Positions 1 through 64,000 of a stretch of 64,000 nt of DNA are shown piece by piece. Within the stretch, counting starts at the first letter, position 1. Every line of letters begins with the position of its first letter. Made by a program: the position numbers and the translations under genes. Origin of the DNA: an uncultured delta proteobacterium (GTDB lineage Bacteria; Myxococcota_A; Polyangia; Palsa-1104). Location of the stretch: positions 320,001 through 384,000 of the forward strand of contig CAWAWS010000007.1 in assembly GCA_963785725.1 (NCBI GenBank). The letters are read 5' to 3'. A model generated the notes under the pieces. It saw only the letters and a list, made by a program, of their open reading frames with translations. It was not told where the DNA came from and searched no databases.

Positions 1-1149
1 GATCGAATGGATGGCGTCGGTGACCTGCTTCGAGCCGCGCGCCTGCTCGACGGTGGCGCGGGCGATCTCGCGCACCATCTGCGTCGACCGATCGGCCGAC
101 TCGAGAATGCGGCGCAGCGCGTCCTCGGCTTGATGCGAGACCTTGACGCCTTCGTCGACGCTGCGCGCGCCGCGCTCGACGGCGCCGATGGCGTGCTCGG
201 ACTCTTTTTGCACGCCTTTGATGAGGTCGGCGATCTCCTTGGTCGACGTGGCCGAGCGCTCTGCCAGATCCTTGATCTCGTCGGCGACGACGGCGAAGCC
301 TTTGCCGTGCTCGCCGGCCTGCGCGGCGATGATGGCGGCGTTGAGCGCGAGCAAGTTGGTCTGCTCGGCGACGTCGTCGATGACCTCGAGGATCTTGCCG
401 ATCTCGCCGATCTTGCCGCCCAGCGACGAGATGATGCGCACCGTCTCCTCGGACGAGCCCTTGATCTTGTTGATGCCGTCGATGGTGTGGCCGATGGCTT
501 GCGCGCCCGATTGCGCCGCGCGCGACACCTCTTCGGACAGGCGCGCCGTCTCGTTGGCGTTGTTCTCGACCTGGCGAATGGAGATATCCATCTCGTTCAT
601 CGAGGACGACGTCTCTTCCGCCGTCGACGAGAGCGCCTCGACGTTCTTGGCCACTTCCTTGATCGAGAAGGTCATCTCCTCGATCGACGTCGCCGACTCC
701 TGCACGCTGCCGGCGAGGTTGACCATGTTCTCGGCCACTTCGTCGTTCGCCGCCGCCATCTCCAGGATCGACGACGACGACTCCTCGGCCGCCGCCGCCA
801 AGGTCTCGACCGAGTGCGCGATCTGCTTCAGCGACGCGGTCATCTGATGCAGCGACGCCGCCGTCTCCTCGATCGCGCCCAGCTGCGACTCGGTCACCGC
901 GCGCAATTCGCCGAGCCCGGTCTCGGTCGTGCGCAAGACCTCGGCGCGCTCGTTCATCTCGGCTTCGACGCTCTCGACCTTCTGCTGCGTCGTGTAGAGC
1001 ATGAACAGGGCCGGCGCACCGCCGAGCAGCGCCACCAAGAGCAGCGGCGCGACGAACGGCGTTTGCGCGCCGGCGAGGAAGTAGCCGGCCACTGCGATTA
1101 CGACCAGCCAGGCCGCGGACAGCGCCGGCCAGCGCACACTCGGAGTCAT
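1..1149 (-). CDS. Methyl-accepting chemotaxis protein (runs off window start)
   Basis: Manual minus-strand translation from ATG 1149: two N-terminal hydrophobic helices, then the MCP signalling hairpin IGKILEVIDDVAEQTNLLALNAAIIAAQAGEHGKGFAVVADEIKDLAERS. Missing from the ORF track because it has no stop in the window. Confidence 0.93.
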   Translation of the reverse strand, partial: MTPSVRWPALSAAWLVVIAVAGYFLAGAQTPFVAPLLLVALLGGAPALFMLYTTQQKVESVEAEMNERAEVLRTTETGLGELRAVTESQLGAIEETAASLHQMTASLKQIAHSVETLAAAAEESSSSILEMAAANDEVAENMVNLAGSVQESATSIEEMTFSIKEVAKNVEALSSTAEETSSSMNEMDISIRQVENNANETARLSEEVSRAAQSGAQAIGHTIDGINKIKGSSEETVRIISSLGGKIGEIGKILEVIDDVAEQTNLLALNAAIIAAQAGEHGKGFAVVADEIKDLAERSATSTKEIADLIKGVQKESEHAIGAVERGARSVDEGVKVSHQAEDALRRILESADRSTQMVREIARATVEQARGSKQVTDAIHSI

Positions 1150-1333
1150 GGCGGCAAATTGTATCTGGCTTCCACGACAAGCGAAAGAACCGCGCGTGAA
1201 AAGCGCACAGGCCGTGACGAGAAATGACCAAGGACGACCAGCGTCGGCGGCGCCAAGCGCTGACGTGGCTGGGTGCGCGTCGCCGCGGGTTGGCTGCCGT
1301 TCGTGGTCTCGTTCACCGTCGCTGGAGGCGAGC

Positions 1334-2380
1334 TCAGTCGGCGAAGAGCGGCATCTGCTGCATGGCGCGGTGTGGCTGTAACGCGTGGGCGCGAATGCCG
1401 GCGGCGGCAAACGCGCGCAAGGCCTCGTCGCCGTAGCCGCTCGTGAGCCACACGTCGCGCGCCTCGGCGGCGGCGGCATGCGCGACCAGCGACGGCAGAT
1501 CGCCGGTGTCGGCGAGCGCGAAGGCGGCGTCGACGCGCAGCTTGGCCGGCCCGTCGGGATCGAGCGCTGCGCCGGTCGCGGCCAAGAGGCGCGCCGAGCG
1601 TAAACGGCCGATCGCCGGCGCGTTGCGCGCGTCCAGCGGCCAGACGACGACTTCGCCGCGCGCCGGCGAGCCGCGAAAGGGGCGCACGGCGCCTTCGGGC
1701 GCGCGCACCGGTAGGCCGCAGCGGGCGTAGCCGTCGAGCCAAGCGCCCAGTCGCGCATGCAGTCGCAGCGGCAGGCCGGCGGCGACGAGCTGGGCCACGA
1801 TCTCGACGGCGCCCGGCGGGCTGGCCAGCACGACCGGTGTCGCGCCGTCGTCGAGCGCGCGGGTGACGGCGGCGGCGAGCGCGGCTTCGGCCTCGGCGCG
1901 CGGCGGCAGCTTGCGCCCGTAAACCGCCAGCGGCGCGTCCAAACACAAGGCGTCGGCGGCGCGCACCTGCGCCGGCTCGGCAAAGCGGCTCGGCTGCGGA
2001 TTGAGCGGCCCGCAGTAGCCGACGCGCCGCCCATCGAGCTCGACGTACAGCTGCGCGGCGCCCGGCGCGTGACCCGACGGCAACAGCTCGAGGCGCAGGC
2101 GGCCGAGCGCGAACGGCCGGCCGAACGGCGTCACCAGCGTCGCCGCCGCCTGACCGCGCGGCGCGACCTCGACGGCGCGCAGGAGCCGCGTGCGCTCGGT
2201 CGTCACCAGCCGCACGTCGGCGCCGCCACGCAGCCGCGGTGCCCGCGCGTGCGAGACGAACGCCGTGGCTTCGGCCGGGCAGCGGCGCGCGTCGCAGTGG
2301 ATGTCGGTGCCGGCCACACGCACGCCGTCGGCCCAGGTGAAGGCATCGGCGGAAGGTGCGGGCGGCAGCCTCGGCGGCAC
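1334..2380 (-). CDS. MBL-fold/beta-CASP exonuclease-like protein, apparently catalytically degenerate
   Basis: Scaffold FVSHARA...LLPSGHAPGAAQL...RRVGYCGPLN...AFALADTGDL...VWLTSGY follows the ligase-associated/beta-CASP exonuclease layout, but most metal ligands are replaced. Confidence 0.7.
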   Translation of the reverse strand: MPPRLPPAPSADAFTWADGVRVAGTDIHCDARRCPAEATAFVSHARAPRLRGGADVRLVTTERTRLLRAVEVAPRGQAAATLVTPFGRPFALGRLRLELLPSGHAPGAAQLYVELDGRRVGYCGPLNPQPSRFAEPAQVRAADALCLDAPLAVYGRKLPPRAEAEAALAAAVTRALDDGATPVVLASPPGAVEIVAQLVAAGLPLRLHARLGAWLDGYARCGLPVRAPEGAVRPFRGSPARGEVVVWPLDARNAPAIGRLRSARLLAATGAALDPDGPAKLRVDAAFALADTGDLPSLVAHAAAAEARDVWLTSGYGDEALRAFAAAGIRAHALQPHRAMQQMPLFAD

Positions 2381-2594
2381 GACGACCCTTTAGCGGGCGG
2401 CGCCCGACAAAGCAAGAATCGTTACAAACGACGCGACAAATTGGCGGGTCGCCGCTTTGCCTACCGCGCCAAAACGCGCGTCCGACGCAGCAGGCTGGGC
2501 GTGGCGTCTATCGTGGCGCCGGGCCGTCCGATCCCCTAAGCTCGCCCGGCATGAAGCGCTCGTACCCTCACTGTCGCGGGAGCCAACCTTGGCG

Positions 2595-3803
2595 ATGACC
2601 GCGGAGACCCGGCGGCGCTCGTCGCTGGGCATCATCTTCCTGACCGTGCTGCTCGATCTTCTCGGCTTCGGAATCGTCATTCCGATCTTGCCGCTCTACG
2701 CCGAGAAGCTGCACGCGACCGACATCGAGACCGGCATCTTGCTCGCGGTCTACTCGGTCATGCAGCTCATCTTCTCGCCGATTTGGGGCCGCCTGTCCGA
2801 TCGCGCCGGGCGCCGTCCGGTGCTCTTGATCTCGATCCTCGGCAGCTGCGGCTCGCAGCTCGGCTACGCGCTGGCGCCGTCGTTTTGGTGGCTCGTCGTC
2901 GCGCGCGGCTTCGCCGGCGTGTGCGGCGCCAACATCACCGCCGCGCAGGCTTACATCGCCGACGTCACCGACGAGAAGAACCGCGCCGCCGGCATGGGCA
3001 TGCTGGGCGCCGCGATGGGCCTCGGCTTCGTGTTCGGCCCCGCGGTCGGCGGCTTTCTGTCGACGCGCTCGGCGACGCTGCCGTTCTTCGTCGCCGCCGG
3101 CTTGGCGGCGGTGAACTTCGTCTCGGCCTTGACGATCTTGAAGGAGCCGCGCTCGCGGCAAGAGCGCACCAAAGCCCGCACGCTGAGCTGGGGCGGCCTC
3201 GTGCGCACGGCCTCGACGCCGCGCCTCCTGACGCTGATGCTGCTCTTCTTCGTCGTCACCTTCGGCTTCGCCAATCTGGAGGCGACGTTCTCGCTCTATC
3301 TCGAGCGTCAGTTTCACTATGGTCGTCGCGAAGCCTCGTATCTGTTCACCTATATCGGCGTGCTCATGGTGCTCGTGCAGGGCGGGCTGGTGCGCTGGCT
3401 GGCGCCGAAGGTGGGCGAGCGATCGCTCATCATCGCCGGCACGCTGCTGATGTCGTGCGGCTTCTTGCTGCAGTGGCAGGCGACGACGGTGGCGATGCTG
3501 CTCGTCGCGATCGCGATCACGGCCATCGGCAACGGCTTCAATACGCCGTCGCTGTCGTCGCTGATTTCGCGCGCGGCGGCGGGCGAGCATCAGGGCGGCG
3601 TGCTCGGCGTGTCGCAGGCGATGGGCGCGTTGGCGCGCGTCGTCGGACCGCTCGTGGGCACGGCGACGCTGGCGTTCGGCGTGCGCGTCCCCTATTTGAC
3701 CGGCGGTCTGACGCTGCTGTTGGCCTGCCTGTTCGCGACGGCGTTCGTGCGTCAGCCGTCGCTGCCGCCGGCGAGCGCGTCGCCGCCGCCGTCGGTCGGC
3801 TAA
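2595..3803 (+). CDS. MFS transporter, TetA/DHA1 family
   Basis: About 12 hydrophobic segments; motif A GRLSDRAGRRPVLL, antiporter motif C GFVFGPAVGG, LDLLGFGIVIPILP. Confidence 0.93.
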   Translation: MTAETRRRSSLGIIFLTVLLDLLGFGIVIPILPLYAEKLHATDIETGILLAVYSVMQLIFSPIWGRLSDRAGRRPVLLISILGSCGSQLGYALAPSFWWLVVARGFAGVCGANITAAQAYIADVTDEKNRAAGMGMLGAAMGLGFVFGPAVGGFLSTRSATLPFFVAAGLAAVNFVSALTILKEPRSRQERTKARTLSWGGLVRTASTPRLLTLMLLFFVVTFGFANLEATFSLYLERQFHYGRREASYLFTYIGVLMVLVQGGLVRWLAPKVGERSLIIAGTLLMSCGFLLQWQATTVAMLLVAIAITAIGNGFNTPSLSSLISRAAAGEHQGGVLGVSQAMGALARVVGPLVGTATLAFGVRVPYLTGGLTLLLACLFATAFVRQPSLPPASASPPPSVG

Positions 3804-5217
3804 GCGGGCTTCTGGCGGCGCTGTAAGCGGCCGAGGCCGTCGTACGCGGCGTACTTGAACATCTCGCTCAGCGTCGGAAAGTTGAAGACCTGCTCGATGA
3901 AGTCGTCGATGCGACCGCCGAAGTGCATGACGGCGGCGCCGATGTGCACGAGCTCGGTCGCGCGCTCGCCGATGACGTGGACGCCGAGCAGCTTCTTGTC
4001 CTTGGCGTCGAACACCAGCTTCACCATGCCGCCCAAGTCGCCGACGATCTGGCCGCGCGCGTTGTCGCGATAGAAGGCGCGGCCGATCTCGAAGTCGAGC
4101 CCCTTCTTTTTGGCCGACTCCTCGGTCTCGCCGATCATCGAGACCTCGGGGATCGTGTACAGCCCGTAAGGGAACTGCGAGGCGACGCGCAGCTTGTACT
4201 CGAAGCCGAAGGCGTGACAGGCGGCGACGCGCGCCTGCTCCATCGCCACCGACGCCAGCGCCGGGAAGCCGATGACGTCGCCGGCGGCGTAGACGCGCTG
4301 GCCGGGAACGCCGGCGATGCGGAAGTGCTCGTCGGTGCGCAGAAGGCCGCGCGCGTCGGGCGCGGCGCCGATGCGCTCGAGGCCCATGCCGCGCGTGTTG
4401 CCGGCGCGACCGCCGGCGAAGAGCAGCCGCTCGCATTCGAGGTCGGTGCCGTCGCTCAAGCGGCAGTGCAGCTTGCCGCCGCTGCGGCCGACCTCGACGA
4501 CCTCGCGCTTGAAGAGCAGCTCGATGCCCAGCTTCTTCAGCTGCTCGGTCAACACCAGGTTGATCTCGTGATCGAGGAAGCCCAAGATCGAGTCGCGGCC
4601 TTCGACGATGGTGCACTTGGTGCCGAGCGCGGCGAAGATCGACGCGTATTCGCAGCCGATGACGCCGCCGCCGAGCACCACCATCTGCTCCGGGATCTTG
4701 TCGAGCCGCAAGATCGAGTCGGAGTCGTCGACCTCGGGATCTTCGAAGGGCACGAACTGCGGGCGAAATGGCGATGAGCCGGTGGCGATGAGGATGGCGT
4801 CGGCCGTCACGCGCTGCGGCGTGCCGTCGATGGGCGTCAGCTCGAGCGTGTGCTCGTCGACGAAGCGCGCGGCGCCGTCGAGGAGCTCGACGCCGTGGCG
4901 GGTGAGGTTGCCGCTGATGCGCCGCTGCTCCGAGCCGAGCACCGGATCTTGCCGGCACATCAGCTCCGGCACAGACGGCGCGCCGGTCAGCGCCACCGAC
5001 AGGCCGTACAGCTCGCGCTGGCGATAGCCGGAGAGGAAGAGCGCGGTCTCGCGCAGCGTCTTCGAGGGCAGCGTGCCGGTGTTGACGCAGGCGCCGCCGA
5101 GCGCGTCCTGCTTCTCGATGATGGCGACGCGCTTGCCGAAGTAGGCCGCCTGCGCGGCCCCTTTTCGCCGGCCGGTCCCGAGCCGATCACCAGCCAGTCG
5201 TAGTCGAAGGAGGCCAT
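3800..5217 (-). CDS. sthA: Si-specific soluble NAD(P)+ transhydrogenase (1-nt frameshift near 5160)
   Basis: YDWLVIGSGPAGEKG joins AAQAAYFGKRVAIIEK...GGACVNTGTLPSKTLRE if one G is restored to a G-run; C-terminus VFNFPTLSEMFKYAAYDGL. Confidence 0.9.
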
Positions 5218-5375
5218 GGGCCGCTATCGTACCAGGCTCATGCGCGACGGCTACTGACGAACGGGTGACGCGCGCTACAACAGGAAGTGGGCGCGGGATT
5301 CAGCGGGATTCAGCAGTCGCACGGCCGGTGCCGGCGCGTGCCTGCGCCGAGCGAGCGGTGTCGGCGCCGAACGCG

Positions 5376-5738
5376 TTACTTCGACGAGCGCGCGGACTGC
5401 GCGGCGAGATCGGCGCGGCGCCAGCGCGGCGGCTGGAACGTGACCTTGCCGCCCTCTTCGCGGTACGACGCCGGAACCAGCGTGTAGCCTTCCTTCGCGT
5501 CGCGGCGTTCGCCCTGGTGCCAGACCCACGTGCCCGCGACCGGCTGATAATAACCGGGCACCCACACCTCGCGCTCGGACAGCTTGGGCATGTCCTCTTT
5601 GCGCGGCTCGGGCGGCGTCGACGACATCGTGTCGTAGTGCGAGGCGCTCGCCGACGAGGACGACGCGGGCGCGCCGGTCATGGTGGCGCAACCAACGGCG
5701 GCGAAGCAGAGCAGCGAGGTCAGGAGCGAACGAATCAT
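5376..5738 (-). CDS. Lipoprotein with YXWGXW/WXXGXW-type repeats
   Basis: Signal peptide with lipobox AVGC; VWVPGYYQPVAGTWVWHQG repeat-like segment; GGAGG RBS upstream. Confidence 0.75.
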   Translation of the reverse strand: MIRSLLTSLLCFAAVGCATMTGAPASSSSASASHYDTMSSTPPEPRKEDMPKLSEREVWVPGYYQPVAGTWVWHQGERRDAKEGYTLVPASYREEGGKVTFQPPRWRRADLAAQSARSSK

Positions 5739-5922
5739 TCGAATTACCCTCCGCTGCTTAATTTAGCGAAATACCCAATAGAATCAACTAGTAAGAAATG
5801 ATATGCTGCTTACACTCCTTTCGCGCGATGGTGATATTTGGCCATTTGGCGTACGTCGCGTGCAGCGGTGCTCGCGTTTTCGCGGGAGCCGTGTCGCCGT
5901 AGGTTGGACGACGTAGGTGCGA

Positions 5923-6231
5923 TCACTTCTTACGCAGCGACTCCGGCATGTCGGGGATGCGCACGGTCAGATCTCCCGTCGGTGCGAGCTGACACGAGAG
6001 GCGCAGCTTGGTGATGAAGTAGGTGTTGCCGAGGTGCTTCTTCTCGGCGGCGTTGATGGGCCCGACGTTGGCTTCGCCCGCCAAAATCTTGACGCGACAG
6101 AGGCCGCACGTCGCCTTGCCGGCGCACGCCGTGGGGACGGGAATGCCGCTGCGGCGCGCGCAGGCGAACACGGATTCGCCGGGATTGCAGTCGACGGTGA
6201 TGCCGAGAGGCTCGAACAGGACGCGAGGCAC
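5923..6231 (-). CDS. 2Fe-2S ferredoxin
   Basis: CAGKATCGLC...RLSCQ plant/adrenodoxin-type cysteine motif. Confidence 0.92.
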   Translation of the reverse strand: MPRVLFEPLGITVDCNPGESVFACARRSGIPVPTACAGKATCGLCRVKILAGEANVGPINAAEKKHLGNTYFITKLRLSCQLAPTGDLTVRIPDMPESLRKK

Positions 6232-6347
6232 GCCGCACAATTTAGCCCGAGATCTCCCATCGTGAGAATTTCCCTTCCGCGCCTAGGGAAACGGCGGTGT
6301 CGAACGACGCAGGAAGCGCCGGCATCAGGTTTGCGATGGGTGGCGCC

Positions 6348-7859
6348 ATGTCATTTCGTTCGGCGCGCGCGTTGGCTTTGGCTTGCTCGTTGTCGGTTCC
6401 GCTCGTCGGCTGCGGCGGCAATTCTCACGACGGCGGCGCCGGCGGCGGAATCGCCGGCGGCGGCGGAACGGCTGGCGGCGGCGGCGGTGGCGTCGTCGGA
6501 CACGATATGTCCGTCGCGCAGGATCAAGGCGTCGGGCCTGGTAGCACCGATATGTCGCGCACGGCGCCGCCGGGCGCCGACTTGGCCCTCCCGCCGGCCG
6601 GCGACGACACCGGCGACGGCGGACCGCCGGGCACGTTGGCCGACGGTGGCGTCTTCACGCCGCCGGCGCCGCCCGCGCCGCCGGGCGCCGACATGGGTCC
6701 GATCGCGCACGCACCGCCGGCGACGCTGGCCGGCCTCGTCGTCCTGTCGAGCGGGCTCGATTTTCAGGACGTGTCGACCGATCAAGGTGGCGGCATTTGG
6801 GCGGTCACGCAGCAGTCGGTCTATTACTGGCCGGCCGGCGCCACGACGCCGTACACGTACAATCAGGCGAATGGCCTCGCGCAAGGCAAGACGAGCTGGC
6901 TCGACGACTACTGGTGCGCGGGCGACGGCTTGACCTGCCCGTACACGTGGCCGGTGTACTTCAACTCCGTCGCCGGCGGTCAGTCGGGCCAGGCCGTCGT
7001 CGGTAACCAAGGGCTCATCGCCGACCGCATCGACGTCGTGCCCGCGACCGGCGCCGTGCAAGACATCGTCGGCCTACAGGTGACGTCGACGCAGCAGGGC
7101 GATCCGACCGAGCTCGTCGATCAGCAGCAGCGCGTGGTCTCGTCGTGGAAAGTGGCGCTCGATCTCAACGGCCCGCTCGGCGGCACGGCTTATCTCGGCG
7201 GCTGGCACGGCCTCTCGGCGTTTCACGGCTTCATGAATTCGGCGACGACCGGCATCTGCGGCCTGAATTGCCCCAACTTCGAGGAGCACGCGCATCCCAT
7301 CACCGAGACCAACATCGAAGGGCGCGACATCAAGGGCATCGCCGTGACGCCCGAGGGCGACTTGTGGGTGGGCGACGCCGATTCGTTGTGGTTCATCCCC
7401 GAAGGCTCGAAGGGCGCCGACGCCGACTTCTTCCAGAACCCGGTGATTCCCGGCCAGACCGCGGCCTATCTCGATGTGTTCCCGGGCCAGACCGACAACA
7501 TCACGAGCGTCGACTTGGACGCGGCGGGCGGCATCTATATCGCGTCGGAGACGAACGGGCTCGCCTATTTGGCGCCGGGAACCTACGCGCCGACCTATTG
7601 GTCGACGGCGGACGTGCTGCCGAAGAACGCGCTGCGCTCGGTCGCCGTCGATCAGCTGGGCGACGTGTGGATCGGCACCGAGCAGGCCGGCGTCGTGCGC
7701 TACACGCCGTCGAGCGGGACGTGGACGTATTACACGCAGGCCAGCGCCGGCTTGCCGTCGAACGATATCCGCGCCGTGCACGTCGACAAATACGCGGCCA
7801 GCGGCCGCACCGTCTACTTCGCGACCGACTACGGCATCGGCGTCTACACCGGCCCCTAA
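6348..7859 (+). CDS. Lipoprotein with Gly/Pro-rich linker and beta-propeller (two-component regulator propeller-like repeats)
   Basis: Lipobox LVGC; repeats such as DQLGDVWIGTEQAGVVRY, GLPSNDIRAV, TPEGDLWVG. Confidence 0.8.
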   Translation: MSFRSARALALACSLSVPLVGCGGNSHDGGAGGGIAGGGGTAGGGGGGVVGHDMSVAQDQGVGPGSTDMSRTAPPGADLALPPAGDDTGDGGPPGTLADGGVFTPPAPPAPPGADMGPIAHAPPATLAGLVVLSSGLDFQDVSTDQGGGIWAVTQQSVYYWPAGATTPYTYNQANGLAQGKTSWLDDYWCAGDGLTCPYTWPVYFNSVAGGQSGQAVVGNQGLIADRIDVVPATGAVQDIVGLQVTSTQQGDPTELVDQQQRVVSSWKVALDLNGPLGGTAYLGGWHGLSAFHGFMNSATTGICGLNCPNFEEHAHPITETNIEGRDIKGIAVTPEGDLWVGDADSLWFIPEGSKGADADFFQNPVIPGQTAAYLDVFPGQTDNITSVDLDAAGGIYIASETNGLAYLAPGTYAPTYWSTADVLPKNALRSVAVDQLGDVWIGTEQAGVVRYTPSSGTWTYYTQASAGLPSNDIRAVHVDKYAASGRTVYFATDYGIGVYTGP

Positions 7860-7874
7860 GGTCTAACGCACGTT

Positions 7875-8489
7875 CTATGTCTTCTTCTTATCGACGGTTG
7901 TCTTAGTCGCTTTAGCAGCTGCTTTAGCCGGTCGGCGTTTGGAGACATACTTGGAGTCGGCGTCGATGAAGCGCCACGGCTTGTGCGCCCACTCGCCGGC
8001 GTAGTCGATGCCGATGCGCGGCGTGGCCTCGATGCGCGGTTTGGGTCGCGATTTCTCGCGCGGCTCGAGCCAGAGCACGTCGCTGGTGACGAGGTCGATG
8101 CCGTTGTGGGCGCGCGTGATGCCGAGCGCGCGACACAGCTTGCCCGGGCCGTTGGTCCCGCCGTCGAGCGGCGCCTCCGGCTCGAGCGCGCGAATGAGGA
8201 CGGCGGCCGGCGAACCGGCGGGCTCGCACACGACATTGAATTGATCGTACATGCCATAGATCAAGAAGACATAAGCATGGCCGGGCGCACCATAGAGCAA
8301 GCGCGAGCGCGGCGTCTCACCGAAGCGCGCATGACACGCCTGATCTTCTTCGTGCACATAGGCTTCGACCTCGACGATGCGACCGCGCAAGATACCGCGC
8401 GACGTGCGATGGACGAGGTGGCAGCCGACGAGCTCGGGCGCGACGACGAGGCAGTCGCGCGCGTAAAAGCGGCGCGGCAGCGGCTTCAT
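7875..8489 (-). CDS. DNA-3-methyladenine glycosylase (MPG/AAG family)
   Basis: GRIVEVEAY, HAYVFLIYGMY, AVLIRALEP, NGPGKLCRALGI, TPRIGI motifs. Confidence 0.96.
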   Translation of the reverse strand: MKPLPRRFYARDCLVVAPELVGCHLVHRTSRGILRGRIVEVEAYVHEEDQACHARFGETPRSRLLYGAPGHAYVFLIYGMYDQFNVVCEPAGSPAAVLIRALEPEAPLDGGTNGPGKLCRALGITRAHNGIDLVTSDVLWLEPREKSRPKPRIEATPRIGIDYAGEWAHKPWRFIDADSKYVSKRRPAKAAAKATKTTVDKKKT

Positions 8490-9211
8490 TCGGCGGCGGC
8501 GAAGAGCAGGCGCTGCTTGTCGATGCGCTCGAGCACCGGCTGCACGCGGCCATCGGCGGTGAGCGACTCGAAGAGCGCGTTGGCCAAGCGGATATAGGAA
8601 TCGCGGTCTATGAATCCTTGCAACAGTCGATAGCGCAACAGCACAAAGGCCGTCTGGGTCACGTCCATCAAGCAGTAGTTCTTGATCGACTGGATTTGAC
8701 CGGCGTTGTACAGGCCTTCGACTTGGCTGCCGTCGACGCCGACTTTGCCGGGCAGGCCGACGACGCGCGCGATCGAGTCGAGCGAGCCGACGCGCGCCGC
8801 GCCGTGCTCGGACAAGAAGTCATAGAGATCGATGTGTCCCGAGTCGGTGTAGCGATAACGATAGTCTTTGTCGTCGAAGAAGAAGCGCAGCGGCACGCCA
8901 TGACGCAGGCAGCGCAGCATGATGACCGGCAAGTCGAAGCTGCGGCCGTTGTAGGTCACCAAATGCGGGCGCCACTGCTCGACGAACTGCGAGAAGTCGC
9001 GCAGCATGCCCACTTCGTCGTCGTGCTCGCCGATGACGCCGATGCGCTTGAACTGATAAAGCTCGTCGAGCCAGAGCACGCCGATGACGATGGGGCGATG
9101 CGCGTGCAGCGGCGGAAACGGCTTCTCGGTGCCGGCCGGCAAATCGGGCGCTTTGTACAGCTCGCTATCGGGAACGGTCTCGATATCGAGGACGAGATAA
9201 CCGCGGCTCAT
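8486..9211 (-). CDS. Stand-alone PolB-like 3'-5' exonuclease (DEDDy)
   Basis: ExoI LDIETVPD, ExoII YNGRSFDLP, ExoIII YCLMDV. Confidence 0.9.
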   Translation of the reverse strand: MSRGYLVLDIETVPDSELYKAPDLPAGTEKPFPPLHAHRPIVIGVLWLDELYQFKRIGVIGEHDDEVGMLRDFSQFVEQWRPHLVTYNGRSFDLPVIMLRCLRHGVPLRFFFDDKDYRYRYTDSGHIDLYDFLSEHGAARVGSLDSIARVVGLPGKVGVDGSQVEGLYNAGQIQSIKNYCLMDVTQTAFVLLRYRLLQGFIDRDSYIRLANALFESLTADGRVQPVLERIDKQRLLFAAAE

Positions 9212-9218
9212 GTGGCGC

Positions 9219-10403
9219 TCATAAGGGGAAGCTCAAGGTGAGGCCGGCGACGTCGGCGTCACCGAAGGCGGTGTGCGCGTAGCCGCCGTTGAAGTAGTGG
9301 CCGTACGAGAGCTCGAGGAAGCCGTCGGCGAGCCAGGCGGCGCCGGGCAATCCCTTCCACGCGCGCAGGCCGGCCAGCTTGACGAGCACGCGCAGCTCGA
9401 GGAATTCGGCGGCGAAGCGGCTGAGCTTGGGATCGGACGTGTAAAAGAGGTTGTTGCGCGATTGCGTGAGGAAGCACGTCGTGCAGCGCAAGCCGACGCC
9501 GTTGGGATAGAACGGCACCGAGCCGTTGTCGCTCCAAAACACGGCCTGCGTCTGCCAGTAATAGCGGCCGGTGACGCGGAACTCGACGGGCCCGACGGGA
9601 ATGTACGTGCGCAGCTCGGGCGTGTGCGAGAGAACGCCCCAATCGTCCCAATAGAAGCGATAGGACGGGCGAAACGCGAGATAGGGCATGCGGCGAAACG
9701 GCAGCGGAATGATGTAATGCGCCGACGCCGACAGCGACTGGCGAATGCGCTGATAAGGCACGAGCTCGCGCGCCGGCGCGCCGCCCAAGTTGACCGTGCG
9801 GTAGGGATTCGCGAGCCAGCCGTTGTTGCGATCGCCGAAGCCGAGGACGCCGATCTCGTACGACAAGACGCCGACGAGCTTGGGCGTGATGACCTGCGTC
9901 GCCGTCAAGATGCCGCGCACCGACTGCAGGCCGCCGACGGGATTGTAGAGCGTCGGACCCATGCGCTGCGCCACGCGATCGTTGCCGTAGCTGAGCGTGG
10001 CGTAGAGCGTCGTGTTCTTTTGGAACAGCTCGACGAGCGCGCCCAAGCTGGCGGTGTGCGCCCAATAATCGGACTCGCTCGAATATGAATAGGCGCCGGT
10101 GATGAGCGTGGGACCGATGCGTTGGCCGAGCGTGAAGCCGGCTTCGTTGCGCAGCTCGGTGAACGGCTGATCGCTGGTGACGCCGGCGGCGATCGAGGCC
10201 GACGTGATGGCGTCGAGCAGGTAGTGCGCGCCGACGAGCGTGCCGTTGGGCAGCTCCTTTTGCAGCTCGACTTCGGGCTGCACGACGCGCGTGTTGCGAT
10301 CGCGCCAATAGTTGCCGCGCAAGGTGACGAAGTCGTCGGCGAACGCGCGCGCGCTCGTCAACGACGTCGCCAAAAGTACGAGCGCAGCGACGAGGCGGCT
10401 CAC
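9219..10403 (-). CDS. DUF3570-family outer-membrane beta-barrel-like protein
   Basis: Signal peptide; DAITSAS, YSSESDYWA, LANPYR, YRFYWDDWGVLSHT, RYYWQT motifs; adjacent to DUF4266 gene. Confidence 0.85.
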   Translation of the reverse strand: MSRLVAALVLLATSLTSARAFADDFVTLRGNYWRDRNTRVVQPEVELQKELPNGTLVGAHYLLDAITSASIAAGVTSDQPFTELRNEAGFTLGQRIGPTLITGAYSYSSESDYWAHTASLGALVELFQKNTTLYATLSYGNDRVAQRMGPTLYNPVGGLQSVRGILTATQVITPKLVGVLSYEIGVLGFGDRNNGWLANPYRTVNLGGAPARELVPYQRIRQSLSASAHYIIPLPFRRMPYLAFRPSYRFYWDDWGVLSHTPELRTYIPVGPVEFRVTGRYYWQTQAVFWSDNGSVPFYPNGVGLRCTTCFLTQSRNNLFYTSDPKLSRFAAEFLELRVLVKLAGLRAWKGLPGAAWLADGFLELSYGHYFNGGYAHTAFGDADVAGLTLSFPL

Positions 10404-10425
10404 GTGCGCGAGGCGGACCGAACCA

Positions 10426-10641
10426 TCAGTTGCACCCGCAGCCGCCGCCGGCGGCGCCGAAGCCGCCTTCGGAGCCTTCGCGCGAGCTTTGATAGTGGGC
10501 GCGGAACTGGCTCTCGGCGCTTTCGGCGCCCGGCTGCATGGCGCGCACGCTCAGGTACTCGCGCTGATACGGCTTGACGCCGCCGCATCCGCTGGCGCCG
10601 GCGGCGACAGCGACGGTGAACAGAAATGCGGCCAGTTTCAT
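10426..10641 (-). CDS. DUF4266-family small lipoprotein
   Basis: MKLAAFLFTVAVAAGASGCGGVKPYQREYL...SREGSEGGFGAAGGGCGCN; diagnostic C-terminal GGGCGCN; ATGA overlap with the upstream gene. Confidence 0.9.
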   Translation of the reverse strand: MKLAAFLFTVAVAAGASGCGGVKPYQREYLSVRAMQPGAESAESQFRAHYQSSREGSEGGFGAAGGGCGCN

Positions 10642-12239
10642 CGCGCGGGATGTTTGTACAAAAGCCAACCGCGCGCAAGGGCGACGGCGGGCTCGAGCGC
10701 ATGCCGCGCCGCTTCCCGCAGCCGATCGTCGCTGGAGATGGCGTGCGCCAACGGCGGTGACATGGCGTAATAGGTCGCTACCATCAGCTTGCCGAGCGGA
10801 TTGTCGAGCAGCGCGCCGTCGCGGAAGTGACGCAAGAGCGCGACGTCCGGCTGCATCTGCGAGCCGTACGCCGCCGTGGCGATGAAGCAGCCGTGCAGCG
10901 TCGCGAACTTCTGCACGTTGGTGGTCGCGCTCACGAACGCCGCCGGCCCGGCGCCGCCGCAGGCGTTGACCGCGCGAATTCCCGCGTAATACAGCGTCTG
11001 CGCCTTGAGGCCCGTCAGCGACGCGGTCTGCGAGATGCCGGCCGCGCCCGGCGGCGGCGGATTGTCGGCAGGAATGCCGTTGTCGAAGTTGTCGTCGGTC
11101 AGCGGCGTCGTCGCCTGATAGCGGATCTCGTAGCGGCGCGGCTGATCGAACGCGTCGGTGTACGACGGCGCTTCGAAATTGACCGCCAACGACGTGTCGG
11201 CCGGCGTCGCCGTCATCGCCGTCGGCGCCGCCGGCGGGCGGCAGCCTTGGCAGCCGGCGGCGAACACTTTGACGAGCCACGTGCCGTCGGCGTCGGTGAT
11301 GTGCGCCAAGCGGCCCGCGCCCGTGCCCGGCGAGTCGCTGATCGTGTTGTCGGGCGGATGCAGCGTGCCGGTGGCGCCGTCCCAATCGCCGTAGCCTTCC
11401 CACGTGTTGGTGATCCCGGTCTGCGCCGTGCCGTCGATGGTCACGGGCACGGCGTAGACGATCGAAGGCTGCCCGAACTCCTGGCGACCGAAGCTGTTGA
11501 GCTCGCTGTTGCGATCGTCGACGGCGGGGTGATTGTTGGAGCTGTTGAAGTCGCCTTCGAGGCTGACCTCGACCTTGATGATGTACTTGCCGCTCGGCAG
11601 CGTCGACGGCACCGGCCAGCTGATCTCGGGATCGAGCAGCGCGCCTCCGATCGGCGTCGCCGCCGAGATCGCCGCCAGGTCGTTGAGCGACGCGTAGGTG
11701 CGCGCGTCATTGGAGTCGAAGGTGCCGAACGTCGTCAGGTCGGCGCGCGGCGGATAATACGAGAACGAGCCGGGCTGGAACACGCCTTTGCTGCTGTTGA
11801 ACTGCGACGCGCAAGACACCGCGTCCAGCGTCAGATCCGACGGCGGGCAGTAGAACGGCTCCGTCGACGAATAGGCCTCGTGATAGCCGATCGAATCGTC
11901 GTCGGGGTCGACGCCTTTGGAGCCGCCCATGACGATGTACGGATATTGATGGTTACGCTCGTGCGCCCACACCGGCAGCACCATGTCGCGGCGACCGTAC
12001 GGCCAGCGATAGCTCGACTTGAAGAGCGCGTTGCCCGGCCGATTGCCGAGGCCGAGCGCGCCCGTCGAGCGCGTCACGTAAGCGGTGTCGATGTACGTGC
12101 CGTTCGGATCCTCGACCCAGACGGCGATCTGCAGATGCGCGACCGGCTGAAACTCCACTTCGACGACGCGACAGGTGGCCTGCGCGTGCACCGACGTCGC
12201 CGCCAAGAGGATGCCCAAGGAGAAAATAGTCTGCTTCAT
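10638..12239 (-). CDS. Secreted protein: DUF2271-like N-domain + fibronectin type III + CFI-box-CTERM
   Basis: Signal peptide; QIAVWVEDPNGTYIDTAYVT (DUF2271-like); LTGLKAQTLYYAGIRAVN (FN3); GCFIATAAYGS...LRHFRD...YYAMSPPLA (CFI-box-CTERM). Confidence 0.8.
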   Translation of the reverse strand: MKQTIFSLGILLAATSVHAQATCRVVEVEFQPVAHLQIAVWVEDPNGTYIDTAYVTRSTGALGLGNRPGNALFKSSYRWPYGRRDMVLPVWAHERNHQYPYIVMGGSKGVDPDDDSIGYHEAYSSTEPFYCPPSDLTLDAVSCASQFNSSKGVFQPGSFSYYPPRADLTTFGTFDSNDARTYASLNDLAAISAATPIGGALLDPEISWPVPSTLPSGKYIIKVEVSLEGDFNSSNNHPAVDDRNSELNSFGRQEFGQPSIVYAVPVTIDGTAQTGITNTWEGYGDWDGATGTLHPPDNTISDSPGTGAGRLAHITDADGTWLVKVFAAGCQGCRPPAAPTAMTATPADTSLAVNFEAPSYTDAFDQPRRYEIRYQATTPLTDDNFDNGIPADNPPPPGAAGISQTASLTGLKAQTLYYAGIRAVNACGGAGPAAFVSATTNVQKFATLHGCFIATAAYGSQMQPDVALLRHFRDGALLDNPLGKLMVATYYAMSPPLAHAISSDDRLREAARHALEPAVALARGWLLYKHPAR

Positions 12240-12338
12240 AGGTGGTTCATTCCGGCCAAGCGAAGGAGGGTGAAACGCACGAAAGGGAAGCGTTCACCGT
12301 CGGAGCGCGGCTGTCAAGGAGACAACCGTTTGCAGTTG

Positions 12339-13628
12339 TTACGGGCCGGTGAGCAGCAATTCGAGGTTGTGCCGGGCGACGGTGTACTCGGGGTTGAGCT
12401 CGAGGGCGCGCTCTAGGCAACGTCGCGCTTCTTGTACTCTTTCGAGCGCGAGATAGGCCGCGCCCAGATTTCCCCACGAGGGATAATGGCGCGGCACGAG
12501 CGCGAGCACCTCTTCGAAGCCGTTGGCGGCCTCGGCGTGGCGGCCTTCGGACAGCGCGGCGAACGCGCGCGCGAACAGCTCCTCACCGCGCAAGACGTCG
12601 CTCAACGGCACGCCCGGATGCGAGCCGCGCAGCATGCGCTCGTACGCCCGCACGAAGTTGCGCGCCTCGTCGCGGCGCTCGGACGCGCCTTCGGAGTCGT
12701 CGGGCAGCGACAGGTAATCGCGCAGCGCCAAGTAGCAGCCGCCCATGCGCTCGGCCTGCTTCGCCGCCGACGCCAAGTTCCAGCGATGCAGCGCCTGCCG
12801 CGGCTCGAGCGCGATCGCCTCCGACAGCTGTGTGACGGCGCCTTCCAGCTCTCCGAGCTCCAGCAGACACACGCCGAGCGCGCTGCGACCTTCGGGGCTG
12901 CGCGGCTGGCGCGCGACGAAGCGCTCGAGCCGGCGACGCGCGGCCCGCGGCCGACCGGCTTCGAGGTAGGCGAGGCCGCGATCGAGCGCGTCCTGCGTGG
13001 CGCGATCGGGCGGCGCCGTGCCGGCCTCGCGCTGCAGCTCGACCAACGCCCGCGCGCTCTCGTCGCTGAGCCCGCCGCGCTGCAACAGCGCGCTCACGAT
13101 CGGCGCCGCTTTGTGCCCACCGTGACGAATGAGCTCGCTGATGAACGACGGCACTTCCGGATCGGGCACGTGATCGATGATGAGCGCCACCGCTTGGTCG
13201 AGCTCGTCGCCGTGATCGATTCCCGCCAGCAGCTCGCGCACGCTTTGGCTCAGCAGCGCCTCGGGATCGCGCAGCTTGACCGTCGCCGGCATCGGCGCCG
13301 ACAGCTCCGACAGGAGGCCGAGCGCGCGCGCCTTGACGGCATCGGGTGCGTCGCTCGTGCACACCAGATCGAGCGCCTTGAGGACTCGGTCACCGCCCAA
13401 ATAGGCCAACAAATCATAGGCCCACGACGCTTCTTCCTCGGACGACGACGCCAGCGAGGAGATCAGCCGCGGGACCGCCGCTGCGCCGGCTGCGCGCACC
13501 TTGCGGGCGAGTCGCTGGCGCTCGCTGCCGCTCGGAGACGCACCTCGACGCGCCGCGTCCAGGCTCTGGACGACGTCACGTAAAGGACCAAAATTCTTGA
13601 AGAGCTCGCCTGAGCGGGGAGCATCCAT
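12339..13628 (-). CDS. HEAT-like + tetratricopeptide repeat protein
   Basis: C-terminal TPRs, e.g. PSWGNLGAAYLALERVQEARRCLERALELNPEYTVARHNL. Confidence 0.8.
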   Translation of the reverse strand: MDAPRSGELFKNFGPLRDVVQSLDAARRGASPSGSERQRLARKVRAAGAAAVPRLISSLASSSEEEASWAYDLLAYLGGDRVLKALDLVCTSDAPDAVKARALGLLSELSAPMPATVKLRDPEALLSQSVRELLAGIDHGDELDQAVALIIDHVPDPEVPSFISELIRHGGHKAAPIVSALLQRGGLSDESARALVELQREAGTAPPDRATQDALDRGLAYLEAGRPRAARRRLERFVARQPRSPEGRSALGVCLLELGELEGAVTQLSEAIALEPRQALHRWNLASAAKQAERMGGCYLALRDYLSLPDDSEGASERRDEARNFVRAYERMLRGSHPGVPLSDVLRGEELFARAFAALSEGRHAEAANGFEEVLALVPRHYPSWGNLGAAYLALERVQEARRCLERALELNPEYTVARHNLELLLTGP

Positions 13629-13821
13629 GGAACCCCCGGGCGGTCGGCCGCTGCCCTATACACTACGTTATACGTATCGTCACGAGAGTCAATAGGCAGT
13701 TCCATAAGGGAGGGCCGTCGCAAGCGCTCGGCCGACCCGTGCGCGAGCCCTCGTCCGAAGGGTCGTCGAGCCGTTGGACGAAGATGAATCGGCGCGTCTC
13801 TTGCGTATCTGTCTCCACACG

Positions 13822-14880
13822 ATGCGCGTGGCGATGGTCTCGACTCCGTACGTTCCCGTCCCGCCGCCGCGCTATGGCGGCACCGAGCTGATCGTGGCCG
13901 AGCTCGTGACCGGGCTGCGCGACGCCGGGCATGAGGTGACGCTGTTCGCGACCAACGACTCGCAGCCGCCCGATGGCGTGACGTTGCGCGCGCGACAAGC
14001 GTCGATTTGGCCGCCCGAGCCCTACGCCGAGCTCGATCATGCGGCTTGGGCGATCGAGCAGATCTTGGGCGACGCGCGCCGCTTCGACGTCGTGCACGCG
14101 CACGTGCCGGCGGCGTTGGCGTTCGCGGCGATGCTCGACGCGCCGATGGTCTACACCGTGCACCACGACGACGGGCCCGAGCACGCGCGGTTGCAGGCGC
14201 TGTATCGTCGCAGCCGCGCGCAGTTCGTCGCCATCAGCGCGCGTCAGCAGTCGCTCATTCCCGAGCTGGCCGACGCGCGCGTCATTCACCACGGCCTCGA
14301 CGCCGGCCGCTACATCTTCGGGCGCGGCGACGGCGGCTACTGCGCGTTCCTCGGCCGCTTGGCGCCGGAAAAAGGCGTGCACCACGCGCTCGACGCCGCC
14401 CACGCCGCCGGCCTGCACATTCGCGTCGGCGGCGCGCCGCATTGGAACGATCACGACTACTTCGCGAGCCAAATCGCGCCTCGCCTCGCGCGGCCGGGAG
14501 TGACGCGGCTGGGCGAAGTCGGCGGCGTGGCCAAACAGGCGCTGCTGGCGGACGCGCGGGCGCTTTTGTTTCCCATCGAATGGGAAGAGCCGTTCGGTCT
14601 CGTCATGATCGAGGCGATGTTGTCGGGAACGCCGGTGCTGGCGTTCGCGCGCGGCTCGGTGCCCGAGGTCATCGACGAAGGCGTGACCGGCTTCGTCTGC
14701 CGCGACGTCGCCGAGATGGCCCGTCGCCTGCGCACGCTCGATGCGTTCGATCGTGCCGCCTGTCGCCGGCGCGCGCTCGAGCGTTGGACGACGGCGCGCA
14801 TGGTGCGCGACCACCTCGTCGTTTACGAGCAGCTACAAACGTGGGTGGGTCATGTTGGAGCAGCCGAAACCGTTGCCTGA
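13822..14880 (+). CDS. Glycosyltransferase family 4
   Basis: MRVAMVSTPYVPVPPPRYGGTE, FLGRLAPEKG, EEPFGLVMIEAMLSGTPV. Confidence 0.95.
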   Translation: MRVAMVSTPYVPVPPPRYGGTELIVAELVTGLRDAGHEVTLFATNDSQPPDGVTLRARQASIWPPEPYAELDHAAWAIEQILGDARRFDVVHAHVPAALAFAAMLDAPMVYTVHHDDGPEHARLQALYRRSRAQFVAISARQQSLIPELADARVIHHGLDAGRYIFGRGDGGYCAFLGRLAPEKGVHHALDAAHAAGLHIRVGGAPHWNDHDYFASQIAPRLARPGVTRLGEVGGVAKQALLADARALLFPIEWEEPFGLVMIEAMLSGTPVLAFARGSVPEVIDEGVTGFVCRDVAEMARRLRTLDAFDRAACRRRALERWTTARMVRDHLVVYEQLQTWVGHVGAAETVA

Positions 14881-17011
14881 CCTCGCGCTGGATCTGCCGA
14901 CGTCGGGCGCGACCGAGAAGCTGACGCTGGCGCGCGGCAACAGCTTCTGCGTGCTCGACTCGCGCGGCAACATCGCGCCGTCGGGGGCGCGCGATCTGGG
15001 CCTGTTCCACGAAGACACGCGGCATCTGTCGTACTTCGAGCTCTTCGTGTCCGGTGGCCCGCCGATCGTGCTGTCGTCGGAGACGGCGGGCTCGGCGGCG
15101 ACGCAGATCGACCTGACGCTGACCGATCGCGAGTTCGGCGGCTTCTTGGAGGATCCGCAGAACTTCCTGCATATTCGCCGCAAGCAGATCCTCGACGGCG
15201 CGCTGGTCGAGCAGCTGGTGGTGACGAATCACCTGCAGCAGCCGGTCGATCTGTGGCTCGAGCTGCGCGTCGGCGCCGATTTTGCCGACGTGTTCGAGAC
15301 GCGCGGCGCGCGGCGGGCGCGACGCGGGCGGATTCGGCCGCCGCGCATCGACGGCGATCGGCTGGAGCTGGCCTACGAAGGGCTCGACGACACCATCTAC
15401 CGCACGATCGTGCGCGGCACGCCCGAGCCGACGCGCGTCGACGCGCACGGGCCGCGCTGGGAGCTGCGGCTCGAGCCCGGCGAGGCGACGATCTTGGAGC
15501 TGGTGATTCAGCCGCGCCGCGGCAACGGCGACGACGCTGTGATCGTGCCCTTCGGTCAGCGCCGCCAGCAGCTGGCCGCCGAGCACGCCGAGTTCCGCGC
15601 GGGGACGACGGCGCTGCGCTGCGACAATCGTGAATTTCGCGCGCTGCTCGTCTCGGCGCTCGACGACATCGACGCGCTGCGCCTGACGCTCGACGGCCAT
15701 CGCCACATCCTCGGCGCCGGTATTCCCTGGTTCGCGGCGCCGTTCGGTCGCGACTCGATCATCACGTCGCTGCAGTTGTTGGCGGTGGCGCCCTCGCTGG
15801 CGGCGGAGACGCTGCGCACGCTGGCGCATTACCAAGGGCGCGTCGACGATCCGTGGCGCGAAGAGGAGCCGGGCAAGATCATGCACGAGCTCCGTCGCGG
15901 CGAGATGGCGCGCGCCGGCGAAGTGCCGCACGCGCCCTATTACGGATCGATCGACGCGACGCCGCTGTGGCTCGTGCTGCTCGGCGAGACCTGGCGTTGG
16001 CTCGGCGATCGTGCGCTCGTGCGCGAGCTGATGCCGCCGGCGGAGCGGGCGCTCGAGTGGATCGAGCGGCGGCTCGTGCAAGGTCGCGGCTGGGTTCGCT
16101 ATCAGCGGACGCACGACAAGGGGCTGGAAAACCAGGGCTGGAAAGACTCGCGCGACGGTGTGTCGTTTCCCGACGGGACCCTCGCGCCGGCGCCGATCGC
16201 GCTGGTCGAGGTGCAGGGCTATGTCGTCGGCGCGCTGGCGGCGATGGCGGCGGTGACGCGCGCGCTCGGCGACACGCGGCGGGCCGAGCAGCTCGACGTG
16301 CAGGCGGACGCGCTCAGGCGGCGCATTCAGGAAGAATTCTTCGTGCGCGAGACCGGCTATTACGCGCTGGCCATCGACGGGCAGAACCGGCCGGTGCCGA
16401 CAATCACGTCGAATCCGGGGCATCTCTTGTTCGTCGATGCCGTGCGCGGCGACAAGGCGTCGCGGCTCGTCGACGTGCTGCTCGGCGAGGGGCTGTTCAG
16501 CGGCTGGGGCGTGCGCACGTTGGCGCGCGGCCAGGCCGTCTTCAATCCGCTCTCGTATCACAACGGGTCGGTGTGGCCGCACGACAACTCGCTGTGCGCG
16601 CTCGGCGCGGCGCGCCACGGTCGCGGCGACGCGGCGGTGACGCTGCTCGAGTCGCTGTACGAGGCGTCGTCGCACTTCGGGCGCGGTCGCTTGCCGGAGC
16701 TGTTCTGCGGCTTGTCGCGCGGTGAAGGCGATTTCCTCGTGCGTTACCCGGTGTCGTGCTCGCCGCAGGCGTGGGGATCGGGCGCGTTCTTCCTGCTGCT
16801 GCAAGCCGGGCTCGGGCTCGAGCCGGACGCGCCCAATCAGCGGCTCGCCATTCGCGCGCCCAAGCTGCCGCGCTTCGTCGACCACTTGGAGCTGAACGGC
16901 TTACGCGTCGGCTCGGCGCGCGTGTCGCTGCGCTTCGGGCGTCACGAGCACGGCACGCATGTCGACGTCGTCGCCGTCACCGGACGGCTGCGGGTCACGA
17001 TCGAAGTCTGA
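14852..17011 (+). CDS. Amylo-alpha-1,6-glucosidase / glycogen debranching family protein
   Basis: AGIPWFAAPFGRDS, EEPGKIMHELR, YYGSIDATPL, NQGWKDSRD, YHNGSVWPHDN, CSPQAW. Confidence 0.95.
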   Translation: MLEQPKPLPDLALDLPTSGATEKLTLARGNSFCVLDSRGNIAPSGARDLGLFHEDTRHLSYFELFVSGGPPIVLSSETAGSAATQIDLTLTDREFGGFLEDPQNFLHIRRKQILDGALVEQLVVTNHLQQPVDLWLELRVGADFADVFETRGARRARRGRIRPPRIDGDRLELAYEGLDDTIYRTIVRGTPEPTRVDAHGPRWELRLEPGEATILELVIQPRRGNGDDAVIVPFGQRRQQLAAEHAEFRAGTTALRCDNREFRALLVSALDDIDALRLTLDGHRHILGAGIPWFAAPFGRDSIITSLQLLAVAPSLAAETLRTLAHYQGRVDDPWREEEPGKIMHELRRGEMARAGEVPHAPYYGSIDATPLWLVLLGETWRWLGDRALVRELMPPAERALEWIERRLVQGRGWVRYQRTHDKGLENQGWKDSRDGVSFPDGTLAPAPIALVEVQGYVVGALAAMAAVTRALGDTRRAEQLDVQADALRRRIQEEFFVRETGYYALAIDGQNRPVPTITSNPGHLLFVDAVRGDKASRLVDVLLGEGLFSGWGVRTLARGQAVFNPLSYHNGSVWPHDNSLCALGAARHGRGDAAVTLLESLYEASSHFGRGRLPELFCGLSRGEGDFLVRYPVSCSPQAWGSGAFFLLLQAGLGLEPDAPNQRLAIRAPKLPRFVDHLELNGLRVGSARVSLRFGRHEHGTHVDVVAVTGRLRVTIEV

Positions 17012-17041
17012 ATCGACCGCCGGCGGCTGATCGCCGCGCGC

Positions 17042-17854
17042 TCAGCGCGCGACCTTGAGCGCCAGGTCGGCCACGATCGGCGCCGCCAGCGCCGCGGGCG
17101 AGAAGGCCTCGTCGATGAGCGCCGCCTCTTTGAACTTATCGGCCATTCGCTGATCGAAGAGGCGCATGACGATACGAATTTTGGGATTCAAGCGGCGCGC
17201 ATCCAACGCCACCTCCAGATTCGCCATATCGTCATTCGTGGCGATGATGACGACGCGCGCATATTGGATCCCCGCGTCCAATAACGCCTGATCTTCTTTC
17301 ATGTCGCGCACGAGAACGGGGACTCCCGTCGCCTTGGCGTCGCCCAAGAAGCGCGCGGCCGCGTCCTTTTCCAGCGCGACGATCTCCTGTTTGGCGGCCA
17401 AGAGCTGCGTCAAAATGCGATATCCCAAATGGCCTAAACCGCACAATACGATATGGTCGCGATATGTGGATGCGGACACGGTCATCCATTCCTTTTCGCC
17501 GCGTTCGCGGGAGACGATGAGCATACCGATACGCACGACGCCTTCGCCGATGAGGATGAAGCCGAAGAGCGGATAAACGGCGCCCATCAGCGCGAGATAC
17601 CAGTTTTGCGGCGGCGATAATATCGGCTGCGCGAATAACGCCATCCACGCGCAAAAGAGTGATTCCCAGATCGACGGTCGCGCGCCGCCCAGCTGGTCGT
17701 GCGGCGTCACGGCGTAGAGCGTGCCCAAGAACAGCACGGCGCCAATGAGCAGCCCCAGCGTCCAACGAAACTCGCTGGCGAGACGGCGGGCGAATAGAAA
17801 GGTCGTGCGCAGATCGCGACGGCGTTGCGCGCGTGGTCTGCTCATTGTCGCCAT
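17042..17854 (-). CDS. Potassium channel-family protein with TrkA-N (RCK) domain
   Basis: Two TM segments, then HIVLCGLGHLGYRI and IIATNDDMANLEVALDARRLNPKIRIVMR. Confidence 0.85.
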   Translation of the reverse strand: MATMSRPRAQRRRDLRTTFLFARRLASEFRWTLGLLIGAVLFLGTLYAVTPHDQLGGARPSIWESLFCAWMALFAQPILSPPQNWYLALMGAVYPLFGFILIGEGVVRIGMLIVSRERGEKEWMTVSASTYRDHIVLCGLGHLGYRILTQLLAAKQEIVALEKDAAARFLGDAKATGVPVLVRDMKEDQALLDAGIQYARVVIIATNDDMANLEVALDARRLNPKIRIVMRLFDQRMADKFKEAALIDEAFSPAALAAPIVADLALKVAR

Positions 17855-18003
17855 CGTACACGTTCACGGCGCTGTCGCAAATTCAGTCAGCTCGTCGCAA
17901 ACAATTAGCATTGCTGTCAAATGGTGTATTCTAAGAGCGCGACTGGCTGCGTCGTGTCTCAGATTTGTACGGTGGTGAGTGGCGCCGGTCGCGACGATCC
18001 GAC

Positions 18004-18019
18004 TGGCACGATAGGTGCG
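18004..18019 (+). promoter_or_regulatory. Sigma54 (-24/-12) promoter of the pyrimidine catabolic operon
   Basis: TGGCACGATAGGTGCG = GG-N10-GC with a perfect TGGCACG, about 35 bp upstream of the GAGGAG RBS/TTG start of preT. Confidence 0.8.
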
Positions 18020-18052
18020 ATAGCCGTCCCCTTTTCACATCGAGGAGCTTCT

Positions 18053-19399
18053 TTGGAGCCGCCCGATCTGTTCGCCGAGCATAAGCCGCCGTTGACCGCC
18101 GATGCGGCGCTCGCCGAGGCCAATCGCTGCCTCTATTGTTGGGACGCGCCCTGTACGCGCGCCTGTCCGACGCATATCGACGTGCCGGCGTTCATCAAGA
18201 AGATCGCCAGCGGCAACTTACGCGGCTCGGCGCGCACGATATTGGACGCCAATGTGCTCGGCGCCTCGTGTGCGCGCGTCTGTCCGACCGAGGTGCTGTG
18301 CGAAGGCGCCTGCGTGATGGATGACGTCTCCAAGAAGCCGATCGATATCGGGCGTTTGCAGCGCCATTCGATGGACTGGGCGATGGCCAAAGGCATGCGC
18401 CCTTTCGAGCCCGGGCCGCGTCGCTCGGGCCGCGTCGCCATCGTCGGCGCCGGTCCCGCGGGATTGGCGTGCGCCGCCGAATTATCGAAGCTCGGATATC
18501 AGGCGCAGATATTCGACGCCGCGGAAAAGCCGGGCGGATTGAATACCAGCGGCGTCGCCGAATATAAGATGACGGCCGAATTCGCGCAGCGCGAGGTCGG
18601 CTGGCTCGTCGAGGCCGGCGTGCAGATCGAGAGCGGCGTGAGAATCGGCCGCGACCGGCAATGGGCCGAGTTGGAGCGGCAGTTCGACGCCATCTTCATC
18701 GGCGTCGGGCTCGGGAAAGTCGGCAAATTGGAGATCGAAGGCGAGCATTTGCCCGGTGTCGTCGAGGCCATCGGCTTCATCGAGACTTTGAAGCTGCGGC
18801 GCCAGGAAGCGCGCGTCGGCCGGCGCGTCGCGGTCATTGGCGGCGGCAACACGTCTATCGATTGTGTGACTCAAGCGCTGGCGCTCGGTGCGGAAGAGGT
18901 GACGTTGATGTATCGCCGCTCGCAGGCGGAGATGCCGGCGTACAAGCACGAGATCGAATTGGCGCGCGAGATGGGGACGCGCTTCATGTTCCAGGTCGCG
19001 CCGCTGCGTATCGTTGGGGATACTGAAGTAACTGCTTTAGTGTTGCAGCCGATGCGGCTCGGTCCCGCGGACGCGTCGGGGCGGCGGCGGCCGGAAGCGG
19101 CGCCGGGCGAGCCGATTACGTTTGCCTGCGAGATGGTGATCGCAGCGACGGGACAAGAGACGCACGATGAGCTCTTGGCGCAGCTGCCCAATGTGCGCTT
19201 GGAGCGCGGGCGCGTGCTCGTCGACGAGCGCACGATGCAGACGTCGAATCCGCGTTATTTCGCCGGCGGCGATTGTGTTTCCGGCGGGCAGGAAGTGGTC
19301 AATGCCGTGGCCGAGGGCAAGCGCGCCGCCGCCGGTATCGCCGCTTTTATCGAGCGTAGTGGGCGTGTCATAGCCGCAGACGAGGTGGCGCGTGGCTGA
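18053..19399 (+). CDS. preT: Dihydropyrimidine dehydrogenase subunit PreT
   Basis: EANRCLYCWDAPCTRACPTHIDVP, CARVCPTEVLCEGAC, GAGPAG; GAGGAG RBS before TTG; directly upstream of preA. Confidence 0.92.
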   Translation: MEPPDLFAEHKPPLTADAALAEANRCLYCWDAPCTRACPTHIDVPAFIKKIASGNLRGSARTILDANVLGASCARVCPTEVLCEGACVMDDVSKKPIDIGRLQRHSMDWAMAKGMRPFEPGPRRSGRVAIVGAGPAGLACAAELSKLGYQAQIFDAAEKPGGLNTSGVAEYKMTAEFAQREVGWLVEAGVQIESGVRIGRDRQWAELERQFDAIFIGVGLGKVGKLEIEGEHLPGVVEAIGFIETLKLRRQEARVGRRVAVIGGGNTSIDCVTQALALGAEEVTLMYRRSQAEMPAYKHEIELAREMGTRFMFQVAPLRIVGDTEVTALVLQPMRLGPADASGRRRPEAAPGEPITFACEMVIAATGQETHDELLAQLPNVRLERGRVLVDERTMQTSNPRYFAGGDCVSGGQEVVNAVAEGKRAAAGIAAFIERSGRVIAADEVARG

Positions 19400-20676
19400 T
19401 CTGAAGGTGAATCTGGCCGGCATCGAGTCGCCCAATCCGTTCTGGCTGGCCTCGGCGCCGCCGACGAATACCGGCGATCAGGTGATGCGCGCGTTCGACG
19501 CCGGTTGGGGCGGCGCGGTGTGGAAGACGCTGGGCGAGCCCATCGTCAATGTCTCTTCGCGCTATTCGACCGTCGATATGAATGGTCAGAAGGTCATGGG
19601 GCTCAACAACATCGAGCTCATTACCGATCGGCCGTTGGCGGTCAATTTGCGGGAGATTACCGAGGTCAAGAAGCGTTATCCCAAGCATGCGCTCGTGGTC
19701 TCGCTGATGGTGGAATCGAAGCGCGAGAAGTGGCACGAGATCGTCAAAGCGGCCGAAGGCGCGGGCGCGGACGGGCTGGAGTTGAACTTCGGCTGCCCGC
19801 ACGGCATGAGCGAGCGCGGCATGGGCTCGGCCGTCGGACAGGTGCCCGATTACGCCTGTCAGATTACCGAGTGGGTCAAAGAAGCGGCGAAAACGCCGGT
19901 GATCGTGAAGCTGACGCCCAATGTCACCGACGTCGATCTATCCGGCGCGCGCGGCGAAGAAGGGCGGCGCCGACGCGGTGTCGTTGATCAATACGATCAA
20001 TTCGATTACCGGCGTCGATCTGGATACGTTTACGCCGCGGCCGGATGTCGGCGGACGTTCGGCGCACGGCGGATATTGCGGACCGGCCGTGAAACCGATC
20101 GCGTTGAATATGGTTTCGTCGATCGCCAAAGACGCGCAGGTGCGTTTGCCGATATCGGGAATCGGCGGCATCTCCAATTGGCGCGACGCCGCCGAGTTCA
20201 TGCTGCTGGGCGCGACGACGGTGCAAGTGTGCACGGCCGTGATGCACTACGGCTTCCGCGTCGTCGAGGATATGATCGACGGGTTATCGAATTACTGCGA
20301 TGAAAAGGGTTTTCGCAGCGTAAACGATCTGATCGGCCGCTCTTTGCCGGCGGTTTCGCGCTGGGAAGAATTGGACCTCAATTACAAGATCGTGGCCCGC
20401 GTCGATCAGGACAAATGCATCGGCTGCGGCATCTGTTACGCCGCTTGCACCGACGGCGCGCATCAATCGATCGCGGCGCGGCCGGAGCACGGGCGCACGC
20501 ACGTCGAGATCATCGAGTCTACGTGTGTCGGCTGTAATTTGTGCTCGTTGGTTTGTCCGGTCGACGGCTGCATCAGCATGGTGCGCGTCGACGGTGGACG
20601 GCCGCCGCTGACGTGGAAAGAATATCAAGCTGACCCGAGCGCGCATAAGCATCTCGGTCCGCATAACGCTCACTAA
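19392..20676 (+). CDS. preA: Dihydropyrimidine dehydrogenase subunit PreA (1-nt frameshift near 19935)
   Basis: NPFWLASAPPT, ELNFGCPHGMSERGMG, KLTPNVTD joins IYPARAA...GGYCGPAVKPIAL, then a C-terminal 2x[4Fe-4S] domain. Confidence 0.93.
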
Positions 20677-20685
20677 GAGGTTCCC

Positions 20686-22149
20686 ATGCACGATTTGATT
20701 CAAAACTTCATCAATGGTGAGTTCGTCGCGTCGAAGTCGAACAAGACGCTCAAGAATTTGAACCCGGCGACGGGCGAAGCGCTGGGCGAGGTCGTCGTCA
20801 GCGGGCGCGAAGAGGCCGAAGCCGCGATCGCGGCGGCCAAGGCGGCGCTGCCGGCGTGGAAGCGGACGCCGGCGCCGAAGCGCGGTGAAATCCTCGCCAA
20901 AGCGGCGATTGAAATGGCGCGGCGTAAAGAGGAATTGGCGCGCGCGCTGACGCTCGAAGAGGGCAAGACGATCGGCGAGTCGCTCGGCGAAGTGCAAAAG
21001 GCGATCAATACGCTCGAGTTTCAAGCGGGCGAAGGGCGGCGCCTGAACGGCGAGACGGTGCCGTCTGATTTCCCGTCGACGTTTTGCTGGACGCAGCGTG
21101 AGGCGCTCGGCGTCGTCGCGCTGGTGACGCCGTGGAATTTCCCGGTGGCGATTCCGATTTGGAAATTGGGGCCGGCGTTGGTGACGGGAAATACAGTCGT
21201 GTTGAAGCCGGCGTCGATTACGCCGTGGACCGCGAAAATAATCGCGGAGATATTCGCGACGGCGGGGATTCCGAAGGGCGTGTTCAACGTCGTGTTCGGG
21301 CCGGGCTCGACGGTGGGCGATACGCTGGTGACCCACAAGGATATCGCGGCAATTTCCTTTACCGGGTCGAATGAAATCGGGATCAAGCTGTACGCGGACG
21401 CGGCGGCGCGACATAAGAAAGTGCAGTGCGAGATGGGCGGCAAGAATCCCGTCATCGTGCTCGAAGACGCCGATTTGGAGCTGGCGGCGACGGCGACGGT
21501 GCAAGGCGCGTTCGGCTCGACCGGGCAGCGCTGCACGGCGACGGCGCGCGCCATCGTGTCCAAGGAGGTCATCGAGGCGTTTACGCGTCGCGTGATCGAG
21601 AAGGCGCGCGAGCTGCGTGTCGGCGACGGCAGCGATACGTCGGTGCACGTCGGGCCGCTCGTCGACGAGCATCAGTTCCGCTCGGTGCTCAATTACGTCG
21701 AGATCGGCAAGAAAGAGGCGAAGCTGGCGCTCGGCGGCGAGCGCGTCGGCGACAAAGGATTCTTCGTCGCGCCGACGGTGTTCGTCGGCGTGAAGCGCGA
21801 CATGCGCTTGGCGCAAGAGGAAGTCTTTGGGCCCGTGTTGGCGATCATCGAGGCCAAAGACTTCGAGGACGCGATCGATATCGCCAATGACGTGAAGTAT
21901 GGCCTTACCTCTTCGATCTTCAGTAAAGACGTCAATCGCGTGTTCCAATATCTCGAGCGTATCGAGACCGGGATCACGCACGTCAACTCGGGCACCGTCG
22001 GTGGCGAGGCGCAGCTGCCGTTCGGCGGCATGAAGGCGACCGGCGTCGGCGCGCGCGAGATGGGGCGCACGGCGATCGAGTTTTATAGCGAGTGGAAGAC
22101 GGTCTATGTCGACTACACGGGCGCCAAGCGCACGACGAACGTCTACTAA
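20686..22149 (+). CDS. NAD(P)-dependent aldehyde dehydrogenase
   Basis: TPWNFP, FTGS, CEMGGKNP, GQRCTAT, EEVFGP, PFGGMK. Confidence 0.95.
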   Translation: MHDLIQNFINGEFVASKSNKTLKNLNPATGEALGEVVVSGREEAEAAIAAAKAALPAWKRTPAPKRGEILAKAAIEMARRKEELARALTLEEGKTIGESLGEVQKAINTLEFQAGEGRRLNGETVPSDFPSTFCWTQREALGVVALVTPWNFPVAIPIWKLGPALVTGNTVVLKPASITPWTAKIIAEIFATAGIPKGVFNVVFGPGSTVGDTLVTHKDIAAISFTGSNEIGIKLYADAAARHKKVQCEMGGKNPVIVLEDADLELAATATVQGAFGSTGQRCTATARAIVSKEVIEAFTRRVIEKARELRVGDGSDTSVHVGPLVDEHQFRSVLNYVEIGKKEAKLALGGERVGDKGFFVAPTVFVGVKRDMRLAQEEVFGPVLAIIEAKDFEDAIDIANDVKYGLTSSIFSKDVNRVFQYLERIETGITHVNSGTVGGEAQLPFGGMKATGVGAREMGRTAIEFYSEWKTVYVDYTGAKRTTNVY

Positions 22150-22189
22150 CAGACAGACATAGAACGGCTATCAACAGACAGACATAAAC

Positions 22190-22534
22190 ATGCAGCTCGA
22201 AGCACTGACATTGACGGCGCGGGATTTGAAGCGAGCGCGCCAGTTCTACGCCGGCAAGCTGGGATTCGCGGTGCTGGTGGAGAGCGAACGCTCGATCGTG
22301 CTCGACGCCGGCGGCGTTTTTCTGCAGCTCGCCGCCGACGGCGTGCGCGCGCCGCTCGACGCGTCCGAGCCGCGCCTGGCGTTTCGTACGACCGACTTGT
22401 GGCAGCGCTGCGCGGCGCTGCGCGATCTCGGCGTCAGTGTGGACGGGCCGCTGCAAAACGAGGGCGGCGACGGGCGGCACGCGGAATTGCGCGATCCGGA
22501 CGGACACCCGATTACGTTGTGGGAGAAACGATGA
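22190..22534 (+). CDS. VOC/glyoxalase family protein
   Basis: DLKRARQFYAGKLGF...LRDPDGHPITL. Confidence 0.88.
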   Translation: MQLEALTLTARDLKRARQFYAGKLGFAVLVESERSIVLDAGGVFLQLAADGVRAPLDASEPRLAFRTTDLWQRCAALRDLGVSVDGPLQNEGGDGRHAELRDPDGHPITLWEKR

Positions 22535-23409
22535 CGAAGCGGACTGTGAAGTGCGGCTTGATTCAGGCGTCGAACCCGATCAACGACGAGAAGCGTCCGG
22601 TCGCCGAGATCCAAGCGGCGATGTACGAGAAGCATTTGCCGCTGATTGAAAAGGCGGGAAATGAGGGCGTGAAGATCTTGTGTCTGCAAGAGATCTTCAA
22701 TGGACCTTACTTCTGTCCGTCGCAGGATTCGCGCTGGTACGACGCGGCGGAGGCGGTGCCGGGGCCGACGGTGAACAAGCTGGCGGCGATCGCCAAGAAG
22801 TTCGGAATGGCGATGGTCGTGCCGGTCTATGAGCGGGAAATGGCCGGCGTTTATTACAATACCGCGGCGGTTCTCGATCACGACGGCAGTTATCTCGGGA
22901 AATATCGCAAGAATCATATTCCGCAGGTCAATCCCGGGTTTTACGAGAAGTATTATTTCAAGCCGGGAAATCTCGGTTATCCGGTGTTCAAGCTGTCGTC
23001 GGGCGTCACGATCGGCGTCTATATTTGTTACGACCGCCATTTCCCGGAAGGCGCGCGCCTGTTGGGTTTGCATGGCGCCGAGATCGTCTTCAATCCGTCG
23101 GCGACGGTCGCCGGTTTGTCGCAATATCTTTGGAAGCTCGAGCAGCCGGCGCACGCAGTGGCCAACGGTTATTTCATGGGCTGCATCAATCGCGTCGGCA
23201 CCGAAGCGCCGTGGAATATCGGTAAATTCTATGGCTCGTCCTATTTCGTCGACCCGCGCGGCAACTTCTTGGCGACGGCGTCGGAAGATCAGGACGAATT
23301 GGTCGTCGCCGAGCTCGATTTGAGCGCGATCGAAGAGACGCGGCGGACCTGGCAGTTCTTCCGCGATCGCCGACCGGACAGCTATGGCGACATGGTAAAG
23401 GACGTTTGA
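22531..23409 (+). CDS. Beta-ureidopropionase (nitrilase family)
   Basis: CLQEIFNGPYFC, YRKNHIP, ICYDRHFPE catalytic E-K-C; operon context. Confidence 0.92.
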   Translation: MTKRTVKCGLIQASNPINDEKRPVAEIQAAMYEKHLPLIEKAGNEGVKILCLQEIFNGPYFCPSQDSRWYDAAEAVPGPTVNKLAAIAKKFGMAMVVPVYEREMAGVYYNTAAVLDHDGSYLGKYRKNHIPQVNPGFYEKYYFKPGNLGYPVFKLSSGVTIGVYICYDRHFPEGARLLGLHGAEIVFNPSATVAGLSQYLWKLEQPAHAVANGYFMGCINRVGTEAPWNIGKFYGSSYFVDPRGNFLATASEDQDELVVAELDLSAIEETRRTWQFFRDRRPDSYGDMVKDV

Positions 23410-23416
23410 TAGCGCC

Positions 23417-24808
23417 ATGCGCACATTGATTCAGAATGGAACGTGCGTAACCGCGAGCGATATGTTCGCCGCCGATGTATGGATCGAGAACGGCAAGATC
23501 ACGGCGCTGACACAACCGGGAACCAAGCTCGGTAACGCCGATAAGATCATCGATGCGACGGGGAAATATGTGATTCCCGGCGGAATCGACGCGCATACGC
23601 ACCTCGATATGCCGTTTGGCGGCACCAGCTCGATCGATGACTTCGAGTCGGGAACGCTGGCGGCGGCGCACGGCGGCACCACGACGATCGTCGATTTCGC
23701 AATTCAGAAGAAGGGCGGATCGCTGCGCGAGGCGCTCGATACCTGGCACGCCAAAGCCGAAGGTAAAGCCTTGGTGGACTATGCGTTTCATATGATCGCG
23801 ACCGATATGCCGCCCAGTGTGCTGTCGGAGATGGGCGCGATCGTCAATGAAGGCGTCACCAGCTTCAAGATGTTCATGGCCTATCCGGGCGTGCTCATGC
23901 TCGACGACCAGTCGATCTTTCGCGCCATGCTGCGCGCGGGAGAGCTGGGCGCGCTCATTTGCATGCACGCGGAGACGGGACTGCCGATAGACGTGCTCGT
24001 CGAACGTGCGATAGCAGCCGGACATACGGCGCCGATCTATCACGCGCTGACGCGGCCGGAAGTGGCGGAGGCGACGGGGACCGATCGCGCCATCGCGCTC
24101 GCGGAGATGGCGAAAGTGCCGGTCTATATCGTGCATTTGTCGGCGCAGCGCGCGCTCGAACGCGTCATGGAAGCGCGCGATCGCGGGCTGCCGGCGTATG
24201 CCGAGACCTGTCCTCAGTATCTGTTCTTGAGCGAAGATGACTTACGCGGCACGCCCAATGACGAGTTCGAAGGCGCCAAGTATGTCTGCACGCCGCCGTT
24301 GCGTCCCAAGCATCACCACGAGCATTTATGGCGCGGGCTGCGCAATCACGACCTGCAAGTCGTCTCGACCGACCATTGCCCGTTCTGCATGAAGGGGCAA
24401 AAAGAGCTGGGCAGAGGCGACTTTTCGAAGATCCCCAATGGCATGCCGGGGATCGAGACGCGTTTGCATTTGTTGTACGAAGGCGTGCGCGAGAAGCGCA
24501 TTTCGCTCAATCGCTTCGTCGAGATTACGGCGACGGCGCCGGCGAAGATCTTCGGGCTCTATCCGCGCAAAGGCACGATCGCCATCGGCGCCGATGCCGA
24601 CGTCGTGGTGTGGGATCCCGAGAAGCGCTTCGAGCTGTCGCATAAGAATCTGCATATGCGCGCGGACTATGCGGCGTATGAAGGCAAGACGGTCATCGGC
24701 GCGCCGGCGCAAGTGTTGTCGCGCGGCGAAATCATCGTCGATAATGATAAAACGATCGGCAAAAAAGGGCGCGGGCAGTTCGTGCGCCGGGGGACTTTCT
24801 CTTTATGA
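23417..24808 (+). CDS. hydA: Dihydropyrimidinase
   Basis: PGGIDAHTH, SFKMFMAY, MHAE, YIVHLS, STDHCPF, IPNGMPGIETR. Confidence 0.96.
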   Translation: MRTLIQNGTCVTASDMFAADVWIENGKITALTQPGTKLGNADKIIDATGKYVIPGGIDAHTHLDMPFGGTSSIDDFESGTLAAAHGGTTTIVDFAIQKKGGSLREALDTWHAKAEGKALVDYAFHMIATDMPPSVLSEMGAIVNEGVTSFKMFMAYPGVLMLDDQSIFRAMLRAGELGALICMHAETGLPIDVLVERAIAAGHTAPIYHALTRPEVAEATGTDRAIALAEMAKVPVYIVHLSAQRALERVMEARDRGLPAYAETCPQYLFLSEDDLRGTPNDEFEGAKYVCTPPLRPKHHHEHLWRGLRNHDLQVVSTDHCPFCMKGQKELGRGDFSKIPNGMPGIETRLHLLYEGVREKRISLNRFVEITATAPAKIFGLYPRKGTIAIGADADVVVWDPEKRFELSHKNLHMRADYAAYEGKTVIGAPAQVLSRGEIIVDNDKTIGKKGRGQFVRRGTFSL

Positions 24809-26154
24809 GCACGGACGACGTTCGCGAAATCTCAGGTAAGCACACCTATGGCACTTGGCGGCGGCAAAAGGGGTTCAACCCGCTCAACATCGTCGACGCC
24901 GAAGGCTCGTACTTCACCGACTCGAGCGGCAAGCGCTACCTCGATCTGTCGAGCCAGCTCATGTGCTCGAACCTTGGGCCACAAGAATCGCGCCGTCATC
25001 GACGCCATCAAGCGGCAAGCCGAGGAATTGGCGTTCATCGCGCCCGGCTACACGACCAAGGCGCGCTCGGAGCTATGTAACGAGCTATTGACGGTACTGC
25101 CCACAGGACTGACGAAATACTTCTTTACGACCTCGGGCACGGAAGCGAACGAGGCGGCGATCAAGATCGCGCGGCTTTACACCGGTAAGCACAAGATCAT
25201 CTCGCGCTACGCCAGCTATCACGGCTCGACGGCGGGATCGATCTCGCTGACCGGCGATTTCCGTCGCTGGCCGTCCGAGCCGTTCGACACCGTGCCGGGC
25301 ACGGCGTTCGCGCCCGACGTCAACTGCTATCGCTGCCCGCTCAAGAAGTCGCACCCCGAGTGCGGCATCGCCTGCGCCGATTACACCGAGTACATGATCG
25401 AGCGCGAAGGCAATGTCGCGGCGATGATCATCGAGCCCATCGTCGGTACCAATGGCATCTTGGTGCCGCCGAAGGAATATCTCGTCAAGCTACGCGCGAT
25501 AACGAAGCGACATAACGTGCTGCTCATCGCCGACGAGGTCATGACCGGCTGGGGTCGCACCGGCGATTGGTTCGCGGTCAATCAGGGCGGCGACGGCCAC
25601 GCCATCGTCCCCGAATTTTGTGCACCGCCAAAGGCATCACCGGCGCCTATGTGCCGCTCGGTCTGTGTGCGACGACGGAAGAGATCGCCGACTTCTTCAA
25701 TGAACGCTACTTCGCGCACGGACATACCTATGAGGCGCATCCGCTGACGCTTGGCGCCGGCGACGGCGGCGATCCGCGAGTACAAGCGACTTGAACCTCA
25801 TCGAGCGTTCGCGGACGATGGGCGAGCTGCTCGGCCAGAAGCTGGCGGCGATCAAAGAGAAGCATCCGTCGCGTCGGTGACGTGCGCGGCCGCGGGCTCT
25901 TCTATGCCGTCGAGCTGGTCAAAGATCGCGCCAAGAAGACGCCGTTCAATACGCCGGCGGAGAAGCTGGAAGGCAAGCCGCTCGTCATCGATCAAGTGAC
26001 GGCGAAGATGATGGGCGCGGGCGTCGCCTGTCTCGGCTGGATCAGCCACCTCGTCATCGCGCCGCCGCTCATCGTCACCGAGGCCGAGCTCGACGAAGGC
26101 TTGCGCGTGCTCGACGACGCGCTCACCGTCGCCGACGCGCACGTGGCGGCGTGA
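24805..26154 (+). CDS. Class III aminotransferase, likely acting on beta-alanine (about five single-base indels)
   Basis: Fragments in successive frames: RYLDLSSQLMCSNL / FFTTSGTEANEAA...LLIADEVMTGWGRTG / ILCTAKGITG...HGHTYEAHP / VRGRGLFYAVEL...IAPPL. Indels near 24976, 25614, 25752, 25792 and 25871. Confidence 0.88.
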
Positions 26155-27687
26155 TGCCGCGCGGCGCCGATGATCCACGCGACATCGGCGCCGGCACCGT
26201 CGTCGGCGGCGAGATCCGCCACGCCGACGGGCGCGTCGAGCTCGACGCGGCGACGACGCGCGAAATCGAGTCCAGCCCGCTCTTCAATCACGATCTGGCG
26301 CCCGTGCGCGTCGCCGAGCGCACGTGGACCACGTACAACTACGCCGCGCTCTGGATCTCGATGGCGCACTGCATTCCCACGTACATGCTGGCGTCGGGAC
26401 TCATCGGCGCCGGCATGTCGTGGTGGCAGGCGCTCGTCACCATCTTGCTCGGCAACATGATCGTGCTCGTGCCCATCCTCGCCAACTCGCACCCCGGCAC
26501 GAAGTACGGCATCCCGTTTCCCGTCTTCGCGCGCGCCGCTTACGGCACCTCCGGCGCGAACCTGCCGGCGCTGATGCGCGCGATCGTCGCGTGCGGCTGG
26601 TTCGGCATTCAGTGCTGGATCGGCGGCGAGGCGTTGCACACGTTCTTTAGCGCCGCGTTCCCGTGGTGGCGACATACGCTGGCTATCGCACCTGCGAATG
26701 GCGGCCACGCGCTCGGCGAATGGATCGGCTTCGCGCTCTTCTGGCGCATCAACATCGCCGTCGTCTTCCGCGGCATGGAGCTACTGCGCAAAGTGGAGAA
26801 CTGGGCCGCGCCGTTCGTCCTCGTGATGACGACGTTCTTCGTCGTTTGGGCCTTGAAGCGCGCGCACGGCTTGGGCGCGATCATGGCGCAGCCCGGTAAG
26901 ATTCCGCGATTTTCCGTCGTTCTTCAAAGTGTTCGTCCCGTCGCTGACCGCGATGATCGGCTTCTGGGCCACGCTGTCGCTCAACATGCCCGACTTCACG
27001 CGCTTCGGTCGCTCGCAGCGCGAGCAGATGCTCGGCCAGGTCGTCGCGCTGCCGACGACGATGACGGTCTTCGCCGCGATGGGCGTCATCATCACGTCCG
27101 CCAGCGTCCTCATCTACGGCCAAGCCATCTGGGATCCGGTGAGCTTGGTCGGCAAGTTCACGCAGCCGTGGCTCGTCGCCATCGCGATGTTCACCGTCGT
27201 CGTCGCCACGCTCAGCGTCAACATCGCCGCCAACGTCGTCTCGCCCGCCAACGATTTCGCCAACGCCTTCCCGCGCCACATCGGCTTTCGCATGGGCGGT
27301 CTCATCACCGGCGTCGTCGGCGTCGTCATGCTGCCGTGGAAGCTCATCGCCGATCCCTCGGGCTACATCTTCAAGTGGCTGCTCGGCTATTCCGGCGGCC
27401 TCGGCTCGATCGCGGGCGTGCTCATCGCCGATTATTTCATCGTGCGCAATAAACGCCTCAACCTCGCCGACCTCTATCGCGCGGGCGGCGAATATCATTA
27501 TCGCGGCGGCTGGAACCTCCCGGCCGTCGCCGCGACGCTGCTCGGCTGCGGCTTGGCCTGGGCCGGCGCCGTCGTCCCGGCGCTGGCCGCGCTCTACGAT
27601 TACGCCTGGTTCGTCGGGTTCATCGTCGCCGCCGTCGCTTACTTGGCGCTGGCACGAGCATCTGGCCCGCGTTCGGTTCAAGCTTAA
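26151..27687 (+). CDS. NCS1 nucleobase:cation symporter (frameshift near 26900-26930)
   Basis: YNYAALWISMAHCIPTY, GTKYGIPFPV, WATLSLNMPDFTRF, NIAANVVSPANDF. Confidence 0.92.
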
Positions 27688-27693
27688 GCGCGG

Positions 27694-28455
27694 ATGACGC
27701 TGCTCGATTCGACGATGCGCTTTTCGGCGACCGCCGACGTGTACGATCGCTATCGCCCCGACTATCCCGCCGCCATTTTCGACTGGATCGTCGCCGCCGC
27801 GCAGCTCGAGCCGGCCGCGCCCGTCGTCGATCTCGGCTGCGGCACGGGGATCTCCGCGCGCCAGCTGGCCGCGCGCGGCTATCGCGTCACCGGCGTCGAT
27901 CCCAACGCGCGCATGCTCGGCTACGCGCGCGGCTATCGCCCCGGCGCGCACGGCCCGTTCTATGTCCGCGCGCGCGCCGAGGCGCTGCCGCTCGCCGATT
28001 CCGCGGCCGCGCTGGTGACGATGGCGCAGAGCGCGCATTGGTTCGTCGTCGATCCGGCACGCCGCACGCCGGTCTTGGCCGAGCTGGCGCGCGTGGCGCC
28101 GTTCGCCGTCGCGCTCTGGAACCGCCGCGCCAAGAGCCCGTTCATGAGCGACTATGACGCTTTGATACGTGCTTATGCCGCCGACTATTCGCACGTTCCC
28201 ACCGTCGAGCAAGCGCTGCATGCGCTGCGCGCGGCGGTGCCCAACGCGTGCGAGACCAAGCTGCCGCATCGACAGATGCTCGATCGCGCCGGCCTCGTTG
28301 GTCGCGCCTGGTCGTCGAGCTACGTCGCGCACGGCGTACGCGAGCGCGCCCAATTCGACGCCGCGCTCGACGCGCTGTTCTCGAAGCACATGCAAGCCGA
28401 CCGCGTCGAGTTCCTGTTCGAGACGGTCGCTATCGCTTGGTCCACACGCGACTGA
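27694..28455 (+). CDS. Class I SAM-dependent methyltransferase
   Basis: YDRYRPDYP, VVDLGCGTG, AQSAHWF. Confidence 0.92.
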   Translation: MTLLDSTMRFSATADVYDRYRPDYPAAIFDWIVAAAQLEPAAPVVDLGCGTGISARQLAARGYRVTGVDPNARMLGYARGYRPGAHGPFYVRARAEALPLADSAAALVTMAQSAHWFVVDPARRTPVLAELARVAPFAVALWNRRAKSPFMSDYDALIRAYAADYSHVPTVEQALHALRAAVPNACETKLPHRQMLDRAGLVGRAWSSSYVAHGVRERAQFDAALDALFSKHMQADRVEFLFETVAIAWSTRD

Positions 28456-28538
28456 GCGGCTATCGCACGTAACTGTCGATGGCCCTATCGCACGTGACAG
28501 TCGATAGAACGCGGCTCATGTAACCGGCGATAAAAGCG

Positions 28539-29144
28539 TTACAGCAGGTTGAGCGGCGGCGCGGTTACGAGATCGAGGAACTCTTGGCGAGTCGCGGGGT
28601 TCTCGCGGAAGATGCCGCGCACGGCCGACGTCACGACGCGCGCCTCGTGCGCGCGAATGCCGCGCGCCGCCATGCACAAGTGCAGCCCTTCGACGTAGGC
28701 CGCCGAGCCGCGCGTCTCCATGCGCTCATGCAGGAGCGCCGCCAATTCCTGCGTCAAATCCTCCTGCAGCACCGGCCGATGGGCGAGCAGGTTGACGATG
28801 CGCGACAGCTTGGAGATGCCGAGCACTTTGGCGCCCGGCAAATAGGCGACGCTGATGCGATAGATGACCGGCAACAAATGATGCGGACACATGCCGAAGC
28901 TGATGTTGTGCTTCGAGATGACCATCTCGTCGTAATGCGCCGGGAAGACGCGGCTCAACATCGTGTCGATCTGCGTCTTGACGTCCTCGGTCGCGCCCAC
29001 GAGCTCGGTCATGGCCCGCGCCGCGCGCGCCGCCGTCTCGTCGAAGTTGGCGTCGGTCTTCACCGGATAGCCGAGCTCTTCGAACGCTTCCAAGATCTGC
29101 TGGTAGGCGCCTTCCAACTTCGCGTACGCCGCTTCCTTGCTCAT
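28539..29144 (-). CDS. folE: GTP cyclohydrolase I
   Basis: MCPHHLLP, GISKLSR, RPVLQEDLT, HLCMAARG, TRQEFL. Confidence 0.93.
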   Translation of the reverse strand: MSKEAAYAKLEGAYQQILEAFEELGYPVKTDANFDETAARAARAMTELVGATEDVKTQIDTMLSRVFPAHYDEMVISKHNISFGMCPHHLLPVIYRISVAYLPGAKVLGISKLSRIVNLLAHRPVLQEDLTQELAALLHERMETRGSAAYVEGLHLCMAARGIRAHEARVVTSAVRGIFRENPATRQEFLDLVTAPPLNLL

Positions 29145-30250
29145 GGATTGGCTTTCCTTTTCCCTGTAGATGCCGGCAGCGGCAGCGTCGTTTGCTCCCA
29201 AATGCGCCGCGTCCACGCGGCGACGCCGAGCTCGAGTGCGCCCGCGCGCGGCTGCCAATGGTGCGCGTCGTAGCCGTCGAGCCGCAGCTTGCCGCGGGCG
29301 CGCGCGGCGAAGACGTGGAACTGCATGCGCCGATGGGTCAGCACGTGCTCGAAGCTGCCGTGCGGGCGCAGCTCGGTCAACGTCAGGCCGACGCCGGCGG
29401 CCGTCGCGTGCGCCGCGTCTTCGTCCGGCAGTTCGCCGCGGCCGAGCTGGCGGAGCGGCGGCTCCCACAAGCCGCCCCACAATCCCGACGGCGGGCGGCG
29501 CACGAACAGGAGCTTGCCGTCGCGCTCGGCCAAGAGCGCCACGGCGGCGACGGCGCGCGGCGGCTTCTTCGTCTTCGCCGCCGGCGTCGCCTCGACGGTA
29601 TCGGCGGCGCGAGCGCGACACTGCGCGACGAGCGGGCAGCGCGAGCAGCCGGGCGCGCGCGGCGTGCACACCGTCGCGCCCAGCTCCATCATCGCCTGAT
29701 TGAACGCGCTCGCGTCCACACCGCCGTCGCTGCGCACCAATTCTTCGGCGCGCCGCCACACGTCCTTCTTGAGCGCGGCGGAGTCGGCGGCGCCGGGCAG
29801 GCCGTCGACGCGCGCCAAGACGCGCACGACATTGCCGTCGACGATCGGCTCCGGCCGGCCGTAGGCGATGCTGACGATGGCGCCCGACGTGTACGCGCCG
29901 ATGCCGGGCAGCGCGCGGACGTCGGCGGTCTCCGTCGGGAATTGCCCGCCGTAGGTCGTCGCCACTTCGCGCGCGGCGGCGTGCAGATTGCGGGCGCGCG
30001 CGTAATAGCCGAGCCCGGCCCAATGCGACAGGACGTCGTCGAGCGGCGCCTCGGCCAGGGCGCGCACCGTCGGAAAGCGGTCCATCCAGCGCGTGAAGTA
30101 GGGCGTCACCGTGGCGACTTGCGTCTGCTGCAGCATGATCTCGGACACCCACACGGCGTAGGGATCGCGCGTGCGCCGCCAAGGCAGGTCGCGGTGGCCG
30201 CGCGCAAACCAGCTGACGAGCGCGCGCCGAATCTGCAGATCGCGATTCAA
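29141..30250 (-). CDS. mutY: A/G-specific adenine glycosylase
   Basis: RDLPWR, WVSEIMLQQTQV, GLGYYARARNL, LPGIGAYT, VDGNVVRV, CTPRAPGCSRCPLVAQC. Start position approximate. Confidence 0.96.
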   Translation of the reverse strand: MNRDLQIRRALVSWFARGHRDLPWRRTRDPYAVWVSEIMLQQTQVATVTPYFTRWMDRFPTVRALAEAPLDDVLSHWAGLGYYARARNLHAAAREVATTYGGQFPTETADVRALPGIGAYTSGAIVSIAYGRPEPIVDGNVVRVLARVDGLPGAADSAALKKDVWRRAEELVRSDGGVDASAFNQAMMELGATVCTPRAPGCSRCPLVAQCRARAADTVEATPAAKTKKPPRAVAAVALLAERDGKLLFVRRPPSGLWGGLWEPPLRQLGRGELPDEDAAHATAAGVGLTLTELRPHGSFEHVLTHRRMQFHVFAARARGKLRLDGYDAHHWQPRAGALELGVAAWTRRIWEQTTLPLPASTGKRKANP

Positions 30251-30310
30251 CGCGAGCGGTATAGCACGCAAACGCCGTGAAAACGCGCGCCAGCGACGAC
30301 GGCCGCGCGC

Positions 30311-30344
30311 AAAAAAAGAGGGCGACCCTCGCGGATCGCCCTCT
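30311..30344 (-). terminator. Intrinsic terminator after groEL
   Basis: Minus strand AGAGGGCGATCC-GCGA-GGGTCGCCCTCT hairpin followed by a T-run. Confidence 0.88.
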
Positions 30345-30374
30345 CGCAAACGATTACCTAACTACCGCGTCGGC

Positions 30375-32022
<1,648 letters not shown>

Positions 32023-32035
32023 GTTGAATGACTCC

Positions 32036-32326
32036 TTACTTCTCGATGACCGCGAGGATGTCGTCTTCGCGCAGGATGATGTGGTCGTCGCCGTCGAGCT
32101 TCACTTCGGAGCCCGAGTACTTGCCGAAGAGGACCTTGTCGCCGGCCTTGACGTCGAGCGGACGGAGCTTGCCGTCGTCGCCGATCTTGCCGTTGCCGAC
32201 GGCGATGACCTTCGCCTCGAGCGGCTTCTCTTTGGCGCTGTCGGGGATGAAGAGGCCGCCGGCGGTCTTCTCTTCTTCCTGAACGCGCTTGGCCAGGATG
32301 CGATCGTGCAGCGGTCGAATGGTCAT
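32036..32326 (-). CDS. groS: Co-chaperonin GroES
   Basis: [35 protein letters not shown]. Confidence 0.98.
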
Positions 32327-32338
32327 GGGATCCCTCCG

Positions 32339-32689
32339 TCAGGCGGCCGGCTTATCGCTGCCGCTAGATTTGGTGGTGGCTGGTTCGCTGGACTTCGTCG
32401 TCGATTCGGTGGACTTGGGAGCGGTTGCTGCGGCTTTGGCGTTCGATTCGTTGATGCTGCTCTGTACTTTTTCGGACCGATCGCTCGATTTCGGCTCGTT
32501 CGCCTTCTTCGAGGAATACAGATCCTTGTACCAACCGGAGCCCTTGAGCTGAAACGACGTCGAGCTGATCAACCGCTCGAGCTTGGGCGCATGGCACACC
32601 GGACACTCGACGAGCGCCGGATCTTTGATGCTGTGCGTCGCTTCCATTTCGTGCTCGCAGGCCTGACAGCGGTATTCGTACGTCGGCAT
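32339..32689 (-). CDS. FmdB-family zinc-ribbon protein
   Basis: [11 protein letters not shown]...CPVC...[13 protein letters not shown] followed by an S/K/T-rich tail. Confidence 0.92.
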
Positions 32690-32711
32690 TCTTTCAACCT
32701 CGTGGTGCGTC

Positions 32712-32759
32712 AGGGTAACCATGCCTGGCGGATTGTCAATCCCAGCAGGCGAGTGCTAA
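32712..32759 (-). promoter_or_regulatory. CIRCE (HrcA) operator overlapping a sigma70-type promoter for fmdB-groES-groEL
   Basis: Minus strand TTAGCACTC-N9-GATTGACAA (32733-32759): one perfect arm, one 6/9 arm containing TTGACA, followed 16 bp later by TACCCT. Confidence 0.8.
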
Positions 32760-32939
32760 AAAATCGAAAATTACACAATTGCTACAAATACATGCGATTG
32801 CAGGCTTGTGTAACAGTTGGGCACATTTTTGGCCAATTCGTGGCCGTCGTTTCGGCGCTCGGCCGCTCACCATTGGTCGAGCCATTCGACGCGTTCTCGA
32901 CGAGTGACACCTCGCCGAGCGCGTGCTATCGCACTGAAC

Positions 32940-33647
32940 ATGAGTCGTGCGCCGCTGACGGACTACGAGAAATACATCCGCACCGATGAGCTGTTGGCGC
33001 TGCAAAAGCCCGAGGATCAGCTCAGCTGCCACGACGAGATGCAGTTTCAGGTCGTGCATCAAGTGGCCGAGCTGTGGATGAAGCTGTGCGAGCACGAGCT
33101 GACCTTCGCCGCCGCGCGCATGAAAGAGAACGCCGTGGCGCGCGCGATGCGGGCGCTGGCGCGCGTGCGCGGCATTCAGGTGCTGCTGATGGACCAGCTG
33201 GCGCTGCTCGACACGATGGCGCCGCGCGACTACATGACCATCCGTAACGCGCTCGGTCGCGGCTCGGGGCAGGAGTCGCCGGGGTTTCGCCGCATGCTGC
33301 AGCTGCCGGAAGAGGTGTGGCCGGCGTTCGCGCAGCTGCTGGAGGCGCGCGGCGTGACGCTGCGGCAGATCTACGAGGCGCCCGACTCGCAGCCGGAGCT
33401 GTTCAACCTCGCCGAAGGGCTCATCGACTACGATCAGAGCCTGCAAGCGTGGCGGATGCGCCATCTGCTCATCGTCTATCGCCAGATCGGCGCGGGGACG
33501 CCGTCGCTGAAGGGCAAGGCGTCGGACCTGCTCGCCGAAGGGCTGAAGCATCGCTTCTTCCCGAAGCTGTGGGACGTCCGCGACGAGCTGTTCGCCGAAT
33601 GGACGCGCACACACCCATATGGCGCCGAGAAGGGCTACCACGGCTGA
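32940..33647 (+). CDS. kynA: Tryptophan 2,3-dioxygenase family protein
   Basis: YEKYIRTDELLALQ, HDEMQFQVVHQVAELWMK, GRGSGQESPGFR, FFPKLWDVR. Confidence 0.88.
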   Translation: MSRAPLTDYEKYIRTDELLALQKPEDQLSCHDEMQFQVVHQVAELWMKLCEHELTFAAARMKENAVARAMRALARVRGIQVLLMDQLALLDTMAPRDYMTIRNALGRGSGQESPGFRRMLQLPEEVWPAFAQLLEARGVTLRQIYEAPDSQPELFNLAEGLIDYDQSLQAWRMRHLLIVYRQIGAGTPSLKGKASDLLAEGLKHRFFPKLWDVRDELFAEWTRTHPYGAEKGYHG

Positions 33648-33675
33648 CCGATCCGTGATAGCGCTGAGCGCGACC

Positions 33676-34824
33676 ATGACGGACGATCTCCTCCGCTGGC
33701 GCGCCGAATTTCCCGCGCTCGAACGTTCGGTGTACATGGTCTCGCATTCGCTCGGCGCGATGCCCAAACGCGCTTACGAGCATCTGCGAGGCTTCGCCGA
33801 TCTGTGGGTCAACAAGGGCATCAACGCGTGGGATGATTGGATCCCCGAGGTCGAGCGCGCGGGCGAGCGCATCGGCCGCATCATCGGCGCGCCCGCCGGC
33901 ACCGTGGCGATGGCGACGAACGTGTCGCAGATTCAGGCGCTCGTCGCCAGTTGCCTCGACTACACGCCCGCGCGCAACAAGATCGTCTTCACGGCGCTCA
34001 ATTTCCCGACGGTGAGCTACGTCTGGCACGAGGAGCGGCGGCGCGGCGCCGACGTCGTGGTCGTGCCCGGCGGCGACGGCGTGCACGCGCCGATGGACGC
34101 GCTCTTGGCGGCGATCGACGAACGCACGCTGATGGTGCCGATCTCGCACGTGCTCTTCCGCTCGTCGGCGATCAAAGACGTGGCCGCGGTCGTCAAGCGC
34201 TGTCAGGAAGTGGGCGCGCTGGTGATGCTCGATTGCTATCAGTCGACGGGCACGGTGCCGCTCGACGTGACGGCGCTGGGCGTCGATTTCGCGTGCGGCG
34301 GCTCGGTCAAGTGGCTGTGCGGCGGCCCGGGCGCGGCCTACTTGTACGTGCGGCCCGATCGGATTCCGCAGTTCGCGCCGCGCAACACCGGCTGGTTCGG
34401 CAACGTCAAGCCGTTCGCGTTCACGATGCCGGAGCAGACCTACGCGCCCAATATTTGGCGTTATATGGCGGGGACGCCGGCGATCGTCGCGCTCTATCAA
34501 GCGCGCGCGGGCGCCGAGATCGTGGCCGAGATCGGCGTCGCCAACATTCGCAAGAAGTCGCTCAGGCAGACGGCGCGCGTGCTGGCGAAGTGCGACGAGC
34601 GCGGCTGGAAGGTGAACACGCCGCGCGCCGAAAACGAGCGCGGCGGCAGCGTCTGCTTCGACTTCGCGGGCAGCGACCAGGTCGCGCGCGGCTTGAATGC
34701 GAGCGGCTTTTTGTGCGACTGGCGCCCGCAATCGGGCATCCGAATGTCGCCCCATTTTTACACCAGCGACGACGAGGTCGAGCGCTTCCTCGACGAAGTC
34801 GCGCGTCTGCAAGGCACCACGTGA
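33676..34824 (+). CDS. kynU: Kynureninase (PLP class V)
   Basis: YMVSHSLGAMP, LDCYQSTG, GGSVKWLCGGPG, GWFG, GIRMSPHFY; adjacent to TDO. Confidence 0.82.
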   Translation: MTDDLLRWRAEFPALERSVYMVSHSLGAMPKRAYEHLRGFADLWVNKGINAWDDWIPEVERAGERIGRIIGAPAGTVAMATNVSQIQALVASCLDYTPARNKIVFTALNFPTVSYVWHEERRRGADVVVVPGGDGVHAPMDALLAAIDERTLMVPISHVLFRSSAIKDVAAVVKRCQEVGALVMLDCYQSTGTVPLDVTALGVDFACGGSVKWLCGGPGAAYLYVRPDRIPQFAPRNTGWFGNVKPFAFTMPEQTYAPNIWRYMAGTPAIVALYQARAGAEIVAEIGVANIRKKSLRQTARVLAKCDERGWKVNTPRAENERGGSVCFDFAGSDQVARGLNASGFLCDWRPQSGIRMSPHFYTSDDEVERFLDEVARLQGTT

Positions 34825-34834
34825 GGAACGAACG

Positions 34835-35230
34835 ATGAATACGCCCATCAATCCGCGCGAGCTCGGCACACCGCGCGGCTACTCCAACGGCATGCTGGCG
34901 CCGCCCGGACGCATGCTCGCCATCGCCGGTCAGATCGGTTGGGACGGCACGGGCAAGCTCGTGTCCGACGACTTCGCGCAGCAGTTCAACCGCGCGCTCG
35001 GCAACGTCTTGGCCGTCTTGCACGAGGCCGGCGGCGTGCCCAGCGATTTGATCACGCTGCGCATTTACGTCGTGGATAAGCAGCGTTATTTGGCGCAAAC
35101 GAAGGAGATCGGCGCGATCTATCGCGAGCTCATGGGGACGCATTATCCGGCGATGGCGCTGCTGCAAGTGGCCGATCTGCTCGAGCCGGGCGCGCAGGTC
35201 GAGATCGAAGGGTTGGCGGTGATCTCCTGA
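34835..35230 (+). CDS. RidA/YjgF family enamine deaminase
   Basis: PRGYSNG, IAGQIGWD, HYPAMAL, VEIEG. Confidence 0.92.
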   Translation: MNTPINPRELGTPRGYSNGMLAPPGRMLAIAGQIGWDGTGKLVSDDFAQQFNRALGNVLAVLHEAGGVPSDLITLRIYVVDKQRYLAQTKEIGAIYRELMGTHYPAMALLQVADLLEPGAQVEIEGLAVIS

Positions 35231-36024
35231 TCGCGCCCAAGAGCTTCCGTTATGCCGTCGAGGATCATATTGCGACGATCACGCTCGATCGGCCGGAGAC
35301 GCTCAATTCGCTGACGTTCGAGGTCTACGCCGAGCTGCGCGACTGTTTCCGCGCGCTCGAGAACGAAGCCGAGGTGCACGCCATCGTCATCACCGGCGCC
35401 GGGCGCGGCTTCTGCAGCGGCGGCAGCGTCAACGACATCATCGGCCCCTTGTTCGCCATGTCCGCCGTCGAGCGCATGGCGTTCACGCGCATGACGGGCG
35501 ATCTCATCGGCGCCATTCGTCAGCTGCGTAAGCCGGTGGTCGCGGCCATCAACGGCGTCGCGGCGGGCGCGGGCGCGGTCATCGCGCTGGCGTGCGACTT
35601 CCGCGTCATGTCGGAGAAGGCGAAAATAGCGTTCCTGTTCGTCAAGGTCGGGTTGGCGGGCGCGGATATGGGCGCGGCCTGGCTGTTGCCGCAAGTGGTC
35701 GGCTTGGCGCGCGCGACCGAGATCTTGATGCTCGGCGATCCGGTCGTCGCCGCCGACGCGCTGCGCATCGGTTTGGCCAATCGCGTCGTCGCGCCGGAGC
35801 AGGTGGTGACCGAAGCGCGCGGGCTGGCCGAGCGGCTGGCGCGCGGGCCGCGGTTTGCGCTCGGGATGACGAAGGAGATGTTGAACCGCGAGCCGCAGCT
35901 GACGCTGGAGGCGGCGTTGGAAGCGGAAGCGCAGGCGCAGCAGATCTGCATGGCGACCGAGGATTTCCGCGAGGCGTACGAGGCGTTCACGGGCAAGCGC
36001 GAGCCGAAGTTTACCGGGAAGTAG
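35227..36024 (+). CDS. Enoyl-CoA hydratase family protein (apparent CTG start)
   Basis: The frame is open from CTG 35227: IATITLDRPETLNSLTF...ITGAGRGFCSGG...AAINGVAAGAG. Confidence 0.9.
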   Translation: MIAPKSFRYAVEDHIATITLDRPETLNSLTFEVYAELRDCFRALENEAEVHAIVITGAGRGFCSGGSVNDIIGPLFAMSAVERMAFTRMTGDLIGAIRQLRKPVVAAINGVAAGAGAVIALACDFRVMSEKAKIAFLFVKVGLAGADMGAAWLLPQVVGLARATEILMLGDPVVAADALRIGLANRVVAPEQVVTEARGLAERLARGPRFALGMTKEMLNREPQLTLEAALEAEAQAQQICMATEDFREAYEAFTGKREPKFTGK

Positions 36025-36243
36025 CCCGTCGCCGCGCGAGGCGTGCGCCGAGTGCAATCGAGCGAGCGTTCTTGTGGCGCACGGCGAGGACGCAACTTTT
36101 GGACGGGAACGGCGATAAAGGGGAGGGTGGTCGGGGGAATTCCATCGAGCCCACCATCCTCCGGACCTGTAGAGCGCGCGCCTCTCGGTATCCATGTGTC
36201 GAAGTCGTCGGTAAACGCAATCCATGAGCAACGGAGCGGGACG

Positions 36244-37356
36244 ATGATCGGCTTCCTCGAAGAGCGGCACATCGCGTTGCGCTATCGCGCGCAGGCTTGG
36301 GTCGACGCGGCCGGGCTGGAGAATGACCACGATCCGGCCGAGCTCGTCGCGCGGCTGGCGCGTCACGAGCTCTTGCGCGCCTGCGTGCCGGCGGCGTACG
36401 GCGGCCTGCGCGAGCGCGTCGAATTGCGCGACTTGTGCGTGCTGCGCGCGGTCATCGGCTATCGATCGTCGCTCGCCGACACGATGTTCGCCATGCAGGG
36501 CCTCGGCAGCTATCCGGTGACGCTGGCTGGCACCGAAGCGCAGAAGCAGGCGCTCTTGCCGTCGGTGGCGAATGGTCAAACCATTTGCGCGTTCGCGATC
36601 ACCGAGCCGGAAGCGGGCAGCGACGTGTCGAGCGTCAGCACGCGCGCGGTCCGCGACGGCGATGGCTACGTCATCGACGGCGTCAAATGCTTCATCAGCA
36701 ACGCCGGGCTCGCGCACTCGTACGTGCTGTTCGCGCGCACGTCGGACGATCGGCATCGCGGCCTCACGGCGTTCCTCGTCGACGGCAAAGCCAATGGTTT
36801 AACCATTACGCCGACCGAGCTCATCGCGCCGCATCCCATCGGCACGGTGACGTTGCGCGGCGTGCGCGTGCCGGCGTCGGCGCGCGTGGGCGAGGAGGGC
36901 CAAGGCTTTCAGCTGGCGATGGCGACGCTCGATTTCTTCCGCACGTCGGTGGGCGCGGCGGCGTTGGGCATGGCGGCGCGCGCGCTCGACGAAGCCAAGG
37001 CGCGCGTCAAGGCGCGGCGGCAGTTCGGCAAGGCCCTGAGCGAGTTTCAGGGCACGCAGATCGCGCTCGCCGACATGGCCGTCGACGTCGCGGCGTCGCG
37101 GCTGTTGGTGTTCTCGGCGGCGCAGCGCATCGACGGCGCCGATCAGCCGGGCAGCGTCGACGCGGCGATGGCCAAGCTGTACGCGACGGAGGCGGCGCAG
37201 CGCGTCGTCGATCGCGCCGTGCAGCTATTCGGCGGGCAAGGCGTGGTGGCCGGCTGTATCGTCGAGCGGCTCTATCGGGAAGTGCGCGCGCTCAGAATTT
37301 ACGAGGGCACGAGCGAGATCCAAAAGCTCGTCATCGCCAAGGCGCTGCTGCGCTGA
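36244..37356 (+). CDS. Acyl-CoA dehydrogenase
   Basis: [44 protein letters not shown]. Confidence 0.95.
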
Positions 37357-37475
37357 AACGCGCGGTCCACGGGCATTTACGCGACAGTCGACACGCGGCG
37401 GGCGCGCAGGGCGGGCGCGCGCATCGGGCGACTGCGCTCGGCAGCGTGCTCGTCGGGGCGTCCGACGCGACATTC

Positions 37476-37682
37476 GACGGCATGCATCATCGCTGGTTCG
37501 GCGCGGAATGCGACGGCGTGCACTATCGCGCGGTCGGCGCAGAATGTGACGGCATGCGCCATCGCGTGTTCGGCGCGGAATGCGACGGCATGCGCGATGG
37601 CGCGTTCGGCGCGGAATGCGACGGCATGCGCGATGGCGCGTTCGGCGCGGAATGCGACGGCATGCGCGATGGCGCGTTCGAC
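37476..37682. repeat. 36-bp tandem repeat, about 5.5 copies
   Basis: Unit GGCGCGGAATGCGACGGCATGCGCGATGGCGCGTTC; the last three copies are identical. Confidence 0.92.
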
Positions 37683-37820
37683 GAGCAAGCGACGGCCTAT
37701 TTGCTGCTCGGCTCGGTCGCGCATCCGACGGGGGCGTTCGATAGCGCTGTCGCGCTGCGCGGATCGCGATAAATTACAGCTCGCGGCGCTGACGCGTTCG
37801 CAAAGGGAATGGTTCAACCA

Positions 37821-38186
37821 ATGCCGCATTACGAGAAGCACGTCTTCATCTGCACCAACGAGCGCGACAAAGACAACCCGAAGGGCGACTGCGCGCGCCG
37901 CGGCTCCGACGACATTCGCGACGCGTTCAAGAAGGGCATTCACGAGCGCGGCTTGAAGGGGCGCATGCGTGCCAACGCGGCCGGCTGCCTCGACCAGTGC
38001 GCGTTCGGGCCCACCGTCGTCGTCTATCCCGAGCAGGTTTGGTACTCGGTGCCGACGCGCGCGGACGCCGAGGAGATCATCGAGAAGCACTTGGTCGGCG
38101 GTGTTCCCGTCGAGCGGCTGCTGTTGCGCACGAACAAGGACAAAGAGCAGGACAAAGCCGGCAAGGAAGGCAAAGAGCCCAAATGA
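37821..38186 (+). CDS. Thioredoxin-like [2Fe-2S] ferredoxin
   Basis: HVFICTNER...DCARRG...AGCLDQCAFGPTVVVYPEQVWY. Confidence 0.93.
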   Translation: MPHYEKHVFICTNERDKDNPKGDCARRGSDDIRDAFKKGIHERGLKGRMRANAAGCLDQCAFGPTVVVYPEQVWYSVPTRADAEEIIEKHLVGGVPVERLLLRTNKDKEQDKAGKEGKEPK

Positions 38187-38437
38187 AGAAGCCGCAAATT
38201 CTCGTCGGTGTGGCCGGGCTGGCGCTCGGTCTGTTGCTCGGCGGCGCGTTCATCGGTCGCGCGCATGCGCAGCAGCCGGGCGCACGCTTTCAGTACATGT
38301 GCCAGACGAAGCTGAACAAAATCTGGACCCCCGAAGCGCAAGCCAGGCTCAACGAGCTGGGAAGCCAGGGCTGGCAGCTCTTGCCCACGCGCAGCCCAAT
38401 GAACGAGGACGTCTATTGCTACGAGCGTCGCTTCTGA
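38183..38437 (+). CDS. Small exported protein, DUF4177-like
   Basis: Signal peptide ending AHA; ARLNELGSQGWQLL motif; ATGA overlap with the ferredoxin stop. Confidence 0.7.
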   Translation: MKKPQILVGVAGLALGLLLGGAFIGRAHAQQPGARFQYMCQTKLNKIWTPEAQARLNELGSQGWQLLPTRSPMNEDVYCYERRF

Positions 38438-38485
38438 ATGGTTTAACCAATCTTCGGATTGGTTAAACCACTCGTCGCTGCCGTC

Positions 38486-39961
<1,476 letters not shown>

Positions 39962-39978
39962 AGGGAATGGTTAAACCA

Positions 39979-41520
39979 ATGACAACGCCAAGTGAGACGA
40001 CGTTTCAGCCGCAATTCCCCGAGCAGTTCAACATGGCGCGCTACTTCCTCGACGCGCGGATCGAAGAGGGGCGCGGCGATCACGTCGCCATCATCGACGA
40101 CAGCGGGCAGTACACCTATCGCCAGGTGCAAGCGATGGCGAATCAGGTGGGCAACGCGCTGACGGCGATGGGCGTGGGCGTCGAAGATCGCGTGCTCATC
40201 GGGCTCTTCGACAGCGTCGAGTTCGCGGCGGCGTTCTTCGGCATCTTGAAGATCGGCGCCGTCGTGACGATGGTGAATCCCGAGCTGCCCGACGGCGATT
40301 ATCAGCACTACCTCGACTACACGCGGGCGCGCGCGCTCATCGGCGACATTGGTTTGACCAATCGCATTGCGCCCATGATCGAGAGCTCGAAGCTGTTGCG
40401 CGGCGTCTTGAGCGCCGGCGGAAATTGGGCGGCGAAGGTCGGCGGCGCGTCGACGGAGCTCGTGAACTTCGACAGCTCCAAGGACGATCCGTCGGTGTGG
40501 CTGTTCACGTCGGGATCGACGGGGAAACCGAAGGGCGCCGTGCATCTGCAGCATGATTTTGCGTACAACACCGAGTGCTACGCCAAGCCGGTGCTGAAGA
40601 TGCGCGCCGACGACGTGACGCTCGGCGTGCCCAAGCTGTTCTTCGGCTACGCGACGGGCAGCGACTTGATGTTCCCGTTTGCCGTCGGTGCGACGGCCGT
40701 GTTGTTTCGCGAGCGGGCGACGCCGGAGAAGGTGCTCGAGCTGTGCGCCAAGCACCAGGTCACGGTGCTGACGAGCGTGCCGACGATGATCAACAAGATG
40801 GTGCAGGCGGTGGGCGGCAAGCGTTCGCTGGCGCCGTTGCGCGCGGTGATTTCGGCGGGTGAGGCGCTGCCGGCCGAGCTCTATCACCGCTGGATGGAGA
40901 CGTTCGGCGTCGAGATCCTCGACGGTATCGGGTCCGCCGAGCTGTTCCATATTTACATCACGAATCGACCGGGCGAGGCCAAGCCGGGGTCGCTCGGGCG
41001 CATCGTGCCCGGCTACGAGGCGAAGATCGTCGGCGCCGACGGCAACGTCGTCCCCGACGGTGAAATCGGCACGCTGTGGGTCAAGGGCGACTCGGCGGCG
41101 ATCTGCTATTGGCAGGCGCACGAGAAGTCCAAAGAGGTGTTGCGCGGCGATTGGGTCGTGTCGGGAGACCTGTTTCGGCGCGACGGTGAGGGCTACTATT
41201 ATTATGCCGGCCGCGCCGACGACATGCTGAAAGTGGGCGGCATTTGGGTGTCGCCGCTGGAGGTGGAGTCGTGTTTGCTGCGGCATCCGAACGTGCTGGA
41301 GGCGGCGGTCGTCGGCTACGAGGATGACGACGGGCTGGTGAAGTCGTTGGCGTTCGTGGTTCTGCGGGATGCGACGGCGTCGGACGAGCTGGCGCGCGGG
41401 ATTATCGAGCACGCCAAGAGTCAGCTCGTGCATTACAAGGCGCCGCGGAAGGTGGAGTTCGTGGCGGCGCTGCCGCGGAGTGACCGGGGGAAGATCCTGC
41501 GGCGCGAGCTGCGGACGTGA
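39979..41520 (+). CDS. Benzoate-CoA ligase family protein (probable anthranilate-CoA ligase)
   Basis: LFTSGSTGKPKG, PKLFFGY, LDGIGSAE, GRADDMLKVGGIWVSPLEVE. Confidence 0.9.
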   Translation: MTTPSETTFQPQFPEQFNMARYFLDARIEEGRGDHVAIIDDSGQYTYRQVQAMANQVGNALTAMGVGVEDRVLIGLFDSVEFAAAFFGILKIGAVVTMVNPELPDGDYQHYLDYTRARALIGDIGLTNRIAPMIESSKLLRGVLSAGGNWAAKVGGASTELVNFDSSKDDPSVWLFTSGSTGKPKGAVHLQHDFAYNTECYAKPVLKMRADDVTLGVPKLFFGYATGSDLMFPFAVGATAVLFRERATPEKVLELCAKHQVTVLTSVPTMINKMVQAVGGKRSLAPLRAVISAGEALPAELYHRWMETFGVEILDGIGSAELFHIYITNRPGEAKPGSLGRIVPGYEAKIVGADGNVVPDGEIGTLWVKGDSAAICYWQAHEKSKEVLRGDWVVSGDLFRRDGEGYYYYAGRADDMLKVGGIWVSPLEVESCLLRHPNVLEAAVVGYEDDDGLVKSLAFVVLRDATASDELARGIIEHAKSQLVHYKAPRKVEFVAALPRSDRGKILRRELRT

Positions 41521-42017
41521 CGGCGGCGGGCGCGGGGTTCGCGGCGGGCGCGGGGTTCGCGCGAGGCGCTCGGGGCGCGACGTTGGCGGCGGATGAGGCG
41601 ACGTGCGCGATGTTCGCAACAGGCGAGACGACGTGCGCGATATTCGCGGCGGCTGGCGCGATGTTCGCGACATGCGAGGCTCGGGGCGCGACGTTGGCGG
41701 CGGATGAGGCGACGTGCGCGATGTTGGCGGCAGGCGAAATGACGCGCGCGATATCCGCGGCGGCTACGGCCATGGGCATGTTGTTCGCGGCTGGCGAAAC
41801 AACGAGCGCGACGTTCGCGATGTTCGCGTCCCGGCAACCGACGGTCGCGATGGTCGCGGCAGGGGAGTTCGCGCGAGGCGGCGCGGCCGTCATGTTGGGC
41901 GCGGAGCAGGCGCTCGAAGGCGCGTCGGCGACGCGCGCCGACGGTGCGTTCGCGAGGCGCGCGACCGCGCAATGCGCGTCGGCGACGCGCGCGACCACCG
42001 CTCGAGCCGACGCGTGA
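41517..42017 (+). repeat. Degenerate ~30-bp tandem repeat region forming an open low-complexity ORF
   Basis: Recurrent GCGACGTGCGCGATGTTCGC units; the ORF overlaps both neighbours by GTGA. Confidence 0.7.
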
Positions 42018-42772
42018 GGCGCCTCGGCGAGCTGACCTGGCCCGAAGCCGAAGCCCTGCGCGCGCGCGAGCCGATCATGCTCGTGCCGATCGGCTCCACC
42101 GAGGCGCACGGCCCGCACTTGCCGCTGGCCACCGACACTATCTTGTCCGACGAGCTGGCGCTGCGCGCCGCCGCTGCGCTCGAAGCCGACGGATACGCCG
42201 CCGTCATCGCGCCCGCGCTCGCCTACGCCATCACCGACTATGCCGGCGATTTCCCGGGCACGATCTCGCTGACCGCTGCGACCGCCGTCGCAGTTTTATC
42301 GGACATCTGCAGCTCGCTCATCGGTCGCGGCTGGCGTCGCGTCTGCCTCGTCAACAGCCACCTCGAGCCGGCGCACGTGACGTCGCTGAAGGACGCTTGC
42401 GCGCAGGCGTTCGCGCGCACCGGCGTCAACGTCGCGTTCGCCGATCAGCTCGATCGGCGCTGGGCGCGCACGCTGACCGACGAGTTCAAGCGCGGCGCCT
42501 GCCACGCGGGAAGCTACGAGACGTCGCTGGTGCTGGCGGCGCGACCGGAGCTCGTACGCGACGAGCTGCGCCGCGGATTAGTGGTTAAACCAATCGACCT
42601 GGCCAAGGCGATGCGCGAAGGCAAGCGGACGTTCATCGAGGCCGGCGCCGACCAGGCGTACTTCGGCGACCCGGCGGGCGCTACGGTTGAAGAGGGCAAC
42701 GACATCTACGCGCGGCTGGTGGTCATGGTCGTCGAGACCGTGCGCGCCGCGTGGCCAATCGAGAATGGTTAA
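42014..42772 (+). CDS. Creatininase-family amidohydrolase
   Basis: LGELTWPE, PIGSTEAHGPHLPLATD, VNSHLEPAH, HAGSYETS. Confidence 0.92.
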   Translation: MRRLGELTWPEAEALRAREPIMLVPIGSTEAHGPHLPLATDTILSDELALRAAAALEADGYAAVIAPALAYAITDYAGDFPGTISLTAATAVAVLSDICSSLIGRGWRRVCLVNSHLEPAHVTSLKDACAQAFARTGVNVAFADQLDRRWARTLTDEFKRGACHAGSYETSLVLAARPELVRDELRRGLVVKPIDLAKAMREGKRTFIEAGADQAYFGDPAGATVEEGNDIYARLVVMVVETVRAAWPIENG

Positions 42773-43412
42773 ACCAATTTCGAAATTGGTTTAACCATTC
42801 AGTGGGCGTTCGCGCGACCGACTTCGGAAGCGATCCACGTCGAGCGACGAAATCGATGCGCGAGCCTGCTTCCTCCACGTTCAATCGACGATGGGTGAAG
42901 TCGAGGTCGACGCGCCCGAGATGGGTCGGATAGTTCGTCTCGGCGTATCGACCTGTCTCGGCGTATCGATCGGACTCAACACGCCGATTCGGTATCGGCT
43001 GGGAACGCCAGACGGTGGGAACGCCGACGGAATGCCGAGACGGGTCGGCACGTCATGAGAGACATGCGGCGAGGCGGGGCTTTAAGTTTCAGCCGGGGCC
43101 GGCGCGACGGACCGATTCGGTGTGGCGAGACAGCCGAATTCGGTGCGGGCAGATTCGACGCAACCAACTCATCGGCGCTACCAACTCATCGGCACGTTGA
43201 CACCGATCGGGCAGCCGTAATGGAGTCCGTGCGCCGAGACTGATTCGTGCGGCGAAGTCGAGTCTCGCGCCGCTCCGCCGCGACTCTGCCCGCTCCGATG
43301 GAGCCGAGAGCCAGAGCGCGCCTGACGATGAGAATGCCGTCGCCGCGCTGAGCATAATGGTTAAACCAGTCCTGGAATTGGTTTAACCATTCGGCGGGCG
43401 TTCCCGCCAGCG

Positions 43413-43796
43413 CTACTTGCCTTCGGCGCTGCTTCCCTGCGCGGCCGCCATCTGCGGCGAATCCGTCACCGGACGGCGGTGCCAGTGCGGAACGTGGAAC
43501 TGCCACGCGTGCCCGTCGTAGACGTACTGCGCGCGCACGTACTCGTAGCCCGACTTGCCGGTCACCCAGCGACCGTCTCGCCACACGTGGTGACCGTCGA
43601 TGAAATCCCAGTAACCGGCGACCCAGATCGATCCCGGCGACGGGCAGGGCGTCTTCACTTCCGACTTCGGCTCGGGCGGCTGGTTCGGCACTTCGACGAC
43701 GAGCGTCGGCGTTGTAGAAGACGTCTGCGTCGTTACGGCGGCGCAGCCGAAAGCGGAGAGCGAGAGGCAAAGAGCGATGGAGCGCGTGATGTTCAT
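43413..43796 (-). CDS. Lipoprotein with YXWGXW/WXXGXW repeats
   Basis: Lipobox AFGC; CPSPGSIWVAGYWDFIDGHHVWRDGRW...FHVPHW. Confidence 0.82.
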   Translation of the reverse strand: MNITRSIALCLSLSAFGCAAVTTQTSSTTPTLVVEVPNQPPEPKSEVKTPCPSPGSIWVAGYWDFIDGHHVWRDGRWVTGKSGYEYVRAQYVYDGHAWQFHVPHWHRRPVTDSPQMAAAQGSSAEGK

Positions 43797-43809
43797 GCGT
43801 GCGAGCTAG

Positions 43810-43825
43810 AGCAGAAGCCGTGCCA
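43810..43825 (-). promoter_or_regulatory. Sigma54 promoter of the YXWGXW lipoprotein gene
   Basis: Minus strand TGGCACGGCTTCTGCT (GG-N10-GC), ending 13 bp before ATG 43796. Confidence 0.75.
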
Positions 43826-43978
43826 CGAGTCGCGCGAGCGCTGCGTCAATCAACCCGCACGCTTGCATGGGACTGCGCCGACCAGATCGGGAAGTACACA
43901 CCCACCTACTGGGGTAAGTAGCCACCATCATTGGGAAACCGGAGTAGCTAAGCTTACGTTAGATGCAAGCGGGTGGGG

Positions 43979-44017
43979 TGAATGAGCGCTCATTCAAAAT
44001 GAGTGAGGGCTCATTCA
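43979..44017. promoter_or_regulatory. Tandem 18-bp palindromic operator/enhancer pair
   Basis: Perfect TGAATGAGCGCTCATTCA (43979-43996) and variant TGAGTGAGGGCTCATTCA (44000-44017), 21 bp offset. Confidence 0.75.
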
Positions 44018-44209
44018 GTGGGCGTTGGCGTGCTTACACAAGATGCAACAGGCGGTCGCGGCAAGGTCCGGCGCGCGGGTGCATCGTCGGCGATGTGCTC
44101 GAGTCGATCGCTTATTCACGCGCGAGCCGTGAGCCGTGCGCAGCGCCCAAATCGAAGCGAGCGCCTGAACCGAAGATTGGTTGAACCACGCGTAGCCAGC
44201 AGCGTTGCT

Positions 44210-44800
44210 TCCGAGTCGTGCGCGCGAACCGAGGAAGCGAGAGATCGTGGCGCGCGTTACGCGGGTCGCGGTTACGTTGTGCGCGTACACCGAGGCGCGA
44301 GAAATCGCGGCGCGTAGCATGCGCTGGGGCTCGAAGTGGAGTTGTGCGAATAGGTCGAGGAGACCAGAATCGTCGCGGGCGTTGCGCGGGCCGCGGCTGG
44401 AAGTGGAGTTGTGCGCGTGGACCTAGAGCGGGAGAAATCACCGCCGCGTGCGCGCGCGACTGATCGAGAGTGAATCGTGCGCGAGAGGCTGAAGAAATCG
44501 CGGCGCGTTGTGCGCGCGCGACGGATCGGGATGGAGTCGTGCGCGAGAGGCTAAGAGAGCGCGGCGCGTTACGTGCGCGACGGATCGGGACGGAGTCGTG
44601 CGCGAGAGGCCGAAGAAATCGCGGCGCGTTACGCGCGCGATCGAGATTGAGTCGTGCGCGAGAGGCTAAGGAATCGAGCCGCGCTCTGCGAGCGACGGAT
44701 CGGGATTGAGTCGTGCGCGAGAGCCTGAAGAAATCGCGCTGCGTCGCGCGTGCGGCGGACGCGCTTGAGTCGTGCGCGCGAGCCGAGGGCTGAAGAATCG
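44210..44800. repeat. Degenerate ~58-60-bp tandem repeat
   Basis: Unit approximately GAGTCGTGCGCGAGAGGCTGAAGAAATCGCGGCGCGTTACGCGCGCGACGGATCGGGA; clear copies near 44474, 44534, 44594, 44650, 44709, 44768. Confidence 0.88.
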
Positions 44801-45162
44801 CCGCCACACTGCCCGTGCGACGGTCGATGGCCGAGTCGTGGAGCGCCGAGCGTTCGGGAGTCGCCGCCGCATGGCCCGTGCGGCTGGTCGAGACTGCGTC
44901 GTGTGCGTGAACCAGCGCTCGGCGAATCGCGCCGCCCTCGGATTCGCCCGCCGCGTCGAGCTGCGGCGGAGCCCGACGAATCGGTCTGAATTGCCTCTCA
45001 GAGGCCGCGTCGAATCGGCCCGTGTCCACGTTCGGCGCGGCACGCCGCGCCTCCCGCCAGGTCGCGTGGTCGAGCTACGCGAAGTACCGCGCGACCGCGT
45101 CGAATCGGCGCGTCGAGCTGCGTTCGTTCCGTCCGACGCGGCATTCCGCGCGCGTGGTCGAG

Positions 45163-46728
45163 CTACGCGAAGTACCGCGCCTCGTTGTCGAGCAGCCAGC
45201 GCCCGCATCGCGTCGCCAGCGCCATGATCGTAATCTGCGGATTGACGCCGATCGGCCCCGGAAACACGCTGGCGTCGGCGACAAACAGCCCAGGCACATC
45301 CCAGCTCTCGCCGTGCGGATCGACCACCGACGACCGCCGATCGACGCCCATACGACACGTGCCCATCGCGTGCACCGTCAAACACTCGACCTCGTTCTTG
45401 GGGATCGAATGGTTGAACAACTGGCGAATCTCGTCGGGGGAATCGATCGACGTCAGGAAATCGAACGGCAACAGCACTCGCTTGGCGCCCGACGCGAACA
45501 AGATCTCCGACGTCAACGCCACGCCGCGGATGAGGTTGGCGAAATCGCGATCGTTGACGTCGTAGCGCATGCGCGCCTCGCCGAAGAGGTCGAGATCGAC
45601 GGTGCCGGTGCCGGTGTCCTCGACGAGGCAGCCGGCGGCCAGCATCTTGTCGTAGTCCTGCATGATCTCCCACGAGCGCGCGCCGAAGTAGGGCAGCGAC
45701 ATCGCGATGAGCCCCGGCGGCACCATCGACGTCGTGATCATGATGCCTTCGTCGATGAACTCGCGGATCTGGTTGCCCTGGATGGTCCCCTTCCACGCGT
45801 GAATCGGCTTGTCGTACACGCCGATCACTTTCGAGTTCGGATGACACAAGAAGTTGCGCCCGACCTGCCGCGAAGAATTGGTTAAACCATTGCGCAGCAA
45901 CAACGCCGGCGTCTGCACGGCCCCGCACGCCAGCACGACCACCTTCGCGCGCACCGTCAATTTGGGCCCGCGTTTGCCGCTCTCGGGATGACGAAAGCGA
46001 CCGACGATTCCCGTCGCGCGCGAGCCATCGGTGACGACGCGCTCGACTTTGCAGCCGCTGAACAGCCGCCCGCCCGCCGCGAGCAGACGCGGAACATACG
46101 TGACGAGCACCGACTGCTTGGCGTCGGTCGGGCAGCCGAACGCGCAGTTATTGGAGCCGCAGCAGTGCTTCTGGCTGCGCATCGCCGGCACGTAGTGATA
46201 GCCGAGCTTGTCGGCGCCGCGCTCCATGAGCCGCGCGTCTTCACCGACGGACTCGGGATCTTGCGGGCGCACGCTGACGCGCTCTTCGACCTTCGTGAAA
46301 TAGGGATCGAGCGCCTCGGGCGTCATGTCGCTGAGCCCGTGCTCCCACTGCCAGCGCTTGAGCACCTTTTCCGGCGTTCGCCAGCTCATGGCGCCGTTGA
46401 TCACCGTCGAGCCGCCGACGCAGCGCCCTTCGGAGAAGATGATGTTCGGCTTGCCCATGATCGGCGCCGAGCCGGCGTTGCGATAGAGCTTCTTGATCAT
46501 CGTCGGCGCGTTCAGGCCGAAGTCTTTGGACGTGTAGTGTCCGCCCTCTTCGACGACGACGACGGAGCGGCCGCCCTCGGCGAGCTCGGCGGCGATGGCG
46601 CCGCCACCGGCGCCGCTGCCGACGACGACGACGTCGCAGTCGACGACAAGGTCGCGTCCGGAATTGGTTAAACCATTGCCCCCACCGGCGACGCGGCCGG
46701 CCATGACGTCGTCAAATGTCGCCAGCAT
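45163..46728 (-). CDS. GMC family oxidoreductase
   Basis: DVVVVGSGAGG, GRCVGGSTVING, VHAMGTCRMG, FPGPIGVNPQITIMALA. Confidence 0.95.
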   Translation of the reverse strand: MLATFDDVMAGRVAGGGNGLTNSGRDLVVDCDVVVVGSGAGGGAIAAELAEGGRSVVVVEEGGHYTSKDFGLNAPTMIKKLYRNAGSAPIMGKPNIIFSEGRCVGGSTVINGAMSWRTPEKVLKRWQWEHGLSDMTPEALDPYFTKVEERVSVRPQDPESVGEDARLMERGADKLGYHYVPAMRSQKHCCGSNNCAFGCPTDAKQSVLVTYVPRLLAAGGRLFSGCKVERVVTDGSRATGIVGRFRHPESGKRGPKLTVRAKVVVLACGAVQTPALLLRNGLTNSSRQVGRNFLCHPNSKVIGVYDKPIHAWKGTIQGNQIREFIDEGIMITTSMVPPGLIAMSLPYFGARSWEIMQDYDKMLAAGCLVEDTGTGTVDLDLFGEARMRYDVNDRDFANLIRGVALTSEILFASGAKRVLLPFDFLTSIDSPDEIRQLFNHSIPKNEVECLTVHAMGTCRMGVDRRSSVVDPHGESWDVPGLFVADASVFPGPIGVNPQITIMALATRCGRWLLDNEARYFA

Positions 46729-47776
46729 GACGGCGCAACCTTTCTGCGCTCACCAGCGCCACGTGCTCGTCGACGGTGTAGCCGAGCAGGGCGCCGACGC
46801 GCGGGTCGGAGTAGTAGGCGAGCAGGCACAGGCCTTTGACCGCCTTGATGAGATCGCGACGCAGGCCCCAGCGCGCGTGCACCCAGCTGTCGACGTAGCG
46901 GCCGCGGCGCGCCAGCGACATCGACGAGAACGGCACCAGCGACGGGCCGAGCAGGAAGGCGCCCAGCTCCAGCATCATGAGCCCGATGGGAAAGAGCAGC
47001 TTCAAGAGCCGCGGCATATGCGGCACATAGTCGTCGATGAAGCGCACGTAGTCGTCGAGCGGCAGCGCCGGCGCGCTGGGCCCGATTGGTTGAACCACTT
47101 CCGCGAGGGCGCGCACGACGCGGCGTGACCACGGCCCGAGCGTGCGCGGCGCCGGCCCGCCGCCGTCGGTGTTGGCGCCGGCCGAGCCGTTCGCCGCGCG
47201 GCCCGGTGTCGACGCGCTGCCTTGGCGGTTCGCGTTCGCGGCGGCAACAGGCGCGCCGTTTGCCGCGCGGGTTGGCGTCGGCGCGCCACCGTTCGCGTTC
47301 GCGCTTGCGTTCGCGCTCGCCGTGGCCGACGCACTGTTCGCCGCTCGGTCGGCCGCAGCTGCGCTGCTTCCGTCTGCGACGTCGCGGCGCGGTGTCGGCG
47401 AGCCTCCACCGATGTCGGGCGCGGTCGCATTCGCGGGCGAGCTGTTGCGGTGGGCCGTCGTCGCCGACTGCGTCCCCGCTTCCGTCAGCGACGACGACGA
47501 CGCTGCTGTCCGCGACGACGCCGCCGCTTCCGTCAGCGACGACGCCGCTGCTGTCAGTGACGACGACGCCGCTGCTGTCAGCGACGACGACGCCGCTTCC
47601 GTCAGCGACGACGACGCCGCTCGCCCGACCATCGACGCGCCGGCCGCCTGCCCGACGTCCATCGCCGTCGACTTCGCCGTCGTCGCGTCGTCGCGCGTCG
47701 TCGCCGCGCCCAGCGCCGAATTGTCGAGCCCACGCGCCGCGGTCGTCGGCGGCGTCGGCTCCGGCGGTCGACTCAA
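46712..47776 (-). CDS. GMC-associated small subunit (gluconate 2-DH subunit 3-like) with a long low-complexity N-terminal extension
   Basis: C-terminal ~140 aa ends LIKAVKGLCLLAYYSDPRVGALLGY; the N-terminus is A/S/T-rich repeats; TTG start overlaps the GntR stop. True start uncertain. Confidence 0.7.
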   Translation of the reverse strand: MSRPPEPTPPTTAARGLDNSALGAATTRDDATTAKSTAMDVGQAAGASMVGRAASSSLTEAASSSLTAAASSSLTAAASSLTEAAASSRTAASSSSLTEAGTQSATTAHRNSSPANATAPDIGGGSPTPRRDVADGSSAAAADRAANSASATASANASANANGGAPTPTRAANGAPVAAANANRQGSASTPGRAANGSAGANTDGGGPAPRTLGPWSRRVVRALAEVVQPIGPSAPALPLDDYVRFIDDYVPHMPRLLKLLFPIGLMMLELGAFLLGPSLVPFSSMSLARRGRYVDSWVHARWGLRRDLIKAVKGLCLLAYYSDPRVGALLGYTVDEHVALVSAERLRRHAGDI

Positions 47777-48570
47777 CGCTTCCTCTTGGTGCCGCGCGTC
47801 CGCCCGCGCCCGCTCGCCGCCGCAGTCTCGTCATCGAGCCGCTCCGGCGCCAGCTGCCCCAAGACGAGCCCGCTGCGCGATTCGAGCACGTCGGCCATCT
47901 TGCGCCGCGCCTCCTTTTCGTCGCCGGTGCTCATGCGCGTCACGACGTCGTCGAGCGCGTCGAGGTAAGCGCCGTCGATCTTCCACAGCTGCGGATAGCG
48001 CTCGCCGAGATAGGCAAAAATGCGCGCGAACGTATTGAAGACCCAGACCAAGACCGTCGTCTTCGACGCCAGCACGAGGTGGCGATAGAAGTTGATGTCG
48101 GCCAGCACCGCTTCGATCGTGCCGCTCTCGACGACGCGCAGCTCGTCGAGCGCACGGCGCAGCGCGCGCAGCTCGGTCTCGGCGTGCCCACCCGTCGCTG
48201 AATGGACGGCCTGATCGATGAGCTGATCGCGCAGCCGAAACAGCGTGTAGACGGCGTCGAAGCGCTCGTCGATCGGCGTCTCCTCGGCGAGGAAATGCGG
48301 CAGCAAGTTGATCTCGCCCACCGCGCGCCAATCGAGCACCAGTGTGCCGTCGCCTTGCCGCGCGCGCACCAGCTTCTCCGACTCCAGCGTGCGCAGCGCC
48401 TCGCGCAGCGTGTTGCGGTTGGTGCCGAGCTTCAGCGCCAGCTCGCGCTCGGGCGGCAGCCGCGCGCCCGGCTGATAACGGCCGAGCAAGATCTCGCGCC
48501 GCAGCTTCTCGACGACCGTCTCACCACGCGCCCGCCGCGCCGACGGGGGAAATTGGATTGGTTTAACCAT
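47773..48570 (-). CDS. GntR-family transcriptional regulator, FadR subfamily
   Basis: wHTH VVEKLRREILLGRYQPGARLPPERELALKLGTNRNTLREALRTLESEKLVRARQGDGTLV; all-helical C-domain (ADINFYRHLVLASK). Confidence 0.95.
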   Translation of the reverse strand: MVKPIQFPPSARRARGETVVEKLRREILLGRYQPGARLPPERELALKLGTNRNTLREALRTLESEKLVRARQGDGTLVLDWRAVGEINLLPHFLAEETPIDERFDAVYTLFRLRDQLIDQAVHSATGGHAETELRALRRALDELRVVESGTIEAVLADINFYRHLVLASKTTVLVWVFNTFARIFAYLGERYPQLWKIDGAYLDALDDVVTRMSTGDEKEARRKMADVLESRSGLVLGQLAPERLDDETAAASGRGRTRGTKRKR

Positions 48571-48634
48571 TTGTAGAATTGGTTAAACCAATCGCGGGCA
48601 GTCGTCAATCGCAGTTTCGCTCTATCCTGCTTCC

Positions 48635-49696
48635 GTGACCGCACTCTTCCGCGCCTTTCCGCAGCTGACCGCGCGTATTCCCTGGCTGTCGCTGGGCCGT
48701 TTTCCTACGCGGGTTCAGCGCCTCGAGGGGCTCGTGCCGCCGTCGGTCGAGCTGTGGGTCAAGCGCGACGACGAGAGCGGCGTCGTCTACGGCGGCAACA
48801 AAGTGCGCAAGCTCGAGTTCCTGCTCGCCGAGGCGCGCGCACGCGGCGCACGACGACTGGTCACGCTCGGCGCCATCGGCTCGCACCACGTGCTGGCGAC
48901 GGCCATCTACGGCCGGCAGGCCGGCTTTGCCGTCGACGCCGTCGTGTTTCCGCAGCCGCTGACGCCGCACGTGCGCGAGCAGCTGCTGGCCGACGTCGGC
49001 GCCGGCGCGACGATGGTCGCCACGCGCGGATACGCCGGCGTGCCCTGGGCATTGTGGCGACGGCGGCGCGCGCCGGACGCCGCTTGGATCGCGTCCGGCG
49101 GCTCGTCGCCCACAGGCACGCTCGGTTATGTGTCGGCCGGCCTCGAGCTGCTCGAGCAGATCGGGCGCGACGAGCTGCCGGCGCCGGATGTCGTCTATGT
49201 CGCGCTCGGCTCGTGCGGGACGGCGGCCGGACTGCTGCTTGGGCTCGCCGGCGCGCCGTCGTTGCCGCCGTCGAAGGCGCAGCTGACGGCAGTGCGTGTC
49301 GTCGATCGCATCGTCGCCAACGCGCGGGTGACGCGCGGGCTGGCGCGGCGGACGGCGCGGCTGTTGTCGGAGCGCGGTGTCGATTGGTTTAACCATTGCT
49401 CGTTACCGTCGCTGCGAGTCGAGCATGGGCAGTTCGGCGGCGGCTACGGGCGCGCCACGAACGCGTCGGAAGCGGCGGTGGCGCGCGCGGCCGCCGTCGG
49501 GCTCGCCCTCGAGCCGACCTACACCGGCAAGGCCATGGCGGCACTGCTCGCCGACGCCGATGCCGGCCGCCTCGACGGCAAGCGCGTCCTGTTCCTACAT
49601 ACGTTCAGCTCGGCCGACCTGTCGCCGCTGATCCTCGCGGCCACGCCTGAGCAGCTACCGCCGTGGCTACGTCGCCATTTCGCCGATGGCAAGTGA
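48635..49696 (+). CDS. ACC deaminase/D-cysteine desulfhydrase family PLP enzyme
   Basis: LWVKRDD...YGGNKVRKLEFLL, GSHH, ALGSCGTAAG, LEPTYTGKAM. Confidence 0.92.
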   Translation: MTALFRAFPQLTARIPWLSLGRFPTRVQRLEGLVPPSVELWVKRDDESGVVYGGNKVRKLEFLLAEARARGARRLVTLGAIGSHHVLATAIYGRQAGFAVDAVVFPQPLTPHVREQLLADVGAGATMVATRGYAGVPWALWRRRRAPDAAWIASGGSSPTGTLGYVSAGLELLEQIGRDELPAPDVVYVALGSCGTAAGLLLGLAGAPSLPPSKAQLTAVRVVDRIVANARVTRGLARRTARLLSERGVDWFNHCSLPSLRVEHGQFGGGYGRATNASEAAVARAAAVGLALEPTYTGKAMAALLADADAGRLDGKRVLFLHTFSSADLSPLILAATPEQLPPWLRRHFADGK

Positions 49697-49885
49697 CGCG
49701 AGCGCCGATCGACTATCGCCGAGCCCCATTTCGCCGACGGCAAGTGACGCGAGCACCGACCGACTATCGCCCAGCCCCATTTGCCGCTGGTGACGGCGCG
49801 AGCACTGATCGGCTATCGCCCAGCCTCGTTTGCCGCTGGTGACGGCGCGAGCACTGATCGGCTATCGCCGAGCCCCATTTCGTCG
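49675..49885. repeat. ~50-bp tandem repeat (about 4 copies) starting in the last codons of the PLP gene
   Basis: CCATTTCGCCGAYGGCAAGTGACGCGAGCRCCGAYCGACTATCGCC recurs at 49675 and 49726, followed by two diverged copies. Confidence 0.88.
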
Positions 49886-50042
49886 CTAGCCTGGAGATTG
49901 GTTAAACCAATCGGCGCGCCATTCCTGCTGTGGGGTGCGACACGTCAGCGGCACTCTGGCGAGATCCAGCAAGCCGAGATCTGCGCCGTACGGACGGTTC
50001 GGCGCCCGGCCCAGCTGAGCTCCAGCGCAATCCAGCCGAATT

Positions 50043-50726
50043 TCAGTCCTGAATGAGAGGGAGGAGATCGGGGAATCGGTCGAGCAACCAGTCGGGCGCG
50101 TGGGGCTTCAGGCCGTCGCCGCCGAGGACGCCGTAAGTGACTCCGCACGTGCGCATCCCGGCCGCGCGTCCGGCGAGGACGTCGCGCTCGGTGTCGCCGA
50201 CCATGAGCCCGCGGCTCGGCTCGCAGCCCAACCGCGCTGCGCACGCGAGCAGCAGATCGGGCGCCGGCTTGTGCGGCATCGGCGCTTCCGTCCCCAAGAT
50301 CAGATCGAAGTGCGCCGCTAGCCCGAGGCCACCGAGGACTTTCTCGGCCGTGGCCGTCCGCTTCGTGGTCGCGATCGCCGTGCGCATTCCACGTGCCCGC
50401 AATGGTTCAACCATCGCCAACGTCTCCGGCACGCCGGGAAATGGCCGCGTTCGATCGAGCAGATGCGCCATGTAAAACTCGCGATAAGCCGCGACGAAGC
50501 GGCGATAGCCTTCGGCGCCGGCCCACGCGTGCGGCGCCGGCCGCGCCAGCTCGAAGAACTCCTCGAGCGGCAAGCCGAGCCCGGCGCAGCCGAGCGCGTG
50601 CTCGTCGAGCCGGGCGTCCGCCGGCGGCACGGTCGCCAACGCGTGCACCAACGCTGCGCGAATATCGGCCGTGGAATCGACCAGCGTCCCGTCGAGATCG
50701 AAGCAAATGAGAGCGAACTTCGGCAA
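50043..50726 (-). CDS. HAD-family hydrolase (phosphoglycolate phosphatase-like)
   Basis: FDLDGTLVDS, IATTK, KPAPD, MVGDTERDV. Confidence 0.93.
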   Translation of the reverse strand: MPKFALICFDLDGTLVDSTADIRAALVHALATVPPADARLDEHALGCAGLGLPLEEFFELARPAPHAWAGAEGYRRFVAAYREFYMAHLLDRTRPFPGVPETLAMVEPLRARGMRTAIATTKRTATAEKVLGGLGLAAHFDLILGTEAPMPHKPAPDLLLACAARLGCEPSRGLMVGDTERDVLAGRAAGMRTCGVTYGVLGGDGLKPHAPDWLLDRFPDLLPLIQD

Positions 50727-50944
50727 TGGTTAAACCAATCGCAGCAGAGGGTTGAATCGATCGACACCACGGATCTCTTGACCGGCGCAAGGGTTAAGCC
50801 GATCCGCGCAGCGGATCAAGCAGTCGGCGCAATGGTTAAACCAATCGGCGCAGCGGATCAAGCCGGAGCGGATGGTTAGCCAATCGGCGCAATGGTCGAC
50901 CGAGCGGCACACCGTTGGAGCGATCCGCCCGTGGTCGACCACCG

Positions 50945-51070
50945 GGCGCAATGGTTAAACCAGTTGGCGCAATGGTTAAACCAGTCGGCGCAATGGTTAA
51001 ACCAGTTGGCGCAATGGTCAAACCAGTGGGCGCAATGGTCGAACCAGTGGGCGCAATGGTTTAACCAATC
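50945..51070. repeat. Six head-to-tail 21-bp units, each carrying one palindromic site
   Basis: GGCGCAATGGTTAAACCAGTT x6 with small variations; further degenerate units at 50785-50940. Confidence 0.95.
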
Positions 51071-51848
51071 AGTCGACGCAGACGAGAACGACGGTGACGT
51101 TGTCCTTGCCGCCGCGATCGTTGGCCAGCTGCACGAGCCGCTCGGGGGCCATCTCGATCGGACCCGCTTGCAGCAGCTCCTCTAGCTCCGTGCCTTGCAG
51201 ATAGCCGTGTAGACCGTCGGAGCAGAGGATGTAGGCGTCGCCGGCCTGTACCTCGATCTCGCGCGTGTCGACCTCGACGTAGTCTTTGTGTCCGACGGCG
51301 CGCGTGATGACGTTCTTGCCCTTCATCGTCCGCGCTTCCTCGGCGTTGATGAGACCTTGCTTCAGCTTATAGTTCACTAGCGTATGATCTTCGGTGAGCT
51401 GCGTGGCGACGCCGCGACGGACGCGATAGACGCGCGAATCTCCGACCTGCGCGACGAAGCCGTTGGAGCCGGCGATGAGCAGCGCCGAGATGGTCGTCGA
51501 CATGCCCTTCTGCGACGGGTCGAGCTCGGCCAAGCCGAAGATCATGTAGCAGGCGCTCTGGACGGCGCTTTCGAGCAGGCGGCGGACGACCTCGCGCAGC
51601 TCGTCGCGGCCCGGCTCCTGTAGGAATCCGTTGATTCCGGCTCGGCCTTGGCGCACGAAGCCGTCGATCTGATCGACCGCTTCCTGGCTGGCGACTTCGC
51701 CTTTGGCGTGGCCGCCGACGCCATCCGCGACGACGTAGAGGCCGAGCGCGTCGTTGCGGCAGAACGCGTCTTCGTTGTGCGGCCGGCGGCGACCGCGGTC
51801 GGTGAGCCCAAAGGAACGTACTCGCGTAGGCGAGGGCACCTTTGGCAT
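51069..51848 (-). CDS. PP2C-family Ser/Thr protein phosphatase
   Basis: TDRGRRRPHNED, VADGVGG, VGDSRVY, CSDGL, GGKDNVT. Confidence 0.95.
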   Translation of the reverse strand: MPKVPSPTRVRSFGLTDRGRRRPHNEDAFCRNDALGLYVVADGVGGHAKGEVASQEAVDQIDGFVRQGRAGINGFLQEPGRDELREVVRRLLESAVQSACYMIFGLAELDPSQKGMSTTISALLIAGSNGFVAQVGDSRVYRVRRGVATQLTEDHTLVNYKLKQGLINAEEARTMKGKNVITRAVGHKDYVEVDTREIEVQAGDAYILCSDGLHGYLQGTELEELLQAGPIEMAPERLVQLANDRGGKDNVTVVLVCVD

Positions 51849-53275
51849 CGTACAGGGCCGGTGGAGCGTCGGCAAGATCGGCGGATGGTCCGCGCGCGGG
51901 CAGGCACATTGTCCGACGCGCGAGCACATGGGCGCGCGTCGGCGATGGTCTGTGCACGGCGGAGGAAGCGCGCAGCGAAGTCGCGCGTTGGCTGCGCTGC
52001 GCGGTTTCGTCGGTAGCGAGGTGGTCGAACGGCTTCGTCGGTGGCAAGGCCTGGGAGGTTTCGTCTGGCGAGGCGGCCGACAGTTTTGTCTATCGCGAAG
52101 GACGCGGAACGGCTTCGTTAGTGACTAAAGCCGTCGGCGGCTCACCGGCGGCGATGGCTGCAGCCGGCCTCGTCGGTGTCGATGGCCACGGCTGTAAGGA
52201 TTGACAAGGCGATGCTGCAGCCGGCTTCGTCGGTGTCGAGGCGCGGCTACAGGATTGACGGTAGCTCGCTTCGCCTCTCCCACTCTACGGCAGGCCGTCG
52301 ACGACTGCCGCCGATCCGTCGCTGTCTTGAACGCCCACGTTCGTAGTGCGCTCCCCAATCGCGTTCGCGTGTCCGCTATGCGTGTCGACAAAAAGCCATG
52401 GCGCTGGATATTCCGGCGGCGTCATCGACCAGCCAGCGTGTCAAAGAGCCACCAGCATGCGAACATTCGGCCACGTTTATCGACGGGGCTGGCGTTTCGA
52501 AGCGCGCTACTGCGCGAACATTCGGGCAGCCGTTGTAGACGAGCGCGAGTCGAGAAACGCAGCGGTACGCGCTTAGCTCGAGTAGCCTTCGTCGACAAGC
52601 GAGTCTGTCGAAGAATGCACCCATTCTGCTCGCGGTTTTGACGAGTGAGCGTGTCGAAAGCGCGCTGACTCGCGAGCATTCGGGCGGGCGTTGTCGACGA
52701 GCGGGCGTTCGAAAGCTCGGTGGCGCGCACACTTGCGAGCGGCGTTCGTCGATGTCCGCGCCGGTCGAGAAACTGCGCGGTCGCCATCGTCTGCCGCAAT
52801 CGTCATCGAACCAGGTGAATCCCAATAGCGCTGGCAGTCTGCCGCGCTTTTCCAGCGGTCGAGCGCCTCCCGATACTGGAAGGCGCGCGGCGATTGTAAC
52901 CGCGGCCGATCGATCGTCGATGATGACGACGATTGTCCGACATCGCCCACCCGATTTCGCGCGTCACCAATCGTGAATCCCGCCGCGCGCTGCGACCCTT
53001 GCGCGCGGACGAACGTCACAGTGGTTTGACCTTTCTCGCTTGACTTCATATTGGCCGGCCGTAGAGTTGAAGGTGACTCATCGAGCGCCGCCGCGATTTC
53101 ACCAGTAAGGGCCGCGCGCGCGGATTTACGAGCGCGAAATAAAGGGTACACCCCTCCACCTCTAGTCGCAGCCCTCGCCTCGGCGACGGCAATAACGACG
53201 AACGGCAATGTCGCGAAGGCATATTTGGCCTCGCAGACGAAATCGGAAAACGGATTCAATAGGAGATTGATCGGA

Positions 53276-54157
53276 ATGTCGAAACCGAATTACCGCGCCA
53301 CCCTCATCTTCGATACCGACCGCAAAGTCTTCCTCGCCCGCGCTCCCGAGCTGGAGCATTGCAGCGCCGAAGGCGCCAACCGCGCCGAAGCCCTCACCAA
53401 GCTGGAAGAAGAGATCGACGCGCAGCTGGCCAACATGCTGTCGCACGGCTCGACGCCGCCGCGCGCGGTCGACGAAGAGGTTTTCACGGGCGAGATCGCG
53501 GCCAAGGTTTCGAAGCAGCTCCATCGTGAGCTGGCGTTTCAGGCGCGTTCGGAAGGCATCGAGCTCGATCAGATCGTGGGCGAGCTGTTGGCGGCGGCGA
53601 TGGAGTCGCGCAAGCAGACGCGCGGCACCCGCGGCGGCAATCGCGTCGCGCAAGAGCACACGCCGAACGACAACGTCGGCAATCGCTACGAGGGTGGCGG
53701 CGGCGGTGGACCGCGCCCGCAGCGCGGATTCGGCGGACGCGGCGCGAACAACCACTTGCTCGACGATCGCGCCAACTTCATCGAGTACGTGCGCGGGCTC
53801 GAGCAGCAGGGCACTGGTATGACCAATCGTCACGGCGGCGGCGGGCACGGCCAGCCGCGCGGCGACGGCGACCGCGGTGGACGCGGTGGACGCGGCGGAC
53901 GCGGTGGACGTGGCGGCGCCGGCGGACCGCGCGGCGGCAACCCGAGCCATGGCGGACAGAATCGCGGCATGCAGGGCGGCGGTCCGCGTCCGCAGGGCAA
54001 CTTTGGCGGCGGGCACGGCGGCGGCGGCGCGGGCAACGGCGCCGGCGGCAATGGTCACGCGGCGGCGGGCAACGGCGCGCATCACGCGGAAGCGAGCGCG
54101 GCGCCGCAGCACCACGACGCGCCGGCGCACGACCCCGAGTCGGGCGGCAACGTCTAG
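53276..54157 (+). CDS. HicB-like protein (HicB N-domain + ribbon-helix-helix) with a long Gly/RGG-rich tail
   Basis: AGGAGA RBS; FLARAPELEHCSAEGANRAEALTKLEEEI; FTGEIAAKVSKQLHRELAFQARSEGIELDQIV; GGRGGRGGRGGRGG. Confidence 0.82.
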   Translation: MSKPNYRATLIFDTDRKVFLARAPELEHCSAEGANRAEALTKLEEEIDAQLANMLSHGSTPPRAVDEEVFTGEIAAKVSKQLHRELAFQARSEGIELDQIVGELLAAAMESRKQTRGTRGGNRVAQEHTPNDNVGNRYEGGGGGGPRPQRGFGGRGANNHLLDDRANFIEYVRGLEQQGTGMTNRHGGGGHGQPRGDGDRGGRGGRGGRGGRGGAGGPRGGNPSHGGQNRGMQGGGPRPQGNFGGGHGGGGAGNGAGGNGHAAAGNGAHHAEASAAPQHHDAPAHDPESGGNV

Positions 54158-55155
54158 TCAGCGAGAGCGCGCGGCTCGCTAGCTGTGATGTCTAAACACA
54201 GCCAGCTGCGCCTTCCGACACCAAACGCAACCTCGACGATTTCGTCCGCTCGCGCGTAAACAAAGCTCGCGCAGTCAATAACGGCTGAACGCAACACGCC
54301 TCGAGCGGTTCCTCTGCTCGCGACGCATGAACGTTCGCGTGGCCGATCGTGGCCAAACCCAAAGTTTCGATCGGCTGCTCCTGTTCGCAATTCCGAAAAC
54401 GCTCGCGCGGCCGATCGTGGCCAAAGACAAACGCGTTTCGAGCGATGCCTGCTGTCGACGACCGTATAAACGTTCGCATGCCGATCACGGCTAAAAGCAA
54501 CGCGTCTCGATCGATTCCTGCTGCTCGCGACTCGACGAGGTTCCCGCGGCCGTCGCGGCCAGCGCAATGCGTTCGCTCGATCCTTTCGGCTCGCGAAGCG
54601 CTCGCACGGCCGATTCGACATAGGGCTCAGCTCGGCAACCCTCGCTTCGCGTTTCCCCGACGTTGTGCGCGCATCGCCGGCACATTCGGCCACGCTTCTC
54701 AGCGCTTGATTTCGATTCGAGCCGCTGTGTTTTTTGCAGCGCACTCCGACGGCGAACGAAGGCGTCGCCCGTTCCAGTTGACGTAAATCCGCGCACGAAG
54801 CGACAGCGAACGAGACGGTCGGCGCGCTGATTTTCCACGCGCGCCGAAATTGGTTAAACCAATTTCGGCACGAAGCAGCCGCGCCTCCGCGAGCGCCACG
54901 TCGAGCAGCGAAGTCCCAGTCGATCCCGAATCTCGACTGCCGCGGATTTGCGAGCGCGCCGGCGCTCGGCCCGGCCGACGTTGCGGCCGCCGGCGCTCGG
55001 CCCGGCCGACGTTGCGGCCGGCGTGCCGGCCCCTCGACAACTGCGCCCAATCTGCACGCCGTCGGCAACGTCCGAGGTCGCTGCGTGACCCAAATCGCCA
55101 CCAAGATCGATTGGTTTGACCAATCGGGACCACGCGCGTGTGATACAATGTTGTC

Positions 55156-57060
55156 GTGGCGACCGAGTCTCCGCCGTCATTCGTGCCCAGCACGTTTGGC
55201 CGCTATCAGCTACTGGAGCGTCTCGCCGTCGGCGGCATGGCCGAGATCTTTCGCGCGCGGCAGTCGGGCGCGCACGGCTTCGAGAAGATCCTCGTCATCA
55301 AGCGCATACTTCCGCACCTCGCCGCCGATCCCGAGTTCCTCGCTATGTTCATCGATGAGGCCAAGCTGCAGTGCGCGCTGCAGCATCCGAAGATCGTCCA
55401 GGTCTTCGAGTTCGGCGAGGTCGACGGGCAATATTACATCGCGCTCGAATACGTCGACGGCATGGACGCGCTCGGCCTCTTGCGCGTCTGCGCCCACCGA
55501 CGACAGCGACTGCCCGTGCGGCTCGCCGTCCACATCGCCTGCGAAGTGCTCGACGCGCTCGATTATTCGCATTCGCAGCGCGGCGCCGACGGTCAGCCGC
55601 TCGGCATCGTTCATCGCGACGTCTCGCCGTCGAACGTCTTCATCTCCCGGCGCGGCGACGTCAAGCTAGGCGACTTCGGCATCGCGCGCGCGACGGAAAA
55701 GCAGCGCCAATCGAAGACGCAGGCCGGCACGCTGAAGGGCAAATACGGCTACATGGCGCCCGAGCAGGTCATCGGCGGCAACATCGACGGGCGCGCTGAC
55801 CTCTTCGCCGTCGGCATCGTGCTCTGCGAGATGTTGATGGGCCGCCGCCTCTTCACCGCGCCCAACGATCTCGACGTGCTGCTCATGGTCCGCGACGCGC
55901 GCCTCGATAGGTTGAACCGCTACGGCGGCGACATTCCGCCGGCGCTGCGCGCGATTCTCGATCGCATTCTCGCGCGCGATCCCGAAGATCGTCAGCCGAC
56001 GGCCGGCGCGCTGCGCGACGAGTTGCAGGAGTTCCTCTTCGATTCCCGTCAGCGCGTCAGCGCCGGTGATTTAGGTGCGTTCCTCGATTCGTTGAAGGAG
56101 CGCGCGTCATCGCCGTCGGTGCAGATCGTCAAGGAGGATTCGGGCCTCATCCTCGTTGGTGAAGATACGCGCGCCAAGCAGGCCGAGGCCGAGCGCAATC
56201 GTCTGGCCATTCGCGAGGCGTCGAAGCAGCCGTCGATCGTTTCGCACGCGATGCAGCTCGAGGAGTCGGGCCCGTTCATCGAGGAGGCGTCGTCGCCGAA
56301 GCAGAGCCCAGACGGCGCCGAGCGCACGCCCGTCGAAGAGGTTCAACCAGCTGACGCCAAGGGTGAGTTCGCGGACGTCTCGGCCGTGCGCCTCTTGGCG
56401 CGCCTCGCCGCCGATCGCGAAACGGGGCAGCTCGTCATCGAGCGCGGGCAGGTGTCGAAGGAGATCTTCCTCGTCGATGGCGCGCCCGAGTTCGTTTCGT
56501 CCAACGTTCCCACCGAGCGCTTCGGCGAATATTTGGTCGCGCGCGGGGTCATTTCCGCCGGCGAATTATCGATGGCGCTGGCGATTTTGCCGCGCTTTCA
56601 CGGCAAGCTCGGCGATACGCTGGTCGGGCTCAGCTTGCTGCGGCCGCTCGAAGTCTTCCGTCATTTGACGCGGCAAGTGCGCGACAAGATCATCGACGTC
56701 TTCGGCTGGCCGTCGGGGCGCTTTCGCTATTACCGCGGGCGCATGAATAACCGCGAGTCGTTTCCGCTCGGGCTGGACGCGTTCGAAATCCTGGGCGCGG
56801 GCGTGGCTGGCTTGCCGCTCGAGACGGTGCGCGCACGGCTCGACAAGCTGTCGCAGCAGCGGGTGCGACGGATCGATCGCGCGCGGCCGACGCCCGAGCA
56901 TTTCCGCGTCGGCGCCGGTCCACGCGAGCTGTGGCAGCGTCTCGACGGCAAGCGGACCGTGGGCGAGTGGATGCGCCGCTACGATCAGCCGGAGCAGCTG
57001 CTGACACTCTGCCGCACGCTGTTCCTGCTGATCGAATCCGACCTGGCCGCGCTCGACTAA
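55156..57060 (+). CDS. Ser/Thr protein kinase with C-terminal DUF4388-like domain
   Basis: LAVGGMAEIF, VIKRI, HRDVSPSN, DFG, YMAPE; C-terminal ETGQLVIERGQVSKEIFLVDG...WPSGRFRY. Confidence 0.95.
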   Translation: MATESPPSFVPSTFGRYQLLERLAVGGMAEIFRARQSGAHGFEKILVIKRILPHLAADPEFLAMFIDEAKLQCALQHPKIVQVFEFGEVDGQYYIALEYVDGMDALGLLRVCAHRRQRLPVRLAVHIACEVLDALDYSHSQRGADGQPLGIVHRDVSPSNVFISRRGDVKLGDFGIARATEKQRQSKTQAGTLKGKYGYMAPEQVIGGNIDGRADLFAVGIVLCEMLMGRRLFTAPNDLDVLLMVRDARLDRLNRYGGDIPPALRAILDRILARDPEDRQPTAGALRDELQEFLFDSRQRVSAGDLGAFLDSLKERASSPSVQIVKEDSGLILVGEDTRAKQAEAERNRLAIREASKQPSIVSHAMQLEESGPFIEEASSPKQSPDGAERTPVEEVQPADAKGEFADVSAVRLLARLAADRETGQLVIERGQVSKEIFLVDGAPEFVSSNVPTERFGEYLVARGVISAGELSMALAILPRFHGKLGDTLVGLSLLRPLEVFRHLTRQVRDKIIDVFGWPSGRFRYYRGRMNNRESFPLGLDAFEILGAGVAGLPLETVRARLDKLSQQRVRRIDRARPTPEHFRVGAGPRELWQRLDGKRTVGEWMRRYDQPEQLLTLCRTLFLLIESDLAALD

Positions 57061-57345
57061 GATTGGTCGAACCAATTCTCGGCTTAGGGTTGGTTAAACC
57101 AATTCTCGGGCTGGGATCGGCCCAGCCGCGCTCCGACCAACAGGATCGGTTGGGATTGGTTAAACCAATTCTTGAGCTGGGAACGACCCGACCGCGCTCG
57201 GCTACGATTGGTTAAACCAATTCGCATTTGTCTGGAACCGGCGAGTCCGCGTAAGGATGAGCGCGGATTGGTTAAGCCAATTCGCATTCGTCTAGGACCT
57301 GCCAACCTGCCTGCCGGCAAGCGCGGATTGGTTAAACCAATTCGC
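57048..57345. repeat. Cluster of six palindrome-bearing repeat units between convergent genes
   Basis: GATTGGTTAAACCAATTC-like cores at 57062, 57089, 57155, 57207, 57267, 57327; the last three have a 60-bp period. Confidence 0.9.
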
Positions 57346-57381
57346 GACCGGTAAGTTTGGCTTGGCCGGCGGTTGTCGGCG

Positions 57382-58311
57382 CTATTCGTTCGCTTTGGGC
57401 CAGCCGACGAGCGAGCGCAGGGCGGCGGCTCGGTCTTCCGGCAGCGGCGCGGTCAATGTCGTGCGCGCTCCCGTCGTTGGGTGCGGGAACGTGATCGCCG
57501 ACGCGTGCAGGAAGTGGCCGCTCGTGCCCACCGCCGCCGCCGGTCCGCCGTACAGCGCGTCGCCGACGATGGGAAAGCCGGCGTGCGCGAGGTGCGCGCG
57601 AATCTGGTGCATGCGTCCGCTGGCCGAGCTCGCCTCGACGAGCGCGACGCCGTCGCCGCGCGCCAGCGTCCGGTAGCTCGTCGTCGCCGGCTGCGCGTCG
57701 ACCTGGCCGGCGATGGCCGCGCGCACGCGCTTGCCGGCGTGCGCCAACGCGACGTCGACGAGGCCGCCGTTAGGCGGCACGCCGGCGACGAGCGCCAAGT
57801 ACTCCTTGGTGACCGCACCGTCGCCGAACGAGTGGCGCAAGCTGAGCCACGCGGCGCGCGTGCGTCCGGCGAGCACGAGACCGCTCGTATCGCTGTCGAG
57901 CCGATGGGCGACGCCGCCTTCGCGCACGTCGTCGGCCACGCCGCCGCACTCCGCGTAACGCGCCACGAGCGCGTTGGCCAACGTGCCGCGCTCGCCCGCC
58001 AGCAGCGGATGCGTTGCCACTCCCGATGGTTTAACCATTGCCACGATCGCGTCATCGACGTGCACGATGACAAGCGGCAGCTCGGGCTCGGGCAGCGGAC
58101 GCTTGTCGCCGGCACGCGGCGGCTCGGCGTCGACGCGCACGCTGGCACCGCCGCGCACGCGGGATCCCTTCGTCGCGCGGGCGCCGTCGAGGCGCACGAC
58201 ACCGTCGGCGATGAGTCGCTGCGCGTCGCGGCGCGAGCAGTCGAGCGCGCGCGCCAACCATTGATCGAGACGCGCGCCGTCGTCGGCGTCAGCGACGGTG
58301 AGAGTGCGCAC
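57382..58311 (-). CDS. RluA-family pseudouridine synthase with S4 domain
   Basis: RLDQWLA, KPSG, HRLDSDTSG, KEYLALV, GRMHQIRAHL..GFPIVGDALYG, LHAS. Confidence 0.95.
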   Translation of the reverse strand: MRTLTVADADDGARLDQWLARALDCSRRDAQRLIADGVVRLDGARATKGSRVRGGASVRVDAEPPRAGDKRPLPEPELPLVIVHVDDAIVAMVKPSGVATHPLLAGERGTLANALVARYAECGGVADDVREGGVAHRLDSDTSGLVLAGRTRAAWLSLRHSFGDGAVTKEYLALVAGVPPNGGLVDVALAHAGKRVRAAIAGQVDAQPATTSYRTLARGDGVALVEASSASGRMHQIRAHLAHAGFPIVGDALYGGPAAAVGTSGHFLHASAITFPHPTTGARTTLTAPLPEDRAAALRSLVGWPKANE

Positions 58312-58315
58312 GCGC

Positions 58316-58882
58316 TCAGTCGGTGAAGTCGGCGGCCGCCGAGCGGCGTCCACAGAGCGCCAGCAGCACGAGCGGGAAGGGCGAGTAGAGCAGGATCGTC
58401 AATAGCAGGGTCCCCATCGACTGCGTGCTCTGCGCCAGCTGCAGCGTCGCCGGATCCGACGCCATCACATCCTTCATCACGGCTGCGGTGCGCGGAATGA
58501 TGATGCTCACCATCACGAGCGCTTCCACGAACGTGAACAGCAGCGCCAGCGCGCCCCAGCCGAGCGCGCCCGAGCGGCTCCAGCGCCGTCGCTGATACAG
58601 CCCGCAACCGATGACGATGAGCGCGATCGACAAGGCCAGCTTGCCACCGGTCAGCGCGTCGCTGTAGGGCGCCACCTGATGCATTGCCTCGGCCGTTCGC
58701 GCCATGACCAGCGCCGGATCGGGTTGGCCCGGCCGCTGCGGCAGATTCTTCATCAGGGTGCCCATATGCCCGAAGAGCGTCGGGCTCAGGGCACTCACGG
58801 CGAGCTTAAAGACGTTCGAAAGCGCCACCAAGCTACCGAAGACGATCGATAGAATGCCGAGCGTGACAGGCGTCCTGCGCAT
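58316..58882 (-). CDS. Hypothetical 4-TM membrane protein
   Basis: Four hydrophobic segments; lies 4 bp upstream of rluA on the same strand. Confidence 0.75.
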   Translation of the reverse strand: MRRTPVTLGILSIVFGSLVALSNVFKLAVSALSPTLFGHMGTLMKNLPQRPGQPDPALVMARTAEAMHQVAPYSDALTGGKLALSIALIVIGCGLYQRRRWSRSGALGWGALALLFTFVEALVMVSIIIPRTAAVMKDVMASDPATLQLAQSTQSMGTLLLTILLYSPFPLVLLALCGRRSAAADFTD

Positions 58883-59327
58883 CCGCGGAGTGTACTACTA
58901 AATTGGTTTAACCATTGCTCGCACCGTCGGACATGCGCGCAGCGCAGTTGGCTCGACGCTTCGTGATCGCCCGCACGTTGCAGCAGCGCTGGCCATTGAC
59001 GTCTTGATGCGACGTCGCAGCGGAATCGGCGCGACGGCAATGGTTAAGCCAATCCTGCGACGTGGGCAGAGGGGCGCGTCCGCAAAGCCAATCGTCAACC
59101 ATGCTGCGCTTCGTCTATGTCGACCGACCGCCATCCTCGCCTTGCGCACTGCGAGATGGCGCTTGGCGTACTGCCGCGCGTGGTTAGCGGAGCGTGACGC
59201 AGCCGCCTCGAGCTCGCGATTCTATTGATCTGCATTGTTGGCCAAGCTCGTCGAGCACTGCCACTACCGCCGATGTCCACTCGAGCACGAGGCGAACGTC
59301 TCTGCTTCGGGGCGAATGGTTAAACCA

Positions 59328-61454
59328 TTACGGTCGGCCGTCGGACGGTGGCGGCTTCGGCAGCGCCGGCGACGTCGCCGGCACGTCGACGCCTTCGGCC
59401 GCGCGCGCTGCGTCGTCGACGATCGGATCCCTCGGCGTCGAAGGTTCCTTGGCCGCGTCGACGACGTCCTTACTGCCGTGCGTCGCTTCGTTCACCGCCG
59501 CCTCGCCTTTCGCGTCGCTCTTCGCGCCGTCTTTGCGCCCGTCCTTGCTCTCGGTGCGCCCATCGTCCGCGCCCTCGTCGTCGACGTCATCTTTGCCGAC
59601 GTCCTTCGTGTCGGGCGCGGCGCCGCCAGGCGTGAGCGCGCAGGCCGCCTTCGCCTTCTCCGCCGCCGTCATGGCGATATAGACGGTCAGCTTTTGCCCG
59701 ACGACCAAGTCCGTGTGCGCCGCGCCGAAGCGGTTGATACGCTCGAGATCGGGCACCGTCAGCTTGAAGCGCGCTCCAATCTTTTTCATGTCGTCGCCCT
59801 TCTTGACGACGTAAGTCAGCCGCTTTCGCCCGCGCCGCGCCTCGACGAGATCGAAGAATTCGGGCGAGCCCGTCGTCACGACGCGAACACGCGCCGGATC
59901 CACCAACGCCGCCTTTGACTGATCGAAATCGGTCGGCACCCACAGCTGCAGCACCATGTTGCTGACCAGCTTCGCGTCGAGATCGATGTTGTTCCAGCGC
60001 GCCAAATCGATTGGTTTGACCTTGAAGAAGCCGGCGATGTCGGCCGGCAGGTCCATCGGCAGCGTGCGATAAAAGACACGGGTTTTGCCGGCGACGACCG
60101 CGTCTTTGTCGGGCACGGCGACGATGAGCGTGTCGCACGGCGGCGGCGGCAGCGGCTTCTTGCCCTCGGGCGCGAGCAGCGTGAGCCCCGGGCGAATCTC
60201 GGCGCTGTCGTCGACGCCGTTGAGCACGCGCAGCTCGTGCGCCGACACTCCGTGCGCCGCCGCGACGTCATCGAGCCGCTCGCCGAAGCGCACGACGAAT
60301 GGTTTAACCAATTCTCGATTGTGTTCGAACGCGGCCGCGAACTTGGCGCCGCTGCCGCGCGGCAGCCGAATCTCCCACGGCTCGGGCGGCGTGCGCTTGC
60401 GGCGCAGCTCGGGATTGAACGACGCGACTTCGGCTGCCGTCACGCCGGCCGCATGCGCGATCGCGGCCACGCTCATCGACGACGGCACGCTCACGCGATC
60501 GAACGCATAGGGCGCATCGGGCTGCACGCCGTCGAAGCCGAAGCGCGCGCGGTTGGCGTCGACGAGCGCCGCCGCCATCACCTTCGGCACGTACAGCGTC
60601 GTCTCCCACGGCAAGCCGTCCTCGTGCTCGCACAGCTCCCAGTAGTCGTTCGTGTTGTATTTCTGCATCGCGCGAATGACCGCGCCATAACCGGCGTTGA
60701 AAGCCGCCAACGTCAGCGGCCAGGCGCCGAAGCGCTGCTTCAAATCGCCGATGTAGTGGACGAACGCCGCGGTCGCCTTCTCTGGATTACGCCGCTCGTC
60801 GATCCAATAATCCTCGCGTAACCCGTAGATCTTCCCGCCTTCGGGCATGAACTGCCACAGCCCGACGGCGCCCGCGTGCGACAGATCGAGCGGATCGTAG
60901 CCGCTCTCGATCATCGAAATATTGACGAGCGCCAGTGGCAGATGCGCGCGGCGCAGCGCGTCCTCGAAGAACGCTTTCCAGCGCCCTTCTTTGCGCAGCC
61001 ACGTGTTCATGATCGCGTGTCCGCGATGGTCCGACTTGTAGAACTCGAGATAGCGCACGACATGCGGATCGAAACGGATCGGCAAATCAGGCAGCTTCAG
61101 CTGATCGAGCCACGGGATCGCGGGTGCCACTTCGATTGGTTTAACCAATTCGCGCACCGGTGAACGCAGCGCAGCCGGCAGCGTGTCGGGACCGATGCCG
61201 TCGGGCAGCGGCGACACTTGGCGACCGAGCGATCCGTTCTCGTCGACGACGTTGGGGACGATGAGCGGGCTCGATTGCGCCGCGGGAAACGATTGCTCGT
61301 CGAACTCGCGCAGTTGACGCAGCTCGTCGGTCTCGTGCGAGACGTCGACGGGCGCGCCGCGGACCGCGCGACGGCCGATGGGATTCTCCGGGAGCGGCGG
61401 ATTCGCCCAGGCCGGCGCCGCCGCCAACAAGAGCACGAGGGCCCAGCGTGGCAT
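59328..61454 (-). CDS. MltD-like lytic transglycosylase (SLT + LysM domains)
   Basis: MIESGY, AVGLWQFMP, AAFNAGYG, ETTLYVPK; LysM-like YVVKKGDDMKKIG. Confidence 0.93.
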   Translation of the reverse strand: MPRWALVLLLAAAPAWANPPLPENPIGRRAVRGAPVDVSHETDELRQLREFDEQSFPAAQSSPLIVPNVVDENGSLGRQVSPLPDGIGPDTLPAALRSPVRELVKPIEVAPAIPWLDQLKLPDLPIRFDPHVVRYLEFYKSDHRGHAIMNTWLRKEGRWKAFFEDALRRAHLPLALVNISMIESGYDPLDLSHAGAVGLWQFMPEGGKIYGLREDYWIDERRNPEKATAAFVHYIGDLKQRFGAWPLTLAAFNAGYGAVIRAMQKYNTNDYWELCEHEDGLPWETTLYVPKVMAAALVDANRARFGFDGVQPDAPYAFDRVSVPSSMSVAAIAHAAGVTAAEVASFNPELRRKRTPPEPWEIRLPRGSGAKFAAAFEHNRELVKPFVVRFGERLDDVAAAHGVSAHELRVLNGVDDSAEIRPGLTLLAPEGKKPLPPPPCDTLIVAVPDKDAVVAGKTRVFYRTLPMDLPADIAGFFKVKPIDLARWNNIDLDAKLVSNMVLQLWVPTDFDQSKAALVDPARVRVVTTGSPEFFDLVEARRGRKRLTYVVKKGDDMKKIGARFKLTVPDLERINRFGAAHTDLVVGQKLTVYIAMTAAEKAKAACALTPGGAAPDTKDVGKDDVDDEGADDGRTESKDGRKDGAKSDAKGEAAVNEATHGSKDVVDAAKEPSTPRDPIVDDAARAAEGVDVPATSPALPKPPPSDGRP

Positions 61455-61777
61455 GCCTCAGGCTATCGCGCACCGTCGGCGCCCACAACTTTTCGCGGCG
61501 AATGAGGCCTATTTCGCGCGCGATTTCACGGCGAGCGCGTGGTCGTAGTCGTCGCGATGTGCGGCCAACGCCCGCGCCCGCCCGCTATGCCCTCGCTTGT
61601 TGCGAATGGTTAAACCATTCGGCGAAAGGCTGGGCAGGCCTTGCCCGCATGCGGGAGCGTGGTGGCGGGAAGGGTCGACAGAGGTCCGAATTCGACCGAC
61701 CGCCTCACTCGGATTGGTCTGACCGTTATGCAGCGCGGGACCGTTCCTTGGCGATCGTGCGCGAACGAACGGCCAAC

Positions 61778-61887
61778 GAGGGAACGAGGGAACAAGGCAA
61801 CGCAGGAACGAAAGAACGAAGGAATGCGAGAACGAAGGAATGAGAGAGCGAAGGAGCGAAGGAGCGAAGGCACGAAGGCACGAACGG
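61778..61887. repeat. Purine-rich degenerate 8-bp microsatellite
   Basis: Run of GAAGGAAC/GAAGGAGC/GAAGGCAC-like units. Confidence 0.8.
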
Positions 61888-62343
61888 GCGCGGCCGCCCA
61901 GTCACTGTGGTCGATGCTTGTTCAACCTTTGGTAGGGACGCGAAGCGAAGTGGGGATGACGACGGAATGTGAATAGATCGGGTCGACGCTCGCTCCATAT
62001 CAGTCGACGCAGAGGCTGCCGCGCAACGTCGACGCGCGCGTATCTCGTCTCGCTCCAAATCAGTCGAAAGCAGAAGCCGCTGCACAACGTCGACGCGGGC
62101 GTCATCTAGGATTTCACCGACGCGGTCAGCGGCCGCGCGGCCACAATTCCTGACGAATGCGAAATGTGCTCGGCCGTAAACACCGATTGGTGAACCGCCG
62201 GGAACGATGTTCGTCGTGCGACGAGTCTTGAATGCCGAGAGCGTGCTGACGGCAGCTCAGCGTTCGTCGCCGCATTCCTTCGCGACGTTTCGCCAATGGC
62301 AGCTCCGCTAATGGTTAAACCATTGGGAGCAATGGTTTAACCA

Positions 62344-62748
62344 TTAGCGGGCGGCTGGCTGAACGGCGTCCAGCATGCGGGCGAGGACGTGGCCGACGGC
62401 GAGCGGCCATATCGTCACTACCGTGACCCAGGCGGCCAGCGTCGCGCCGAGCGCGAGGCGGGGACGGCGCAACCGCAAGCCGCTCGCGAACGCCCAATCG
62501 ATCATGTAGGTCACGAGCGCCGTCAGCGATGCGGCCAGGAATGCCACAGCCGGCGGATATCCGACGCCGAGGAAGACGCACCAGCCGATCAACGCCGCAG
62601 CCACGTTCGTACCGTCGCGCGCATAACCCAGCCACGACGGTGGGGCGCCCGTGTCGACGGCGCGCAGACGCGAGAGCGCCTCGGCGAAGAGCGCCAGCGT
62701 CGCGGCCAGCGCCACGTCGGCCACGACGGACGCTGGCATGACGGGCAT
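62344..62748 (-). CDS. Hypothetical membrane protein
   Basis: About four hydrophobic helices (VVADVALAATLALFAEAL...WLGYARDGTN...); divergent from tatA. Confidence 0.7.
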   Translation of the reverse strand: MPVMPASVVADVALAATLALFAEALSRLRAVDTGAPPSWLGYARDGTNVAAALIGWCVFLGVGYPPAVAFLAASLTALVTYMIDWAFASGLRLRRPRLALGATLAAWVTVVTIWPLAVGHVLARMLDAVQPAAR

Positions 62749-62790
62749 CCTATCCGAAAACATGCTACAAGGGACGTGGAGGACAAGTAG

Positions 62791-63006
62791 ATGGGTCTCG
62801 GTATCGGAGAGCTGCTGATCTTGCTCGTGATTGTGCTGCTCGTCTTCGGCGCAGGAAAGCTGCCGCAGATCGGCGACGCGCTCGGCAAGAGTATCAAGAA
62901 CTTCAAGCGCGCTTCGAATGCGCACGACGAGATCGAGGTTTCGCCCAAGAAGCCCGAGCTCAGCGACAGTGGCAAGACGCCCGACAGCGCCCACAAGTCT
63001 TCTTAA
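62791..63006 (+). CDS. tatA: Twin-arginine translocase TatA/E subunit
   Basis: [48 protein letters not shown]. Confidence 0.97.
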
Positions 63007-63349
63007 TTCATCAGCATTTCAGGTTCTAACGCTCGTCAAAAATAAGCAGATCCTGATCGCTCCCGGCGGAACACCGGGATGCTCGCGTCGTCGCGTTCAT
63101 TCGACGCTCGAGGTTTGGGTTCGCGCGGGGCGTGGCGTCTAGCGTGGTTCGTTCTATCTCGACCCGCTGACGGAGCGACGGGCTCGGCGGTTGCTCAGCG
63201 CCGGGAGGCGCCGCTGGGCCCGGCCATTGGCCGCAGTGTGGCAAAGCTAAACCAGTCAACTGCGGCTTCTGGAGCAAACCGCCTCGGCCTGGGCGCGGCT
63301 GCTTCTCGCTGCCGATCTGATGATGCCGATCGAGACGAGATTGGGTAGC

Positions 63350-64000
63350 GGTGACGCGAGGCCGCTGCTTCGACGTCCTGATTCGATCGAGACGGCTCGC
63401 GTCGAAGTCGCGCAGCAGCTTCTGCTTTCGACCGATTCGATCGACATCCGTTCGGCGTCGGAGTTGCGCGCCGGCTTCTGCTTCGACTGATTGGAGCGAG
63501 ATACGCTCGCGTCGAAGTCGGGCAGCGCTTCCGCTTTCGACTGATTCGATCGAGAGACGCTTGCGTCGGAGTCGCGGGCTGCTTCTGCTTCGACTGATTT
63601 GGAGCGAGATACGCTCGCGTCGAAGTCCCGCAGCGCTTCCGCTTTCGACCGATTCGAGCGAGATACGCTCGCGTCGAAGTCGGGCGGCGGCTTCTGGTTT
63701 CGACTGATTTCGATCGAGATCCGTTCGGGTCGAGATCGCGCAGCTGCTTCTACTTTCGACTGATTTCGAGATACGCTTGCGTCGAAGTTGCGCGGCGGCT
63801 TCTGGTTTCGACTGATTCGATCGACATAGGTTCGGGTCGGATCGCGCAGCGGCTTCCGCTTTCGACGTACTGATTTCGAAGCGCGTCGCGTCGAAGTCGC
63901 GCGGCCGCTTACTGCTTTCAACGTGTTGATTTCGATCGAGGCAAGATTGCCGTCGCGTCAACGGTTCGCGCGGCCGCTTCCGCCTTCGAGGCGCCGATTT
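63350..64000. repeat. Degenerate ~54-bp tandem repeat, about 11 copies, running to the window end
   Basis: GCGTCGAAGTC anchors at 63509, 63563, 63617, 63671, about 63727, 63779; unit approximately GCGTCGAAGTCGGGCAGCGCTTCCGCTTTCGACTGATTCGATCGAGATACGCTC. Confidence 0.92.

Follow-up and report, generated by a model that had tools for sequence, protein, structure and literature searches.

The window, a stretch of 64,000 nucleotides that forms part of contig C7 in the genome of an uncultured soil myxobacterium (G000), carries on its minus strand a gene, gntR (47773..48570), for a protein of 265 amino acids with a GntR winged helix and an FCD domain. The gene lies within a dense cloud of a 15-bp palindrome (cloud A; window part 36571..62345). 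The palindrome's core, TGGT-N3-ACCA (TGGTNNNACCA), occurs 48 times between 36,573 and 62,343, compared with a mean of 0.09 and a maximum of one in shuffled sequence; the count of about 47 in an earlier note on this DNA is thus matched and lies far above chance. The fully flanked form AWTGGT-NNN-ACCAWT is found 32 times and the W-flanked form 36 times in the window, while scoring with at most two mismatches to AWTGGTYNRACCAWT yields 54 sites in this part of the cloud, 32 of them perfect. The earlier note saw no copies in positions 1-36,500, which holds for the core but not for two weaker sites at 32,872 and 35,767. The former (32872..32886) is a left-edge site ahead of a tryptophan dioxygenase gene, and the clouds of relatives likewise start at the tryptophan dioxygenase junction beside groES/groEL. 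The array was suspected to be longer than the window, and indeed runs on for a further 6.6 kb to G000:C7:390,632 (approximately window position 70,630), giving cloud A about 35 kb and 78 sites at up to two mismatches. Its supposed centring on gntR did not survive this extension: some 12-13 kb separate the gntR start from the left edge, against 22 kb on the right side, and the gene appeared central because the window ends inside the cloud.

Nor is the domain single, as had been assumed. Three more clouds, all lacking gntR, were found at C7:421-436 kb (33 sites), C33:40-64 kb (51 sites) and C39:304-316 kb (33 sites), so that the genome holds four (A-D) of 12-35 kb each, with about 190-195 sites. 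Perfect sites number 122 within these 85 kb and one in the remaining 8.81 Mb, where a further 10 sites have one mismatch. The clouds occupy roughly 1% of the genome at about two sites per kb (one per 450 bp), and the genome-wide scan that the earlier note called for therefore reveals no generic repeat with the spread of REP elements, HIP1 or uptake sequences. When G000 was searched for other locally clustered palindromes, the sole comparable match was a repeat within one repetitive gene region on C3. No gene or element common to all four clouds emerged from Pfam scans of 24 + 40 proteins and from tRNAs, and no shared element was present among the first 71 matches listed in a self-BLAST. A regular lattice of sites was also considered and rejected, as the spacing of site clusters was not clearly regular (P 0.05, 0.055, 0.18 and 1.0 across clouds).

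Several features tie the motif to the GntR protein. Its Pfam matches, over cut-off, are to GntR (E 1.5e-21) and FCD (E 8e-06), and its structure model (pLDDT 90) finds its best Foldseek matches in E. coli FadR and a chimera thereof (TM 0.62-0.77); a GntR winged helix followed by an all-helical FCD-type domain is the arrangement of the FadR subfamily. The consensus given for that subfamily in the available part of a survey is TKGT-N3-ACMA (PMC4494728). The cloud motif agrees with this consensus, and a palindromic TKGT-N3-ACMA site is present at gntR itself, where two copies 21 bp apart form a putative autoregulatory operator pair (48557..48592). One copy contains the gntR start codon, and the operator spells the N-terminus MVKPI; the C-terminal tail of the protein is basic. 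In the descriptions available for PdhR, LldR and E. coli FadR, these proteins share with ours the winged helix and FCD fold, the TKGT-N3-ACMA palindrome, autoregulation and paired sites. The start pair is kept at 21 bp in G001, G002, G003, G004 and G010 and at 20 bp in G012. It also occurs in all six metagenomic gntR loci in which both sites are readable and in a seventh (nine loci in total, two without the 5' end), and, of the 25 best distant homologues among the matches listed, 14 have the motif in the 300 bp upstream; these homologues are without clouds. The clouds' motif is very probably the operator of the FadR-like GntR protein, and on sequence grounds this protein is in all likelihood the binder of the cloud sites. 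It has a single close copy in G000, and a search for a partner protein or unusual domain found none; it looks like an ordinary FadR.

The distribution of clouds among relatives follows that of the gene with few departures. Across 401 genomes from the class, at least six perfect sites were found in 8, which all belong to a single Polyangia family; seven of the eight have an orthologue of gntR (the eighth genome is 51% complete). Orthologous gntR loci carry the cloud, a comparison that the earlier note had proposed, and the same gene block without gntR is free of sites in G008 and G013 (none in ~24 kb each), as is the syntenic spot without gntR in G009 (none in 39 kb). G007 has sites with no gntR detected, and G011 has an orthologue (50% identity) yet no site. 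G011 thus does without sites, and in three to five family members neither gene nor sites are present; the system is dispensable. Cloud genes are syntenic throughout the family, even in genomes that lack sites, while site positions turn over between species. Cloud A is kept throughout, C within the genus, and B is variable, being nearly empty in G003 and extending 20 kb further in G012. Cloud D, whose genes bear no sites in five relatives, is new to the G000 lineage.

Within the clouds, sites follow position and not gene function. They occupy 12 of 13 convergent junctions and 8 of 14 divergent ones, being no scarcer between convergent genes than at promoters, and 61 of 195 lie deep within genes, bearing out the earlier note both on sites within coding sequence and at the ends of convergent genes and on its argument that promoter regulation cannot account for the layout. 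Six sites, for example, lie between convergent kinase and RluA genes (57062..57341), and two 21-bp pairs with unrelated spacers flank another convergent junction (42764..43391). Among intragenic sites, one in an MltD-like gene (60298..60312) is kept in all six relatives compared; one in a GMC oxidoreductase gene (45877..45891) covers the codons NGLTN, where relatives show 0, 0, 0, 1 and 5 mismatches; and one in a flavin oxidoreductase gene (39033..39047) is confined to G000, with three to four residues unlike all six relatives and no indel. The genes covered are functionally unrelated and probably needed, encoding among others TatA, RluA, MltD, a LolE-like permease, LolA and an iron-trafficking protein. 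Genes within cloud C bear sites in G001-G004, whereas the genes of G000 that match them best, located elsewhere, are free of sites.

These observations bear on the possibility that the clouds are an ordinary large regulon, or are bound by some protein other than the product of 47773..48570. The part of the survey available lists 634 regulators with 2,396 sites ahead of operons, or about four per regulator, and similar motifs read by other FadR-family proteins (PMC4494728). The gene without sites in G011 and the sites without a detected gene in G007 would also fit such a reading. However, the clouds comprise ~195 sites per gene, a third of them intragenic, packed into four domains whose genes are unrelated, in place of a few upstream sites at fixed positions in linked operons. 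Convergent junctions and gene interiors are favoured, positions turn over between relatives, sites vanish where the syntenic block lacks gntR, and pair spacing tracks the gntR promoter pair, all of which makes this explanation very improbable.

Positions of this kind might instead serve to damp or insulate transcription throughout a domain, each bound dimer pair forming a roadblock, as phage stoperators do, whether at the end, the start or the interior of a gene, until the protein is released by a ligand, acyl-CoA for instance; the result would be a ligand-switchable, sequence-specific bacterial heterochromatin. Many sites do overlap start codons, stop codons or convergent ends, the modelled GntR fold resembles the acyl-CoA-sensing FadR, acyl-CoA and fatty-acid genes are present in clouds A-C, and the left edge of cloud A adjoins groES/groEL in all relatives. 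GC at four-fold sites is lower in cloud genes (0.89-0.92 against 0.95 outside, and falling in cloud D genes from ~0.965 in relatives to 0.89 in G000), as weaker codon selection at lower expression would give. Against this, the genes covered are unrelated and probably needed, the same genes are site-free in relatives, the palindromic sites have no direction relative to transcription, and cloud genes show no excess of amino-acid change. We regard damping as rather unlikely. Pseudogene decay of cloud genes was rejected, as these stay intact and broken frames are commoner outside the clouds (13/51 outside against 1/29 inside in comparisons with G003, and 10/55 against 3/25 with G004, some cases being artefacts of ORF calling).

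The spacing of sites is a further clue. Gaps between neighbours are exactly 21 bp in 38 of 190 cases, with none of 15-20 bp and none of 23-26 bp, while in G012, which belongs to another genus, 18 of 21 short gaps are of 20 bp, the same distance as at its own gntR start. Most 21-bp gaps have unrelated spacers, and the idea that the gntR promoter pair had been copied as a unit was rejected for this reason; about 11 of the 38 lie in duplicated arrays, and a tandem array of six sites with a 21-bp period (50950..51069) has the look of a slippage-type expansion. The fixed, lineage-specific distance therefore points to cooperative binding under selection, which we infer would involve GntR dimers at paired sites.

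Selection is visible in the sites themselves. Four-fold G/C positions within sites have turned to A/T in 8 of 11 cases, against 4.6% outside clouds, and in 42 of 55 comparisons a shared site shows one difference at most, a level of agreement reached by 44% of background 15-mers; shared sites are held against a GC-ward trend, and are under purifying selection. Four DNA runs, consisting of short contigs of mixed relatives, yielded no usable polymorphism. Within genes, sites arise through codon replacement.

Alternatively, the sites may propagate themselves while benefiting the cell little: bound protein would bias local mutation, repair or recombination, and selection would only remove harmful sites; fork stalling, slippage, short templated patches and preferred retention of site-bearing alleles are conceivable routes. 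Tandem repeats make up 2-10% of the clouds (genome median 0.7%) and coding density is 0.64-0.73 there against 0.85 for the genome, in keeping with such a process, as are the duplicated arrays and the 20-fold variation in counts between relatives. Orthologous 15-mers, in 147 comparisons at 40 intragenic sites, are mostly all-or-none (40 with at most one mismatch, 10 with 2-4 and 97 with at least 5), and some gains look like blocks, one with 10 differences between 90% flanks and another with a 7-base indel. Graded intermediates nevertheless exist (22 one-sided sites, 1-11 bases different, median 4), some intragenic sites were gained through purely synonymous substitutions, and two genera show conversion of the same codons. 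Neighbouring sites share variants above chance in one of four clouds only, with flanks unshared. Together with the unrelated spacers at a fixed distance and the conservation of shared sites against the GC trend, this renders self-propagation unlikely.

The reading that we favour, with a probability of roughly 0.4, is that a FadR-like repressor has been co-opted to coat and bridge chromosome domains, which suggests that a gene switch now marks or organises regions of the chromosome. The GntR protein would keep its ancestral job, with two operators bound at its own start, and would in one Polyangia family have been recruited as a position-marking chromosome protein. Dimers would occupy the 15-bp palindrome, two of them adjacent at two helical turns. 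A high local protein load over a domain of 12-35 kb would make extra near-matches useful, and selection would for this reason convert them to full sites where genes tolerate change; coating would compact the domains, hold them together, or both. Position markers already known retain their locations throughout a genus, and the great difference in clouds between close relatives (one genome with 6 perfect sites, others with 22-47 and one with 123) speaks against a position-marking role.

Several described systems invite comparison. In cluster A mycobacteriophages, one autoregulated repressor has dozens of stoperators at junctions and within genes over tens of kb, much as here, but stoperators are asymmetric, oriented with transcription and on a phage genome, whereas cloud sites are palindromic and on vertically inherited, syntenic host genes, with no repressor gene in three of the clouds. 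DNA uptake sequences and HIP1 are likewise short motifs driven into tolerant codons of conserved genes, though genome-wide, and the clouds differ from them in their confinement to 1% of the genome and their fixed pair spacing. ParB/parS and Noc/NBS share with the clouds the use of clustered palindromes, which in those systems load protein over tens of kb; motif and fold differ, cloud coverage is encoded site by site, and the parS-like sites of G000 lie beside dnaA on C19. The position-over-function layout is of the type seen with Noc, SlmA and RefZ. According to the portions of the sources available, SlmA of E. coli, of the TetR family, has 50 SBS matches over the non-Ter chromosome (PMC3116907), and RefZ of Bacillus subtilis, also TetR, has five RBM sites with positions kept across the genus (PMC6657595); here a GntR-family protein has ~2 sites/kb in 12-35-kb patches born and lost within a genus. 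MatP, a dedicated protein, has, in the portion available, 23 matS sites over the whole Ter region (PMC3116907). Like matS, the cloud motif is a domain-specific palindrome found from sequence alone and unrelated to the function of the genes covered, but its four domains are small and far denser.

A bolder form of this reading, tentative as it is, would have a ligand-sensing metabolic repressor become a sequence-programmed chromatin protein. Domains nucleated at the operator would grow and seed others by feedback between protein load and site gain, giving switchable compartments of 12-35 kb that pair loci on both arms and alter local mutation and rearrangement. We know of no described bacterial system that builds domains through such feedback, and a full-text literature search that included the motif itself, with subscription papers mostly outside its reach, returned no account of such clouds. 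SlmA and RefZ, chromosome organisers with a repressor fold, are thought to descend from transcription factors, a transition which to our knowledge has not yet been caught in progress. One family here presents its stages together: a promoter pair only (in homologues), 6 perfect sites, 22-47, 123 with a new cloud, and losses of gene and sites. It offers a direct test of how position-based binding domains arise, of the strength of selection on DNA needed before proteins are rewritten, and of whether ligand-switchable, sequence-specific domain silencing or arm pairing exists in bacteria; the GntR protein and cloud DNA are amenable to experiments in vitro and in laboratory strains, for which the source organism need not be cultured.

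Chromosomal placement was assessed mainly in G002, the sole relative ordered, whose contigs were arranged by synteny with one join by elimination. There the distances of the clouds from dnaA are about +0.97-1.00, +1.06 and -1.24 Mb, such that A, B and C are similarly far from oriC on both arms (25-31% of arm length) and, by this inferred order, away from the terminus, unlike matS. In G000, dnaA and three parS-like sites are on another contig (C19:114-124 kb), and neither strand skew nor a search for dif-like sites allowed the terminus to be placed. With a motif unlike parS and cloud A ~1 Mb from dnaA in G002, an origin or centromere role, the latter put forward in the earlier note, was rejected. 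A mirror match within 0.26 Mb on a 3.95-Mb arm is expected by chance roughly once in eight, and the pattern is broken by the cloud D genes, which lie 0.39 Mb from dnaA in G002. Similar distances would also suit a titration sink or local reservoir, in which clouds soak up repressor to set a sharp threshold for autoregulation and a few true targets, and in which clouds replicating about when gntR does keep source and sink balanced. The sites are near-perfect and numerous, and gntR is apparently autoregulated; a sink, however, could use the free intergenic space of the other 8.8 Mb, with no need of a site every 450 bp in sharp-edged domains or of costly codon changes; almost no true targets are visible outside the clouds, and the size of the sink would vary 20-fold between relatives. 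We consider it improbable. An inversion distinguishes G000 from G002, G003 and G007, with breakpoints at the edge of cloud A and 30 kb from cloud B.

Scanning the window for the core TGGT-N3-ACCA gives 48 copies, always within 36,573-62,343, against 0.09 in shuffled sequence, and the 15-mer with full flanks occurs 32 times. The dense palindrome array described in the earlier note is thus real, and positions 1-36,500 contain no core. The consensus built on 165 sites is AWTGGTYNRACCAWT, and flanks outside these 15 bases are unconserved. A site search across G000 (8.9 Mb in 47 contigs; the window is C7:320,001-384,000) yielded four clouds with sharp edges: A (C7:355.8-390.6 kb, 78 sites), B (C7:421-436 kb, 33 sites), C (C33:40-64 kb, 51 sites) and D (C39:304-316 kb, 33 sites), all counted at up to two mismatches. 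The motif is not equally dense elsewhere, with 122 perfect sites in the 85 kb of clouds versus one in the remaining 8.81 Mb. Apart from the clouds, G000 has just one locally clustered palindrome, a repeat at C3:471568-475570 whose 306-bp unit is present in 11 or more copies and which seems to encode a cysteine-rich repeat protein. The single close copy of gntR lies inside A, and B, C and D are without it; as A reaches 6.6 kb past the window, the gene is off its centre, contrary to the proposed centring of the array.

The clouds cover genes unrelated to one another, as judged from approximate, codon-model-based gene calls. Those under A include catabolic enzymes, a kinase, a phosphatase, RluA, MltD, TatA and a LolE-like permease; those under C a peptidase, a glycosyltransferase and others; and those under D a permease, radical SAM enzymes and ATP-grasp enzymes. 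Cloud B covers a fatty-acid-synthesis-like cluster (locus L003, C7:422209-434965: LolA, ACP, FabG, ketosynthases, acyltransferase, deacetylase, sulfatase), a possible specialised lipid pathway. In the G000 clouds, sites occupy 12/13 convergent junctions (48 sites), 8/14 divergent (16) and 16/31 tandem (58), and 61 of 195 sites lie deep inside genes; rates in four relatives are near-even (11/22, 9/19 and 27/71, respectively). The boundary genes of A are identical in G001-G004 and G012, and individual sites turn over. In G001-G004, the genes under C have their best G000 matches on other contigs, free of sites. In G012, B stretches across a further 20 kb of genes, and in G003 it is almost empty. 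The genes of D carry zero sites in five relatives, and the LolE-like gene has an 80%-identical paralogue on C26, a contig without any core site. Two extra site pairs in G012 (locus L050, C462:19012-23130) overlie genes lacking sites in G000, perhaps a young cloud. Clouds, then, track position instead of gene. Our preferred reading, to which we give a probability of roughly two in five, is that a GntR protein would have been co-opted to mark position, coat a domain and probably bridge.

Its putative agent, a FadR-subfamily member, combines GntR and FCD domains, and its structure model is confident with an E. coli FadR-like fold; the site motif fits the FadR-subfamily consensus of Suvorova et al. 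(PMC4494728). One site copy writes the first codons of gntR (MVKPI, which most orthologues retain), with another copy 21 bp upstream of it. We infer that the GntR protein binds the clouds' sites, a step common to all readings. Nearest homologues bear the database names Polyangia or Myxococcales. Among the best 25 of 80 listed distant homologues (29-38% identity), 14 carry a core no more than 300 bp upstream of the gene itself, and no locus among the 80, surveyed up to 20 kb each, holds more than five cores. That the sites form an ordinary regulon, or have a different binder, is highly improbable. As candidate identities, an ordinary FadR-type regulon, parS, matS, a genome-wide repeat and stoperators each failed on membership.

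At least six perfect sites occur in 8/401 genomes of the class (123, 47, 35, 28, 27, 22, 7 and 6), all from one family, and the other 393 have at most five; the set includes the unpublished G331 and G363, with one site each, on which no claim rests. Seven of the eight hold a gntR orthologue, the exception being G007 (51% complete). G008 and G013 retain the cloud-A gene block in order without gntR and have zero sites in ~24 kb each, and in G009, where gntR is missing between its usual neighbours, there are zero in 39 kb. In G006 a partial, diverged homologue lies at another place and adjoins a single weak site. G011 has an orthologue (50%; 5' end beyond the contig) with zero sites, and four more distant homologues in the class sit in genomes with 0-1 sites. 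Since gntR-less blocks are site-free, and G011 and the distant-homologue genomes have the gene or a homologue with 0-1 sites, gntR looks necessary but insufficient, a co-occurrence drawn from few genomes, all kin, and carrying no statistical test. Clouds could also serve as a titration sink for the protein, a reading which we hold quite improbable.

Sites inside genes have replaced sequence without shifting the frame, in each of the three frames, often with 2-5 residues altered and sometimes none; four-fold G/C positions became A/T in 8/11 cases within sites versus 4.6% outside clouds. On a tree with G000 as first branch of the genus, some gains are confined to G000, one site in G004 has reverted to GC-rich codons, and in both G000 and G012 the same codons became a site. 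Orthologous 15-mers are bimodal (at most one mismatch in 40/147, 2-4 in 10, at least five in 97; random mean 10.1). In well-aligned pairs, 55 of 77 mutually non-independent site comparisons were shared, 42 of these with no more than one base of difference (background 44%). In the remaining 22, which are one-sided, 1-11 bases are different, so there are intermediates beside a few block-like changes. Neighbour gaps (n=190) measure exactly 21 bp in 38 cases, 22 bp in one and 15-20 or 23-26 bp in none; ~11 of the 38 lie inside duplicated arrays and the remainder have unrelated spacers. Short gaps in relatives are 21 bp in 24/25, except in G012, where 18/21 are 20 bp and the gntR-start pair is also at 20 bp. 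Lineage-specific spacing with a free spacer is what cooperative two-dimer binding under selection would predict, and copying would not. Variant sharing among neighbouring sites exceeds chance in cloud B only. That sites propagate themselves with small benefit to the cell, as duplicated arrays might suggest, is an improbable reading.

Marks also extend over whole clouds. Coding density is 0.64-0.73 versus a median of 0.85 in 413 other 20-kb windows, and tandem repeat 2-10% versus 0.7%. Four-fold-site GC is 0.89-0.92 versus 0.95 and stays about flat over the first 1 kb around a site; G/C-to-A/T change amounts to 162/2,069 versus 164/3,571. Against G002 the GC contrast has no significance, and G002's own cloud genes drop too. 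Reduced expression, reduced recombination or hindered repair could underlie the low GC. Ligand-releasable damping of transcription across the whole domain would suit the first of these; frames in cloud genes are intact and amino-acid change is not elevated, and we rate this reading unlikely, though it and co-option are compatible and may hold together. Three long stretches free of genes (window 43800-45160, 51930-53270, 63378-63866) contain degenerate tandem repeats; the corresponding spacers in relatives are short. Outside clouds, G000 shows many frameshifts relative to its relatives, likely long-read errors; they are far more numerous in G002, and this would account for a completeness of 53% in a genome of 7.9 Mb.

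In its proposed working the site system is closest to SlmA and RefZ, repressor folds acting at position-defined sites (PMC3116907, PMC6657595); relative to these, clouds are far denser, broken into small domains and unstable inside the genus. Literature outside subscription yielded no description of such clouds. We rate them a putative position-marker system of a variant new to that literature, and only tentatively a new way to build chromosome domains.

A centromere-like role, as earlier suggested, is not borne out: dnaA and three parS-like sites (C19:123687-123792, 10 kb from dnaA), called with the parS motif, lie on C19, away from the clouds, which are therefore not centromeric. One further parS-like site stands alone at C16:16102. 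With G002 drawn as a 7.9-Mb circle from dnaA (contigs ordered by synteny with G000 over 43 + 20 sampled stretches, one join by elimination), the clouds fall at +0.97-1.00 Mb (A), +1.06 Mb (C) and ~-1.24 Mb (B). An exchange separates G000 from G002, G003 and G007; its breakpoints lie at most 1 kb from the right edge of A and at 30 kb from B, suggestive of a roughly symmetric inversion. D's right edge is another breakpoint, and D's genes, at +0.39 Mb in G002, do not fit a mirror rule; the placement pattern is suggestive only. Two dispersed repeats with many genome copies lie at window 36083-36165 and C7:390950-391170, the latter on A's right edge, at the breakpoint of the rearrangement. By a contig end, C7:929800-931500 is very AT-rich against the 68% GC genome, either foreign DNA or a binning fault.

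A conserved 293-aa protein without a Pfam match (window 53276-54157) has an unnamed Myxococcota family as its nearest Atlas cluster, then HicB antitoxins, at scores below 0.8; it occurs in cloud-free genomes too and so is not a cloud partner. Finally, genes for tryptophan dioxygenase, kynureninase, RidA, enoyl-CoA hydratase, acyl-CoA dehydrogenase, flavin oxidoreductase and CoA ligase lie on one strand at window 32940-41520; syntenic throughout the family, they look like an abm-type tryptophan-to-aminobenzoyl-CoA pathway.

Follow-up and report, generated by a model that had tools for sequence, protein, structure and literature searches.

The window, that is, the whole 64-kb stretch of DNA analysed here, comes from the genome of an uncultured soil myxobacterium (G000) and holds part of one dense patch, or cloud, of the 15-base palindrome AWTGGTTWAACCAWT. 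It contains 34 exact TGGTT[AT]AACCA cores, which all fall within 36795-62333, and 46 matches above the matrix threshold of 12 bits, 16 of which are centred in called coding sequences, from 36571-36585 to 61135-61149. An earlier note on this DNA had counted about 17 coding sites at 36571..61149; the span is exact, while the count becomes 16 when the matrix is applied. The peptides it had read at these sites were all found: ANGLTI (acyl-CoA dehydrogenase, ACAD), NGLTNS twice (GMC oxidoreductase), VVKPID (creatininase family), ELVKPI and ELVKPF (MltD), DWFNHC (PLP enzyme), QWLNQ (OYE) and MVKPSG at 58025 (RluA family). Table 1 provides an overview of the locus. The operon of the GMC oxidoreductase and its partner carries coding sites at 45877, 46663 and 47085, the second within a 12-aa insertion that congeners lack, and in place of the benzoate-CoA ligase family site the orthologues of three relatives carry one at residue 455. 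Contigs from two other soil runs skip 50741-51069 of the tandem array. Two unannotated proteins of the cloud, 53276-54157 (a HicB-like lead) and 58316-58882, both occur in the relative G010 as well and are therefore no marker of cloud-bearing genomes.

Table 1. Features of cloud 1 in the 64-kb window (positions of the window; G001-G012 are related genomes).
Feature	Position	Strand	Remark
Window share of cloud 1, 46 sites	36571..62345	.	cloud continues to about window position 69500 (G000:C7:389.5 kb)
Acyl-CoA dehydrogenase coding site, NGQTI	36571..36585	+	common to G001, G003; missing in G002, G004, G010, G012
Acyl-CoA dehydrogenase coding site, NGLTI	36793..36807	+	common to G001, G004
OYE-family weak coding site, QWLNQ	39033..39047	+	private to G000; 3-4 residues unlike all six orthologues
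21-bp pair across OYE stop codon and benzoate-CoA-ligase-family gene start	39945..39980	.	
Benzoate-CoA ligase family coding site, IGLTN	40348..40362	+	private to G000
Creatininase-family coding site, VVKPI	42580..42594	+	common to G001, G002, G004
21-bp pair over creatininase-family stop codon	42764..42799	.	perfect 36-bp palindrome
GMC oxidoreductase and 134-aa partner	45163..47116	-	downstream of regulator; likely ancestral target operon
GntR/FCD regulator, FadR-proper fold	47773..48570	-	likely binder of the motif (Pfam, fold comparison, promoter footprint in distant orthologues)
21-bp-spaced pair over regulator's own start codon, reads MVKPI	48557..48592	.	likely ancestral autoregulatory operator (predicted)
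PLP enzyme coding site, DWFNHC	49383..49397	+	retained in all four congeners
HAD phosphatase coding site, MVEPL	50401..50415	-	
Intergenic tandem array, seven sites	50725..51069	.	includes 21-bp unit in about 6 copies
Six sites in expanded convergent gap between kinase and RluA-family genes	57062..57341	.	
RluA-family coding site, MVKPS	58025..58039	-	G012 also has site (MVKPF)
MltD coding site, ELVKPF	60298..60312	-	in all six close relatives; 0/23 more distant orthologues
MltD coding site, ELVKPI	61135..61149	-	common to G002, G003, G004

The genome of G000 contains about 160 copies of the motif in four such clouds of 12-33 kb each, which have sharp boundaries, cover unrelated genes, make up about 1% of the genome and have a density of 1-2 sites per kb; about one third of the sites fall in coding sequence. 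All 109 exact cores lie inside the four clouds, 44 of the 47 contigs have none, and perfect sites, of which there are 96, do not occur in the 8.81 Mb outside. As the cloud limits were defined by the sites themselves, there is some circularity in comparing strong sites inside and outside, which does not affect the cross-species tests. Imperfect sites are also in excess within the clouds, with 27 sites at three mismatches (0.34 expected) and 26 at four (3.25 expected), and this is a sign of gradual site gain. The motif is not depleted outside the clouds, where its counts equal those of 24 scrambled palindromes. The gene content has no common theme and no tie to function, and includes thyA, folA, tatA and mltD; clouds 1-3 each contain acyl-CoA genes, and cloud 4 (31 sites, on contig C39) has no evident regulatory target. 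The assembly of G000 contains frameshift errors. The clouds are nevertheless not an assembly artefact, because they are also present in independent congener assemblies and short-read contigs of other soil runs retain the arms of both ACAD sites.

Selection at the DNA level has changed codons and residues of the unrelated genes in the clouds. This had been proposed in the earlier note, together with a comparison of orthologues and of codon-shuffled expectation, and both comparisons support it. The 61 cloud genes have 46 internal sites, about 20 times the expectation, with a mean of 2.0 (maximum 5) in 60 resamplings from genome codon usage and a mean of 2.2 (maximum 5) after the codons of the clouds themselves were permuted 100 times. 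Peptides able to encode a perfect 15-mer occur 25 times in 20,477 cloud residues (0.15 expected) and 18 times in 2,381,525 residues outside. Orthologues without a site have other codons and residues there, the amino acids being different at 25 of 27 testable sites, and congeners retain rare A/T-ending codons at 118 of 211 positions within sites as opposed to 811 of 3806 off-site positions. The earlier note had seen coding sites in several frames, and all three are used, the 53 coding sites of the genome dividing into 9, 24 and 20; their orientation is independent of transcription (16 TAA vs 13 TTA). As to the codons described as uncommon, usage outside the clouds bears this out for TTA (0.8% of Leu), GTT (2.8% of Val) and CCA (2.4% of Pro), AAA (20% of Lys) being less rare than suggested. 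The reading of the RluA motif vNKPxG at 58025 needs one qualification: its N is not fixed in the group (S, A, A, D, N and E in relatives and paralogues), and V is found at this position only in G000 and G012, both with the site. Cloud proteins are under normal constraint, and the sites are probably of modest cost to them, since most sites fall at already variable positions, with 44% mismatch among site-lacking relatives vs 26% elsewhere.

Cloud number and location vary between congeners, and individual sites are gained and lost from species to species. Site numbers form a series from 1-2 in distant relatives (0-2 per genome in 16 chosen genomes) over 20-50 in congeners to about 160 in G000, always in bounded patches. 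Cloud 4 was born in the lineage of G000: no site is present in the syntenic DNA of G001-G004 or G012, the residues at the G000 sites are changed relative to these site-less relatives, and its radical SAM gene has a 160-residue in-frame insertion carrying eight sites. A general excess of in-frame insertions in cloud genes was not seen (4/46 vs 3/38, p 1.0) in a count whose start and identity filters left out the insertions of the radical SAM, M1 peptidase and sulfatase genes. MetH has a site in G001-G004, where the gene lies in cloud 3, and none in G000, where it lies outside the clouds. Cloud 2 of G012 reaches over uvrD and the MoxR/Bat operon, and an assignment of mreB to this cloud proved wrong, the genes there being the MoxR/Bat operon. 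G010 possesses the regulator gene, its protein short of 14 N-terminal residues, and only seven sites; two trees disagree on whether this is a loss or a state before expansion, and the rpoB tree is unusable for rooting owing to fragments and one misassigned row. G007 has sites, and no regulator orthologue was found in this 51% complete genome. The G007 sites resemble the regulon of a tryptophan/CoA-ligase cluster.

The DNA of the clouds is also under weaker GC pressure, with a build-up of tandem repeats. On the G000 branch, the G/C-to-A/T change at fourfold sites rises from 0.032 outside to 0.073 in clouds 1-3 and 0.107 in cloud 4, with unchanged G-C swaps; G012 does not show the shift (0.981 in, 0.975 out), in G004 it is small, and elsewhere 8% of 8-gene windows reach an equally low GC content. 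Non-coding tandem repeats, both with and without the motif, make up 5-6% of clouds 1-3, a level reached in 2 of 561 outside windows, and this build-up is restricted to G000. An oxidative-damage signature was rejected because all four G/C-to-A/T changes rise together, as were motif-like codons as the source of the GC drop, TTA, AAA and ATT not being raised after site masking.

The sites frequently occur in pairs of fixed spacing, which is 21 bp in 35 of 49 short spacings in G000 and in 22 of 23 in G001-G004 and G007, and differs in G012 (20 bp in 18 of 21). A long-range helical phasing of 10.6 bp in all-pairs distances was lost with adjacent, non-duplicated distances (p 0.17 in G000, 0.08 pooled). 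Sites are not promoter-bound: the density in relatives is 5.2 per kb in divergent, 6.2 in convergent and 7.2 in tandem gaps. A preference for convergent gaps was strong in G000 (sites in 10/10 short convergent and 6/12 short divergent gaps) and absent in relatives. Neither C19, with dnaA and parS-like sites, nor C6, with parB, has a motif site, and in G002 a single 4-Mb contig has dnaA and, about 1.0 Mb away from it, two clouds, which are neither at the origin nor opposite it. Given this distance, a terminus location is unlikely; GC skew was too noisy to place the terminus, and XerC/D positions were uninformative.

The FadR-fold GntR protein whose gene lies inside cloud 1 likely has the motif as its operator, as the motif lies over the start codon of this gene and marks only that promoter in distant relatives. 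The 265-residue protein scores above the Pfam cut-offs for both PF00392 (GntR) and PF07729 (FCD), and its model is closer to FadR proper (TM 0.67-0.80, rmsd 3.0-3.6) than to other GntR/FCD proteins, the best solved relatives being an Rv0494/FadR chimera (PDB 9WFI) and E. coli FadR (PDB 1HW1/1E2X/1H9T), which share its winged-helix and FCD domain arrangement. The identity to FadR is about 19%, and the FadR equivalog cut-offs were missed (NF003444, 44.4 vs 189 bits; TIGR02812, 42.2 vs 249 bits); a FadR-like mode of working is predicted from the fold. The site pair covers the regulator ATG in G000-G004, G010 and G012, and the palindrome stands at the gene start in 9 of 29 distant orthologues of the phylum and 5 of 6 metagenome orthologues, often paired and beside a GMC gene; the hits of the metagenome search for this locus were for the most part distant GntRs located on short contigs. 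Paralogous GntR genes show the TGGTTNAACCA form at 0 of 22 loci. The operator rule described for the FadR subfamily, TKGT-N3-ACMA (PMC4494728), is followed, with TKGT/ACMA boxes 3 nt apart near the own gene. The motif also resembles the E. coli FadR box in PMC9329746, FadR-type operators having the same TGGT-N3-ACCA palindrome, and the N-terminus of the chimera begins with MVEP, one of the motif-encoded peptides. FadR and Rv0494 are described as acyl-CoA-responsive repressors (PMC9329746; bioRxiv 10.1101/2025.09.25.678588); no Rv0494 motif was found in the accessible text of PMC7020754.

On balance, we favour a cooperative, likely acyl-CoA-gated coating of whole domains by this candidate binder. 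In a clade of Polyangia, the operator would have multiplied inside a few bounded domains of 12-33 kb. The regulator is predicted from the phylogenetic footprint and the fold to bind the motif as a dimer, and the spacing suggests two dimers side by side on a site pair, two helical turns apart. If occupancy is cooperative over a few kilobases, with pairs bridging or clustering, a new site would pay only near existing ones and lone sites elsewhere would be neutral, so that domains may grow denser and slowly advance, through point mutations where codons are tolerant and through tandem duplications within gaps and linkers. The output would be a ligand-switchable protein coat, predicted to be released on acyl-CoA binding, which acts as a roadblock and so damps transcription across the domain, while the weaker GC pressure and repeat build-up may be side effects on recombination or replication; this proposed output, with its side effects, is the weakest step. 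Against the coating it must be said that thyA, folA, tatA and mltD are hard to picture damped, that site orientation is unrelated to transcription, and that long-range helical phasing is not significant, although bridging might predict it. The missed FadR cut-offs, the normal constraint on cloud proteins, the lack of the GC shift in G012, the restriction of repeats to G000 and the states of G007 and G010 also count against it. A further-reaching version, to which we give only tentative credence, is that a metabolic repressor has turned into a sequence-programmed, metabolite-switched chromatin protein, whose operators nucleate and spread in cis to form heterochromatin-like domains in which recombination is suppressed, repeats collect and proteins are rewritten, with new domains born within the genus.

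Other explanations account for parts of these data. Non-adaptive drive, in which bound protein protects its DNA against gene conversion, repair or deletion, with the result that site alleles spread and junk accumulates with no benefit to the cell, fits the weaker GC pressure with unchanged G-C swaps, as expected from less conversion, the repeats with and without the motif in the G000 clouds, and the themeless gene content; uptake sequences are described as bending proteins similarly (PMC2817400). We regard it as unlikely, since a shielding site would gain most without neighbours and should disperse, leaving the lack of perfect sites outside the clouds unaccounted for, while G012 has a long cloud without a GC shift and the lineage-specific spacing of 21 or 20 bp requires selection on geometry. 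Similarly improbable is a titration sponge or antenna that keeps a reserve of repressor close to a few true operators, thereby sharpening or stabilising an ordinary acyl-CoA switch. The regulator's own operon within cloud 1, the acyl-CoA genes of clouds 1-3 and the regulon-like sites of G007 agree with it, but clustering is not needed for a sponge, an antenna would be expected to have weak sites rather than 96 perfect ones, and cloud 4 has no evident target and genes that are site-less in congeners. An ordinary large regulon with chance coding sites, or an assembly artefact, is very improbable: although the motif is predicted to be a normal FadR-type operator in distant relatives and G000 does contain frameshifts, this explanation is largely refuted by the codon-shuffle excess, the site-less synteny of cloud 4 and the gap densities, which show no preference for promoters, in addition to the unrelated genes and the independent assemblies and short-read contigs.

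Comparison with known systems bears on chromosome anchoring or segregation sites of the Noc, MatP, RacA, RicO or parS type, read by the FadR-fold or another protein, and on the analogy with uptake sequences or Noc/MatP sites drawn in the earlier note, which is only partly right, as the sites are neither genome-wide nor spread over the origin, and a spread over the terminus is unlikely. Dense palindrome clusters entering coding sequences are typical of anchoring sites, and repressor folds have been co-opted for such roles in SlmA and RefZ. Noc/NBS, MatP/matS and parS clusters are, like the clouds, defined by position and independent of gene function, as are RacA/ram and RicO/ricS (bioRxiv 10.64898/2026.03.06.710092). 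However, such sets have a fixed relation to the origin or terminus and in most cases extend over hundreds of kilobases, 600-700 kb for RacA and RicO according to that preprint, whereas the 12-33 kb clouds lie away from dnaA and shift in number and place between congeners; a Noc/MatP site was rejected on this ground, and with C19 and C6 site-free we consider anchoring in general quite unlikely. Uptake sequences of Haemophilus, Actinobacillus and Neisseria likewise accumulate in coding sequences, raise matching peptides and favour poorly conserved residues (Findlay and Redfield 2009, PMC2817400), and coding enrichment with raised peptides at variable residues is found here too. However, they occur genome-wide in hundreds to thousands of copies. 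Their tripeptides are described as about doubled (PMC2817400), as opposed to a peptide excess of about 160-fold in 1% of the genome and a repressor-type palindrome in fixed-spacing pairs; an uptake sequence was rejected because the sites are confined to clouds. The stoperators of cluster A mycobacteriophages (L5; PMC9283540) are described as more than 20 sites for one repressor over tens of kilobases, many at gene junctions with a proposed elongation block, but they are asymmetric, transcription-oriented, monomer-bound and prophage-tied, whereas the cloud sites are palindromic, unoriented and cover syntenic chromosomal housekeeping genes in domains that appear and shift between species; the 21-bp pair had no matches in viral contigs. 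E. coli FadR itself is described with one or two sites per promoter (PMC9329746), in contrast to the about 160 sites that fill four domains here.

Bacterial repressors are thought to act at few promoter sites. In our literature searches no earlier description of such protein-rewriting clouds of putative repressor sites was found, be it for the motif itself, for nucleoid roles of GntR proteins in Myxococcota or for bacterial homotypic site clusters. If the predicted binding is true, a repressor would be the builder of switchable chromosome domains, beyond ordinary gene regulation. The relatives would then offer a natural series for two questions, namely by what route ordinary regulators give rise to nucleoid organisers such as SlmA or RefZ, and to what extent protein sequence can be overwritten by selection on DNA. 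In addition, one 265-residue protein, one 15-mer and a domain of 25-30 kb would make a small, clonable system for domain-scale coating.

The over-represented word of the window, TGGTT[AT]AACCA, occurs there in 34 copies and is the core of a 15-base palindrome with the full consensus AWTGGTTWAACCAWT. The 8.9-Mb assembly (G000) contains 109 cores, which are found on contigs C7 (64), C33 (24) and C39 (21), while the other 44 contigs have none. A site matrix built from all 109 cores gave, above a threshold of 12 bits, 163 matches in the three regions examined as opposed to 3 elsewhere. The site-dense patches, referred to here as clouds, have a combined length of 83 kb and are listed in the table together with the other loci discussed. 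Beyond the clouds there is a single strong site (26 bits); it is located immediately upstream of a gene with what we take to be an aconitase-like start, and may be a genuine isolated operator or the seed of a cloud.

Clouds of palindrome sites and other loci discussed
Feature	Contig or locus position	Window position	Basis
Cloud 1	C7 356.5-389.5 kb	36.5-69.5 kb	matrix matches
Cloud 2	C7 421-436 kb		matrix matches
Cloud 3	C33 40.5-64 kb		matrix matches
Cloud 4	C39 304-316 kb		matrix matches
Lone strong site	G000:C20:273113		
GntR/FCD regulator gene		47773-48570 (-)	
Site array		50741-51069	
Tryptophan dioxygenase gene cluster		32940-42772	
Gene of 293-aa protein		53276-54157	
Decayed tandem repeats		43780-45160, 51900-53270, 61440-62340, 63000-64000	
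M1 peptidase gene	L206:1677-3758 = G000:C33:59677-61758		
Second GntR gene	G000:C19:148331-149032		
G010 regulator gene	L007:1492-2214		

The earlier note had claimed that coding sequences between 36571 and 61149 are bent to carry the DNA motif, and the counts agree with it. Every peptide that it named is present in the window, where 16 of the 46 sites lie in called coding sequences; genome-wide this applies to 53 of the 162 cloud sites, and to eight further sites in one gene whose called start was too late. Genes were called with a custom hexamer model, and some were missed or shortened because the assembly has frameshift errors. In 61 cloud genes 46 internal sites were observed, compared with a mean of 2.0 after synonymous-codon resampling and 2.2 after permutation of the clouds' own codons (maximum 5 in both). 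The 20,477 cloud residues contain 25 peptides compatible with a perfect 15-mer (0.15 expected), and the 2.38 million residues elsewhere contain 18. Both contrasts, that of the sites and that of the peptides, are partly circular because the sites themselves served to delimit the clouds. Between-species comparisons are free of this circularity.

Four congeners (G001-G004) share the gene order of the window region, as do G010 and G012, which belong to the same family. Of the 32 internal sites for which an orthologue could be aligned, G000 alone has 16, while 11 are patchy and 5 are common to all aligned sequences; HSPs below 60% identity were dropped, which hid the RluA site that is present in G012. 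The proposed alteration of the proteins is also seen here: 27 of these sites have a site-lacking orthologue, and at 25 of them all such orthologues show one or more residue differences, at 23 two or more. Compared with site-lacking orthologues, G000 mismatches at 58% of site residues and 28.5% of other residues. Since site positions vary more even among site-lacking relatives (44% vs 26% elsewhere), the sites favour tolerant positions. The MltD peptide ELVKPF is present in six close relatives and in 0/23 more distant orthologues. The 293-aa protein, which has no Pfam match, is kept in all six relatives; a HicB-like N-terminus is a reasonably good lead, and its C-terminal half is of low complexity.

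Clouds 1-3 are found at the same genes in the congeners, whereas cloud 4 does not recur. In G001-G004, and partly in G012, synteny is kept for its TPR, ATP-grasp, radical SAM, YggX, permease and phosphatase genes, in stretches of 8-20 kb that contain no site. The proteins differ at the sites, as in EAMVKPFDA (G000) vs EAARAPFDA and PKLVKPFRV vs PALPRPFRV, and the radical SAM gene carries an in-frame 160-residue insertion that consists of ELVKPI-type repeats and contains eight sites. In congeners, the rare A/T-ending codons of G000 are found again at 118/211 site and 811/3806 other positions in clouds 1-3, and at 2/32 and 75/590 in cloud 4. MetH of G001-G004 lies within cloud 3 and bears a site; the G000 copy, which is 57% identical and may not be a strict orthologue, is located outside the clouds and has none. 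Cloud 3 is absent among the sites listed for G012, whose cloud 2 reaches over uvrD and a MoxR/Bat operon and which has further sites at a pilus-ATPase locus. Across 301 genomes of the class, relaxed matches number 22-123 in six (G000-G004 and G012), 7 in G007, 6 in G010 and at most 5 in each of the remaining 293. Genomic position decides site presence. The M1 peptidase of contig C33 contains a Ser/Ala/Asp-rich insertion of more than 100 residues that is absent in congeners.

With sites masked, fourfold-site GC is 0.903 in 49 cloud genes vs 0.948 in 5835 other genes, and 0.886 in cloud 4 vs 0.96-0.99 in its orthologues. What increases is the use of every rare codon in the fourfold boxes, and not that of the motif codons; G/C-to-A/T changes are doubled or tripled, but G-C swaps and amino-acid divergence are not raised. 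Congeners show a smaller shift, and G012 shows none. Non-coding tandem repeats, many of them motif-free, account for 5-6% of the sequence in clouds 1-3 and for 1.7% in cloud 4, and relatives showed no such excess. Altered composition and repeats would be side effects on the DNA. The large non-coding stretches with decayed tandem repeats in the window (periods 8-61) are mostly motif-free and absent from congeners.

The candidate binder is the GntR/FCD protein encoded within cloud 1, which starts MVKPI because a 21-bp site pair covers its ATG. Of 40 relatives, G001-G004, G010, G011 and G012 yielded close orthologues. The palindrome is present at the gene start in 9/29 distant orthologues of the phylum and in 5/6 metagenome orthologues examined, often paired and adjoining a GMC gene, and is absent at 22/22 loci of the paralogous GntR. 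Sixteen distant genomes, picked partly for this palindrome, have 0-2 sites each. The predicted structure (pLDDT 88) best matches E. coli FadR, Vibrio FadR and an Rv0494-FadR chimera, and FadR equivalog cut-offs were not reached. The footprint in orthologues, the low copy number in distant genomes and the FadR-like fold therefore point to an ordinary autoregulatory operator as the ancestral state; acyl-CoA gating would be a likely inheritance. A gene cluster of the window comprises tryptophan dioxygenase, kynureninase, RidA-family, enoyl-CoA hydratase, acyl-CoA dehydrogenase, ferredoxin, OYE-family, benzoate-CoA-ligase-family and creatininase-family genes, and presumably serves tryptophan breakdown via an aromatic CoA ester. 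The distance of a second GntR gene is ~35 kb to dnaA and 25 kb to parS-like sites; its orthologue adjoins, in many genomes of this order, that of the gene beside these sites.

From the sequence patterns we lean slightly towards the sites carrying a ligand-switchable protein coat over the domain. Short spacings are 21 bp in 35/49 cases in G000 and 22/23 in G001-G004 plus G007, and 20 bp in 18/21 in G012, inside genes too. Sharp, movable domains would need positive feedback in cis, most simply from cooperative occupancy by clustering paired dimers, so that a new site would help only near old ones; that the coat would damp transcription across the domain is the weakest step. Weak sites exceed expectation at three (27 vs 0.34), four (26 vs 3.25) and five mismatches (84 vs 25.6), a continuum that fits stepwise gain and decay. 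Some arrays are recent, since the site array of the window is skipped by contigs of two other soil studies. Convergent gaps in G000 are occupied in 10/10 cases and have expanded, with a median length of 540 bp vs 53 outside. A drive in which blocked recombination spreads the sites is improbable in our view.

A titration sponge or antenna appears equally doubtful. G007, only 51% complete, has sites without a recovered regulator orthologue; G010 has the regulator gene and only few sites (7), its protein lacking a stretch of 14 residues that follows MVKPI in nearly all other orthologues, a difference on whose polarity two trees disagreed. Both genomes tell against a simple regulator-site link. 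Neither strand bias nor preference for promoter gaps was seen among the sites; dnaA, the parS-like sites and parB are all on contigs without sites, and two clouds of G002 lie ~1.0 Mb from dnaA. A role in chromosome segregation is the least probable of these explanations.

Searches of open-access text returned no account of such clouds; regulon tables, e.g. of PMC4494728, may list the operator. That a DNA motif can bend proteins is already known from uptake sequences (PMC2817400), and the repression of one large unit through many sites is known from phage stoperators (PMC9283540). The regulator is a further member of a known family, the member itself being new, and the cloud arrangement fails a defining feature of every known system tested.
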